From the NCBI RefSeq assembly GCF_004010195.1, contig NC_057755.1, positions 10,948,161 to 11,012,160 on the forward strand: DNA of 64,000 nt. The letters run 5' to 3'. Position numbers and translations under genes: made by a program. The notes below the pieces were generated by a model. The model was not told where the DNA came from. It saw only the letters and a program-made list of their open reading frames with translations, and ran no database searches. This stretch comes from Chiloscyllium plagiosum. Lineage: Eukaryota. This document shows, in pieces, positions 1-64,000 of the stretch; position 1 is the stretch's first letter; every line of letters begins with the position of its first letter.

Positions 1-424
1 GGAGGATGGGATGAGGGAATTGAGCTTGATTGTCAGTGTTGATCATATTCAATGACAGAGCATGCTCGAGGGGCCGAATGGCCTATTCCTGCTCCTATCT
101 TCTATGTCTCTATGTAATATCTCCAGGGTCACTGACAAGACCCATGTTGGGTGGGAGAGAAAGCTGTGGGGACAACCAAAGAGACTGTGATCCGATATGG
201 CCAGCTTCACTGAGTGGGCAAGTCATTGCCCGATGGAATATAATGTGGAGAAACGTCCATGTGCAGCACAGATTTCCAAACTAACTCAGTGACAGATTAA
301 AATTCCCGTTCCCTGCATAGTCCACACTTCCAGACCCAGGGAGGTTTTGTCTCTGAGGGAGGGCAGGTTTCTGACTGGATATTATCACATTACAACATGA
401 GGTTACTGAGTGTAACAGAGTTAA

Positions 425-528
425 CAATCACACAACACCAGGTTATAGTCGAACCGGTTAAATTGGAAGCACACGAGACTTCGGAGCGACGCTCCTTCAT
501 CAGGTGATAGTGGAGGGCTCGATCATAA
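425..528 (-). mobile_element. Penelope-like element end fragment with degenerate hammerhead ribozyme core
   Basis: Minus strand reads cac-CTGATGA-a-ggagc-gtc-gctcc-GAAG-tctc-gtg (CTGATGA at 503-497). Stems I and II are intact but GAAA is changed to GAAG. Confidence 0.6.
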
Positions 529-910
529 CTGTTCCTAGTAAACATTCCCAGGACAGTGACAGCACGGGGTTAGATACAGAGTAAATCTCCCACTGCACTG
601 ATCCTATTAAACACTCCCAGGACAGGGACAGCGCGGGGTTAGATCCAGAGTAAATCTCCTTCAGCAGTCTTCATGTTAAACACTTCCAGGACAGAGACAG
701 CACGGGGTTAGATACAGAGTAAATCTCCCACTGCACTGTTCCTATTAAATACTCCCAGGTCAGGGACAGCACGGGGTTAGATACAGAGTAAATCTCCCTC
801 TGCACTGTTCCTATTAAACACTCACAGGACAGGGCGAGTGTGAGGTTAGGTACAGAGTAAATCCCCCTCTGCACTGTTCCTATTAAATACTCCCAGGACA
901 GGGACAGTAC
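529..910. repeat. 69-bp minisatellite, about 5.5 copies, running into a gap
   Basis: Unit ctgttcctattaaacactcccaggacagggacagcacggggttagatacagagtaaatctccctctgca starts at 529, 598, 667, 736, 805 and 874. Confidence 0.95.
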
Positions 911-1410
911 NNNNNNNNNNNNNNNNNNNNNNNNNNNNNNNNNNNNNNNNNNNNNNNNNNNNNNNNNNNNNNNNNNNNNNNNNNNNNNNNNNNNNNNNNN
1001 NNNNNNNNNNNNNNNNNNNNNNNNNNNNNNNNNNNNNNNNNNNNNNNNNNNNNNNNNNNNNNNNNNNNNNNNNNNNNNNNNNNNNNNNNNNNNNNNNNNN
1101 NNNNNNNNNNNNNNNNNNNNNNNNNNNNNNNNNNNNNNNNNNNNNNNNNNNNNNNNNNNNNNNNNNNNNNNNNNNNNNNNNNNNNNNNNNNNNNNNNNNN
1201 NNNNNNNNNNNNNNNNNNNNNNNNNNNNNNNNNNNNNNNNNNNNNNNNNNNNNNNNNNNNNNNNNNNNNNNNNNNNNNNNNNNNNNNNNNNNNNNNNNNN
1301 NNNNNNNNNNNNNNNNNNNNNNNNNNNNNNNNNNNNNNNNNNNNNNNNNNNNNNNNNNNNNNNNNNNNNNNNNNNNNNNNNNNNNNNNNNNNNNNNNNNN
1401 NNNNNNNNNN
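911..1410. other. Assembly gap (500 N); other gaps at 6427-6914, 12070-12589, 13487-13792, 22072-22571, 24052-24411
   Basis: Runs of N. All X-containing ORFs in the track are artefacts of these gaps. Confidence 1.
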
Positions 1411-1486
1411 CACTGAGGGTGTGTGTTCTCAGAGTTTCTGTGAGAAATCTCCTTTATCAACTTATTGCTGTCTTTTTATTTTGAAG

Positions 1487-1618
1487 GTTGCGGTTGGGGA
1501 TCTTGATGATTGCATACACATGAGGGTGTTCCAGCCACTGCCCAATACTGGCGAGACTGTGTCACTGGACAGCATCCAAACAGACAAGAGGCAGCTTGAT
1601 GAGATTGAGTACTTCTAG
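1487..1618 (+). CDS. Terminal coding exon (exon 3) of a stefin / cystatin A/B-like cysteine protease inhibitor
   Basis: Acceptor tctttttattttgaag precedes phase-0 VAVGDLDDCIHMRVFQPLPNTGETVSLDSIQTDKRQLDEIEYF*. This aligns by eye with the last exon of cystatin B (VHVGDEDFVHLRVFQSLPH...YQTNKAKHDELTYF). Upstream exons are not visible in the window. Confidence 0.88.
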   Translation, partial: VAVGDLDDCIHMRVFQPLPNTGETVSLDSIQTDKRQLDEIEYF

Positions 1619-1667
1619 GAGAGACCCAGCGCATTGCCTGCGTCTCCCTCCCCTCACGCTCAAATAT

Positions 1668-3208
1668 CATTTATAAGCAAACTCCCTGCTTTTTGCCTCC
1701 CTTTCCCTCCTGACCACTGGACTCTCCCTGCCTCACAGCTGTCCCTCCCCCAAATACACTGGAGTGGTTCAAGAAGGCAGCTTACCATCATCTTCTCCAG
1801 ACCAATTAGTAACAGGGCAACAAATGTTAGTTCGGTGTTTATTACTAATGCTCCACGGGATTAATGATTCCAACACAAAAACCCAGTTCACCCTTCACAC
1901 AAAACACCTCCAGCATAAAAGCCTTAATGCCGTGCTGATGGGATCTTGCTGTGTATCCCCAGAGCAATCTGACTCGCTAAAGGACATCAGAAGATCTGAC
2001 CAGCTTCCATGATAGGGCAGGCTGCCCTTGGAATCCCCTAACCCAGAGTGACTCGACTCTCCAGCTGTAACCACATCGCAAAGCATTCAATAAAAGCAAA
2101 CTCAAGCATTTACTTGTGGCCATTGATTCTTTCGATTTTGGAGGTGAGATCAGATGGATTCGAGAATCAATTGCTGAGTGCCCTGAGGGATACCAGCTTC
2201 TGTCTGAACGCAAGGAAGGTGGTGTCTGACAGATGATCATTTGTCAGTTGGATTTTGTAGTAGAGCTGAAATAGAGGTGTGGATTGCAGTTCTGGGAAAG
2301 GATGTTTTTTAATGGTCAGAAAGTCATCTGGAACGATGAACTAAAGATATCATTTCCAACTAGTCCCATGACTTTCGACATGTCAGGTATCTATGGTGAT
2401 AACGGATGTAGTAAAGGTTACAGTTTGATGACATACAGGGAAAAAGACCAAGACCCACAAACAGGTTGAATACAGTTCTGAACCACAATGTATTCAGGGC
2501 AGAAAGACAGGGTCGGGCCCAGCAGAAGAGAAGTCTGCTCATATGCAGGAAATCTCCAGCTCAGGAGAATCGTTTGCAAAGTCTCTCAAACTGTCAGAAC
2601 GGAAAAGAGGTTTGGGTGATCAGTCTCGCAAAAGTATCACAAAGCCATAACTGAAACAATCATTTAAGTTAGAAATTAATGCGAAGGGAGAGTGATGCTG
2701 TAACCACTGAGAAGATACATCTGAATGGCTTCATTACCTTTAGAGATCCATAACGATTTATTCATGTCAGATGAGTATAATTTTCAATAAAACTCTGTTG
2801 GGCCTTGCTGATGTCTCAGCTAAATGCCAAGTGGTTGTATGCAAATATAGAGAATGGTGCACGTCAGGGCTTAACTTGTGCTCTGTAAGTAAAGAGAGCA
2901 TAGATCTGAATGGCTTCATGAAATGTACATGTACATTAAGATATATTTTCAAGAAGAAAGTATACATTTGCAATATATAAAAATTTCAGAGGAAAATAAA
3001 TCAGATAGCGTGGCACTTCTTGAGAATGAATATCTGTAAAGGATATTCCTGAGAAAAATGTGAAAGTTTATTTTTCTCTTTCTGTTCAGATTAACCTGTT
3101 GTGTAAGGGCGTTAGTACCCTGAAACAACCTTGTGTAGATGACACGGAGCTGGACAGCACTAAGTGTATCAACAGCACATTACTGGTAGAATAAAATGTT
3201 AGTGTTGT
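1668..3208 (+). repeat. Segmental duplication copy A (stefin 3' UTR and downstream flank)
   Basis: Near-identical to 6915-8458 (offset about 5247-5250). Both copies run into the 33-bp satellite. Confidence 0.95.
2089..2094 (+). terminator. Candidate polyadenylation signal of the stefin gene (copy at 7338-7343)
   Basis: AATAAA about 470 nt after the stop codon, followed by a T/GT-rich tract. Confidence 0.5.
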
Positions 3209-5721
3209 ACTGTCAGAGGAATAGTACTGAGGGTGTGCTGCACTGTCAGAGGGTCAGTACTGAGGGTGTGCCGCACTGTCAGAGGGTCAGTACTGAGGGA
3301 GTGCCGCACTATCAGAGGGTCAGTACTGAGGGAGTGCCACACTGTCAGAGGTTCAGCACTCAGGGAGTGCCGCACTGTCAGAGGGTCAGTAATGAGGTAG
3401 TGCTCCACTGTCAGATTGTCAGTACTGAGGGAGTGCCGCACTGTCAGAGGGACAATACTGAGGGAGTGCTGCACTGCCAGAGGGTCAGCACTGAGGGAGT
3501 GCCACACTGTCAGAGGGTCAGTACTGAGGCAGTACTGCACTGTCAGAAAGTGAGTACTGAGAGAGTGCCGCACTGTCAGATTGTCAGTACTGAGGGAGTG
3601 CTGCACTGTCAGAGGGTCAGTATTAAGGGAGTGCCGCACTGTCAGAGGGTCAGTACTGAGGGAGTGCCGCACTGTCAGAGGGTCAGTATTGATGGAATGC
3701 TGCACTGTCAGAGAGTCCGTAGTGAGGGAGTGCCACACTGTCAGAGAGTGAGTACTGAGGGAGTGCCGCACTGTCGGAAGGTCAGTACTGAGGGAATGCC
3801 GCACTATCGGAGGGTCAGTACTGAGGGAGTGCCACACTGAAAGTCAGTCACTACTAAGTGTGTGCTGCACTGTCAGAGGGTCAGTACTGAGGGTGTGTCG
3901 CAATGTCAGAGGGTCAGTACAGAAGAAGTGCTGCACTGTCAGAGGGTCAATACTACGGGAATGCCGCACTATGGGAGGGTGAGTACTGAGGGAACGCTGC
4001 TGTCAGAGGGTCATTACTGAGGGAGTGCTGCACTGTCATAGGGCCAGTAGTGAGGGAGTGCCGCACTGTCAGACAGTCACTACTGAGTGTGCGCCGCACT
4101 GTCGGACGGTCAGTACTGAGTGATTGCCGCACTGTCAGAGAGTGAATACTGAGGGAGTGCTGCACTGCCAGAGGGTCAGTACTGAGGGATTGCTGCACTG
4201 TCAGAGAGTCAGTACTGATGGAGGGCCGCACTGTCAGAGGGTCTGTACTGAAGGAGTGCCGCACTGTCAGAGGGTCAGTACTGAGGGAGTGTTGCACTGT
4301 CAGAGTATCAGTACTGAGGGAATGCCGCACTGTCAGAGGGTCAGCACTGAGGGAGTGCCGCACTGTCGGAGGGTCAGTCCCGAGGGAATGCCCTACTGTC
4401 GGAAGGTCAGTACTGAGGGAGTGCCGCACTGTCAGAGGGTCAGTACTGAGGGAGTGCCGTACTGTCAGAGGGAAATACTGAGTGTGTGCTGCACTGTCAG
4501 AGGGTAAGTACCTAGGGTGTGATGCACTGTCAGAGTGTCAAGACTGAGGGAGTGCGGCACAGTCAGAGGGTCAGTACTGAGGGAGTGCTGCTCTGTCAGA
4601 GGGTCAGTACTGAGGAAGCGCCGCACTGTCAGAGAATCAGCACTGAGGGAGTGCCGCACTGTCAGATGGTCAGTACTGAGGTAGTGCTGTACTGTCAGAG
4701 AGTGCCGCACTGTGGGAGGGTGAGTAATAAGGGAACGCTGCACTGTCAGAGGATCAGTACTGAGGGAGTGCGGCACTGTCAGAGGATCAGTACTGAGGGA
4801 GTGCTGCACTGTCAGAGGGTCAGTACTGAGGGATTGCCGCACTGTCAGAGAGTCAGTACCGAGGGAGTGCCGCACTGTCAGAGGGTCAGTACTGAGGGAG
4901 TGCTGCACTGTCAGAGGGTCAGTATTGAGGGAGTGCCGCACTGTCAGAGAGTCAGTACTGAGGGAGTGCCTCACTGTCAGAGGATCAGGACTGAGGGAAT
5001 GCTGCACTATCAGAGAGTCCGTAGTGAGGGAGTGCCACTCTGTCAAAGAGTGAGTACTGAGGTAGTGCTGCACTGTCAGAGGGTCAGTATTGAGGGAGTG
5101 CCGCACTGTCAGAGAGTCAGTACTGAGGGAGTGCCTCACTGTCAGAGGATCAGTACTGAGGGAGTGCTGCACTGTCAGAGGGTCAGTACTGAGGGAGTGC
5201 CACACTGTCAGAGGGTCAGTAGTGAGTGAGTGCCGTACTGTCAGAGGGTCAGTACTGACGAAGTGCCGCACTTTCAGGGTGTCAGTAATAGGGAGTCGTG
5301 CACAGTCAGAGTGTCAGTACTGAGGGAATGCCGCACTGTCAGAGGGTCAGCACTGAGGGAGTGCCGCACTGTCAGAGGGACAGTACAGAGGGAGTACCGC
5401 ACATGTCAGAGGGACAGTACTGTGAGAGTGCTGCACTGTCACGGGGTCAGTACTGAGGGATTGCCGCACTTTCAGAGGGTAAATACTGAGGGAGTGCTGT
5501 GCTGTCAGAGGGTCAGTACTGAGGGAGTGCCGCACTGTCAGAGTGTCAAGACTGAGGGAGTGCGGCACTGTCAGAGTGACCGTACTGAGGGAGGGCTGTA
5601 CTGTCGGACGGTCAGTACTGAGGGAGTGCCGCACTGTCAGAGTGACAGTACTGAGGGAGTGCCGCACTGTCAAAGTGACAGTACTGAGGGAGGGCTGTAC
5701 TGTCATAGGGTCAGTACTGGG
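3209..5721. repeat. 33-bp minisatellite array (ctgtcagagggtcagtactgagggagtgccgca)n, about 75 copies
   Basis: Direct tandem unit, translating as HCQRVSTEGVP (+) and VRHSLSTDPLT (-) repeats. Confidence 0.97.
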
Positions 5722-5927
5722 AATAGTCTAATTTGTTCTGACCTTGTCCTTCATTTGGAGGCAGAGACAGATGGAATGGGACTGAAAGTCACCTTCCTGA
5801 GGCTGTTTGACATCCTCCTGAGGGAAAAGAAGTGAGATTGTGTCATATATTCCTCACATTAATCATTATCATGGACATAGATCGCACGGCCACAAAACCG
5901 ATGAGCTCCATGTCAACGTGGAAGAGG

Positions 5928-6426
5928 ATTCTGGTTAATCCAAGATGGAGGACAGCAAAGATTTCTGTCTGTAAGAGCTGCGCCTTTATTTGAGGTATTT
6001 TACTTGTTGGAGGTGATTTCCTCGAATTCCAGGAGCAGCAATTACTGTGTTATCTGCTGTTGCATTGTTTAGGAACTTTGGGGAAAAAAATCAAAACAAC
6101 AGCAGTTTTAAAAGGGTCAAGAGCAGACAAAGGAAGCACATGGTGAGGACAGTGCAGGAGAGAGAGAGAGGGAACCTGCACAGTTACTGCCTTTGCTGTT
6201 TGATTTCGTGTATCGCTGGACATCGGAGTGCATCTGGGAAAATTAACAAACAGTGAAATTCACACCTAATCTTGGGGGAACTGTTGGGCGAAGTTCACAG
6301 CACAGAATCAGAGAAGTTAATTGTTGTTTTAAGTCTGTCCAAGAGAAGGGCTGCAGTAGTAAGTACAGTGGGTTCTTTCTTGATTATATGGTTTTGGAGA
6401 TAAGTCTCTTGATTAAACTTAAAATA
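5928..6426 (+). mobile_element. 5' end of a CR1-type LINE, running into a gap
   Basis: Reverse complement of 11030-11577, which is contiguous with CR1 ORF1/EN/RT remnants. Confidence 0.75.
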
Positions 6427-6914
6427 NNNNNNNNNNNNNNNNNNNNNNNNNNNNNNNNNNNNNNNNNNNNNNNNNNNNNNNNNNNNNNNNNNNNNNNNNN
6501 NNNNNNNNNNNNNNNNNNNNNNNNNNNNNNNNNNNNNNNNNNNNNNNNNNNNNNNNNNNNNNNNNNNNNNNNNNNNNNNNNNNNNNNNNNNNNNNNNNNN
6601 NNNNNNNNNNNNNNNNNNNNNNNNNNNNNNNNNNNNNNNNNNNNNNNNNNNNNNNNNNNNNNNNNNNNNNNNNNNNNNNNNNNNNNNNNNNNNNNNNNNN
6701 NNNNNNNNNNNNNNNNNNNNNNNNNNNNNNNNNNNNNNNNNNNNNNNNNNNNNNNNNNNNNNNNNNNNNNNNNNNNNNNNNNNNNNNNNNNNNNNNNNNN
6801 NNNNNNNNNNNNNNNNNNNNNNNNNNNNNNNNNNNNNNNNNNNNNNNNNNNNNNNNNNNNNNNNNNNNNNNNNNNNNNNNNNNNNNNNNNNNNNNNNNNN
6901 NNNNNNNNNNNNNN

Positions 6915-8458
6915 CATTTATAAGCAAACTCCCTGCTTTTTGCCTCCCTTTCCCTCCTGACCACTGGACTCTCCCTGCCTCACAGCTGTCCCTCCCCCAA
7001 ATACACTGGAGTGGTTCAAGAAGGCAGCTTACCATCATCTTCTCCAGACCAATTAGTAACAGGGCAACAAATGTTAGTTCGGTGTTTATTACTAATGCTC
7101 CACGGGATTAATGATTCCAACACAAAAACCCAGTTCACCCTTCACACAAAATACCTCCAGCAAGAAAAGCCTTAATGCCGTGCTCATGGGATCTTGCTGT
7201 GTATCCCCAGAGCAATCTGACTCGCTAAAGGACATCAGAAGATCTGACCAGCTCCCATGATAGGGCAGGCTGCCCTTGGAATCCCCTAACCCAGAGTAGA
7301 CTCGACTCTCCAGCTGTAACCACATCGCAAAGCATTCAATAAAAGCAAACTCAAGCATTTATTGTGGCCATTGATTCTTTCGATTTTGGAGGTGAGATCA
7401 GATGGATTCGAGAATCAGTTGCTGAGTGCCCTGAGGGATACCAGCTTCTGTCTGAACGCAAGGAAGGTGGTGTCTGACAGATGATCATTTGTCAGTTGGA
7501 TTTTGTCGTAGAGCTGAAATAGAGATGTGGATTGCAGTTCTGGGAAAGGATGTTTTTTAATGGTCAGAAAGTCATCTGGAACGATGAACTAAAGGTATCA
7601 TTTCCAACTAGTCCCATGACTTTCGACATGTCAGGTATCTATGGTGATAACGGATGTAGTAAAGGTTACAGTTTGATGACATACAGGGAAAAAGACCAAG
7701 ACCCACAAACAGGTTGAATACAGTTCTGAACCACCATGTATTCAGGGCAGAAAGACAGGGTCAGGCCCAGCAGAAAAGAAGTCTGCTCATATGCAGGAAG
7801 TCTCTACACCGTGAGAGTTTGTGTCGACTTTTCTCAAACTGTCAGAACGGAAAAGAGGTTTGGGTGATCAGTCTCACAAAAGTATCACAAAGCTATAACT
7901 GAAACAATCATTTAAGTTAGAAATTAATGCGAAGGGAGAGTGTTGCTGTAAGTATAGAGAGTATACATCTGAATGGTTTCATTACCTTTAGAGATCCATG
8001 ACGATTTATTCATGTCAGATGAGTATAATTTTCAATAAAACTCTGTTGGGCCTTGCTGATGTCTCAGTTAAATGCCAAGTGGTTGTATGCAAATATAGAG
8101 AATGGTGCACGTCAGGGCTTAACTTGTGCTCTGTAAGTAAAGAGAGCATAGATCTGAATGGCTTCATGAAATGTACATGTACATTAAGATATATTTTCAA
8201 GAAGAAAGTATACATTTGCAATAAATAAAAATTTCAGAGGAAAAAAAAATCAGATAGCGTGACACTTCATTGAGAATGAATATCTGTAAAGGATATTCCT
8301 GAGAAAAATGTGAAATTTTATTTTTCTCTTTCTGTTCAGATTAACCTGTTGTTTAAGGGCGTTAGTACCCTGAAACAACCTTGTGTAGATGACACGAAGA
8401 TAGACAGCACTAAGTGTATCAATAGCACATTACTGGTAGAATAAAATATTAGTGTTGT
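6915..8458 (+). repeat. Segmental duplication copy B of the stefin 3' region
   Basis: Near-identical to 1668-3208; begins at the gap edge. Confidence 0.95.
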
Positions 8459-9537
8459 ACTGTCAGAGGAATAGTACTGAGGGAGTGCCGCACTGTCAGA
8501 GGGTCAGTACTGAGGGAGTGCCGCACTGTCAGAGGGTCAGTACTGAGGGAGTGCCGCAATATCGCAGGGTCAATACTGATGGAGTGCTGCACTGTCAAGA
8601 TGGTCAGTACTAAGGGAGTGCTGCACTCTCAGAGGGTCAGTACTGAGGGAGTGCTGCACTGTCAGAGGGTCAGTACTGAGGGAGTGCCGCACTGTCAGAG
8701 GGTCAGTACTGAGGGAGTGTTGGACTGTCAGACGGTCAGTACTGAGGGAGTGCCGCACTGTCAGAGGGTCAGTACTGAGGGAGTGTTGGACTGTCAGAGG
8801 GTCAGTACTAATGGAGTACTGCACGGTCAGAGGGTCAATACTAAGGGAGTGCCACACTGTCGAAGAGTCAGTACTGAGGGAGTGCCGCACTATCAGAGGG
8901 TGTACTGAGGGAGTGCTGCACTGTCAGAGGGTCAGTAATGAAGGAGTGTTGGACTGTCAGAGGGTCAGTACTAATGGAGTACTGCACAGTCAGAGGGTCA
9001 ATACTAAGGGAGTGCCACACTGTCGAAGAGTCAGTACTGAGGGAGTGCCGCAATGTCAGAGGGTCAGTACTGAGGGAGTGGTGCACTGTCAAGATGGTCA
9101 GAACTGAGGGAGTGTCGCACTGTCAGAGGGTCAGTACTGAGGGAATGCCACACTGTCAGAGGGTCAGTACTGAGGGAGTGCCGCACTGTTGGAGGGTCAG
9201 TAATGAGGGAGTGCTGCACTGTCAGAGGGTCAGGACTGAGGGAATGCTGCACTGTCAGAGGGACAGGACTGAGGGAGTGCCACACTGACAGAGGGTCTGT
9301 ACTTGGGGAGTGCCACACCAGCAGAGAGTCAGTACTGACGGAGTGCTGCACTGTCAGGGGGTCAGTACTGAGGGACTGCCGCACTGTCAGAGGGTTAGTA
9401 CTGAGGGAGTGCCGCATGTCAGAGGGTCAATACTAAGGGAGTGCCACACTGTCGAAGAGTCAGTACTGAGGGAGTGCCACAGTGTTGGACGGTCAGTAAT
9501 GAGGGAGTGCCGTACTGTCAGAGGGTCAGTACTGAGG
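8459..9537. repeat. Second 33-bp minisatellite array
   Basis: Same unit as 3209-5721, with shared variant units such as caatactaagggagtgccacactgtcgaagag. Confidence 0.97.
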
Positions 9538-9562
9538 TTGTTCCACTTGCAAATCAGTGTAA

Positions 9563-11577
9563 ATCTTTTCTGAAACCTTTCAAGTTTCACAACATCTTTC
9601 CGAGACAAGAATTACATGTAATATTCCAACAGTGGCCTAACCAATGTCCTGTACAGTTGCAACATGACCTCCCAACTCCTGTACTCAGTACTCTGACCAA
9701 TAAAGGAAAGCATACCAAACGCCTTCTTCACTATCCATTCTACCTGTGACTCCACTTTCAAGAAGCTATGAAACTGCACTCCAAAGTCTCTTTGTTCAGC
9801 AACACTCCCTAGGACCTTACCATTAAGTGTATAAGTCCGGCTAAGAATTGCTTTCCCAAAATGCAGCACCTCGCATTTATCTGAATTAAACTCCATCTGC
9901 CACTTCTCAGCCCATTGGCCCATCTGGTCCAGATCCTGTTGTAATATGAGGTAACCCTCTTCGCTGTCCACTACACCTCCAATTTTGGTGTCTTCTGCAA
10001 ACTTACTAACTGTACCTCTTATGTTCACATCCAAATCATTTATGTAAATGACAAAAAGTAGACATCACAGCACCAATCCTTGTGGCACTCCACTGGTCAC
10101 AGGCCTCCAGTCTAAAAAATTAACCTCCACCACCACCCTCTCTCTTCTACCTTTGAGCCAGTTCTGTATCCAAATGGCTCGTTCTCACTGTATTCCATGA
10201 GATCTAATCTTGCTCACCAGTCTCCCATGGGGAACCTTACCGAATGCCTTACTGAAATCCATATGGATCAGCCCTCATCAATCCTCTTTGTTACTTCTTC
10301 AAAACACTCAATCAAGTTTGTGAGACATGATTTCCCACGCACAAAGCCATGTTGATTCACCCTAATCAGTCCTTGCCTTTCCAAATACATGTACATCCTG
10401 TCCCTCAGGATTTCCTCCAACAGCTTGCCCACCACCAACGTCAGGCTCACTGGTCTATAGTTCCCTGGCAAGTTTGCTTCTCAATTTCCCTCTGACGATT
10501 AGGGGGTCTACAATACAAAACAATAAGCTTATCATCCCTTTCGTATTTCTCAGTTCCACGCAAATAACTTCCCTGGATGTACTTACGGGAATATCCTCCC
10601 TCAGCACAGCTGTAATGCTATCCCTTATCAAAAATGCCACACCCCTCCTCTCTTTCCTCCCTTTCTATCCTTCCTTTAGCATCTGTATCCTGGAACATTA
10701 AGCTGCCAGTCCTGCCCATCCCTGTAGTGGATACTTGCCCCCCTTCCTATAACTGCCACCCATCACATACTGTTGCAAATTCCTCATCGCTGCTATCTGT
10801 CTCTCCAACCGATCCACTCGATCTGATAAGATTCACAGCCAACAGCATTTATTGCAGATATAATCCGCAGTAACCCTTAAACTCTCTTTAAATTCCCACA
10901 TCTGACAAGAAGTACATATCACTGCAAAGGCCATTTTTGCTCCTTCACAATCTACAGATCCAGAAAATAATACTGTCTTATTTCTCTACAAACACTGCCC
11001 CAGGATAAATTAACAGTTATGGTTTGTATTTTAAGTTTAATCAAGAGACTTATCTCCAAAAAAACACATAATCAAGAAAGAACCCAGTCTACTCACGACT
11101 GCAGCCTTTCTCCTGGACAGACTTAAAACAACAATTAACTTCTCTGATTCTGCGCTGTGAACTTCGCCCAACAGTTCCCCCAAGATTAGTTGTGAATTTC
11201 ACTGTTTGATAATTTTCCCAGATGCACTCCGATGTCCAGCGATACACGAAATCAAACAGTGAAGGCAGTAACTGTGCAGGTTCCCCCTCTCTCTCTCTCC
11301 TGCACTGTCCTCACCATTGCTTCCTTTGTCTGCTCTTCTCCCTTTTAAACTGCTGTTGTTTTGCCTTTTGTTCCCCCCAAAGTTCCTAAACAATGCAACA
11401 GCATATAACACAGTAATTGCTGCTCCTGGAATTCGAGGAAATCACCTCCAACACCTAAAATACCTCAAATAAAGGAGCAGCCATGTTGATTCACCCTAAT
11501 CAGTCCTTGCCTTTCCACATACATGTACATCCTGTCCCTCAGGATTTTCCCGTCCTCCATCTTGGATTACACAGAAT
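9563..11577 (-). mobile_element. CR1 LINE, internally deleted and 3'-truncated
   Basis: RT motifs PGNYRPVSLT, QHGFVRGKSCLTNLIE, SKFAEDTKIGG and WAEKWQMEFNSDKCEVLHFG; EN remnant at 10455-10640; 5' UTR at about 10940-11577. Confidence 0.92.
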
Positions 11578-11734
11578 AGGCAAGATGGCCGAAGGATGGC
11601 GCTAATGGTGACGGGGCAGAGACAGAGAGCTGAGGACCAGAGGGGAAACAGCAGCCACAATCTCCCATTCACCCAGTTCCATTCTCGCCTTCTCATCTCT
11701 GCTCGTGGCGAGTTCTTCTCCCTTTGAAGAACCA

Positions 11735-12069
11735 GAGTAAAATAGAAGTGCAGGAGTTTGCCATTCGGCCCCTCAGTCCTATTCTGCCATTCTGCATACT
11801 GATGGCTGATCATTGAACTCAATTCCATAATCCTGTCATTCCCCCATACCCCCATCCCCTTAGCCACATGAGCTATATCTAACTGCATTCCTGACATAAG
11901 AAATGTTTGGCCTTAACCATTTTCTCTGGGAATGAACTCCACCGGACAACTACTCTCTGGGTGAAGGTGTGTCTCCTCATCTCAGTCCTAAAGGATTTCC
12001 TCCTTATCCTTAAGCTATGACCCCTGGTTCTGGATTCCCCCACCATCAGTAACATCTTTCCTGCATCAA
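11735..12069 (-). mobile_element. CR1 LINE 3' end
   Basis: Reverse complement of typical shark CR1 3' UTR (ccattcggccc, tgatggctgatc) with upstream ORF2 tail. Confidence 0.7.
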
Positions 12070-12589
12070 NNNNNNNNNNNNNNNNNNNNNNNNNNNNNNN
12101 NNNNNNNNNNNNNNNNNNNNNNNNNNNNNNNNNNNNNNNNNNNNNNNNNNNNNNNNNNNNNNNNNNNNNNNNNNNNNNNNNNNNNNNNNNNNNNNNNNNN
12201 NNNNNNNNNNNNNNNNNNNNNNNNNNNNNNNNNNNNNNNNNNNNNNNNNNNNNNNNNNNNNNNNNNNNNNNNNNNNNNNNNNNNNNNNNNNNNNNNNNNN
12301 NNNNNNNNNNNNNNNNNNNNNNNNNNNNNNNNNNNNNNNNNNNNNNNNNNNNNNNNNNNNNNNNNNNNNNNNNNNNNNNNNNNNNNNNNNNNNNNNNNNN
12401 NNNNNNNNNNNNNNNNNNNNNNNNNNNNNNNNNNNNNNNNNNNNNNNNNNNNNNNNNNNNNNNNNNNNNNNNNNNNNNNNNNNNNNNNNNNNNNNNNNNN
12501 NNNNNNNNNNNNNNNNNNNNNNNNNNNNNNNNNNNNNNNNNNNNNNNNNNNNNNNNNNNNNNNNNNNNNNNNNNNNNNNNNNNNNNNNN

Positions 12590-12783
12590 TCTCTTTCTCT
12601 CTGTCTCACTCTCTCTATCTGTTTCTTTCTGTCTCTCTCACTTCATCTCTGACTCTCCCTCTCAGTCTCTCTCTCTCTCTGTCTCTCTCTCACTGTCTCC
12701 CTCTCTTTGTCTCTTTCTTTCTTTCTGTCTTTCAGTCTCCCGAGCTCTCTCTGTCTCTGTTTGTCTCTCTCTCTCTCTCTCTG
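12590..12783. repeat. (CT)n-rich low-complexity microsatellite
   Basis: Direct inspection. Confidence 0.9.
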
Positions 12784-13133
12784 TGGTCTGGCCAACCTTT
12801 GAATGTGTTGCGATTTTCTCAAACTTGTCCCTGTTCCCTTCTCTCTGTTTCATGGTTTGGAGTTCAATATTGTTTCACAATGCTCCTGCAAATTGCTTTC
12901 AGATGCTTCGATGTGGAAAATAAAAATTAAAACTGTTGTTGCTAGTTCTGCTGCAGTTTCCATCACACTGTCTTTGTGTCTTTCTCAGGGTTTCTTTCTT
13001 AACTGAGTTCAAAATCTGATATCTCTTCCTAACAATGAATAAAATTTCAACGTTAAATGCTATGGGCAAATTCTGACAACTAAATCTAACCCAAACCTCA
13101 CCAAGCTCACTGAACCTTACTCCTCCCACTATT

Positions 13134-13320
13134 ACATAGAACATAGAACATCGAAGAGTACAGCACAGAACAGGCCCTTCAGCCCACGATGTTGTGCAGA
13201 CCACTGATCCTCATGTCTGCACCCTCAAATTTCTGTGACCATATGCACGTCCAGGAATCTCTTAAATGTCCCCAATGACCTCGCTTCCACAACTGCTTTT
13301 GGCAACGCATTCCATGCTTT
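13134..13320 (-). mobile_element. CR1 LINE 3' tail
   Basis: acatagaacatagaac tail and cagcacagaacaggccc; homologous to 29597-29810. Confidence 0.75.
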
Positions 13321-13322
13321 GT

Positions 13323-13486
13323 GGGCGGCATGGTGGCGCAGTGGTTAGCACTGCTGCCTCACAGCGCCTGAGACCCAGGTTCAATTCCCGCCTCAGGCGA
13401 CTGACTGTGTGGAGTTTGCACATTCTCCCCGTGTCTGCGTGGGTTTCCTCCGGGTGCTCCGGTTTCCTCCCACAGTCCAAAGATGT
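13323..13486 (+). mobile_element. HE1-type V-SINE (tRNA-derived), running into a gap
   Basis: A box tggcgcagtggtt, B box ggttcaattcc, and V-domain tgtgtggagtttgcacattctccccgtgtctgcgtgggtttcctccgg. Confidence 0.9.
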
Positions 13487-14709
13487 NNNNNNNNNNNNNN
13501 NNNNNNNNNNNNNNNNNNNNNNNNNNNNNNNNNNNNNNNNNNNNNNNNNNNNNNNNNNNNNNNNNNNNNNNNNNNNNNNNNNNNNNNNNNNNNNNNNNNN
13601 NNNNNNNNNNNNNNNNNNNNNNNNNNNNNNNNNNNNNNNNNNNNNNNNNNNNNNNNNNNNNNNNNNNNNNNNNNNNNNNNNNNNNNNNNNNNNNNNNNNN
13701 NNNNNNNNNNNNNNNNNNNNNNNNNNNNNNNNNNNNNNNNNNNNNNNNNNNNNNNNNNNNNNNNNNNNNNNNNNNNNNNNNNNNNNNNNNNNACAACTCA
13801 CACTATGGCATAAACTTGATCAAAATTTCAAACTCTTACCCTAGTGTTGAATTTAATCCAAACTTCAAAGTTAATTTCCAGTTGATTGAAAATCCCAGTG
13901 GCATTCTAGCCTGCATTGAAATGAATGTGGGGCATGAGCTGACCCGAAAGCTGACCATCCAGCTGCTGTGAAGTGACCACCTCACATGTCACATGATGCT
14001 GACCAGGTGGACCTGTGTGACCCCAGAGTTATCTCCTCAGAGGTGTTCCGCAGACATCTCGATGTCTCAACCACAACTACAGGGAACGGGCAGGTAAGTG
14101 GGCGTGAAGGAAGGACATTATTTACAGAGATGGACTGGAGAAGGTACTTTTAATTCTCTGGGTGGAGTGAGTTTCGAGAGGAAATTTGATATAGATATTG
14201 AAATTGATAAGACGTATGAGACTGGAGGAGTGGAGATACTGCTCCCATTGGTGGAGTGATCACACACTGGAGGACCCAGCTTGAAGGTAGATGAAGAGAG
14301 AAACAACAACGAAATGATGACAATCTCATTTTCCGCTTTGAATAGTTAGTGTCTGAAATACAACACCTGTCAATGTGCTGCACCGAGATTCATTCATGTC
14401 GTTTGAAATGAAATATTCGAGCGTTTGAAACGATAATATCTGAGGTGAAACTTTGAAATGATGGGATGTGGCTGGATTGTTAATCCCAGGTAATGTTCCT
14501 AGGATCCGGGTTCAAATCCTACCATAATGGAATTGGAATTCAATTTTTAAAAATCTGGAATAAAAACTCTGACGATGACCATGAATCCATTGCCAATTCT
14601 CGGAAAACCCATCTTTGACTGCAGAGCCACAGCATGTGAATGACAATTGACTGCCCTCTGGATAATTAGGGTTGGACAATATATGCTGACCTGGCAGTTT
14701 TGGGTCCAC

Positions 14710-15168
14710 TGTCTCAGGGAGGATGTGTTGGCTCTGGAGCGTGTTGAGAGGAGTTTCACCAGAATGGACCCAGGGAGGTTAGAAGGGTGAGATTGGATCT
14801 GATTGAAACGTACAGTGTCCTGAATGGCCTGGATAGAAGGGACGCAGGGAAGATGTATCTATTGGTAGGACAGACTCAGACCCGAGGGCACAGCCTTAGA
14901 GTGAAGGGATGACCTTATCAAACAGAGATGAAGTGAAGAAATGTCTTCTAACAGAGTGTGGTTAATGTATGGAATTCACTGCTCCCAAGGGCTGTTGAGG
15001 CCAGGTCATTGAGTATATTTAAGATGGAGATAGATCCATTCCTGATTGTCAAGGGGAGAAAGCAGGAGAATGGGGTTGAGAAACATATCACAACCCCTTG
15101 ATTGAACGGTGGAGCAGACTCGATGGGCTGAATAGCCTAATGTTTTCTCCTATGGTCTAATGGTCTTA
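14710..15168 (+). mobile_element. CR1 LINE 3' fragment
   Basis: Remnant of DVLALERV-RSFTRM followed by 3' UTR gagcagactcgatgggctgaatagcct. Confidence 0.75.
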
Positions 15169-16736
15169 AGGAGGCAATTGAAAAATCACCAGAGATAACT
15201 GCCATCTGCTTAGAGATAACAGCTCTCAGTTTTTAGAGAGAGCACCATCTGTTTACCACAGTATCCCAGCACTCCATCTAAATTCCTGACAGAAGAATCT
15301 ACAGAGAAAACATTCCTGATAGAAGGATCAATGGAGAAGACACTGAAAGTTCTGGAAGACACGTAAGCTGCTTGTAATATTGAGAGACTAAATTCTATTG
15401 TTTTGGGAAAGAAGTGGGATTTGTATTTATTGGAACAGCATGCTATTAGAATCGTGCGTTATCCAGGAATAGTTAGCAGTTAGAGGGGAATTGTTCAGTC
15501 TGGTCATAGTTTAGTTAATGTGCTCACCGTTAAAGTTGACAAATAAATTGTTACCTTTGGTTGTAAAGTGAGTGTCAGGGATTTCTTTTCCTTAAAGAAG
15601 AGAAGATTCTGAAAAAAAAAGGTTTATATCCCTCCACACACACTTTTGAAGCGATAATAGCGTGAGGCCCTCCCCTTTGGTGATTAGGTATGAATTCTCG
15701 ATAGATAGATACATTCCTGGTTGTCAAGGGGAGAAAGCAGGAGAATGGGGTTGAGAAACATATCACAACCCCTTGATTGAATGGTGGAGCAGACTCGATG
15801 GGCTGAATAGCCTAATGTTTTCTCCTATGGTCTAATGGTCTTAAGGAGGCAATTGAAAAATCACCAGAGCTAACTGCCATCTGCTTAGAGATAACAGCTC
15901 TCAGTTTTTAGAGAGAGCACCATCTGTTTACCACAGTATCCCAGCACTCCATCTAAATTCCTGACAGAAGAATCTACAGAGAAAACATTCCTGATAGAAG
16001 GATCAATGGAGAAGACACTGAAAGTTCTGGAAGACACGTAAGCTGCTTGTAATATTGAGAGACTAAATTCTATTGTTTTGGGAAAGAAGTGGGATTTGTA
16101 TTTATTGGAACAGCATGCTATTAGAATCGTGCGTTATCCAGGAATAGTTAGCAGTTAGAGGGGAATTGTTCAGTCTGGTCATAGTTTAGTTAATGTGCTC
16201 ACCGTTAAAGTTGACAAATAAATTGTTACCTTTGGTTGTAAAGTGAGTGTCAGGGATTTCTTTTCCTTAAAGAAGAGAAGATTCTGAAAAAAAAAGGTTT
16301 ATATCCCTCCACACACACTTTTGAAGCGATAATAGCGTGAGGCCCTCCCCTTTGGTGATTAGGTATGAATTCTCGATAGATAGATACATTCCTGGTTGTC
16401 AAGGGGAGAAAGCAGGAGAATGGGGTTGAGAAACATATCACAACCCCTTGATTGAATGGTGGAGCAGACTCGATGGGCTGAATAGCCTAATGTTTTCTCC
16501 TATGGTCTAATGGTCTTAAGGAGGCAATTGAAAAATCACCAGAGCTAACTGCCATCTGCTTAGAGATAACAGCTCTCAGTTTTTAGAGAGAGCACCATCT
16601 GTTTACCACAGTATCCCAGCACTCCATCTAAATTCCTGACAGAAGAATCTACAGAGAAAACATTCCTGATAGAAGGATCAATGGAGAAGACACTGAAAGT
16701 TCTGGAAGACACGTAAGCTGCTTGTAATATTGAGAG
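15037..16736. repeat. 675-bp tandem repeat, about 2.5 copies (CR1 tail plus LTR-like segment)
   Basis: Identical ORFs at 15575-15766 and 16250-16441; units start at about 15037, 15712 and 16387. Confidence 0.95.
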
Positions 16737-18149
16737 TACACCCCCTTTTGGAGACGCAGTTTCGCCTCAAGTCAGTTTTAAATTTGCTGCCCCCTCTCCT
16801 GACCCTGTGACCTCTCATCCCAAAATTCCCACAGGAGGAAGCACCTGCTCCATATCTATTTTGTCCGTGCCTTTTATCATCTTGAAAACCTCAACTTGAT
16901 ATCCCCTCATTGTTGAATAATGACCATAGCTCCCTTGCTGTTAGTGGGGACAAAAAGGACATCTCATTCACCAATGTGCTTCAGGGAAGGAAGTCTGCTG
17001 TCTTTAGCTGGTCAGGTCTACATATGATGCCAACAAACAGGCAGAGCTAACATATTTTGGAGATAGGCAAGTCAAGGTTCTTTATTACTCAAGGGTGCTT
17101 TCTGTCAGTTACACAATCATCAAAACATGTCAATTATGTTAGCTTCATTTCCCATTTACCAATCCCCGTGCCTCAATGGGGATCAATGCATTTCCCGTTT
17201 TCATCAGCTTCCAGCCGATTTCCAGCCCTGACCCAGGTTTCTGGTTATTTAGAATGCTGGGTCGATCTCCTAAAACAAGATGCATTTTATCTTCAATTAA
17301 ACAAGGAACCGTGGATGCTAGAAACCTGATGCAAAGAAACAGAAACTGCTGGAGAAACTCGGCAGGTCTGGCAGCATCTGTGGAGAGAAATCAGAGTTAC
17401 CATCACGAGTCCAACTGACCTTTCTTCGGAACAGGTTCCCAGTTTCTCCAGCAACCTCTTTGTTTGCATTTTTCCCTCAACTTGTGTCACTTTCGAATTG
17501 ATCACCCTGTCCGCTTCCCAATTTCCAGAACCGAATGAACATTCCAGATGTCCTTCAGTGCCCGTAGTGTTTGGTGAAGGGGTAAATGTAGGCGAATGGG
17601 TCTGGGTGGGTTGCTCTTCGGTGGGTAGGTGCCGAAGGGCCTGTTTCCACACTGTAAGTAATCTAAACTAATGAACAGAGAGCACATGAGGAAAGTTTTT
17701 TTCCACAGAGTGCGGTCGGTGTCTGGAATTCACTGCCTGAGTTAATGGTGGAGGCAGAGACCCGAAACTCTTTTAAATAGTACCTGGATCCGCAGCTTAA
17801 GTGTTGTAAGCTGCAGGGTGATGGGGCAGGAAGATGGGATTTGAAAGGGCATCTGGGTGCCTTTGGGTCAGCGTGGGCAAGATGGGCCAAATAAGACCTT
17901 TCTCTTCTGTATCATGTCTATTGGTCTATGGAATGCGCTTGGAGTACCAGATGTTATAAATTACTGAAAAGGAGCAGGAACTTCCAAAGTTTTCACTGAT
18001 CGTTCACAGTTCTGGGGTGCAAGAAAGTGGGCTTTGAAGGGAAAGACCAATTTACTCTGAATGAGAAAGGTGCTTGCTTTGTCACTTGGCTATATGGAAA
18101 ATGCTGCATATAAAAGTGACGTTGCTGTAATCCTACTTTTTAGAAAGAG

Positions 18150-18306
18150 AGGGAGGTACAACTGATGGTGGTTTAACCTGAGGGGCACCATGTTTCAGGT
18201 GGAAACAAAGACTTTCATGGCGATCTCTGCCAGTGCAGGGATTGAACTGGCACTGGTGGCATTTCCCTGCATTGCAATGCAACCACCCAACCAACTGAGC
18301 TAACCA
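18150..18306 (-). mobile_element. Degenerate tRNA-derived SINE
   Basis: Minus strand begins ggttagctcagttggttggg and has a gttcaatccc B-box-like motif. Confidence 0.55.
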
Positions 18307-19755
18307 ACTCCTCCAGAGGTACCAGCAGACCCAGGGCTGTGCCAGTTGTGGGGGTCTGTGCATGTTTTGTACGTTTTTCACAGAGAAATTGTCATGGGGA
18401 CTCACATTTACTGCCTCAATTCCCATGGGAACTCATTGACCAACCACCACAGCCTTCCCTGGACTGGTTTTAATGAGCTAGTTCTGTCTGACAGTTGGTA
18501 AATCCAACTGGATCTCCATTCCAACAAAACAAATCCACGTCATCTCCCTGTGCTGCAGTACACGTTCCCACAGGATATGGACAGAGTTTCCAAGCAATCA
18601 ACAAGATCCTGGATAGTGGAGGACAAGTGAACTCTCCAGGATTTTCCCAACAGTAAATGTTAATGAAGATTTAGGGCGTAGCTCTGGGAATTGATCACGA
18701 GGGTGTTTGACAGGGTTTCAAATGGTGATAACTCAGAAAGCATCATCAGGACTCTTAATGTGTTCCAAGTCACTAGGAACATGAAAGAAAAGGCAATTAA
18801 AACTACTGATTGTAAACAAAACATAGGTGGGAGAACATAGGAGTTTTGAATCATATATGATTCAGTGGATTAAAGTGTTATAAATGCATGTAAATTATGC
18901 TCCAATGCAATGATGTGTGATAAATGATTATATATTATAATAAAGCATGGGCTAAGTGCTGGCAAATGGGACAAGATTAGTTTGGGATATTGGGTCGGCA
19001 TGGATGTTTTGTCCATCTCTATGACTGTACGGTTGACTCTAATCTGCCCGCTGGGCAATTGGGGATGAGCAATAAATGCTGGCTTAGCCTTCATCATGTG
19101 ACTGAATTAAAAAAATATATAATGATAGATGATGACTGGGATTGGAAACAATGTCACAGGGATTTTACAAGTATGGGAAGATTATAATGTACAGCAAATT
19201 GTTATAGACAAATTTGAAGTGTTATAATGGATTAGATGTTGATGTGAAGTATTAATGGTTATGAAGGTTTACATTGGACTAAATGGTTTACAGATTACTA
19301 AAAAGGATTACATAACAACATATAGTCTTTGAATAGTTGTGAGATTATTAATCGAGTGCATAACATGACAAAATCAACCAAGCTCCGTAAGACGACAAGA
19401 AATAGGAAAAGGAGTAGGCTGATTGTCCCTCCAGCCTGCTCCTCCCTTCATTTGGACTATGTGGGAAAAGTACTACAAAGAGTTTTAAAAGATAATGAAT
19501 AGTTATATAATGTTATAGATTCTTGCAAGCATTGTCAGGTATTGCAAAGGATCACAAGAAGTTAGAAAAAAAACTAAGTGTGATATATGTTTACAAACTT
19601 TCTGAAAACCTTGCAGAGGGTCATGAATACATTAAAGAAAAACTTGGACACTATTGCGAAGAGCATAACAAATCCCGAATGGATTGGAAATAATCATAAA
19701 CACAGTCTGCCACAAAGTTTGGCTGTGTCAATTCCTTGTGAAAACATACAGAGGA

Positions 19756-20552
19756 TCGTTGTTGTGGTTCTGTTCGTCGAGCTGGAAGTTTTTGTTGCAA
19801 ACATTTCGTCCCCTGGCTAGGCGACATCATCAGTGTTTGGGAGCCTCCTGCGAAGCGCTTCTTTGATGTTTCCTCCGGTGTTTATAGTGGTCTGTCCCTG
19901 CCGCTTCCGGTTGTCAGTTTCAGCTGTCCGCTGTAGTGGTTGGTATATTGGGTCCAGGTCGATGTGTTTGTTGATGGAGTTTGTGGATGAATACCATGCC
20001 TCTAGGAATTCCCTGGCTGTTCTCTGTCTGGCTTGCCCTATAATGGTAGTGTTGTCCCAGTCGAATTCATGCAAGGACTGCACAAAACACTACATAGGAC
20101 AAACAGGAAGACAGCTAACAATCCACATACATGAACATCAACTAGCCACGAAAACGACACGACCAGCTATCCTGAGTAGCCACACACGCAGACAACAAGC
20201 AACATGAATTCGACTGGGACAACACCACTATCATAGGGCAAGCCAGACAGAGAACAGCCAGGGAATTCCTAAAGGCATGGCATTCATCCACAAACTCCAT
20301 CAACAAACACATCGACCTGGACCCAATAAACCAACCACTACAGCGGACAGCTGAAACTGACAACCAGAAGCGGCAGGGACAGACCACTATAAACACCGGA
20401 GGAAACACCAAAGAAGCGCTTCGCAGGAGGCTCCCAAGCACTGATGATGTCGCCTAGCCAGGGGACGAAACGTTTGCAACAAAAACTTCCAGCTCGGCGA
20501 ACAGAACCACAACAACGAGCACCCGAGCTACAAATCTTCGCACAAACTTTCG
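19756..20552. mobile_element. Penelope-like retroelement insertion: GIY-YIG endonuclease 3' end with inverted 316-bp pseudo-LTR copy
   Basis: Encodes CKDCTKHYIGQTGRQLTIHIHEH...FDWDNTTIIG..REFLEAW..SINKHIDLDPIY. Arms are 19756-20071 and 20203-20518. Target-site duplication atacagaggatc at 19746-19757 and 20553-20564. Confidence 0.92.
20438..20477 (+). ncRNA. Minimal type I hammerhead ribozyme motif (antisense twin at about 19797-19836)
   Basis: gca-CTGATGA-t-gtcgcct-agcc-aggggac-GAAA-cgtt-tgc: core, stem II and stem I are present, with the short palindromic stem III typical of Penelope hammerheads. Confidence 0.75.
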
Positions 20553-21856
20553 ATACAGAGGATCACAGGAACAGTTATGCTGGAGGAAAAACTCCTCAGG
20601 AATGTAGATGTGATATCTGCTGTATGACACACATCTGCACAGGTACACGAGGAGAACGAGACACATTTCGGACACTTTACTGAATACACTGGGGGGATCT
20701 GATGGTTTGTGGTGAAAACAGCGTTTAGTGTCTGTCCCTTTCTTTCCACTAGATGGTAGCGGTGAGCCATTTCCTCAACAATTACAATGGAAATAGTCTG
20801 ACTGAAATTCTCTTGACACATTCCTGTGCACTGTACTGAATAAATCCAGTCTTTCCACCCTTTCTAATTCTGCAATAGCAAACATTGGGCAGGACTGATC
20901 AACAAGTGACTGTGGGGAGCTACAGAGAGTTGGAGATTCATCTTCCCCAAGTACTTGTGATGATCGATGTTGCAAAGATAAGACGAGTAAGATCAGAGAA
21001 CCAAAGACCAACAAGTGGCTACTCTAGAGGGACATTTGTGGGATTGGGACCACAATCATTCCACAGGCTGCAATCCTTCTCTGTTTATTGTTCCCTACAA
21101 GGTAGATGCCACTGGCTCAGCCGATATTTATTGCCAATCTTTATGTGTCTTTGGAAGGGCAGTGGTGAACCACCTGCTTGAACCAGTGAACTAGGTCAAT
21201 GGGCAAAACGATGACAGATGGAGTTCAATAGAAGAGAGTGTGGACTGAGATAGGATAGATAAGGACACTTTTTAGATGGTATGAAATTAACTTTAGTGGC
21301 TGCATAAACAGGGGCGAGTTTCGGGTAGATAGATCTTCGACCTCGCGCTGTGGAAATTTGTGCTGTAGAAGATCGCTATAGAAAATCTTTATACCTGCTC
21401 AGTAGAAATGTTTCAGAATTCGTCAATCGCGTTGCAGTCAATTCACACTGACAAAGGCACGCATTGCAGCAGGATACGCTGTAGATTTTTGGAATACACA
21501 TCCACAAACAGCAGTGGATGCTCCATCAGTTGCTAATTCTAAATCTGAGAAAGATAGAGTTTGTGTTAAACAAAGGTATTAAGAGGGAGAGGCCAAGGGC
21601 AGGGATATGGAATTCGGCCACTAATCAGCCATGCTCTCATTGAATAGCAGTAGAGACTCGAGGGGCCGAATTGTCTCATCATGCCCCTATGTTGCTAACT
21701 CCCTGTACACCCATCAGACTGTTGGAATGGGCTTCACAATTTATATCCAGGGTAAATGAGGGATTGGCGATCTGACTGGACCCGGGGTGAACAGAAATAT
21801 AATCTGATTTAAACAGGATGGTGCATGTCAAAGACTGAGGATTGGGCTTGGGGAGA

Positions 21857-22021
21857 TCAGAGCTGAAAAATGTGTTGCTGGAAAAATGTGTTCCTGAAGA
21901 ATGGCTTATGCCTGAAACGTCGATTCTCCTGCTCCTTGCATGCTGCTTGACCTGCTGTGTTTTTCCAGCAACACATTTTTCAGCTCTGATCTCCAGCATC
22001 TGCAGTCCTCACTTTCTCCTC
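21857..22021. mobile_element. Short fold-back Penelope-derived element with hammerhead core
   Basis: CTGAAGA at 21894-21900 and GAAACGTC at 21914-21921; inverted arms aaaaatgtgttgctggaaaa / ttttccagcaacacattttt; flanking duplication cttggggaga. Confidence 0.75.
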
Positions 22022-22571
22022 CTTGGGGAGAGAAGGCAGGGATAATTTAGCTTCACTGCAGACAGATATGCNNNNNNNNNNNNNNNNNNNNNNNNNNNNN
22101 NNNNNNNNNNNNNNNNNNNNNNNNNNNNNNNNNNNNNNNNNNNNNNNNNNNNNNNNNNNNNNNNNNNNNNNNNNNNNNNNNNNNNNNNNNNNNNNNNNNN
22201 NNNNNNNNNNNNNNNNNNNNNNNNNNNNNNNNNNNNNNNNNNNNNNNNNNNNNNNNNNNNNNNNNNNNNNNNNNNNNNNNNNNNNNNNNNNNNNNNNNNN
22301 NNNNNNNNNNNNNNNNNNNNNNNNNNNNNNNNNNNNNNNNNNNNNNNNNNNNNNNNNNNNNNNNNNNNNNNNNNNNNNNNNNNNNNNNNNNNNNNNNNNN
22401 NNNNNNNNNNNNNNNNNNNNNNNNNNNNNNNNNNNNNNNNNNNNNNNNNNNNNNNNNNNNNNNNNNNNNNNNNNNNNNNNNNNNNNNNNNNNNNNNNNNN
22501 NNNNNNNNNNNNNNNNNNNNNNNNNNNNNNNNNNNNNNNNNNNNNNNNNNNNNNNNNNNNNNNNNNNNNNN

Positions 22572-23128
22572 GAGATGAGGTTAGGTCCCATGAGTTACGA
22601 AGTTTGGGTAGGTCAGGCGGTCCTGGACAAGCATGTAGATCATATGAAAGCGATTACATTGCAAACAGGGCAGCAGCCAAATATACCTGCCCTCTCGGAA
22701 CAGCCAGAAAGGCTGTCCCAAACTGTGGGTCATCCACCTCAGTCGAGCGTCGAAGAAACCTGAAGAAAAGGATGAATCTCTCCCGAGCTGCAGGTGGAAG
22801 AGGTTGGTTATGGTCCAGCACATGTCACCCATGACCGAGTCAGAGTCAGAGGAAACAGACTTGGGGTGGAAATGCCCAGGGAGGAGTTCCAAGATAAAGA
22901 GCGGGCTTACATCCCTAGACTTGATGGGGAAGTAATATCATCATTGGAACAAGGGACCATGAGATCCTTGGCTGGGGTTGTCAACCTGGACCAATCATGG
23001 AGCTCTGACTGACAAAGATAAACTGAAGATTGTCTCTGCCGTGTGCCTATCTCTCTTCTGTAATGATGCTCGTAGCTGGGTCCTTGGAGAGGGAGCATGT
23101 TGTCTCCAGCAATGCTGACCATCTCTGC
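22572..23128 (+). mobile_element. Gypsy LTR retrotransposon 3' end and partial 3' LTR
   Basis: Post-integrase GPMSYEVWVGQAVLDKHVDHMK, purine tract, then LTR start; homologous to 32700-33265. Confidence 0.75.
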
Positions 23129-23131
23129 AGG

Positions 23132-23999
23132 AATACCTTATTCTGTTGATTAACTTCTCACTGAATTGAGTTTGTGTTAGAATGTATACGCAGCTGTTCG
23201 TGCACAAACTCAAAAGTGTAGCATGAATCCAATTTCTTAAAAGACAAATATTGAAATTTTCAAGGTTCTGTCCTTATAATTATAGTTTACTGCTCGCCGG
23301 ACTAAAACTGTATGACAAGTGGTGTCAACAACAGCATAAATTTAGCAGAAAATGCAAAGAGCAAGATGGTAGATTTTCTCCAGGTGATTACCTGTGATTC
23401 AGTATTATTTTCTTCATTTCCGTGCATCTGGAAGCAAGAGCGGATATGGTTGGCTCTTACAATATGCTTGACTGTCAGAGCATTGAATATCAAAATCGAT
23501 ACAATTGGAAGTAATGTTATCATTATAATGTTAATCAATACATTCTCTTTCCAAAAAATGATGAGTAATAATCTGATATTATGATGCAAAACCAGAGCAC
23601 ATTATCAATAACAACTGAAGGAGTAAATACAAAGTACCAAATGATTGAAGGCTAATAGCTGACCACACTCACAGTTGCTATCACCGCAAATGCAGTTCCC
23701 GTATTACAATATCTTGCTCTCAGCTTCTGGCAACAAACTGCTACAAACTGATCAAAAGTGAAAGCAACTGTGAACCAAATCGATCGCTCCAAGTCTGCAA
23801 CATAGAAACCAGCTCTCAAGGCAAACAGGAGTAATGGATAAGAAAGTAACTGGAAAATACAGACTGTTAATTAAGTCCAGTAAGACATTAAGTATGACGA
23901 AAAGTAGATCTGCTGTAGACATTGCCAACAAATAGTGAGAGATGCATTTGGAGAGCCCAATAGTGCCTCTATTCACGCTCACAATTCCCACTAAATTAA
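23132..23999 (-). pseudogene. GPR139/GPR142-like GPCR pseudogene 1, exon 2
   Basis: Acceptor ttttacttgcag precedes NLVGIVSVNRGTIGLSKCISHYLLAMSTADLL...WFTVAFTFDQFVAVCCQKLRARYC...TNSCVYILTQTQF. Frameshift near 23820, in-frame TAG near 23656, and further lesions. Confidence 0.92.
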
Positions 24000-24411
24000 C
24001 TGCAAGTAAAATAAAGAAAGGGACGCTCCTTCATGGCTGGGGTCACAGCAANNNNNNNNNNNNNNNNNNNNNNNNNNNNNNNNNNNNNNNNNNNNNNNNN
24101 NNNNNNNNNNNNNNNNNNNNNNNNNNNNNNNNNNNNNNNNNNNNNNNNNNNNNNNNNNNNNNNNNNNNNNNNNNNNNNNNNNNNNNNNNNNNNNNNNNNN
24201 NNNNNNNNNNNNNNNNNNNNNNNNNNNNNNNNNNNNNNNNNNNNNNNNNNNNNNNNNNNNNNNNNNNNNNNNNNNNNNNNNNNNNNNNNNNNNNNNNNNN
24301 NNNNNNNNNNNNNNNNNNNNNNNNNNNNNNNNNNNNNNNNNNNNNNNNNNNNNNNNNNNNNNNNNNNNNNNNNNNNNNNNNNNNNNNNNNNNNNNNNNNN
24401 NNNNNNNNNNN

Positions 24412-24835
24412 AGCTTTTCTCTGGTTTTCTTTGCTTCGAACAGACTGTCAGTGGTGAACCTGCTGGGCCAAAAGAAACAGATTAAGGCTGATCCGCCTCG
24501 CTCTCCGGCATCTCTCCTGTGACACCCTGGATTTGATTTTAGCTTTTGTGCCAAAGGGTGTTTATTAGGATTGTTGCAAGTATTTACAGCAGCAACGGTA
24601 ATTCAGGACAACTGTTGGGTCTTCAGAATGGATTACATTATTCTCTATTCTGTTCCCTTTTGTTTGTATTTCATCAGATAATCTTGCAAATCAATTCTGT
24701 TTTGTTTAAAACTAAGTAGTTGGGCCAGCTGCATCACAACTGGAATATTCACTTGACAGTTTAAAGGATTAGCAAATTTAGGGTCTGGGCTACTTTCTTG
24801 AAATGCTTTGAGGAGTTCTGGCCTGGTGCATAATG
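24412..24835 (+). mobile_element. Partial LTR of the Gmr1-like Gypsy family, inside the pseudogene 1 intron
   Basis: Reverse complement is similar to LTR starts at 44943 and 49361 (ttatg.accaggccaga...catttcaagaaagtagcccagaccctaa). Confidence 0.75.
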
Positions 24836-25390
24836 GATTCGTTATTGTGTGTAGCCATTGGGCGTGCACAGAGATAATTCATCAAACATAATTTAAAAGC
24901 AGCGAGCTTCGTTCGTGATGCGTGGATTCCAGAAAATATTGGAAGCGGTATCACTGAGAGTATTTGAAGAAGAGATCGATAGATGTTTGAAATATCAAGG
25001 AGTTGCGAGTTATGTGGATCTGGAATGAAAGAAACGTTGAGATTTGGGTCAGATGATTATGTAGAATAGATGGCAGATTTGAGGATCACCTGCTTCTGCT
25101 CCTGTTTCCCAGATTCTTATATGACATCATGATTTTTTAAACATCATTGAATTGTGAGAATTCAAGCTTTGAAGAAGATGGACCTATGGGAGGAAGAACT
25201 TTAAAAGGAATAAGCAAAATTACCTTTTTGTACAATCCTGTTTGATCGTTGAACAATAAAAAGAAACCTGGGTAAGAACAGCAGAGTGCAGAAACCGAAG
25301 TAAAAGGAATTGAGGACCACACTCAGAAATGGATCCATTGATGTAGGGAGGAGAAATAGACAGAAGTATACAGTAATCAATCAACTGTTT

Positions 25391-25738
25391 AGGTGTGGCA
25401 CGGTGAATCTGTGGACAGCACTGCTGCCTGACAGTGCCAGGGACCCGTGTTTGAATTCATCCTCGATCGACTGTATGTGTGGAGTTTGCACATTGTTCCC
25501 GAATCTGTGTGGGTTTCCTGAGGTGCTCCTTTCACAGACCGAAGATGTGCAGGTTTGGTCGATGGGCTATGGTAAGTTGACCCATTGTATCTAGGTATGT
25601 GCATGCTAAGTGGGTTAGCCATGCGAAATGTAAAATTACAGAATCAGGATGAGGGCGTGGTGGGTCTAGATTTGAATATCTGAGGAGGATTGGTATAGAC
25701 TAAACGGGCCGAATTTCCCACATTTTAACGTTTCTATG
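25391..25738 (+). mobile_element. Degenerate HE1/V-SINE (paralogous copy at about 41010-41380)
   Basis: tgtgtggagtttgcacattgttcccgaatctgtgtgggtttcc V-domain. Confidence 0.75.
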
Positions 25739-28618
25739 AACTGTTCTGCAGAAGGAAATTCAGGCAATATGAAAGTGCTGAAATGGCAGAACTGATGAAA
25801 AACAAACGTCATCCTCCCAGAACCTGTTATCCTCCAAGTTTCCCTTGGCACGAGAATTTCTACTTAATAAAATGATGATGTTAAATTATTCAAACGAACT
25901 TTATTCCTATCCCAGGAATAAAAGAAGAACACCTTTAACTGATGACTTGAAAACCAAGGTTGGAATAAAAATATGTGCAAGTGCTGCACAGCCATATTTG
26001 ATTTGACTGACTTCCCTTTGTAGACAGTGGCAGATATTTAAAAGCATCGAAACGTTTTCCAAACCAATCTGTTCAGAGATGCCACATTTGGAACAGGTGG
26101 GCTCTGAACCTGAAACTCACTAATCCACAGTTCGGAATACATGTCACCAATATAATAGAGTGGAATATTGCTGGGAATGCACTGTGGACCCAATGTATCC
26201 CACCTGATCGACATTGTGACAGTAAGATTGTAAACGTACATATTAATTAATCCCAAGCATCATGTTGTGTAATTATTTATTAAAGCTCATAACAGACAGA
26301 CCCCGAGGCAGCAGTCATTATATAAACAGAACACGTTGCTGTCAATGTGAAGGTTTGGAATTAAAGTCGTTGTTCATTGTTGTGTTTGGTAATGCATGAC
26401 AATATTTTACATGTTCTGCAAATCACTGTACATTCAACGAACAAAACATTTGATCACAGAACTACTCGATCACCAGGATTTAGAAAATATATCTTTCAAT
26501 ACTAACACTAAGAAAATTATTGTAATCATCACAAATAAACGAACTGAGAGTGAACTATGTGGAAGGAGTGACGCTGTGATCTCAGTGAAAGTCTCATGTA
26601 CTCATTAGCTTAATGTACTCATTTGTAGATATTTAAAACATTATTCAACATATCATGAGCAGTTTTGAGCCCTGTGTCTAAGGTGGATGTGTTGGACCTG
26701 AAGCGGGTTCAGAGGAGGATCATATGAATGATTCTGGAGATGAAGGATTTGTCTAATGATTAGCGGTTGAAGACTCTGGGTTTGCACACAAACGGGGATT
26801 AGCAATATGAAGGGGAATCGGTCGAAACTTTCAGAATACTGGGAGACCTGGATGGAGTGGACACGCAGAAGTCGATTCACTAATATGACACTTCAGGACC
26901 TCAGGGCACAGCCGCAGGTTAAGTAGACATCTATTTAGAAAATACATGAAGAGGATTTTCTTCAGTCAAAGTATCATGAGGCAGTTAAGGTTATTGCCAC
27001 AGACAGGGTATGGAGACTAAGCCACTAAATGTATTGAAGAAGGAGATATTTTTTGATGAATTAAGTGGTCAAAGTTGCAGAGATAAAGCAGTACAATGGG
27101 ATTAAGAAACATGTCGGTCACGATTAAATGGCGGGGCAGATTTGATCGGCCAAATGGACAAATTCTACTTCTATCTTATCTTCTTCTGGTCTTCCGGAAA
27201 GTAGCAAATATCATTTGATCGACACAAGTATCAGGCAATTACCGTCTTCAACAAAAGAGTTTCTAATCATTGCCCTTTGATATTCAATGAAATTGCTATT
27301 ATGCAGTCCTTCACTATCCACATTCTGGGAATTAACATTGACCCAAACAAGCCCTGGCTTAGCCATGTAAGTGTAGTTGCTAGAAGTCCAGGTCAGAGGC
27401 AAGGAATCATGCTGAGAAAATCTCATCTCCTGGCTCCGCAAAACCTGACCCAGCATCTACAAGGCACAAGTCATGACTGTGATGGAATGCTTCCCATTTG
27501 CCTGAATGGGTGCTTCTTCAACAACACTCAAGAAACTCAACATCATTCAGGACCATGGAAAATTCAGAAAAGGATTAATACCAGACTTGAAACCTTCACA
27601 TTTGTTTTTCTCTCCACGGAAACTGACAGATCTGCAGAGTTTATCAAATGCTTACTTTGTTTATTGCAGATATCCAGCATACGGGGTAGTTTGCCGTTAT
27701 TCCAGAAAAAAAAATCAGCCTGCTTGTTTCCCCCCATCCACAAACCTTCAGTCTCTCACCTGCCACTGATGCTCAGTGACAGCAGGGTGTACCATCTAAA
27801 AGGCACATTGCAGCAGCTCACCAAGATCCCTCAGACAGCGCCCTCTCACCCTCACAGCCACTACTGTCTGGAAGTAGCAGATAGATGGCAATTAAACCAC
27901 TTGCAACTTCCGTTCAAGACACGACCTTTCTGTTCTGGGAATACATCACCATTTCTTCAGTCTTCCTGGAGCAGTTAAAATAAATTCTGACAGCTCCATG
28001 GAAAGGTTTACGTGGATATGCGCAAAATACATGCAAATGTGACAAGTTTAGTTTAGGAAAACTGATCAGCGTGGATGAGTTGGACCGAAGGGTCTGCTTC
28101 CGTGCTCAATGATTCTATGTGGGTGCACTTACACAAAATGGTCTTCAGTGGTTTGAGAAGACAGCTCACCACCACCTTCTGAAGTGTCACCCGAGATGGA
28201 GGTTAAATGCTGACACGGCCTGCTCTGTATTCGAAATAAATTCCAATTGCAAATGCTTGCAAAATATTTACAAATAAATCTGCATCTACAGACGGATGGA
28301 AACAAAAACAAAATGACCTACTGCTGAAACCAGAAAGCACAGATAGGTTAGAAATTATCAAATCCAAGGCAAGTATGTCAAATTTCAATTTAAAAAAGAG
28401 GGAGTTGAGTTAAATAATTTTTTCACAAACATAAAAACCGAAAGAACTGTGCTGTAAAATCAGAATCAAAAACAGAAGTTGCTGGAAAAGTTCTGATGAA
28501 GCGTCACTAGGCCAGAAATGCCAGCTCAGATTACTCGTCCCTGAAGCTGACAGACCTGCTGTTTTTCAAGCAACTTCTGTCTTTGTTTATGCAAATATAA
28601 CTGGATTTGAGGACTTAC

Positions 28619-28763
28619 CACTAACGCGAACAGCTGCAAATATCGCGTGGTAAAACTGTAAGATTTCTGAGTAATTCCTTCTGTCCAAGTCAGATAGGTC
28701 TGTTTCTGTGGATCCAATTATTGTGTCCACCGAAATACAATAATATTGTCAACACAACTTCAT
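28619..28763 (-). pseudogene. Probable exon 1 of GPCR pseudogene 1
   Basis: ATG at 28763 gives MKLC*QYYCISVDTIIGSTETDLSDLDRRNYSEILQFYHAIFAAVRVS-G then gtaagt. Phase-1 donor matches the acceptor at 23999. FYHAIFAAVRVS resembles IYYPILAITGVP of the intact paralogue. Confidence 0.65.
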
Positions 28764-29596
28764 TTTATTTGGAAGCTAAATGTCCATGCGACAAAAAAGT
28801 CTAGTTGAAACACTAATTACATTAGTTGCAGTAATCCGAACATGCAGCAAAATAACCGCTTTCCTCTGTGGTTTATTTCGTAGTGGAATCAATTTTAAAG
28901 AATAAAATGTCACTAATTTCTTAAGAATTCAAATTTGATGTTATTGTCATATGTACACAAGTACAAAATTTCGTGAGTACATTGAAAAGTGGTCAAAGAT
29001 AACATTCCTAGATCCAACTCAGTACAAAATCTTAGGTACGAAGTACAGACATAAAATTAAAACTGAAAAGATGTATTTTGAAATCTTTCGTAAGGCTGAA
29101 CAATGCACTCCAGTTTGCAGTAAAAATATTCTGTACTACACTAAGAGGTAGCTTTCCCATCAGTATTGCCTTTTTAATCAATTTTAAAAGCTGGAAATAT
29201 TCTTCCAGTGAGTTAGAAACTCACAGGAGTCGGTGATCAGGCCCATATCTTCCTAATGAAAGAACGGAGGTTGACATTTCTAAGGGGGGGTTTCCATGCA
29301 AGTTGCCATCAGGAGTGTGGAACCATACTTCCATCCGAAAAGATCTTTCTGGGCTAAAACTGTCTTATATTGTGTAAAGTCAGTGTGATTTGACAGTGCT
29401 GTAACAGTAAAGTACCAGGAGGATAATGAGGTAGGGCACCAGGTTGATAGGGAGCAAGATTATGTAGGGTGCTAATGTGCCAGGTATACAGGATGCTGAC
29501 CGTTGAGGAGTTAGAATACCAACTAGGTTCTGGGTAGTGTAGCAATTGAGGTCTCTCGCTTGTGCCGTTAACGTGGCTGACAGACATAAACAGGTG

Positions 29597-30828
29597 TACA
29601 TAGAACATAGAACATAGAGATGTACAGCACAGAACAGGCTCTTTGGCCCACAATGTTGTGCCGAGATTTAATCCAAATGTAAAATATTGCTATTTAACCT
29701 GCGCATCCCTGAACTCACTGCTATCCATGTGCATGTCCAGCAGTCACTTAAATGTCCCCAATGACTCTGCTTCCACCACCTCAGCTGGCAACTCATTCCA
29801 TGCATTTCTAACTCACTGCATAAAGAACCTACCTCTGATGTCTCTTTAATACCTTCCTCCCAAAAGCCTTCAAACTATGACATCTCATAACAGTCAATCC
29901 TGCCCTGGGAAAAAGTCTCTTGCTATTGACTCTATCTATACATCTCATTATTTTTTAGACCTCGATCAGGTCGCCTCTCTTCCTCCTTCTCTCCAGAGAG
30001 AAAAGTCTGAGCTTATTCAACATTTCTTCATAAGGCAAGCCCTCCAGTCGAGGCAGCATTCTGGGAAACCTTCTTTGCACCCTCTCCAAAGCCTCTGCAT
30101 CTTTCCTATAATAGGGCGACCAGAACTGAACACAATATTCCAAGTGTGGTCACACCAGGGACTTGTACAGCTGCTGCAAAACCTCGCGGTTCTTAAACTC
30201 GATCCCTCTGTTAATGAAAGCCAAAACACCATATGCTTTAATAACAAACCTATCCACTTGGGTGGCAACTTTGAGTGATTTATGTACTTGCACAGCCAGA
30301 TCCCTCTGTTCCTCTACAGTCAAGAATCATGTCTTTAATCCTATATTTCGCATTCGAGTTCGACCTTCCAAACTGCATCACTTCGCGTTTATCAAGTTTG
30401 AACTCCAGCTGCCATTTCTCAGTCCAGCTCTGCATCCTGTCTTTGTCGTGCTGCAACCTGCAGTAGCCCTGTATGCTATCGACGACACCTCCAACCATTG
30501 TGTCATCGGCAAACTTACTAACCCACCCCTCAACCTTCTCATCCAAGTCATTTATAAATCTACAAGTGCAGACGCCCAAGAACAGACCCCTGCGGGACCC
30601 CACTCAACACTGTCCTCCAGGCAGAATACTTTCCATCTACAACCACTTTCTGTCTTCTGTCGGCCGGCCAATTCTGAATCCAGAGAACCAAATTTCACTG
30701 TACCCCTTACTTCCTGACTTTATGAATGAACCTACCATGGCGAAGCCTATCAAATGCCTTGCTGAAGTCCATAGACACCACATTCACTGCTCGACTCTCG
30801 TCGACCTGTCTTGACACCTCCTCAAATT
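29597..30828 (-). mobile_element. 5'-truncated CR1 LINE
   Basis: FINDLDEKVEGWVSKFADDT and EYCVQFWSPYYRKD..LERVQRRF; (catagaa)n tail at 29597. Confidence 0.93.
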
Positions 30829-30879
30829 ACAAATTCTATCCCTCAGAATCCTTTCCAAAACGTTGCTGACCACAATGTC

Positions 30880-33726
30880 AGGGTTCTGTTCTGAGTAAAC
30901 CAGTCCAGTGCCCAGTACTTTACATGGAAAGCCCACCTACAGCTCGCTTGCAACAGTTAAATTGCTCAGCAACATCTAAATCAGAACCAATCGAAACAAA
31001 CGTCTGGTTAAATGGTCACCTGTTTCGAATGGAGGCAGATACCAGCACAGCCGTATCAGTGTTTGCAGAAACAACCTTTAACAATGATCACTCGGGACTC
31101 TTTCTCCTAAGTCTCTGTAAGACCTCAGCTGGACTGCGAACCTATCTGAGGGTAACTTTACAGATTAAGGTGACAACTACGATTCTGGGCTCGTATGAGA
31201 TGCAACTGGCTCAGTTTCCACTTAATTCATTTTGATTGGCTCAGCATTTTGCGTTTTTATTTCTCTCATTTACGGAAGGAGGGCGTCACTGAATAACCAC
31301 CATTTATGTCTATCCCAGAGGGCAGTTAAAAGTCAACAATAGTCTGGAATCGCATGTAAACCAGACCAGTTAAGGACAGCACTTTCCATTGTGCAATAAT
31401 CGGCAATGCATTCCTGGTCATGCCAGACCCTTGATTCCAAATATATTTTGAATTCAAATTCCACCACCTGCTGTGGCAGGATTTCAAAGTGGGTCCCTGG
31501 GATAAGAGTCCCTCGACAATACCTACTAGGCCATTGCCACACCAGTGGAGTGAAAGACGGGTTTGAGTTAAATCCGGATGAAATACCCAGAACTTAATCA
31601 GGAAGGTGTAGGGATTCCCAACGGAATGAAGGCCACCTGGCATGTTGACCAAGAAGCAATTCCCCACTTCTGCGAGGCCCGCCTAGTGCCATTTACTCCA
31701 CATGGAAAGGCAGAGGCAGATATCGGGAGGCTAGAAAGGGAAGGAATCCTCAACTCAGTACAGTTTGCAGAATGCCAGCACCAGTGGTACCGATTGTGTA
31801 ATCTGATTGGTCGTTTACCATTGTGGGGATTTTAAGCAAACTGTAAATCAGTTCTCACAGCTGTATAAATACCCAATCCCTCATTATAGTACTGCATTAT
31901 ATCATGTGGAGCATGGGGGAGTGTCCCGAGAAAAGATGCCCATCACCAACTGGCTAAACACCAGCAGGGTTGTCCAAGGGTTTCCAAACTAAAGATGCTG
32001 ATGAGACATTATGTCTGGTGACCCGAATTAGATGCCAACATAGCCACGTCAGTGGGGCAGCGTCCAGCGTTATAACAGTGATAAATATTACATCCCATAC
32101 TCCTGGAATCTGCGGGGTAAGCGCTGAACTCAATGACACGTGGATTATACAGATCCTTTCATGGGTACGATGTTCTTAGTTATTGTGCATGCCCATTCAC
32201 AGTGATCCCAGTTCATTCATCAATTTCCATAATGATGATTGCAAAGCTGTGAGCATCATTTGCAAGACACAGACTTCCGGGAGTATTGGTCAAGGACAAT
32301 GAGATGTAATTTCGCAGTAGGTATTTGTGTTAGTTTCTGACGTTGAAATGCATGTCCAGACGGCTCCATAACATTCACCAACCAATGGTCTGATGGAAAG
32401 AGCAGTCCAGTCATTGAAAGCAAATTTAAAGAAACAGACAACATCTTTACTCGATACCAAACTATCCCGGGTCCTGTTCGATTATACAACCACCCTCACA
32501 TGACAAAAGGAATAGCTCCAGCAGAGGTGCGGATGGGGAGAAGGATCTGCACCCCATTAAACCTGACATTCGCGGAGCTGGGAGGCGGGTGAAGCAGCAC
32601 CAGGAACAAAAGTATCAGAGAGAGAGAGTTTACTTCAGCGAACGAAGTTTGATGTTGAATCCACAGAAATGGCCGTGTGTGGGACCAGGCGAGGTTGATG
32701 TGAGAGCAGGGCCTGTCACTTACAGAGTTTGGGTAGGTGAGGAAATCTTGAACAAACATGCAGAACATATGAAAGCTGTTGACTTTTAAACTGTCTCCTC
32801 AGAACAGCCAGAAAGTTGCCATGTCCCTCTGTGTCTAGCTTCAAAGGAAGTTCCGACTCGGAGATGGATGCAGCCTCAGTAGTGTTACTGCCTGAGGAGG
32901 ATGAGGAAACCCTGCCGTGACACTCTGGGGGCTAGAAACTGCTTATGGTCCAGTAAATGTCACCTATGTCAGAGTCAGAGGAACCAGATCTGGTATGAAA
33001 ACGCCCTGGGAGAAGCTACGAGAGAATGAGCAGGTGTGCGTTCCAAGACTTGGTGGGGGAGTAATGTCGTCATTGGAACTAGGGCCAGGTGGATCATTCA
33101 ATATGAGATCGTTGACTGGGACTGATAACCTGGGCCAATTATGGAGCTGTGGCTGGCAGTGGTAAACTGGAGATTGTATCTGCCAAGTGCATGTCCCTGT
33201 TCTGCAGTGATGTTCGAGGCAGTGTGTCCTTGGAGAGGGAGCACGCAGTGTCCACCAATGCTTTTGATGCCTTTCGGGAGAGGTTGTCTTTATCCTTCAC
33301 TTTCTTTTTTGGGTGGAGGCCTTGCCCCGATTGGGCTTTGCTTGTTAATGATTCCCTGTCTATATGGGTGTTTTTACCTGGTGGTGGAATTATAGCATAA
33401 AGTTCTTGCACAACGGTGTCATTTTTAAGGAGCCTGTACATAGATATACACACACACACACACCCGCCGCCCCTCCCCTCCCCCCCCCCCAGACACACAC
33501 ACACAGCCACTGGTGTGATGTGGGGACAATGTAAGCACCACTGAAGTGCTGTGGTCGTGTAGGAGATAAATTAAAAAAAAAAGAAAAAGGGAACACAGGA
33601 AAACCCAGCAGTGCGTGCTCACTTTCGGCAATGTCTTTGAGCTGGCGGGGTGGACCCCACGTATTGTGTTCTTGTAAATAAAGGGAGACTTGGTGACGGA
33701 ATACCGGCCTTTCTGCATTTATTTCA
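30880..33726 (+). mobile_element. Decayed Gypsy LTR retrotransposon (protease, RT start, integrase remnants, 3' LTR 33061-33726)
   Basis: VWLNGHLFRMEADTSTAVS (protease), RLEREGIL, CGDFKQTVN, HTPGI, TTLT..GIAPAEVRMGRR; LTR end aataaagggagacttggtgacgg...atttca. Probable 5' LTR remnant at about 29510-29596. Confidence 0.85.
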
Positions 33727-33910
33727 GGGTTAAATTAATGCATTCCATTGATATGAATGACAATTGATTGGAAATCTGAACAGGAATGAAAGAGAACAGT
33801 CACGAGTGTGTTGGCAGATTGAGTCTGGCGAGTGCAACATGGGAGAAAGCTAAATCCCAAACTGTTTTAATCGCTTAAATGAGCACAAATCACCAGGTCA
33901 GATTTGTGTG

Positions 33911-34110
33911 GAGAAAGTGAGGACTGCAGATGCTGGAGATCAGAGCTTAAAAATGTGTTGCTGGAAAAGCACAGCAGGTCGGGCAGCATCAAATGAACAG
34001 GAGAATCGACGTTTCGGGCATTCCTGAAGAAGGGTTTATGCCCGAAACGTCGATTCTCCTGTTCCTTTGATGTTGCCTGACCTGCTGCGCTTTTCCAGCA
34101 ACACATTTTT
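33911..34110. mobile_element. Fold-back Penelope-derived mini-element with hammerhead core and 17-bp target-site duplication
   Basis: Duplication caggtcagatttgtgtg at 33894-33910 and 34111-34127; CTGAAGA(34024)-agggtttatgccc-GAAACGTC(34051); inverted arms of about 70 bp. Confidence 0.88.
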
Positions 34111-34121
34111 CAGGTCAGATT

Positions 34122-34155
34122 TGTGTGTGTGTGTGTGTGTGCGCGCGCGCGCGCA
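34122..34155. repeat. (TG)n(CG)n alternating purine-pyrimidine tract
   Basis: Direct inspection. Confidence 0.9.
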
Positions 34156-35429
34156 ATGATGCAGGCCTTGGGGCTGGGCCAGCATTGATAGCCTGTCCCT
34201 GGTTACCCCTTGAATGTGGTGGAGTGCTGCTTCTGTCCACTGCTAGTAGGCTGACTCACAATGCCCTTACGGAAAGAATTCAAGGATTCTGACCGAGTTA
34301 CAGTGAAGGCACAGCAATAAACTTCTCTGTCGAGATGCTGAGTGACTTGGGGGGGAAACGTCCAGCCACTGGTACTGCCATGTATCTCTGCCCTTACCTG
34401 GATAGAAGTGGTCAAGTGTTGGAAAGTTCTGTCCAAGGACTTTTGATGAATTTCTGCAGTGCATCTTGTAGCTGGCACGCACTGCTGTTATTGCTGTCAG
34501 TGATGGAGGGGCTGAATGATTATGGATGTTGATACAATAAAGCGGGTTGATTTGTCCTGGATGGAGTCAAGAATATTCTTTATAATTAGTGTCAGTCCTC
34601 ATTATTTTTTTTCACAGCGAATCAGGGTGCTGACTCTCAAAGTTCAAGGGTCTGCTCAGGTATATTTTCGTATGTGATCCTTCACTTTATGTTGTTACTG
34701 ATGTGCTCAGAAACAATCAGGAGAAAGTAAGAATCACAATTAGAGACAGGAACTGGAAACTAAACTGGCATTTTAGAACTGCTTATAAAAAAAGCAAAGC
34801 TCACCCAAATAAGGAGGTTCAGGCTTGTTGACAATGTGGCAGTTTCAATCATTGATTGTGAGAGATGGGATACAACAATCGAAACAACTTGACAATTGTA
34901 TTTGTGGAAGGAAGGCCAGAGGCTGAATGTGAAGTGCAGATAAGAGCTTTGAATATTACACATTTTCATTCCAACTGTGAAAAATACCAAGTAAAATCAG
35001 ACTCCACAATGACAGCAGATGGGAAGATGTTAAAATCAATATCTGTATTTCATTGCTGTGGTAGTCAGTCACTGAACATACATGAGGTTGCCACTGACCG
35101 TTCAGCACAAAAGAGCATAAACCTATTGATGACACAAAGCAAAGCTTGAAGTACATTAGAAAGTTTCTTTAACCTGAAACACAAAAGCAGGGACTCAGCC
35201 TTTTGAAGAGCAATATCAAAAATGTTCAGACACTCAATCTCAGTGAACTAGTGTTCGAAAGTCAATTCATCTGTTTTTTTTTTGTACAAATGATTATTTC
35301 CAATTTTCGTGGCTGACAGTCATCTGTCCAATTTTGCTGATATGGCCTTCTTTTCAGATAATGCAACCATGGAAACTCTACATGCTCTTTCAACTTGGAG
35401 TTTTCAAATAGAGGTCAGACTTGTTTGCT

Positions 35430-36319
35430 TATTTTTCAAAGTGTAATAGTTATTTTACTCCGTTGATTAACTCCTTTCCGAATTTGGTTTGTGGTAGAGC
35501 ATATATGCAAGTGTTGGCGCCAAAATTCAGAAGCCATAGCAGGAATCCGATTTGTTGAATAACAAATATTGGATCATTGAAACTCTTATTTTCATAATTA
35601 TAGTTTATTACTTGCCAATTGAAAGAGTTTACAACATCAGTCATCTACAAGAGTATAAAATTAGCAGACAACGCAAAGAGCAAGATGAGTACTTTATATG
35701 AGTGACAACGACTGGATTAGTGGTATTCTGTCCACTTCCGTGGATTTAGAAGTAACAAAAGATACGGTTCAGTGTTGTAAGATTCCTGACAGTCAGAGCA
35801 TTGAATATCAAAATCAATACAATTGGAAGCAATGATGTAATCATACTGCCAACCATCCACACACTTTCCAGAATAATTATGTATCATAGACTGATTTTCT
35901 GATGCAAAACCAGGGGACATTGTCAATAAAACTAAATACATTAATACAGAATACGAAGTAATTGAATGCAAACAGCAGACCATACTCATAGCTACTGCAA
36001 CTTCAAACCCAGTCCTCGTACTACAATATCTTGCTCTTAGCTTCTTGCAAACAATTGCGACAAATCAATCAAATGTGAAAGCTACGGTGAACCAAACTGA
36101 ACAGTCTAGTGCTGCAAGGAACAAAGCAGCTCTCAAGGCAGACTCAGTAGTGATGGATGAGGATGTAACTGGGGAATAAACGTTGTTAATTTGGTACAAG
36201 TAAGACATTAAGAATGACGAGAAGTAGATCTGCTGGAGACATTGCTATCAAATTGCGAGTGATGCATTTAGAGACCCTAAAATTCCTTGGTGTCAGGTTC
36301 ACAACTGTCACTAAATTAA
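35430..36319 (-). pseudogene. GPR139/GPR142-like GPCR pseudogene 2, exon 2
   Basis: Acceptor mutated (tttctttcaa instead of cag). Reads NLVTVVNLTPRNFRVSKCITRNLIAMSPADLL...DCSVWFTVAFTFD*F (TGA at 36067-36065)...DPIFVIQQIGFLLWLLNFGANTCIYALPQTKFGKELINGVK*. Confidence 0.92.
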
Positions 36320-38339
36320 TTGAAAGAAAAACAAAGTAACATCCATTCCTACATGACAAGAGTTAAAGCAGAAATTTCAGCAAAGCATATCTGCTAAATC
36401 AAACCAATTGGATCAAAATAATATATTAATTATACAATGCACAGTCAGAATTTACAACGGAATTATTGACACAAGCAAACTAGAATGAACTGAAGACATG
36501 TTGGGAGACAATAGACAAGCAGAGTAAATCAACAAATAAATGAGAATAAAAAAAATAATAAATTTTATACTTTAGTGCAAGTATGTCATGCTGACAGATT
36601 CACTGAAATATTTAACAGATTTTTCATACATACTAAACTGGTAATGGAAGAAAAGATCAAATTATTATAATAATAGGAAAAGTTATGTCACATCAGGAAT
36701 TGAGCACATGAGCAATTACTGCACTATATATGTTTTTATGAAGTGGAACTGAGATGGTTGAATATGAGGGTTTGGTTAGTGGGCAGGTCTTTCACTGACC
36801 GGGTCCCACGCTTTCTCATGTATGCAAGTCACAAATCTGAAGAGGCTGTTGACGTGGTGAAGTAGAGATCGGAGATGAGGATGGATAGGAGCACATGAGA
36901 ATCATTATGGAACTTGGTAAGTGAGGCACTTTATAAGAACAGTAAGACCGAAATGGAAGGTGTGATTACAGCCCGCTTGGTTGGTAATGCATTACAAAAA
37001 TGTATCCAGATCCACCACCACCAATATACTGTAGCATCAGTATGTACTAGATTCAATGCAGAAATTCATCAAAGATTCTCAGACAGTAGCTTCCACACCC
37101 ACAAACACTTCCACACATAAGCACAAGGCATTTGATACATTGGTACATCACCCCCTGCAAATTCCCTTGAAGAAACTCTCCATCCTGAATTGGAAATACA
37201 AAACTTCCACCACTTTCGCTGGGTCACAATCACGGATCTCCCTACCCCAGGGCATTGTGGGAAACCCATAGCAGGCAGGCTGCAGCAATTCAGAGAAGTG
37301 TTATCAACTTCTCAAGTGGCAACGCGGGACAGCGATTAAATTCTGGTCAGCCAGCTCACATTTCACACATGAATGGGAAATATAACTAGTTAGAATTCAA
37401 AAGGCAGTTAGAAGATTTCAATTAGTGCTCAGATCACTTGTGTCTACAAGGTTAAATTGTGTGGAGTGATATGAACAGTGTTTTTTGGGCAGAATGGTGT
37501 AATGAATCACTCACCACCCGCAGTCTACTTTTAGTATCAAAGAGTTTATTGATGTTACACCAGTGGGAGGAAACCTCTGGGGTTCCAGAAGCTTCTTCAC
37601 TGAACAAAGGAAAGGCTTAAGCGTTTCTACAATAATTTTATCCCACCATTAGAGGCATCTCAGATTATTAATATCTTGCATACTTACACACCCAATGTAA
37701 ATTGTCATGTGTCTGTGTGTTAATGATGTCCAGCCATAATAAAAACTCCCCTGTCGACTATGATGTCATGATGTTTCCCAGTTGCCGTTATCTCTTTCCT
37801 TGGAGCTTTCACAGTGAGCGCTGTGTATCGCCACATTCCAAAACTCTGACGTCTAAACCTGCATTTCAATCTTCCCTGCAATAATGTGGGAGCCTTCCCT
37901 TTCTGTCAAGAAGATTTTTAGTGGAATCTCTTTAATGCTTATTCAGTTTTTTTTAACGATATGAGCCTATGTACTCAAATTTACAAATTCAAAATATATA
38001 ACAATGAACACCTAGAAACCTCAACTACTGTAAATCTAATTGTGATGGCTCGCAGTCTAAGGAATTCTTCTATCAGCCTATTCAAGGGTGTCCGAATCCA
38101 GATGTTTCTTCATGACAACTGCAGCTGCATGACTCTATTAGGACCCTTTGTATACCATCTTAAACTGTTTCCTTGGATATAATCTATCTGCAACGCTACA
38201 ATTGTCATCAATCATGCATTACGCCAACACTGCACCAAACAATGGTTATGAAGTTACAAGACATGCACTGGGCCTTTAAGAGTAAGGGAGTGCTAAACTG
38301 AACTGAGAGATAGTAAGCAACTGTGCATATGAAGACGGA

Positions 38340-39048
38340 GTAGTCCCAGAGTATACTGAAAAATTGAAAAAATGTAACGTTTGGCTGTGAAATGGATACC
38401 TGAGTTTTGGTCCGATTTTGAGAACAATTCAACTTTCAGTAAACAGTTTAAATTATGTCCCCGATACCAAAGATCAATCGAGTCTTAATTTATTGTTTTT
38501 CCAACTTCGAACCAATGAGATGATCCAATGTCGACGGTATTAAAAATGCAGACATTTTGAAAGGTGGTCATAGAACAACTGTTGAAGAGAGAAAGAAACC
38601 TCTGGAGAGCTAATTGCCAACTTAACATCTTGCTCTCAAATGAACTAGAAAACACTCTTTCGAAGGCTACTTTTCACGTGAAACATAGTGCAGTAAAAGA
38701 GTGAAGACGACGCAGGGAGATCATCAGATGAAGAGTGAAGTCACAGAAGAAGATGGAGACTGTGGTTTTGAAAGTAAGTTGATATGAATTTAATAATTAT
38801 CTTATTAGAATACAATATTGTTACACAATTGGAGGCAGATAATAAGCAGTTTAGAGAAAGGATGGCTTAGATTTGTGAACAGCTTCTCGTTAATGTTCAC
38901 TTACAGAGTCAGAAATAAATAAATTGTTGTTATTTTCTTTCAGTCGTGGAATTTGTGAGTTTACTTTCAGTCATATTTTAACAGATTGATAGCTCTTGTA
39001 TGGGATTGGTTGAATTAACAGAAGAGTTCGGCCTCTGTGTCATAAAAC
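38340..39048 (+). mobile_element. Probable solo LTR, diverged relative of the 55180-55763 LTR
   Basis: Shared blocks (gtttaaattatgtccccgatacc, accaatgagatgatccaat, tattaaaa), AATAAA, and terminal gtgtcataa. Confidence 0.5.
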
Positions 39049-39090
39049 AAGCTATTTCGAATTCAACTGCAAACCACTTTTGGCCACCTC

Positions 39091-39326
39091 TGTTGCGATA
39101 GGAACGTGGTCAGCCACGGGGAGCTCACAGAATATGAGATCCCTGAATGGGGCTGCTAACTCGGTTCAATCAGGCAGACCCAGCTGACAGATATAAACAG
39201 ACGGATTACGGGTTCTCTTCACTCTGAGAGCTGGCTCTGAAGAAGCCGGACAATTGTCATGTTCTACGCACGCATAAATAAAGGGTTTCTTGGCGATGGG
39301 ATACCAGTCTTTATGGAGCTATTTCA
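39091..39326 (+). mobile_element. Solo Gypsy LTR (same family as 33061-33726 and 44400-44612)
   Basis: TG...CA ends, gctgacagatataaacag TATA, and aataaagggtttcttggcgatgggataccagtc..atttca. Confidence 0.75.
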
Positions 39327-39796
39327 ATATTACGTTGGTTTCAGCCAAGGGAAGACCCAACAGCGGAAATGCAAATATTCAATTGATAGCAACTGAAAAA
39401 CCATCACTATGTTCCAATGAATTAGTGAAGGAAGCATTCCTTGACATGTGCCTTATGGAAACAAAAGTAATTTTCAAGTTAAAGATTTGGGAGCGAGTTT
39501 ATGCTGAGCCATACTGAGATTCTGAAGTAAGATGCCATATCTGCTGCGTTCACCTCCTTTGTTTATTTTGTTTTATTTCTTTGGGCAAGCACTTGAATTC
39601 CAACTGAAATCTGGATCAATTTACCTCACAGGAAGACTGCTTCTATACAGTTAGCTTGGATGATAAACTGTACTTTTCCTCTTATCTATAGGGGCTCATT
39701 TCTCTTGAATGATACGCATGTTCACAATCCAATTGAAAATGTTTATTAAACTGGTTCCTGCTCTGAAACATCTTAAGTTTATGCTGATTTTCAGTC

Positions 39797-40510
39797 GTAG
39801 AATCATAGAGTTACACAACACAGCAACAGAGTCTTTGATCCACCTTGTCCATGCCAAACATGTTTCCCAAACAAATATAGTCCAATTTTCCTGCCCCTGG
39901 CCCCTTTTCCACTAAATCTTTCCTATTCGTGTACCTGTCCAAATACCTTTTAAATGTTGGAACTATATGTGAATATACAACTTTCTCTGGCGGTTCATTC
40001 CACATGTGAAACACCCTCAGTGTGAAAAGCCGACTCCCTAGTTCTCTTTTAAAGTTTCTCTTTTCCCTTTAAAATTATGGTATCCTCGTTTTGAGTCACA
40101 CCGCCCACCTTATAGAAAATACCTTTATTATTCATCTTATCCTTGTCCCTCATAATTTTATAAACGTCAACCACAACATAACATCCCAACACCTACACTC
40201 AATTATCTGAGCTATGAAACATGCCAAATTCCTTCTTTAACAGCTTGTCTACCTGTGACAGAACATCCAAACAACTATGCACCTGAATCTTGAGATATCT
40301 CTGTTTGACAGCACTACCCGTCGTCCTTCAATGAACTACAAAAGTCCTGCCCTTGTTCATCTTACCAGAATGCAACACCTCTCATTTATATAGATTAAAT
40401 TCGATCAGCCATACCTTGGCCAAATGACCGATTTAATCAAGATTCCTTTGTAATCTGAGAAACTCTTCACAGTCTGGTTTACCACGAATGTTACTAACTT
40501 ACTAACCGTG
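39797..40510 (-). mobile_element. Degenerate CR1 3' fragment
   Basis: agaatcatagag tail and WNEPPEKVV...TFKRYLDRY. Confidence 0.75.
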
Positions 40511-40549
40511 CTTCGAAAGAATTTCTTCTCTCGTAGGGCAGTAAATGTC

Positions 40550-43500
40550 AGGAATTCTCCGCCCAAAAAATCTAGCCCACAAGCTAGATCACTGAAATCA
40601 TTTGAAGCAGAACTCGATAACTGTTTGAAATATCATGGAGATAGGGCTTTGTGGAGCTGGAACATAAGAAGCGTTGAGATTTAGGGCAGATGAGGCATAG
40701 TCTTATTGAACAACCAGCAGACTACTTCTGATCCTGTTTCCTATGTTCCTTTATCATGTCGGGAATTGAAAGATCAGGCAAGTATGAGATTTCAAGGTTT
40801 GGAGAATATCAACGAATGGCAGGAAGAGTATTAACAGGAATCAGCAAAATTTGCTTAATGTACAACTTTATTCAATCTTTAAAATGTTAAAAGAAATCTT
40901 GTTGAGAACAACAGAGTGCAGAACTCCCAGAAGAAGGCAATGTGGACCACCCCCAGGCATAGAACCTTGTTATCTGTTGGAGAAATAGACAAAATTATAC
41001 ACAACTGTTTGGGATTTGCACAGTGGTTCAGTCATTAGCACTGCTGCTTCACATCGCCACAGACCTGTCCCAATCTCACTTTCAGCTACTCGCTGTATGA
41101 AGTTTTTATATTCTCCCCGTGTCTGCATGGGTTTCCTCCGGGTGATACGGTTTCAGCCACAGTTCAAAGATGTGCAGGTTATGTCATTCTGTCCATGGCA
41201 ATTTGCCCCATCGTATCTATGGATGTCCGGGCTAGGTGCGTTTACTCCGGGAAAAACAAAATTACGAGAATAAGGTGTGGGGCGCTGTTGGTCTGGGTTA
41301 CATACTCTTAGGAAGATCAGTGTTGACTCGATGGGCTTAATGGCCTGCTTTCCACACCACAGGCATTCTATGATTCTATGGACTGCTCTGTAGAAAGAGT
41401 TTCAGGGAGTTTGGAAGTCCCAAAATTGCAAAACCGACGAAAATCAAAGACCATTCTCATATAATATGTTATCCTGCTGGGCCACCAATACCAGGAAATG
41501 TTTATTTGATGAAATGATTATGTTAACTTGCACGAGTGAACTTTCCTTCGATCCCACGAGTAAACGAAGAACAGATTTAACTCAATCCGTTGAAAAAACA
41601 ACATTGGAATCAAAATCAGAACAACTGTTTCAAAACCACACATGATCTGATTGATTTCCCTTCAAAGACAGTGTCAGATATATAAAAGCATCGATAAGTT
41701 TTTTTTAACTAAATCGTTCAGCGACATTATGACATACTTCTGGAGCATGTGGGAATTGAACCTGGGGTATCAATGTAACTAACCCTAGTTGATATTGTAA
41801 CAATCAGATTGTCGACGTTCAAGGTATCTCATCCCAGGCATCATGCAGTGTCATTATTTATTCAAGCTCACAATAGACAGACCCAGTGGCAGCTGACATT
41901 GTATGGGTAGAACACAGTGCTGCTAATCTGATGGTTCGGAATTCAAATTATTTTGCTTGCTGTAATTAATAAAGTACGGTAATATTTTTCATCTTGTTTA
42001 ATCATTGCCCATTGAAAAACAATCAAGCAACAAAAAAATTGGACGCAGGATCACTCAATCACCTGGAAGCAGAAAATACATCTTTCAATACTAACAATTA
42101 CTGGAAAATTATTGCAATTATCACAAAGGATAAACTTGTCATGAGTTATGTGGAACATGTAAACAACTCACATATGTAATAAAAGTGAAAGTTTAATTAA
42201 TGTATTAGTTTCACGTATTCGGTAGTTTTATTTAATCATTAGTTTCATGTGCCCATTAAATCTCATGTGCTCATTAGTAGACATTTATTACCTTGCACAA
42301 GATAGCGTGCGCACATTGGATCCCGAGTCTAAGGCAGGATGTGTTGCACTTGAAGGAATCTCAGACGAGGCATGCAGGATAATCCTGAGGCTAAAGAGTT
42401 TGTCTTGTGATGCCCAGTTGAGGACTTTGGGTACGTACACGATGGGGTTCAGATATATGAAAGGGAATCCGAGAGACGTGAAGAGAGTGGACGTGAAGAA
42501 GATGTTTTGACTAATAGGACAGATCAGGATCCAAGGGAACAGCCTCAGGGTGAAGGTACGAACCTTTAAAACTGAGATGAGAGGGAATTTCATCAGCGAG
42601 AGGATGAGAAATCGTGGAAGTCATTGTCACAGAAACTCTGTGGAGACCAAGTCAATTAATGTATTTAAGAAAGAGATAGCTTGTTTATGAATGAGGGAAT
42701 CAAGGGGTACAAGGAGAAAGCAGAAGATTGGCGTGAGGAATTATGTCAGCCACGCTTGAATAGCAAAGCAGATATGCTAAGCCAAATGGCCTAATTCTGC
42801 TGCCATATCTTTCGTTCTTGTGACTTTATGCACAAGTGGGAAACGACATTTAATGCATACAAGTCTCAGACATTTACCGTCTTCAACGAAAGCGATTTTA
42901 AACAACACCCTTTGATGTGCAATAACATTATCATCAGGAAATCCAACACTATCAAAATCCCGGGGTTTACCAATGACCCAAATCAGCCCTGGCTCAGCCA
43001 TGTAAATATTGCTGCTGCCGGAGCAGATCAGAGGCTAGGAGGCCTGCTGCGAAAATCTCACTTCCTGACTCCCCAAACCCTGTACACCACCTACAGGTCA
43101 CAAGTCTGAAGTTTGAGGGAATATTCTCCGTGTTCCAGGATCGGTGCAGCTCCAAAAACCCTCAACAAGCTCAACACCATCCAGTAACATGGAAAATCCA
43201 GAACAAGAGTCATAACAGGCTTGAACACTTAGCTTCGGTTTCTTTCTCCACAGAAACTGACAGATCTGCCACGTTTATCCAAAGATTTCTGCGTTTATTG
43301 CAGATATCCAGCATCTGCAGACATTTACCTTTATTCCATCATGAGTCGGCCCACTTGATTGCCACCAGATCGGAAAAAAAACTTCAGTCTGTCCTCCTCC
43401 TCCGCTGTTGTTCATTAACAGCAGTCCAAAACAGCAGATGGATGGGAATGACACCTCTTGCAAGTTCCCTTCATGCCACTCTTCTTCCTGGTTTGGAAAC

Positions 43501-44500
43501 ACATCACCATTCCTTCCCTGTTGCTGAATTAGTTTAAAAGTCATTTGGACACTTCCATGGAGAGGAAAGGTTTAGGGAGATATGGGTCAAATACTATTTG
43601 GCAAATGGGACTAGTTCAGTTTAGGAAATCTGGTCAGCATGGATGAGTTGGATCGAAGGGTCTGTTTCCGTGCTATAAGACTTTATGCGGGTGTTGTTAC
43701 ACCAAATAATCTGCAGTGGTTTGAGAACGCAGCTCACCACCACCTTCAGAAATGTGGCACGGGATGGGGAATAAATGCTGACTCAGCCTGTGCTGTACTA
43801 GAAATAAGTTCTTCGTAAAATATTTATAAATCAACCTGCTTCAGCAGATGGACAAAAGCAAAAATCAAACTGAACTACTGGTAAAACAGAGCACAGACTG
43901 GAAATAACCAAAACCAGAAAAAGTATGTCAAATTTCAATAAAGAACAAGTGGGTTTGGTTAAATAGGTTTTACACAAACCTAAAAACCAAAAGAACTATG
44001 GATGCTGTAAATCAGAATCCAAAACAGAATTTGCTGGAAACTTTCTGAGGAAGAATCACGAGACCTGCAACACGAACTCTGATTTCTCTTCCCAGGTGTT
44101 GCCAGACCTGCTGAGTGGGAATCTCACACAGATTGCTAATCGAACCATTTCCATCCTGAAAAGAGTCCATTCAGTGCAACCTCAGGAGTGTACAACTGTA
44201 CTTCCATCCTGACAGATCTTTCCTGGCTATAACAGATCTTTCCTGACGAGAACTGACTTATAATGCATAAAGTAAGTGTGATTGACAGTGCTGTAAGAGT
44301 AAGGTGCAAGGTGGTTAATGATGCAGGTTAATAGTTTGCATGGTGGTTAGGGTACCAAGGTGTCATGTATACCATAGTCAGGGTGCTGACTAGTGAGTGG
44401 TTTTAATGACAGCTAGGATATGGGTAATATAATGATTGAGTTCCCTGATTGTGGCTGTTAACCTACTCCAATGAGGGAGACCTTGCTGACAGGTATAAGT
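40550..44500. repeat. Old segmental duplication unit 2
   Basis: Colinear with 24900-29595 but lacking the equivalent of about 28561-29210. Confidence 0.85.
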
Positions 44501-44940
44501 CAGAGTTTCACATATTTTGTTAATTGGGAAATCAGACCAGTGTCAAGTTCTTTGCGTGTATAAATAAAGGGTGACGTGGTGACCGGATACCTAACACTGT
44601 GGAGTTAATTCACTGGTGACGAGAGTGCGATTACTAACATATCCATGCAAAAGTGACTACCAGCTGAAGTCCAACTGGACTTTAACCAGACATGGAAAAT
44701 GGCTGTGTCATTCAAAACAGCGGCAGGTGGAGCATGTCAATTGCAGGATATACCGATGGACGTGCATACTCTCACCAGACCAACTGGGCTTCAGAGACAT
44801 TACTTGAGAGAAGGCAATTGCATCGCCTCAGGATAAATTCGCTCTGGGCTCCAGCTCCTAAGGTTGTGTATGACCTCGGCGGGGCTAAGAACCTCTCCCC
44901 AGGAAACTTTTCTGATTATCAGGACAACTTCGGTTATGTT
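44400..44940 (+). mobile_element. Gypsy 5' LTR (to 44612), primer-binding site and internal remnant
   Basis: LTR end aataaagggtgacgtggtgaccggatacc..gttaattca, followed by tggtgacgag at 44614-44623. Confidence 0.7.
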
Positions 44941-44942
44941 CC

Positions 44943-47900
44943 TTTATGGACGAGGCCAGACCTCCTCCAAACATTTCAAGGAAGTAGCCCAGACCCTAAC
45001 ATTGCTTGTTATTTTAAACAGGTGGATATGCCAGGAGTGATGTAGCTGATCAAACCACTTAGTTTTAAACAAAAAAAAAATTAGTTACAAGATTACCAAA
45101 CGAAACACAAACAAAAGAGCACTATTTAGCAAATATCATAATCTATCCGAAAACTCAAGACATTATCCCAACTTTATGATGCTGTTCCAAATACTTGCAA
45201 CAATTCTAATGTACACCTTTTGGCCCAAAAATCAAAATTAAACTCGTGGCCTTACAAGAGAGGAGCCACAGAGAGGGGAGGATCAGCCTAAACTTGCTTC
45301 TCTGGGTTCAGCAGCTTTTACAACATTATTGCTAAAAACAAAACAAACGAAACCAGCATTAAGCAAAGCTGAGAGAACTGATCACTCGCCTTTCATTGTA
45401 TGAGTGTTTTTTTTTAAACTTAACAGCCTTTATTCCTGAGGCAGTAGCTGTTAGCTGTAATAAAATTGCCCCTAAAACCCTACAATTAAACTTCGCAGAG
45501 TTTGGGAATTTTAAGATCTGTCTGGAAAAAAAACCGAGGACAACAAAACGTGGTTAAAGGAGCAGCATAATGACGTTTTACCTTCCTGCCACATTCACAA
45601 TTTTCAAATTGAACGTCGACAATAACAAGCACAATCGAAACAGTCTGGCATTTTGTCCCTAAATTTCCCCACAAACTTCAGTGGGTTATGGTCAGTGTAT
45701 ATGATTGTCTCAGATATGTTACCAGTAACGTAAACATTAAAATGTTGTAAGGTCGACACCAAGCTCAAAGTCTCCTTCTCAACTGTCGAATAGTTTTGAT
45801 TAATGTTCAATTTCCTGGAGAAACATCCGATAAGTCTTTCGATCCCCTCATCATCTTCCTGTAAATTCACAGCAAAGGCAGTCACATCACTTACATTGAT
45901 CGCCACCTTGAATGGAGTTTCATAATTTGGCGTGGCTAATAGTCAGGAAATTATTTTAGGCTGACAGATGTCTTCTGGCGGTTCCATGTCCACTGAAACC
46001 TCGTGCCTTTCATGAGCAATTCAGTGATTGGAGCAGAGACACTGCTAAAATTCCGTGTGGATTTTCGATAAAATCTACTCCATCCCAGGAACAGTCGTAC
46101 TGCTCTTTTTGTCGATGGTATGGGAAACTCCCCAATTACGTTTGTTCTTCCATCCCGTGGTCCGTGCCCAATAACATGGCCCAGGAAGGCGACTTGGGTT
46201 TTTTGCAAATTCCCATATCCCAATCATCTGGATAGTTTTGACTATAAGACAACCAGCGTGTTCTTTAATGTCTTATGCCAGCTTTCTACCACTTACTACG
46301 ATTATGGGTGGAAGGCTGTATATTTGAATTCTTTTACTCCTAAACCATCGATAACATCCTTGCATAATTTTGACGTGAAGTTTAAACCTTGATCTGTCTG
46401 TATCTCTGTGGGTAGTCCATATCTCATGAAAAATTTGAGTAATTTATCTGCACTCCTTTTAGCTGTGATATTGCAGAATGGGACGGACTCTAGAAATCTA
46501 GTAGATGCATCCTTCATTACGAACAAAGACTGATTCTCACTTTTGCTTGAGGTCGGGGTTCTATGCAATCAATTGTAGAAAGTTAATGCACATGAATAAA
46601 AAGGAATCAAAGCTGTGGCCTTTTTTTACTGTCTATGTTTTTTTTTCAATTACCTGACATGTATGGCTTGTCTGGCAAAATTCAACTTTATTCTTGCGCT
46701 GTTCAGTCCAGTAAAAATGTTTTTATTTCTCTCACTCCAAAATGATCCCTAGTGGTTGCCATTCACAACACTTCCTGCTATAACCTAAGAGCAATATGAT
46801 TTGGTGAACTCCTGTCCATGTCTCATCTACCTCAACATGTGATGTTCTCCACTACTTGATTAAGGCATAATTTTTAATGAAAATAATATTCAGGGATGCA
46901 TTTGAATTCTTTTCTATGGATGGTTTTTGATAGAATTGCTTTAAAGTTGCATTCTTCTGCCGTAACTCAGTTAATTTATCTGAGCAAAAGATATCTGATT
47001 TGTCATCTATCTGCTCCTGGTTTGTGTCAACTATTTGATCAAACAGGATTTCTGCTAATTCCACTTCAAATTCGTTACCTGTACTCTTTGATCTCTCTTG
47101 TCTCAGCTGGAGATTTTGTGGCAGCATTACCACACAGTCAGGAAAAATCCTACGATATGTCCCTGCAGTAGTTTAGTTGCCTGATTTTCTCTGGCATTTC
47201 AACCACAGTAGGCAGCACTCTTACCTGTGAAGCAGCACTATCGGTAGCAAGGAAAATTATTTTCCTGGAGCAGACAGTTTGTCCAGTACTCCTACCACGA
47301 CTTCTCCACTCTTCAATAGTCACCCTAACCTCACTTTACATCTTCGTGGTGCTTCTTGTCTCACCACGAATTCCTATTGCTAGCATCGATTCTGGCAATA
47401 CTCTTTTAGAGGTACATAACGCCTCGTCTTTCAACATCAAAGAATGAGAGGATTCGCTACCTCTTAATATTGTAACCTCTTTGCCTGCTGCTCCTGGCCT
47501 ATGTGAGTAAACTTTACCTTTGCAGATTTATGGCTTAAGAAGACCTGGCACTTCCTCTGTAACGAAACTTCGACCAGGTTGTATATTCCAGTACAGCTTT
47601 CTATCTGCCACTGTGCTTTCCGTTATCAATCCAACAATATTCACTGGCTTATCCTGTTTTCCTATGTCTGGCTTCCCAGTGCTTTTGCTAAACTAATAAT
47701 ACTGTGATTTATTCTGGCCTACTTTATTGCAGTGAAAACACCAGAGTTTTTTAACTTCCCTTTTTTACACTGTAGTAAGTTATCCTTGTGATCTTCCCGG
47801 AGATTTGCCTTTCCTTTTCCACGCAAAGATTTCAGTTTTCACCCATTTTTATCCCTTAAAGGTTAAATTGATTTCTGGAATCTAAACATTGGTCTATGGA

Positions 47901-49990
47901 CCATTTCAATGATAGCAATTCTAATCATAGAATCACTACAGTGTGAAAACAGTCTCTTCGGCTCAACAAGTCTATACGACCTTCTGAAGACTAACCCTTC
48001 TACCCTATCAGTCTACATTTGTTCCTGACTAGCACACATAACCTACACAACCTTGAACACTAAGGGCAATTTGGCATGCCTGATTCACCTAACCGGCACA
48101 TCTTTGGACTGTGGGCAGAAACCGGAGCACCCAGAGGAAACGCACGCAGACATGGGGAGAATGTGCACACTCCACACAGACTGTCGCCCGAGTTTGGAAT
48201 CGAACCTGTGCCCCTGGCGCTGTGAGGCAGTAGTGCTAACTACTGAGCCACCATGCCGCCGCTTTCAGCCATTTCAGCTGCTAATCTTGCCGTTTTCACT
48301 CCCTACTCTTCCACATGGGTTCTCACTATTTCAGGAAGTCAACTTTTATGCTTCTCCAAAATAACTGTCTGTCTAAGAGCGTCAAAGTTTTGTTCTGTTT
48401 TAATGTCCTTATCCACCCATTAATATTACTTTGTTTAATCCTTTCAAAGTCAGTATAGATTTGACCAGGGTACCTCCTTAGATTCCTGAACCGTTGTCGA
48501 TAGGCTTCTGGCACAATTTCACCTCCAATTAAGGTGGCTTTCTACACTTCCTCATATGCCCCATATGCCTTCTTTGCAAGTGATGTGAATACTTCATGTC
48601 CTCTGCTTGCAAGTTTTGTTTGGATCAACAAAACCCACTTGTTCGCTGGACACTGCATTTGTTTAGCCACCTTTCCAAATGGGATGAAGAGGAATTCTAC
48701 ATCCATATCATCAAATTTAGGCAACGCTTGTATACATTTAAACAGATCCTCACCAGGTCTTTGGCTATCGTGTATTTGCACATCCTCACTCTCTTCCTCA
48801 TTAAGATTTCCTTTAGCTTCAGCCACGTCCTTTTAAGCTGACATTCTTGTCTAGATGTCAAATTTTGAAGTTCAACTTTCTTCTCTTTCTCCCTTTCCTC
48901 TCTCACCTTTCCTCTCTATTCTCTCTCTCTCTTTCCTCTGTTTTAATCGTACTTCAAATAGTTTCATTTCTGTTGCTCTTTCCTTGTCATTTGCCTCTAA
49001 CTCAAGCTGTTTCATTTGAAGTTGACTCTTAGCCATCTCTAACAAATTTAAATGCTGAGCTATTGCTGAAATTATCTCTCCTTTCCACGTGGAAGGAGGC
49101 AGCTCTAATTGCACGGTGTCTGCTAATTCCAGAATCTTGGTCTTTTTCCCCTTTTTCAAGATCCCCAAAAGTCAATTTTTCTTCCGCCAGAAAACTCTTG
49201 GTGACTCAAAAAGCCATTGCGATCCCAAACACAGTTCATACCAACCGAAATCAGCACACAGAACAAAATACAGTAAGGCCTACCCCTCGCTTCCTTCGAC
49301 TCCAACAACCCAAATCCCAAATCGGAATGATAGAACAATTCCAGCAAAGAACCCCCAATCTATTATGGACCAGGCCAGACCCGCTCACACCATTTCAAGA
49401 AAGTAATCCGAACCCTAACTTTGCTAGTTGTTTGAACAGGTGTACAGTGGATCTTCCAGGAGTGATGCAGCTGGCCCAACCACTGAGCTTTAAACAAGTC
49501 AGAATTTATTTGCAAGATTGCTGAATAAAACCCTTACAGTAGACAACCGAACATAAAATTTCTTAACCTGTCTGAAAACTCAACAGATTCTCCCAACTTG
49601 ACGATGCCGTTCCACGTTCCTGCAACAATCCCTATGGACATCCCTCAGCACAAAAGGTAAAATCAACACAGGGTCTTACAGGAGAGTGAAGATGGCGAAG
49701 GGATTCAGTATGGAACACCTTCTTCCATGGAGCTCTTTTTTTGCCCAACAGTCTCAAAACTGACTGTTTTCTCTGAACAGCCAGAATGCTCAACTCAAAC
49801 CAAACCAAAGCAAAGCAGAGTGAAGCTGAGCTAGGAGATCTGGCCACACCTCTTTTATCGTGCAAGTTTTATTTTTTTTTTAATTGAAAAGGTTCTTCAA
49901 GTAGATCAAGCCAAGCATTTCAGAATCTGTGTCTCGTAAAGAACTTTTAAAAAAAGTACATCACAACCTTGCAAGAGGGGCAGTATATTC
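44943..49990 (-). mobile_element. Decayed Gmr1-like Gypsy element with both LTRs (about 44943-45571 and 49361-49990)
   Basis: Gag (LPKFDDMDVEFLFIPFGKVAKQMQCP, PEAYRQRFR), integrase (MKDASTRFLESVP..RYGLPTEIQTDQGLNFTS), then RT/RNase H (FLGHVIG, NYSTVEKETLSLV, YTDHNPL). Integrase lies upstream of RT. Confidence 0.9.
47925..48260 (-). mobile_element. HE1/V-SINE inserted in Gypsy gag
   Basis: Reverse complement of the 13323 SINE with a complete 3' tail. Confidence 0.88.
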
Positions 49991-49994
49991 ACAC

Positions 49995-50860
49995 ATTACC
50001 CCAATCTCATTCCTGCCAAATACTGTTGTAATTAGCCTTCCCCAATTTTGCGCTTTCACCAGTATTATCCATGATCATTTTAAAACTTACAGAACTATAA
50101 TCATTGTTCCAAAAATGTTTCCCTATTGAATCTTTGATCACTCGTCCAGGGTCAATATGCATCAATACAAAGTCTAGTGTCGCCCCTTTCCTATTTGTAT
50201 TATCGACATGCCTTTTCAAGAAGCATTCTTGAATGCACCTAATAGATTCGGCCGCATCTAAGCTATTGGCACTAAGGAAGTCCTAGGGAGTATTATGGAA
50301 TTAAAACCATCCATCCATACAACTCTTTTCTTTTTACCTCTTTACAAGATCTGCTCACATATCTCTCCCTCTAATTCCCACTGGATATTGTGAAGCCTAT
50401 ATGATAACCGCATCGAGTTCATTGCACATTCCTTGTCGCTACACTTTACCAATATTGCCCTGCTGGATGAGTGGTCTACTCACTTACTTCAATTGGGACA
50501 TTCTGAGTTATCAGTACTATATCTCCTGCAATCTTTAGGACAACCCTCTGTGTCAAACCTGAAATCCCTTTACGCTGAAACATTGAGCTGTCTGTCCTGG
50601 CATTCTCTCAAACATGTTTCGCTCATGGTTACCACGTCCTAGTTCGTTGCATTAATCCTGGCTATAAGATTATGTGACTTATCTGTCACACTCTTTGCAC
50701 TTCAGGTCACCAGTCCTGCTGTATTCATGAACCTGGCATTGCCTGTTCTCCCTATTAACCGTACTTGATTTTGTCCCTCTGTTCTCTTCAATTACTCCAC
50801 ATACTGACCTGCTGCTCTGACTCACATTCCCCCACACACTAGTTTAAACGCTCCTGAGTA
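49995..50860 (-). mobile_element. Degenerate CR1 endonuclease/ORF1 fragment
   Basis: HVDNTNRKGATLDFVL...GKHFWNNDYSSVSFKM resembles CR1 APE motifs. Confidence 0.65.
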
Positions 50861-50861
50861 A

Positions 50862-51350
50862 ATGATCAGTTCTTTAATTTTGCTGAGATTGAGAGCGTGA
50901 TTGTCCTCATTGCATCACGTCACTAACCCTGTATCGCCCTTCTGAAATCTGACTTATCATGGTTAGACATCTGTCCTACAATGGTGATGTTTTCAGTAAA
51001 TTTGAAGATGACATTGTTTCAGAATTTGGAAACACGGTCCTCGGTGTAGAAGGAGTACAGTAGGGGGCTCAAGATTCATTCTTGAGTGTTATTATGGAGG
51101 AGGTGCATTTGCCTATCCTCACTGACAGTGGGCTGTGGGTCAGGAAGCTGAGGATCCGATTACAAAGGGCGGAACTGAGATCTATGTATTGGAGTTTTCA
51201 GATTAGTCTGGAGGCGATAATGGTGTTGACGGAGGAGCTGATGTATGAGTCTGATGTAGTTGTCCTTGTTGTCCAGATGTTCCAAGGGTAAGTGCAGGGC
51301 TGGTAAAATGGCATCCGCCGTGGAGCTGTTACATCAGCAGGCAATTTGTC
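50862..51350 (-). mobile_element. Rex1/Babar-like LINE RT fragment
   Basis: Minus frame ILSPLLYSFYTEDRVSKF*NNVIFKFTENITIVGQMSNHDKSDFRR resembles Rex1 LSPLLYSLYT..KFADDTTVVG. Confidence 0.65.
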
Positions 51351-51411
51351 GGGGATATCTGAAGCCCTTCTTCCCATACCAGCTTGTTATGCCCTCATTC
51401 AACTCTATTGT

Positions 51412-51755
51412 TTAGATTAGATTAGATTAGATTAGATTAGATTAGATTAGATTAGATTAGATTACTTACAGTGTGGAAACAGGCCCTTCAGGCCAACAAG
51501 TCCACACCGCCCCACCGAAGCGCAACCCCACCCATACCCCTACATTTACACCTTACCTAACACTTCGGGCAATTTAGCATGGCCAATTCACCTGACCTGC
51601 ACCTCTTTGGACTGTGGGAGGAAACCGGAGCACCCGGAGGAAACCCACGCAGACACGGGGAGAACGTGCAAACTCCACACAGTCAGTCGCCTGAGGCGGG
51701 AATTGAACCCGGGTCTCTGGCGCTGTGAGGCAGCAGTGCTAACCACTGTGCCACC
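51412..51755 (-). mobile_element. Young HE1/V-SINE with expanded (TTAGA)n tail
   Basis: About 10 copies of ttaga at 51412-51463; intact A/B boxes and V-domain. Confidence 0.93.
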
Positions 51756-53357
51756 TCACTAGAACATGGCACAGTATGTCCAAGACTGCAACCCTGCATC
51801 TCGATATATAGATGTGAAATTCTCATCTTCTGCTTGTTTATGGATTTAGTGCATCAAGTAAACCATAATAAACATACTTATTAAAGTTCGCACACTGTTG
51901 GACCGTGTGATGAAGGATTATGTGCTGATCACTACTATTCACACTGCAGTCTGATATGGTAAACTTCAGAACTTTAATCACTTTTCTGGGGTTGAAAGAA
52001 TAAGAAATCACTCTCTCCAGAATAGACTTTCCTGGGATGAAAGGAACAAGGGGAAACTATTGTAAAGAAATCAAAAGCGTCATGCCAATTAACCATCCCT
52101 GGCTACAAGGAGATGAAGCTTCACAAGCTGATTCCTGGGAAGGATGAGGAAACAACGGCTTGTTAACCTGATGCATCCTGACAAAACAAACAATTAAGAT
52201 TATCTGCAGAAGGAATATCAGACAGGACAGGCTGTGGTTTGAGAAGACATCTAACATCGAATGCAATAACGAACTAGGAAGCTACTCCTGCTAGGAAGGC
52301 AAGCTACAGACTTGATGATTCCACAAGAGCAATCATTGTTGCAAATGCCCAGATCTAAGAGTCATTGATGATGTCACACCACAGACATCATAGGTCAGAA
52401 AGGCCAACAATAATTCCAGGATGCTTCAGCAGCAGAAATCTGGAGAGCAACACGGGATAACGGTCAAATCCTGAACTCTTTCAGACACACACCCCAAATG
52501 TTTGGAGTTGTGGCTAAAGTTCACCATCAACTGGGAAATAGCCAAGTTGTGTTGTGAGGTTGAAGGATTCTTATTCTGGAGGCTTTTCCACAGAGAGTTG
52601 TTGGGACACATTCATTTCGTATACTTAATACTAAGACATGTAGATTTTTGATCAATTGGGGAAACAAGGGTTACGGGGAAAGGGCAGGAAAGCATGGATG
52701 CAGAACATCAGATCATCCGTGATGCGATTCGATAGCAGAGCAGGGGTGAGGGAGTGAATTATTGCAGTCGTACGGCCTAATCTCTATTTCCCACACTTGG
52801 CCCATAGCCATTGCAAGACTTGACATCACTAGTATGAATCTATCAGCCTTACAGGAAGTGAGTTCCAGATTCCATCATGCTGTGGATAAACACTTTGCCC
52901 TAACCTCCCTTCTAAATCTCCTGACCCTAGATTTAAATATATGATCCCTGATCATTGAGCTTTCTTCTAAAGAGAATTATTTCTTCCTCTCGACCATGTC
53001 TATGCCTCTCATAAGTAAATCCTCAGATTGCACCTTCCAAACCCATGACCACTTCCATCTAAAAGGACAAGGGCAGCAAATAAATACAACCTGCTACAGC
53101 ACTTGGACAGCAAATGTTGAGAAGGCAGCTCACCGCACCTTCTTAATGGCAATTATAGTTGGGTAATAAATGCTGGTCCAGCCAGTGATGCTCACTTCCC
53201 ACAATTATTTATCTTTTTAAAAAGACAATATCACTCGTGAATACTCAATGCAAATCTGCATATCAAGTGGAGATGTATGGTCAGAGACAGTATGAAATTC
53301 AAACATGAACCAATGACATGCATCAATTGGCGCTAGGAATTTTCTTTTTCAAACTGC

Positions 53358-54262
53358 TTAAAGTTTAACCAATCTTAGAATTAATGTCCAAGGAAATATC
53401 ACTAATTTCTTAAACTCTTCCCGGAATTTTCTCTGAATAGTTGCATAGATGCACGTATTTAAAGAGGAACTCAAATGCTTCAGCATTGCTCCGACTTCGG
53501 TAGCGATATATCCAGGAGCTGCATAGTCACCTCTGTAATTATTGGTGTTGGTCATTCTGGTCATTAAGAGGCTCACAGCAGTCGTCATCCAGAGCAATAT
53601 AAAACTGCTCGATATAGTGAGGAGCAAAATGATGGATTTCCTTCGGTTCTCCATCTCAAGATCACTTTGTGCCTGACTGTGGTGACCCCGGAGGTCCCTG
53701 CGCACTCTGCTGGCCACTAAAATTCGAGTTATTGTCAAAGAGTTCAATAAAATTATTAAGGCAAACGGAAGCCAGACGAGCATGATGCTATGAAACCAGG
53801 AGTAAGGTATTCCAACGGATAAGGACGAGAAAGCTGCACTTGTCCGGCAGCCCCACTGCACATTATTAACTGTTCGTTCAGCTTCATAGACAAATGCAAC
53901 AGAGATATCCTTGACAATGATAAAAATGGAGAAACTTATTATGACTATCGCAGCAGTTCTTGGTGCGCAATACTTTAATTTAATCTTTTGGTAACATAGA
54001 GCTACAAATCTGTCAAATGTGAAGGTGACCGTGAACCAAACAGATAAGTCAAGGGCAACAGCAGACAGGGACAGAATAACCCTGCATACAGGAGTGAGAG
54101 ACAGGAATGAAAGTGGAAAGTGGTAACTAAATATATAGTACAATATTACATTGTTGATCATGACCAAAAGATCCGCTGTTGCCATTGCTATCATGTAGAC
54201 AGAAATGCACTTCGACAGGCCACAGTTTCCCCGGAAGAGAATCATGATTGTCATCAGGTTTG
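53358..54262 (-). CDS. GPR139/GPR142-like class A GPCR, exon 2 (intact; spliced product 324 aa)
   Basis: Acceptor tattctcattacag; open frame with TM1-TM7, AMATADLL, Cys at the top of TM3, SVWFTVTFTFDRF, ECL2 Cys (WGC), FILLW, LNTCIY and helix 8 RKFR. Confidence 0.93.
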
Positions 54263-54649
54263 CTGTAATGAGAATAGTAGGAATAACTGAACTTAGATTT
54301 CTGATTGAATTGCACATGGACCTGCCTATAATAGAACATTTTAATCAATATACAGCTGGTAGAATGCAGCATTTTGAGTAGAGCATTGCAATTGAGACTG
54401 TTATCTAGGAAAGTTTGCCACAGTATAATCAGCTTCGACAACATTCACATTGCACATGGTGAAACAAAGCGTGGAAACCCAGAAAGGATAGCACATGAAG
54501 TGACTGCAGACATTTGTGGAGTTCAATAGTTTCTTCTTAGGTTGAATGAATGTAGAAGGTTCACACATGATAAATATGTTAGCTTGCGAAGCAGGCAATA
54601 TGGGCATAGATAGAGTTACCATCACACTAAAACACAAACAGTCACTCAC

Positions 54650-54719
54650 CGGGAACACCGGTAATGGCAAGAATCGGGTAGTAAATCTCCTTTATCTGAA
54701 AAAGAATCCATTGTCCCAT
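54650..54719 (-). CDS. GPR139/GPR142-like GPCR, exon 1
   Basis: ATG at 54719 gives MGQWILFQIKEIYYPILAITGVP-G then gtgagt. The phase-1 join across a 387-nt intron gives GVPAN, as in GPR139 YY...GLPAN. Confidence 0.9.
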
Positions 54720-54798
54720 TTTGCAAATAAAATGGCGAATTAATTATCACCTGAAAGTCTTCACATAATGTACAGCAGAAGGAATGAAAGAAAGCCAG

Positions 54799-54806
54799 TA
54801 CTTATA
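54799..54806 (-). promoter_or_regulatory. Candidate TATA box of the GPCR gene
   Basis: TATAAGTA on the minus strand, about 80 nt upstream of the ATG; supported by position only. Confidence 0.35.
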
Positions 54807-55179
54807 CACAAATCAACCCTCCAGAGATTCAGTCCGGTTAGTCATTGAACTTACAATTGGAGTGACAATGTTGTCACCTGACAATTCGCATAAGAAAGGC
54901 AGACAAATTGTTTACTTGATAAATAACACCTGCTACAGGTGGTGTTTTTTTTTTGAAAGGCAATCTCGCTTAAACCCTGACAATGTGTTTTAAAGACAAT
55001 GTGCTCAATGTTGAGCCTGAACATCCCTCCACAAAGCAGGTGAAGCAAGATACATTGCACAATACACCATGGTTTTGCCCTGGACTCAGTCTCCTGGCAC
55101 AGTCACGAAAATGTGGGTGTAATATATATTTAAGAGAGTAAAGGCTGGCAGTGACGGCACCAAGTGTTCTCAATAAGAC

Positions 55180-56038
55180 TGTAACATGTGTTCCAGCTAC
55201 TGGGTTCTGGTTACCTAGGAACGACAAAGTAGATTCGAATTAGGCTAATCGGTTTAGATTATACCCCGAAAAATACCAAATTCCAATCAAGTTTGAATTG
55301 AGTATGTTGACAATCTTAAAAGGCAATGACACAATCCAATCCTTTGGGATATAAGAGCGGGGAAAATTGAACATTAGGAGAACCGCCACCACACCAACAG
55401 ACGTAGACTGCAAGTCAGACCTCGATGAGAGGTACTTGTCGAGAGAAGGAGTTTTGACAGAGATATAACACAACACTAACCTGGGGAGCAAGTGTTGATG
55501 AAGATAACGAGAAGATACGACCGCTGGCTGTTGTTAAAGTGTGAACCTTTCTGTAAATCGTACTTGGGAACATTAAAGATGTTAGAGGAAGGAAATTTAA
55601 ATATTTGTCAATTAATTATTCTCTGTTATACTTTAAGAAATAAAGTTGTTATAGTTTAAATATTTCCTGGCCAATCGAACTGTTGCAGATTATCCTACGG
55701 GATAAATCTGCTTTATGTTGCTGGTTTTTAATTAAACAGGTGGGTTTACCCCGTGTCGTGACAATTTGGAGGCTCGTCCGGGATATGAACTGGTTGAAAC
55801 AGATTTTAATATATTTACGACTACGATAAATCCAAGAAGATCTAAATACTTGCAGCTTAATGTCCTAGATCTTTAAATAAAACCTAGGTGAGGCAATTTG
55901 TTTACTTTCTGTGATTTGCGGTTGATAATATTAAAATTAGGAGACATGGCTCAAAAAATTGCTAAAGAGGTTCGGGAATTTGGAGATGATTCTCAAAGTT
56001 GCCAAGAAAGTTTAGAAGGAAAGGAAAAAGCCATACAC
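55180..56038 (+). mobile_element. Gmr1-like Gypsy 5' LTR (55180-55763), tRNA-Pro primer-binding site and gag start
   Basis: TGTAAC...GTGACA ends; TGGAGGCTCGTCCGGGAT at 55767-55784 matches 17/18 of the canonical tRNA-Pro site; MAQKIAKEV. Confidence 0.85.
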
Positions 56039-56039
56039 G

Positions 56040-59000
56040 CAGGAGTCCGAGAATCAGACAGGTGCAGTAGAGAAGTGTGCCGAGGACAGAGGGAGGAGAA
56101 AAACGAGGGCTGCCAGGTAAGTCAGCTTTTCCCACTTAAAAAGGACTTCGCTCGAGAGTCGGCCTCCATTTTGAACAGAGCTGCGAGGGGAGAGGGCGGA
56201 GAGAAGCGAGGTCTGGCGGGAAGGTTTTAAATGGGTGAGATCTAAAATCGAGACCCTACACTGTGAGGCCTTTCTCACACCCACCTCCTCTAACCTTACG
56301 AAGGATCTGTAAACTCAGTGAGTTTATAGGTTTTTTTCTTTTTTTTCTTAACTTTCTTTTTAATTCTTATGTGGGCTTTCAGATTAGTGAGCTATGGCTG
56401 ATAGGGCAGTTGCATGTTTCTCCGGCAGAATATGGCAGGTGAGAGACACAACACGTATCATTGCCGAATACATCTGGGGGAAGTGCACCCAACTCCAGCT
56501 TCTCCAAAACCAAGTTAGGGAACGAGAGCTGGAGCTGGATGAACTGCGGATCATCCGGGAGACTGAGGGAGAAATTGAGAGGATGCACAGGGAGGCGGTC
56601 ACTCCTCAGACACAAGATAAGGACATCTGCGTTACAGTCAGGGGAAGAAAAGTGAATAAACAGATAGAGAAGTGATCCCCTGTGGCCGTTCCCCTCAGCA
56701 ATAAGTATTCTGTTTTGGATACGGCTGGTGGTGATGGCCGACCGGGGAAAGCCGTAGTTGTCAAGTCTCTGGCATTGAGCCTGGCACTGAGGCTCTGAAG
56801 GGAAGGCGAGAATAGAAAAGCGCTAGTGGTAGGAGATTCAATAGTTAGACAAATAACCAGGAGAATTTGTGGTCAGGAATGGGACTCCTGGACGATGTGT
56901 TGCCTCCCCAGTGCCATAGTCCGGAATGTCACAGATCGGCTTCACAGGATTCTGAAGGGGGAGTGTGAGCAGCCAGAAATCATGGTACATATTGACACCA
57001 ACGATATAACCAGGAAAGGCACTGATGATCTGAAAGGTGACTACAGAGAGCTAGGTTGGAAGCTGAAGAGCGGGACGAGTAGTGTAGTGTTCTCAGGTTT
57101 GCTACCGGTGCCACGAGATAGTGAGGTGAGGAAGAGGCAGCGAGTGCAGCTTAACACGTGGCTGCGCAGCTGGTGCAGGAGGGAGGGCTTCAGATATTTT
57201 GACCATTGTGATGCCTTCTGCGGAAGGTAGGACCTGTGCATGATGGACGGGTTGCACGTGAATTGGAGGGACACAAATGTCCTGGGTAGGAGATTTGCTC
57301 GCGTGGTTCAAAGGGTTTAAAATAGTTTGGCAAGGGGGTGGGAATTAGAGCTACATATCTGAGAAGGGGCAAGTTAGATATGTAGTGAATCTATCAGGAA
57401 GGTTATTCATGTGATGGAATAAAGGGGTCGGTTGAAGTGTGGCTGCTTCAACGCAAGGAGTGTCAGAGATAAGAGTAATGAACTTAGAGGAGAAAGTGAG
57501 GACTGCAGATGCTGGAGATCAGAGCTGAAAATGTGTTGCTGGAAAAGCGCAGCAGGTCAGGCAGGATGTTGCCTGACCTGCTGCGCTTTTCCAGCAACAC
57601 ATTTTCAGTAATGAACTTAGAGCATGGATCAGTACTTGGGACTCTGATGTTATGGTCATAACGGACACGTGGGTTTCACTGGAGCAGGAATGGTTGCTAG
57701 ATGTTCCAGGGTTTAGAACGTTTAAAAATAACAGGGAGGGTGGAAAAAGAGGAAGGGGTGCAGTATTACTAACAGAGAGTGCATCACAGCTACAGATATG
57801 AAGGTTGTTGAGGAAGGTTTGTCCACTGAGACAATATGAGTGGAAGTTAGGAACAGCAAGGGAGCAGCTACCTCATTGGGGGTTTCCTACATTCACCCTA
57901 ATAGCAGTAGGGAGATTGAAGTACTCATCAGCCGGTAGGTTTTGTTAAAATTGAGATGTAGCAGGGTTGTTGTTATGGGTGACTTCAACTTTCCCAGTAT
58001 TGACTGGAACCTCCGTGGTGTAGATGGTTTGGATGGAGCCGTTTTTGTCAGATGTGTTCAGGAGGGTTTCCTTAATCAGTATGCATAACCGGCCGACAAG
58101 AGGAGAGGCCTTTTTGGATTTGGCGCTCGGCAATGAGCCAGGACAGGTCTCAGATCTCTCGGTGAGCCAACACTTTGTGAAAGTGACCATCCCTGCCTCA
58201 CATTTACCATAGCCTTGAAGAGGGAAAGAGCCAATTACCAAGGGATGATATTTAATTGTAGAAAACGAAATAATGATGCTATCACACAGGGGTTGGGAAG
58301 TACAGACTGGGAGCAGTTGTTCCACAGAAAGAGCACAACAGACATATGGAAAATGCTAAAGGAGCAATTGTGGCTAGTGATGCACAAATCTGTTCCTCTG
58401 AGACAGGCAAGAAGAGGTAAGATTAAGGAGCCTTGGATGGCGAGAACAGAGCAGCTTATCGTCAAAAGAAAGAAGGCAGCTTATGTAAGGTGGAGGAAGC
58501 AAGGATCTAGCGCAACTTTAGAGGGTTGCAGGTTTACCAGAAAGGAGCTCAGAAATGGACTGAGGAGAGCCAGGACGGGGAACGCTAAACGTTTGGTAGA
58601 AGGATTAGGGAGAACCGAAATGCATTTTACTCATACGTGAGGAATAAGAGAATGATCAGGGAGAAGGTGGGGCCGGTCAGGGAGAGCGTAGGGAACTTGG
58701 GCGTGCAGTCTGAGTACATAGGGAAGCCTTAAATGAGTTTTCCTTTGCTTCAGTTTTCACTAAGGAAAGGGACCTTGTTGTGAATGAGAATATTGAGGAG
58801 CTGGGAAACAGGCTTCCACAGATCAAGATTTATGAAGTTGATGTGCTGGAAATTTTTGCAATCATTAAGATTGATAAGTCCCCAGGGCGAGGACCATATT
58901 TATCCTCGGTTGTTCTGGGAAACAAGAAAGGAGGTTGCTAAGCCGCTGGCAAAGACCTTGCTTCCTCCTCTCAGAGGATTGGAGGGAGGCGAAAGTTGTT

Positions 59001-60748
59001 ACTCTTTACAAGAAGGAGAATAGAGAAATTCCTGGCAGTTATAGTCCAATCAGTCTTATGTCTGTGGTCAGCAAGGTTTTGGAAGGAGTTCTGAGGGATA
59101 GATTTTATGGTTATTTGGAACAGTCTAGTGTGAGTAAAAGCAGTCAGCATGGCTTCGTGAGGGCCAGGTCATGCCTCACAAATCCTATTGAGTTCTTTGA
59201 GAAGGTGACGACACTGGTCAACGAAGGTCGAATGGTGGATGTGGTGTATATGGATTTCAGCAAGGCATTTGATAAGGTTCCCCATGGTAGTCTCATTCAT
59301 AAAGTCAGTAGTTATGTGATGCAGGGAGACTTAGATCAATGGATTCAGAATTGTTTAGCTGACAGAAGGTAGAGTGTGATTGTAGCTGGAAAGTGTTCTG
59401 CCAGTGATGAGGACTGTGCATCTGGTCTTTGTCGTTTTTACAAATGACTTGGATGAGGAGGTTGAGGGGTGGAAGAGTAAATTTGCCGATGACACAAAGG
59501 ATGGAGGTGCCGTTTATAATATTGAGTGCTATTGAGGGAAATAAGTGTTCAATTTGTAGCATTCTGACAGAATAAGAGGTGATTGTATTAAATGTTGAAG
59601 ATTATGGACTAACACTCATTATGTGGAGTGAAAGACATTGATAGCATATTTAAACTTGCGTTTTCGTGATGATACCTTTCCTGATAGTTCATGTATCTCT
59701 GTGGGGCCCCCAAGTTAGGCGAGACAAAGCTCCAGGCTCAGAATACACTCACACTATCTCAATGTGCAGTTGGTTTGTGACCCTTCACTGAACATCATGT
59801 TGTTCATAAATCTGTCAGCGTGCATAATGTCTTATTCCTGAAAGAGGTAGCAAGTTCCACCAGCTTCTGACCTCCAAACAGAACACTAGCCTGTCTTATT
59901 GGGCAATATAGACAAGATGCAGAGCTGAGCTGAGAAATGGCAGATGGAGTTCAATCTGGATAAATGTGAAGTGATGCATTTTGCAGGTCGAACTTGAATG
60001 CTGAATACTGGATCAAAGACAGGATTCTTCACAGTGTGAAGGAGTAGAGGTATCTTGGTGTTCAAGTGCATAGATCCCTCAAAGTTGCCACCCAAATGGA
60101 CTGGGTGGTTAAGAAAGTACATGGTGTTTTGGCTTTCATTAATGGGGAATCGATTTTCAGAGCCATGAGGTTTTGAGGCAGTTCTACAAGACCCCGGTGA
60201 GACCATACTTGGAATATTTTGTCCGGTTCTGGGCGCTCTATTATAGGAAAAATACATAGGCTTTAGAGTGGGTGCAAAGAAGGTTTACCAGGATGCTGCC
60301 AGGAATTGAAGGCTTGTCTTACAAAGAGAGATTGACTCAGCTCGTACTTTTCTACCTGGAGAGCAGGAGGAAGAGAGGTGACCTGATCGAGAAAAACAAG
60401 GTACTCAGAGGCATGGATAGAGCCAATAGCCCGAGACCTTTCCCCAGGGCAGGATTGACTGGCACGAAGTGTCATAGTTTTAAATAATATGAGGAAGGTA
60501 TGGAGAACACGTCAGAGGGAGGTTCTTTGTGCAGAAAGTTGGGAATGCATGGGATGTGTTGCAAGTGGTTGTGGTGGAAGCAGAGTCATTAGGGACATTT
60601 CAGCGAGTGCTGCACATGCACATGGACAACAGTGAATTGAGGGCTACGTAGGGTAGGTTATTTTATTTCAGATTAGGAGTAATCCGCAGCACAACGTCGT
60701 TGGCTGAAAGGCCTGTTCTGTGCTGTATTTTTCTACGTTATATGTTCT
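56040..60748 (+). mobile_element. Near full-length decayed CR1 LINE nested in Gypsy gag
   Basis: ORF1 with SGNH esterase (VGDSIVR, HIDTNDI, DGLHVN); ORF2 EN (VMGDFNFPSIDW, PTRGEAFLDL); RT (QHGFVRARSCLTN, YMDFSKAFDKVPH, KFADDTK); 3' tail. Confidence 0.93.
57490..57606. mobile_element. Internally deleted fold-back Penelope mini-element with 16-bp target-site duplication
   Basis: Duplication agtaatgaacttagag at 57474-57489 and 57607-57622; arms gaaaatgtgttgctggaaaagcgcagcaggtcaggca / tgcctgacctgctgcgcttttccagcaacacattttc; no hammerhead core. Confidence 0.9.
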
Positions 60749-63700
60749 CGGTAGAAAAACTTAAAATACAAAACGAGAGATAGGGAAGAGAGAAGGACAG
60801 GGAAAGGGAAAGAAAGAGGGAAGACAGAGTGAGAGAAGAGAGGGACAGAGAAAGAGAGAGAGAGGAGAGAGACAGAGAAAAAAGAGAGATAAGGTTCTTA
60901 GCTGAGCAAAGGGAGAGAGAAAAGAAAGGGAAAGAGAAAGAGAAAGAGAAGAAAGGGAGAGAGGAACGGAGAGAGACGAAAGGAAGAGACAAAAAGAGAG
61001 CGAATCTGAGCTTGAAACGTTGCGACTCAGTGAGCAGAGTCAAGTTAACGGGATGGAGATTAAAAGAGAACATATACACGTGTGTCAAACCTCTGGCACA
61101 TTGTGATGAGAAAGATGTTGAAGCTTCTTTATTTTATTTGAAAAATTGGCGAGGCAAATGGAGTGGTCTGACGCTTTATTGGAAATGTAAGTTTAGACTA
61201 AACTGGTAGGCAGAGCAAGTGAGGTATTTGCTGCCATTTCAGATGAGGTGTCAAGAGATTATTAAGGGTTTAAACGGGTTATTTTAAATGCTTATGAATT
61301 GGTCCCCGAAGCTTATAGACAGCGGTTCAGAAACACAAATAAGGAACCAGGTCAGACTTATGTTGATTTCTAAAGAATTAATGTCATCGTTTTGACTGAT
61401 GGATGCATGCGTTGAAAATACATAAGACATTAGAGGCTCGACGAGAGATTGTTATGCGGGAGAAGTTTAAAACCTCACTTCCAGAGATGGTTAGAATTCA
61501 CTTGAGAAACAAAAAAAGTTCAGAATGTGAGAAGGGCAGCAGAATTAGCAGATGAGTACATGTTGGTGTAGAAGACAAGCTTCTGACCAGAAATTCGTAC
61601 TGTGAGGGATAGAAGTTGGGAGAAGGGCAGATCTTACACTACTAAACCAAGAGTAGAGAGCACTGGTTAGATTTTAACTACAGGATAAAAAAAGAAGTCA
61701 AAGCGGGTGGACAGGAGATGAAAGACGTCAGGCGTTTTCACTGCAATGGAGTGGGACACAGAAAATTACAATGCTTGTGTTCTCAGAAGGGCACTGGGGA
61801 AAGGTGTTTTCACTGCAAGAAGGTGGAAAATGTAAAGTTACAGTGCTGGATATTAAAGAAAGGTGCCTGGGAAAAGATGTGATAAAAGAAGTTAAGCCAG
61901 AGGCATTGGTAAAGGTAGTGAAGAAGACCCCCAAGAGGAGCCGAAGAGATTGTGGAGAGTGCACAGCCGAGACATGGATTGGGTATGGAGTTAATACCTG
62001 ATCTCCACAAAGAATTCGCCTTTGTGGGTAAAGTTTATTCAGAAAGACCAGGGGGAAGAAGGACAAGAAGTCAAAACTTTGAGCGATATAGTATCTCACC
62101 AGTAGCTGATTGTAAGGAATGAGCGAATATGCACTCTTCCTGATCTGTTTCCCGAGAGTATGGTCATTGGTGGTACAGATGGACAGAAATTTAACATTCC
62201 CTGATGTCAGATCAGGTTGGATTGCCAACGTTAGGCTGTGGAAGTTAAAGTGGCAGTGATTGACAGAGTGTCAGTTCCAGAAATTTAGTTTATTCTTGGG
62301 AATGATTTGACAGGAACCAAGATGGGAGTGACACCCCATGTTGTGGAGAAGCTCAAGAAACTGAGTAGCTAAAACACAAATATTGTGGTATTTTCCCAGA
62401 TTCTGTGGTAACCAAAATAAGTTGCAGCACGAAGTGAAAAGTGAAGTGAAAGAAGAACAAGTTGAGGTTGGGTTAGCACATACCCTATTTGATGTAATGG
62501 TGCAGGAAAAACCTGAACAGGCAGAGGGTCAGACAGAAGTGTTTAGTCCTGAAAGGTGAAGAGACTTGCAACAGCAAGCCAAGACAGTAAAAGATATATA
62601 TGTGGATGTGCACACTTAAATGGAGTCCGAGAATATTCTGGATGGTTATTATCTGAAAGATAGAATATCAAGGAGGAAATGGAGACCGCGGCAAGTTTGT
62701 GCGGAGGGGAAATACACCAGATTGTGTTGCTGGTAGTATACAGACAGGAGATGTTATGGGTAGCACATGAACTACCTGTCGAAAGTCATCTAGGGGTAGG
62801 AAAGACTCAAGCTAATGTCCAAAAACATTTTTATTGGCCTGGAATGCACAAAGATGTCGTTAACCTTTGCTGTACGTGTCACACATGCCAAATAGTAGGT
62901 GAGCCACAGGCGATAATAAAATCAGCACTTTTTGTTGCCAATTCCCACATTGGAAGAACCTTTTAAGCAGGTCCTAATAGATTGTGTAGGGCCCCTCCCG
63001 AGAACTAAAAATGGGAATAAGTACTTGTTAACAATTATGGATGTTTCTACCAGATTTCTGAAGGTAATTCCATGACGGAGTATCAAAGCAAAAAGGAAAG
63101 AAGAAAGGTTAAAGCTTTCTTCATACAGTATGGGCTACCCAAAGAAATTCAGTCAGGCCAATGGTCAAATATGTACAACAAGGCTGTCTAAGGAGATTGT
63201 GGAGAGTTTAGGTATGCAGCACTTGAAATCAAGTGCTTATCATCCTGAATCCCAGGGAGCTTTAGAAAGGTGGCAGCATACCTAGAATGCCATGTTGAGA
63301 GCATACTGTCAGGCTTACACAAATGATTGGGATTAATGCATCCCATTCGTATTGTTTGCCATGAGAGGTACCCAAACGAATCTTCTGTTTACTCCCTTTG
63401 AGTTAAAATTCGGTCATTAAATGAAAGGCCCTTTGAAATTAATTAAAGAAAAATTGACAGGACCAAAGTCGGAGATCTCACACTTAGATTATGTATCGGA
63501 TGAAAGGGAGAGATTAAATCGAAAAGGTGAGTTAACTAAACAGCACCTGAAGTGGGCACAGTATAGAAGGAAATAGGTAGCAGATAAAAGCTCTGAGACT
63601 CAAACGTTTTCCCGAGGGGTAACATGTTAGTACAGTTACTAGTGACAGGAGATCCCTTCAAAGCCATGTTTAGCGGACCCTATCAAATTGAGAAGAAATT

Positions 63701-64000
63701 GAGTCAGGTGAAATATTTAGTAAAGATGCCAAATAGAAAAAAAAGATATCGAGTATGGAATGTGAACTTTTGAAACCATGTTATACCAGAGAGAAAGATT
63801 TGGAGAAACAGGTGTTTTTCACACCCACTCCACACTGTGTTAGTGAGGAAACAAGTCCAGATGATTTGGCTTTTGATGTGCCTCAAAATAGATTTAAAAA
63901 TGAGGAAGTCCTTGAGGAATGGGATCGATTAGTAAGCTATCCATCTCAGGAACACAGATGTAAGAATCAGATGGGGAGGACTAATGTTATTGTACATGAA
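60749..64000 (+). mobile_element. Continuation of the Gmr1-like Gypsy element (gag, protease, integrase; decayed), extending past the window
   Basis: ELVPEAYRQRFR, zinc knuckle FHCNGVGH, FILGNDLTG, AHELPVESHLGVGKT..FYWPGMHKDV..CHTCQ, IDCVGPLPRTKNGNKYLLTIMD, SAYHPESQGALERW. Confidence 0.92.

Follow-up and report, generated by a model that had tools for sequence, protein, structure and literature searches.

Vertebrate odorant receptors and TAARs are expressed in sensory neurons, with one receptor chosen per cell, and the coding regions of OR, TAAR, V1R and T2R genes are not split by an intron. Mammalian OR promoters carry O/E (Ebf) and homeodomain sites. For cartilaginous fishes, excerpts of PMC8455134 describe a relative paucity of GPCRs with very few odorant receptors, and excerpts of PMC6368271 and PMC10116579 a shark nose dominated by V2Rs. 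For GPR139, the ligand pocket described in excerpts of PMC5430874 comprises F3x33, H5x43, W6x48, R6x51 and N7x38, of which R6x51, N7x38 and F3x33 are needed for Trp/Phe and agonist action.

We report here on one stretch of Chiloscyllium plagiosum DNA, 64,000 nt in all (the window). It carries one intact gene and two pseudogenes of a family of at least about 1,900 loci, which forms a separate branch of the GPR139 superfamily. This family may well constitute a ligand-diversified chemosensory repertoire, a reading that we hold with about even confidence.

Gene content of the window

When the open frame was searched against the window by tblastn, exactly three family copies were found, all on the minus strand within 23133-54719. 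The initial matches spanned 53361-54344 (100%), 35471-36332 (E 2.6e-19) and 23329-24012 (E 2.6e-31), and better queries widened the two pseudogene spans to those given in Table 1. Together with the gene model and the lesion counts, this search bears out the first-pass annotation of three co-oriented paralogues, one intact and two pseudogenes. The window sequence is mostly retroelement debris.

Table 1. Features of the window, numbered from its first nucleotide
Feature	Position	Strand	Remarks
Promoter module and 5' UTR, intact gene	54720..54859	-	Alignment with upstream regions of 10 paralogues
Dyad element TCTCTGGAGGG	54827-54817	-	Promoter of intact gene
TATAAG box	54806-54801	-	Promoter of intact gene
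TAATTAAT	54746-54739	-	Promoter module / 5' UTR of intact gene
Exon 1, intact gene	54650..54719	-	70 nt; N-terminus and first half of TM1 (MGQWILFQIKEIYYPILAITGVP, then split Ala codon)
Intron, intact gene	54263..54649	-	387 nt, phase-1, GTGAGT...ACAG; two bases before the TM1 Asn (1.50) codon
Exon 2, intact gene	53358..54262	-	TM1 Asn to TAA stop; 300 codons and split codon
High-copy interspersed repeat, 3' flank of intact gene	53030..53205	.	Summed contig depth 72,678 in genomic run
Pseudogene B, exon-2 homologue	35453..36338	-	5 frameshifting indels, 6 in-frame stops; acceptor AG -> AA
N run directly upstream of pseudogene A	24052..24411	.	Masks any exon 1 or intron
Pseudogene A, exon-2 homologue	23133..24021	-	5 frameshifting deletions, 2 in-frame stops; acceptor CAG kept

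The intact gene and its promoter

The intact gene consists of two exons on the minus strand, with its ATG at 54719, a GT donor and an AG acceptor at 54264-54263, and this model confirms the spliced product of 324 aa proposed from the letters alone. The N-terminus encoded by exon 1 agrees with annotated shark homologues and with exon 1 of 10 paralogues. Exon 2 was covered about 12-15x in one genomic run, with a single synonymous difference (at 53436). The product is a class A GPCR (PF00001, 7tm_1; 55.3 bits against a cut-off of 30.5, E 8.7e-15) with the motifs D2.50, C3.25, DRF, the ECL2 Cys, P5.50, W6.48 and NTCIY. All residues of the class A framework list used for the comparison are present (N1.50, D2.50, 3.49-3.51, Cys3.25 with the ECL2 Cys, P5.50, W6.48, N7.49 and Y7.53), and Thr replaces Pro at both 6.50 and 7.50. 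Four framework positions, N1.50, R3.50, W6.48 and Y7.53, are invariant in 47/47 family sequences.

An nhmmer search gave a sole match in the window, at 54859-54641 (E 2e-43). The module, of about 110 nt, is kept in 19 promoters (that of the window and 18 others), and TATAA[AG] is found in 14 of these aligned sequences; even paralogues with near-saturated synonymous sites still have conserved promoters. These promoters contain a conserved dyad, TC.C..GAGG (CTCC-NN-GGAG type), together with AT-rich TAAT-type blocks. Since the dyad only partly matches the canonical O/E site TCCCNNGGGA and departs from it in the 3' half, an olfactory-type promoter is not established. Downstream, neither AATAAA nor ATTAAA was found within 1.36 kb of the stop.

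No protein at least 90% identical to the intact gene was found in a collection of 5.8 billion proteins. The same collection does contain a 97% match, in an annotated relative, to a conserved gene of this genome; the intact gene may thus lack transcript support in this collection. An 82%-identical partial protein occurs in another shark, and no paralogue in the C. plagiosum genome exceeds 60%. Two RNA runs of unknown tissue gave no reads on the exons of the gene; RNA reads were seen only at the repeat in its 3' flank, where 13/13 X5 reads fit only partly. In the excerpted part of the catshark sensory-organ paper, no GPCR appears among the 50 most specific genes of the brain-and-olfactory library.

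The two pseudogenes belong to another clade

Pseudogenes A and B, whose lesions were scored against their closest intact relatives, are 70.5% identical by MAFFT and 73.3% by blastn (over 893 bp), against 51% and 49% with the intact gene; their closer likeness to each other had been noticed at first reading. The exon-2 boundary in TM1 had also been described as shared, and it does fall on the same base in all three copies. As for the first exons, that of pseudogene A cannot be seen because the N run covers its place, and none was detected for pseudogene B within the window. Pseudogene B has CAA at the acceptor base homologous to that of the intact gene, and its acceptor AG is therefore lost. 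From the acceptor position alone, we infer that both pseudogenes probably derive from two-exon genes.

In the trees, the intact gene is split from both pseudogenes with 99-100 support. The nearest intact relatives of A (L041, 82.0% nt) and B (L040, 79.2% nt) are on the same contig at a distance of about 2 Mb, and four more copies of A, 94-97% identical, are located on unplaced contigs. Because the intact gene and the pseudogenes stand in different old clades, the three copies are not one local birth-and-death lineage, as the first-pass annotation had supposed.

Family size and selection

A TM3 signature occurs 1,942 times in the 3.56-Gb shark genome (control, 7) and an ICL1/TM2 signature 406 times (control, 1); their sensitivities on 42 calibration loci were 23 and 36, respectively. 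A first look gave 7,771 candidates; the 122 that were scored all match the intact gene, with 50-60% identity and E <= 4.5e-88, and 150/150 further loci match a piece of pseudogene A. These counts put the family at about 1,900 loci or more in this genome, in agreement with the lineage-expanded repertoire first suggested and not with just a few copies genome-wide. Clusters of members lie on C46, C44, C49, C8, C37 and C7. Members are retained in several shark orders and a ray and, as had been anticipated, are automatically annotated in many sharks, under the name 'probable G-protein coupled receptor 139'. A full-text literature search found no published description of the expanded family.

Open frames are present in about 60% of the sampled copies, and about 37-40% are broken. 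By hand count, 85 of the 122 matches have no stop; frames of 290-600 aa are found in 89/150 sampled loci and shorter ones in 56/150, and five of eight dispersed copies are open. The dN/dS ratio is 0.15-0.29 in the clade of the window gene (one pair, at dS 0.07, gives 0.55), 0.28-0.52 in that of the pseudogenes and 0.24-0.57 in the dispersed clade, and all values computed, for 53 paralogue pairs in five groups, are well under 1. The window gene is separated from its nearest paralogues by dN of 0.26-0.30 and dS of at least 1.06. Purifying selection acts on the open copies (dN/dS 0.15-0.57).

It could be proposed that most copies are by-products of segmental or transposon-associated amplification, with little or no expression, and that only a few old lineages, for example the intact gene of the window, are functional. 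A young, dispersed clade indeed contributes the largest signal; identical 32-mers are spread across C8, the copies are 75-94% identical, and their homology extends for about 1 kb on the upstream side and 0.5 kb on the downstream side. Dead copies have themselves been duplicated, as seen for pseudogene A, the broken fraction is substantial, the youngest pairs reach a dN/dS of 0.5-0.57, and retroelement debris makes up most of the window. However, ratios well below 1 in every pair, promoters conserved among paralogues with near-saturated synonymous sites and the retention of members across several shark orders and a ray make this explanation unlikely.

Variability of the ligand pocket

Where GPR139 has F3x33, H5x43, W6x48, R6x51 and N7x38, the gene of the window carries A, H, W, T and A. 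Among 47 family sequences, His 5x43 is found in 26, Trp 6x48 in all and Asn 7x38 in one, and both Phe at 3.33 and Arg at 6.51 are outside the eight commonest residues. Three of the five pocket residues of GPR139 are lost in the expanded family, at positions that are the most variable in it, and the sequence lends no support to the amino-acid sensing proposed at first.

Mean entropy is 2.03 bits at 23 pocket positions, taken from a general list rather than computed from a structure, against 1.12 at 131 other TM positions, and it is 1.50 in the extracellular halves against 0.94 in the intracellular halves (p < 1e-4 in both cases, by permutation tests that treat related sequences as independent). 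Variability is concentrated at pocket positions. Any GPCR family whose ligands vary, immune and peptide receptors included, should also show greater variation on the extracellular side.

Birth-and-death dynamics and pocket diversification would suit equally well a repertoire of immune or leukocyte receptors for chemoattractant or pattern sensing, diversified by pathogen pressure and employed in blood or mucosal immune cells. CCR8, CCR1, CXCR2 and CCR4 are among the ten best PDB matches of the family profile, mostly over TM6-TM7, and an excerpt of a 2026 paper reports a conserved OR gene expressed in immune cells. Nevertheless, GPR139 and neurotensin receptor 1 outscore every chemokine receptor. 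Moreover, we know of no vertebrate immune GPCR family with hundreds of members, which also counts against an immune role, and we consider it improbable.

Relation to GPR139 and GPR142-like genes

The TM1 intron site is identical in 29/29 open paralogues tested, in true GPR139 and in a GPR142-like gene, and the intron or acceptor position also matches in L054, L055 and L057. Against the PDB, the family profile places GPR139 first (58 bits, E 8e-15) by a small margin over neurotensin receptor 1 (50.8) and the PrRP receptor (49.6); a single-sequence search instead puts the PrRP receptor first. The common intron and the nearest solved receptor assign the family to the GPR139 superfamily, within which it forms a branch separate from the GPR139 and GPR142-like genes (100/99).

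True GPR139 is found in this genome at C21:58730750-58731712 (E 5e-158 to human), a single locus detected by its TM3 motif. The GPR142-like gene, so named from its 55% identity to GPR139 without a GPR142 reference, is a single locus at C24:44307599-44308393. These two genes, and not the intact gene of the window, are the candidates for a 1:1 GPR139/142 relationship; the window gene was rejected as an orthologue of either, being 26% identical to GPR139 and lying across the 100/99 branch.

That the copies serve neurons or endocrine cells as receptors for amino acids or peptides acting as internal signals, in the mode of GPR139/GPR142 but in many copies, is quite improbable: GPR139 is the nearest solved relative and the intron position and framework motifs are common (His 5x43 26/47, Trp 6.48 47/47), but separate single-copy GPR139, GPR142-like and third conserved genes are kept in the genome, R6x51, N7x38 and F3x33, whose role is taken from the excerpts of PMC5430874, are not conserved, and we would expect no plausible internal ligand set for about 2,000 loci with varied pockets.

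Discussion

The features of a receptor repertoire are present here, namely hundreds or more copies, genomic clusters and many pseudogenes. In the chemosensory reading, the product of every open copy would be a G-protein-coupled sensor whose individual ligand specificity depends on residues 3.32, 3.33, 5.46, 6.51, 6.52 and 7.39, and each copy would be driven by its own short promoter in a sensory cell type. Copies would be gained by tandem and dispersed duplication and removed by frameshifts and stops. A stronger and more doubtful version, which we offer tentatively, is that sharks, with their tiny set of classical odorant receptors, possess here a major chemoreceptor family of their own, comprising about two thousand loci derived from the GPR139 superfamily, in which each gene would be expressed in sensory neurons from its own conserved promoter; it would be an extra class of vertebrate olfactory receptors missed by gene surveys. 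Of the initial interpretation, the lineage expansion stands, the single local lineage does not, and amino-acid sensing is left without sequence support.

A class A family of about 1,900 or more loci, mostly open, selectively maintained and varied in the pocket, would exceed every other receptor family of these genomes in size and would bear directly on what sharks detect. It would also offer a natural series of pocket variants on the scaffold of GPR139, a drug target, and the common intron shows a route from a single-copy brain receptor lineage to a repertoire.

Comparison with known receptor systems

Compared by mode of working, vertebrate odorant receptors and TAARs resemble the family in being class A receptors with hundreds to thousands of clustered copies, many pseudogenes, pocket-focused variability and short promoters near the coding exon. 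They differ in having no sequence relationship to it closer than class A, and the coding region of the family, unlike theirs, is split by an intron.

GPR139 (7vug, 9m42) shares with the family the phase-1 intron two bases before the TM1 Asn codon, W-x-T-V...DR[F/Y] in TM3, W-x-H...P...LNS in TM5 and the lack of Pro at 7.50. It differs by its single locus and by F3x33, R6x51 and N7x38, where the window gene has A, T and A and the family varies. In one alignment, the family has Cys at the position numbered 3.25 and the ECL2 Cys, whereas GPR139 has neither. The GPR142-like gene has the same intron position and belongs to the same superfamily, but it is one locus and groups with GPR139 (100/100), not with the expansion.

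A third conserved 'probable GPR139' gene (L057) has the same automatic name and acceptor position as the family and is one of three stems meeting the expansion at the centre of the tree. Its relatives (P0121-P0240) come from sharks, rays, chimaera, coelacanth, lungfish, sturgeon, gar, bowfin and teleosts. Unlike the family, it matches a single protein in most of the species listed, at identities between 97% (another shark) and 46% (teleost). The expansion is not nested in this gene; the 10 rows group by themselves (100/99 support).

The receptor copies of the window

On the minus strand of the window, a stop-to-stop frame of 328 codons was found at 53358-54344. When this frame was used as a tblastn query across the window, two more minus-strand copies were detected, at 35471-36332 (E 2.6e-19, copy B) and at 23329-24012 (E 2.6e-31, copy A), and nothing above noise was observed beyond these three copies. 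With annotated homologues as queries, both pseudogenes could be extended to the limits listed in the table. The first-pass annotation had proposed three co-oriented paralogues, one intact and two pseudogenes, sharing an exon 2 boundary, between 23132 (the 3' end of the first copy) and 54719 (the ATG of the third). This arrangement was recovered: the three copies are on the same strand and the splice acceptor is located at the homologous base in each. As had also been reported, copies A and B were nearer to each other (70.5-73.3%) than to the intact gene (about 50%). However, the idea of a single local birth-and-death series had to be abandoned, as the intact gene and the relatives of copies A and B were placed in different clades of the tree (99 and 100 support). 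The three copies are thus neighbours from two old lineages. Among the long frames of the rest of the window, only retroelement fragments were present.

Features of the window (positions in the window; both pseudogenes at the limits obtained with annotated homologues as queries)
Feature	Position	Strand	Remarks
RVT_1	9615-10064	-	retroelement piece
Copy A	23133-24021	-	pseudogene, exon 2 homologue
N run	24052-24411		covers the expected exon 1 position of copy A
Copy B	35453-36338	-	pseudogene, exon 2 homologue
RNase H	45607-45942	-	retroelement piece
Interspersed repeat	53030-53205		high-copy, in the 3' flank of the intact gene
Exon 2, intact gene	54262-53358	-	TAA stop at 53360-53358
Intron, intact gene	between exons 1 and 2	-	387 nt; GTGAGT donor, ACAG acceptor
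Exon 1, intact gene	54719-54650	-	70 nt, ATG at 54719
Palindromic site	54739-54746		TAATTAAT, homeodomain-type
Promoter module match	54859-54641	-	window's own promoter
LINE-like element	56799-59369	+	weak GDSL-esterase-like frame 56799-57227, then reverse transcriptase 58878-59369
Integrase zinc finger	62664-62963	+	retroelement piece

The intact gene

Joining exon 1 to exon 2 gave back the spliced 324-aa product previously predicted. Its N-terminus, MGQWILFQIKEIYYPILAITGVP-A-NLM, aligns with the starts of annotated shark proteins, and the protein displays a Pfam 7tm_1 match and the class A framework residues. In a genomic run with the same species label, the gene was covered about 12-15x, with one synonymous difference. 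Since neither AATAAA nor ATTAAA was found within 1.36 kb 3' of the stop (52000-53360, minus strand), it is not evident where the transcript ends.

No paralogue in its own genome is more than 60% identical to the intact gene. In another shark, however, a partial protein reaches 82%, and several shark orders have members at 63-69%; the intact gene thus represents an old, retained lineage. No protein at least 90% identical to the gene (53361-54719) was found in a collection of 5.8 billion proteins. An annotated relative has a 97% match to a conserved gene of the same genome, but the orthologue of the intact gene seems to be unannotated or absent there.

Pseudogenes A and B

When compared with their closest intact relatives, copy A was characterized by five frameshifting deletions and two in-frame stops, and copy B by five frameshifting indels and six stops; the acceptor CAG is intact in A and mutated to CAA in B. 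No exon 1 of either copy was detected, whether by a promoter and exon 1 profile run over the window or by alignment of the 450 nt upstream of seven intact relatives. In these relatives, the 450-nt stretch is about as conserved as their coding sequence and contains no recognisable exon 1. The closest intact genes to A and B (82.0% and 79.2%, respectively) are located at 8.6-8.9 Mb of contig C46, about 2 Mb from the window, which occupies C46:10948161-11012160.

Four further copies of A, at 94-97% nucleotide identity, were present on small unplaced contigs (C48873, C50704, C96047 and C86221). Their homology to A stops at the 3' end of the gene, and the short 92-codon open frame of A is common to at least two of them, suggesting that dead copies are also duplicated. 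These loci are either duplications of the dead gene or unresolved assembly repeats.

Size of the family

The extent of the family was followed over the whole 3.56-Gb assembly. The intact protein gave 7,771 first-look candidates, and all 122 that were scored matched (E <= 4.5e-88, 50-60% identity); a 67-aa piece of copy A gave 4,083 candidates, showing little overlap with the previous list, and 150 of 150 scored candidates matched. A pattern covering ICL1/TM2 was found 406 times (reversed control, 1) and recovered 36 of the 42 fetched loci, while the TM3 pattern W-F-T-x-x-F-x-x-D-R-F was found 1,942 times (control, 7) and recovered 23 of the 42. About 1,900 loci are taken as a lower bound for the family. 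The lineage-expanded repertoire suspected from the window alone is thus borne out by these counts, which are far from a few copies. A looser ICL1 pattern (646 matches; control, 10) was dropped because many of the listed matches were unlike the family.

Many TM3-pattern matches carry one identical 32-mer, at scores of places that are scattered along contig C8 and not in tandem. Eight such loci, fetched from C8, C7, C4 and C5, grouped as a third clade, with identities of about 44% to the window gene and 75-94% among themselves; five of the eight are open. In this clade, homology extends about 1 kb upstream and 0.5 kb downstream, and the flanks adjoin CT-rich simple repeats. Its dispersal may reflect transposon-associated or segmental spread.

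Relation to GPR139

With the intact protein alone, the solved GPR139 structure scored no better than the PrRP receptor, and the family profile ranked GPR139 first only narrowly (58 bits versus 51 and 50). The TM3 motif of human GPR139, taken from the alignment and used as a genome pattern, gave one match, on contig C21, in a frame that is the true GPR139 orthologue (E 5e-158 to human GPR139). A search with this protein returned, apart from its own locus, a single GPR142-like gene on C24 (55% identity); the family members followed, at only 27-35%. The base and phase of the intron are identical in GPR139, the GPR142-like gene and the family members. The copies, described earlier as GPR139/142-like, belong to a branch of the GPR139 superfamily; the intact gene is not the one-to-one orthologue of GPR139 or GPR142, as GPR139 and a GPR142-like gene exist elsewhere in the genome.

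Another locus, L057 (G000:C98156:21290-22198), had matches in sharks, rays, chimaera, coelacanth, lungfish, sturgeon, gar, bowfin and teleosts, mostly one per species and all automatically named "GPR139". It is a third conserved single-copy member of the superfamily, distinct from GPR139 and the GPR142-like gene.

In an unrooted tree of 51 rows, three groups were obtained, each set apart by a branch supported at 100/99 or 100/100. One unites GPR139 and the GPR142-like gene, another comprises the 10 rows of the third conserved gene, and the last is the expansion, whose 39 rows all come from elasmobranchs. The stem of each group measures about one change per site. As the tree is unrooted (it holds no outgroup from elsewhere in class A), none of the groups is proposed as sister to another. 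In a first tree, L057 stood at the base of the expansion; when its orthologues were added, it formed its own group, in which the expansion is not nested, and the idea of an origin of the expansion from L057 was given up.

Promoter

A module of about 110 nt, 5' of exon 1, is kept between paralogues that are almost saturated at synonymous sites. Its elements are a CTCC-NN-GGAG-type dyad, TGATGAT, AT-rich blocks that contain TAAT-type cores and, about 85 nt 5' of the start codon, a TATA box. The module profile found 19 distinct promoters, that of the window and 18 others, 14 of which in all contain TATAA[AG]; no match was observed near copies A and B or near their relatives. Because the dyad only partly resembles the O/E site (the Ebf site of mammalian olfactory receptor promoters), the promoter is not called olfactory-type. 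Separately, the palindrome TAATTAAT lies 20 nt 5' of the intact gene's start codon, in what is presumed to be its 5' UTR, and is not conserved in the paralogues aligned.

Open frames, selection and ligand pocket

No stop was present in 85 of the 122 intact-protein matches (counted by hand in a set biased towards good copies). The 150 matches of the copy A piece comprised 89 frames of 290-600 aa, 56 shorter ones and 5 ambiguous cases. Pairwise dN/dS values were 0.15-0.29 in the clade of the window gene (0.55 for one young pair), 0.28-0.52 in that of the pseudogenes and 0.24-0.57 in the dispersed clade. Among the open copies tested, the AG acceptor was at the identical base in 29/29 and a 23-codon exon 1 was found in 11/29, one of them the locus of the window itself; the introns of these copies measure 113-1187 nt.

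In a mutagenesis study (PMC5430874), the GPR139 site was defined as F3x33, H5x43, W6x48, N7x38 and R6x51; the corresponding residues of the window gene are A, H, W, A and T, respectively. Among the 23 pocket positions tabulated for 47 family sequences, 3.32, 3.33, 6.51, 6.52, 7.39 and 5.46 were the most variable. The mean entropy was 2.03 bits at the pocket positions versus 1.12 at 131 other TM positions (p < 1e-4).

Expression and interpretation

Poly-A single-cell RNA runs with the same species label and of unknown tissue were sampled (about 2% of run X5 and 6% of run X6). The X6 portion gave no reads, and the 13 reads of the X5 portion were all partial fits at about 53102-53205, in the interspersed repeat. 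These poly-A reads fit incompletely and include one A-rich loose end, which shows that a copy of the repeat located elsewhere is transcribed.

A protein atlas added nothing beyond the automatic name and some expanded GPCR clusters that are unrelated to the family, and no paper describing the shark expansion was found in full-text searches of non-subscription literature.

This branch of the GPR139 superfamily is very large, mostly open, selectively maintained and diversified in its pocket, and has its own conserved promoter. We infer that it works as a sensor repertoire whose varied ligands are most likely external chemicals. Possible alternatives are that its members are immune receptors, that they respond to internal signals, or that the copies are by-products. 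In contrast to the expansion found here, the whale shark genome paper (PMC8455134) describes a relative paucity of GPCRs in cartilaginous fishes.
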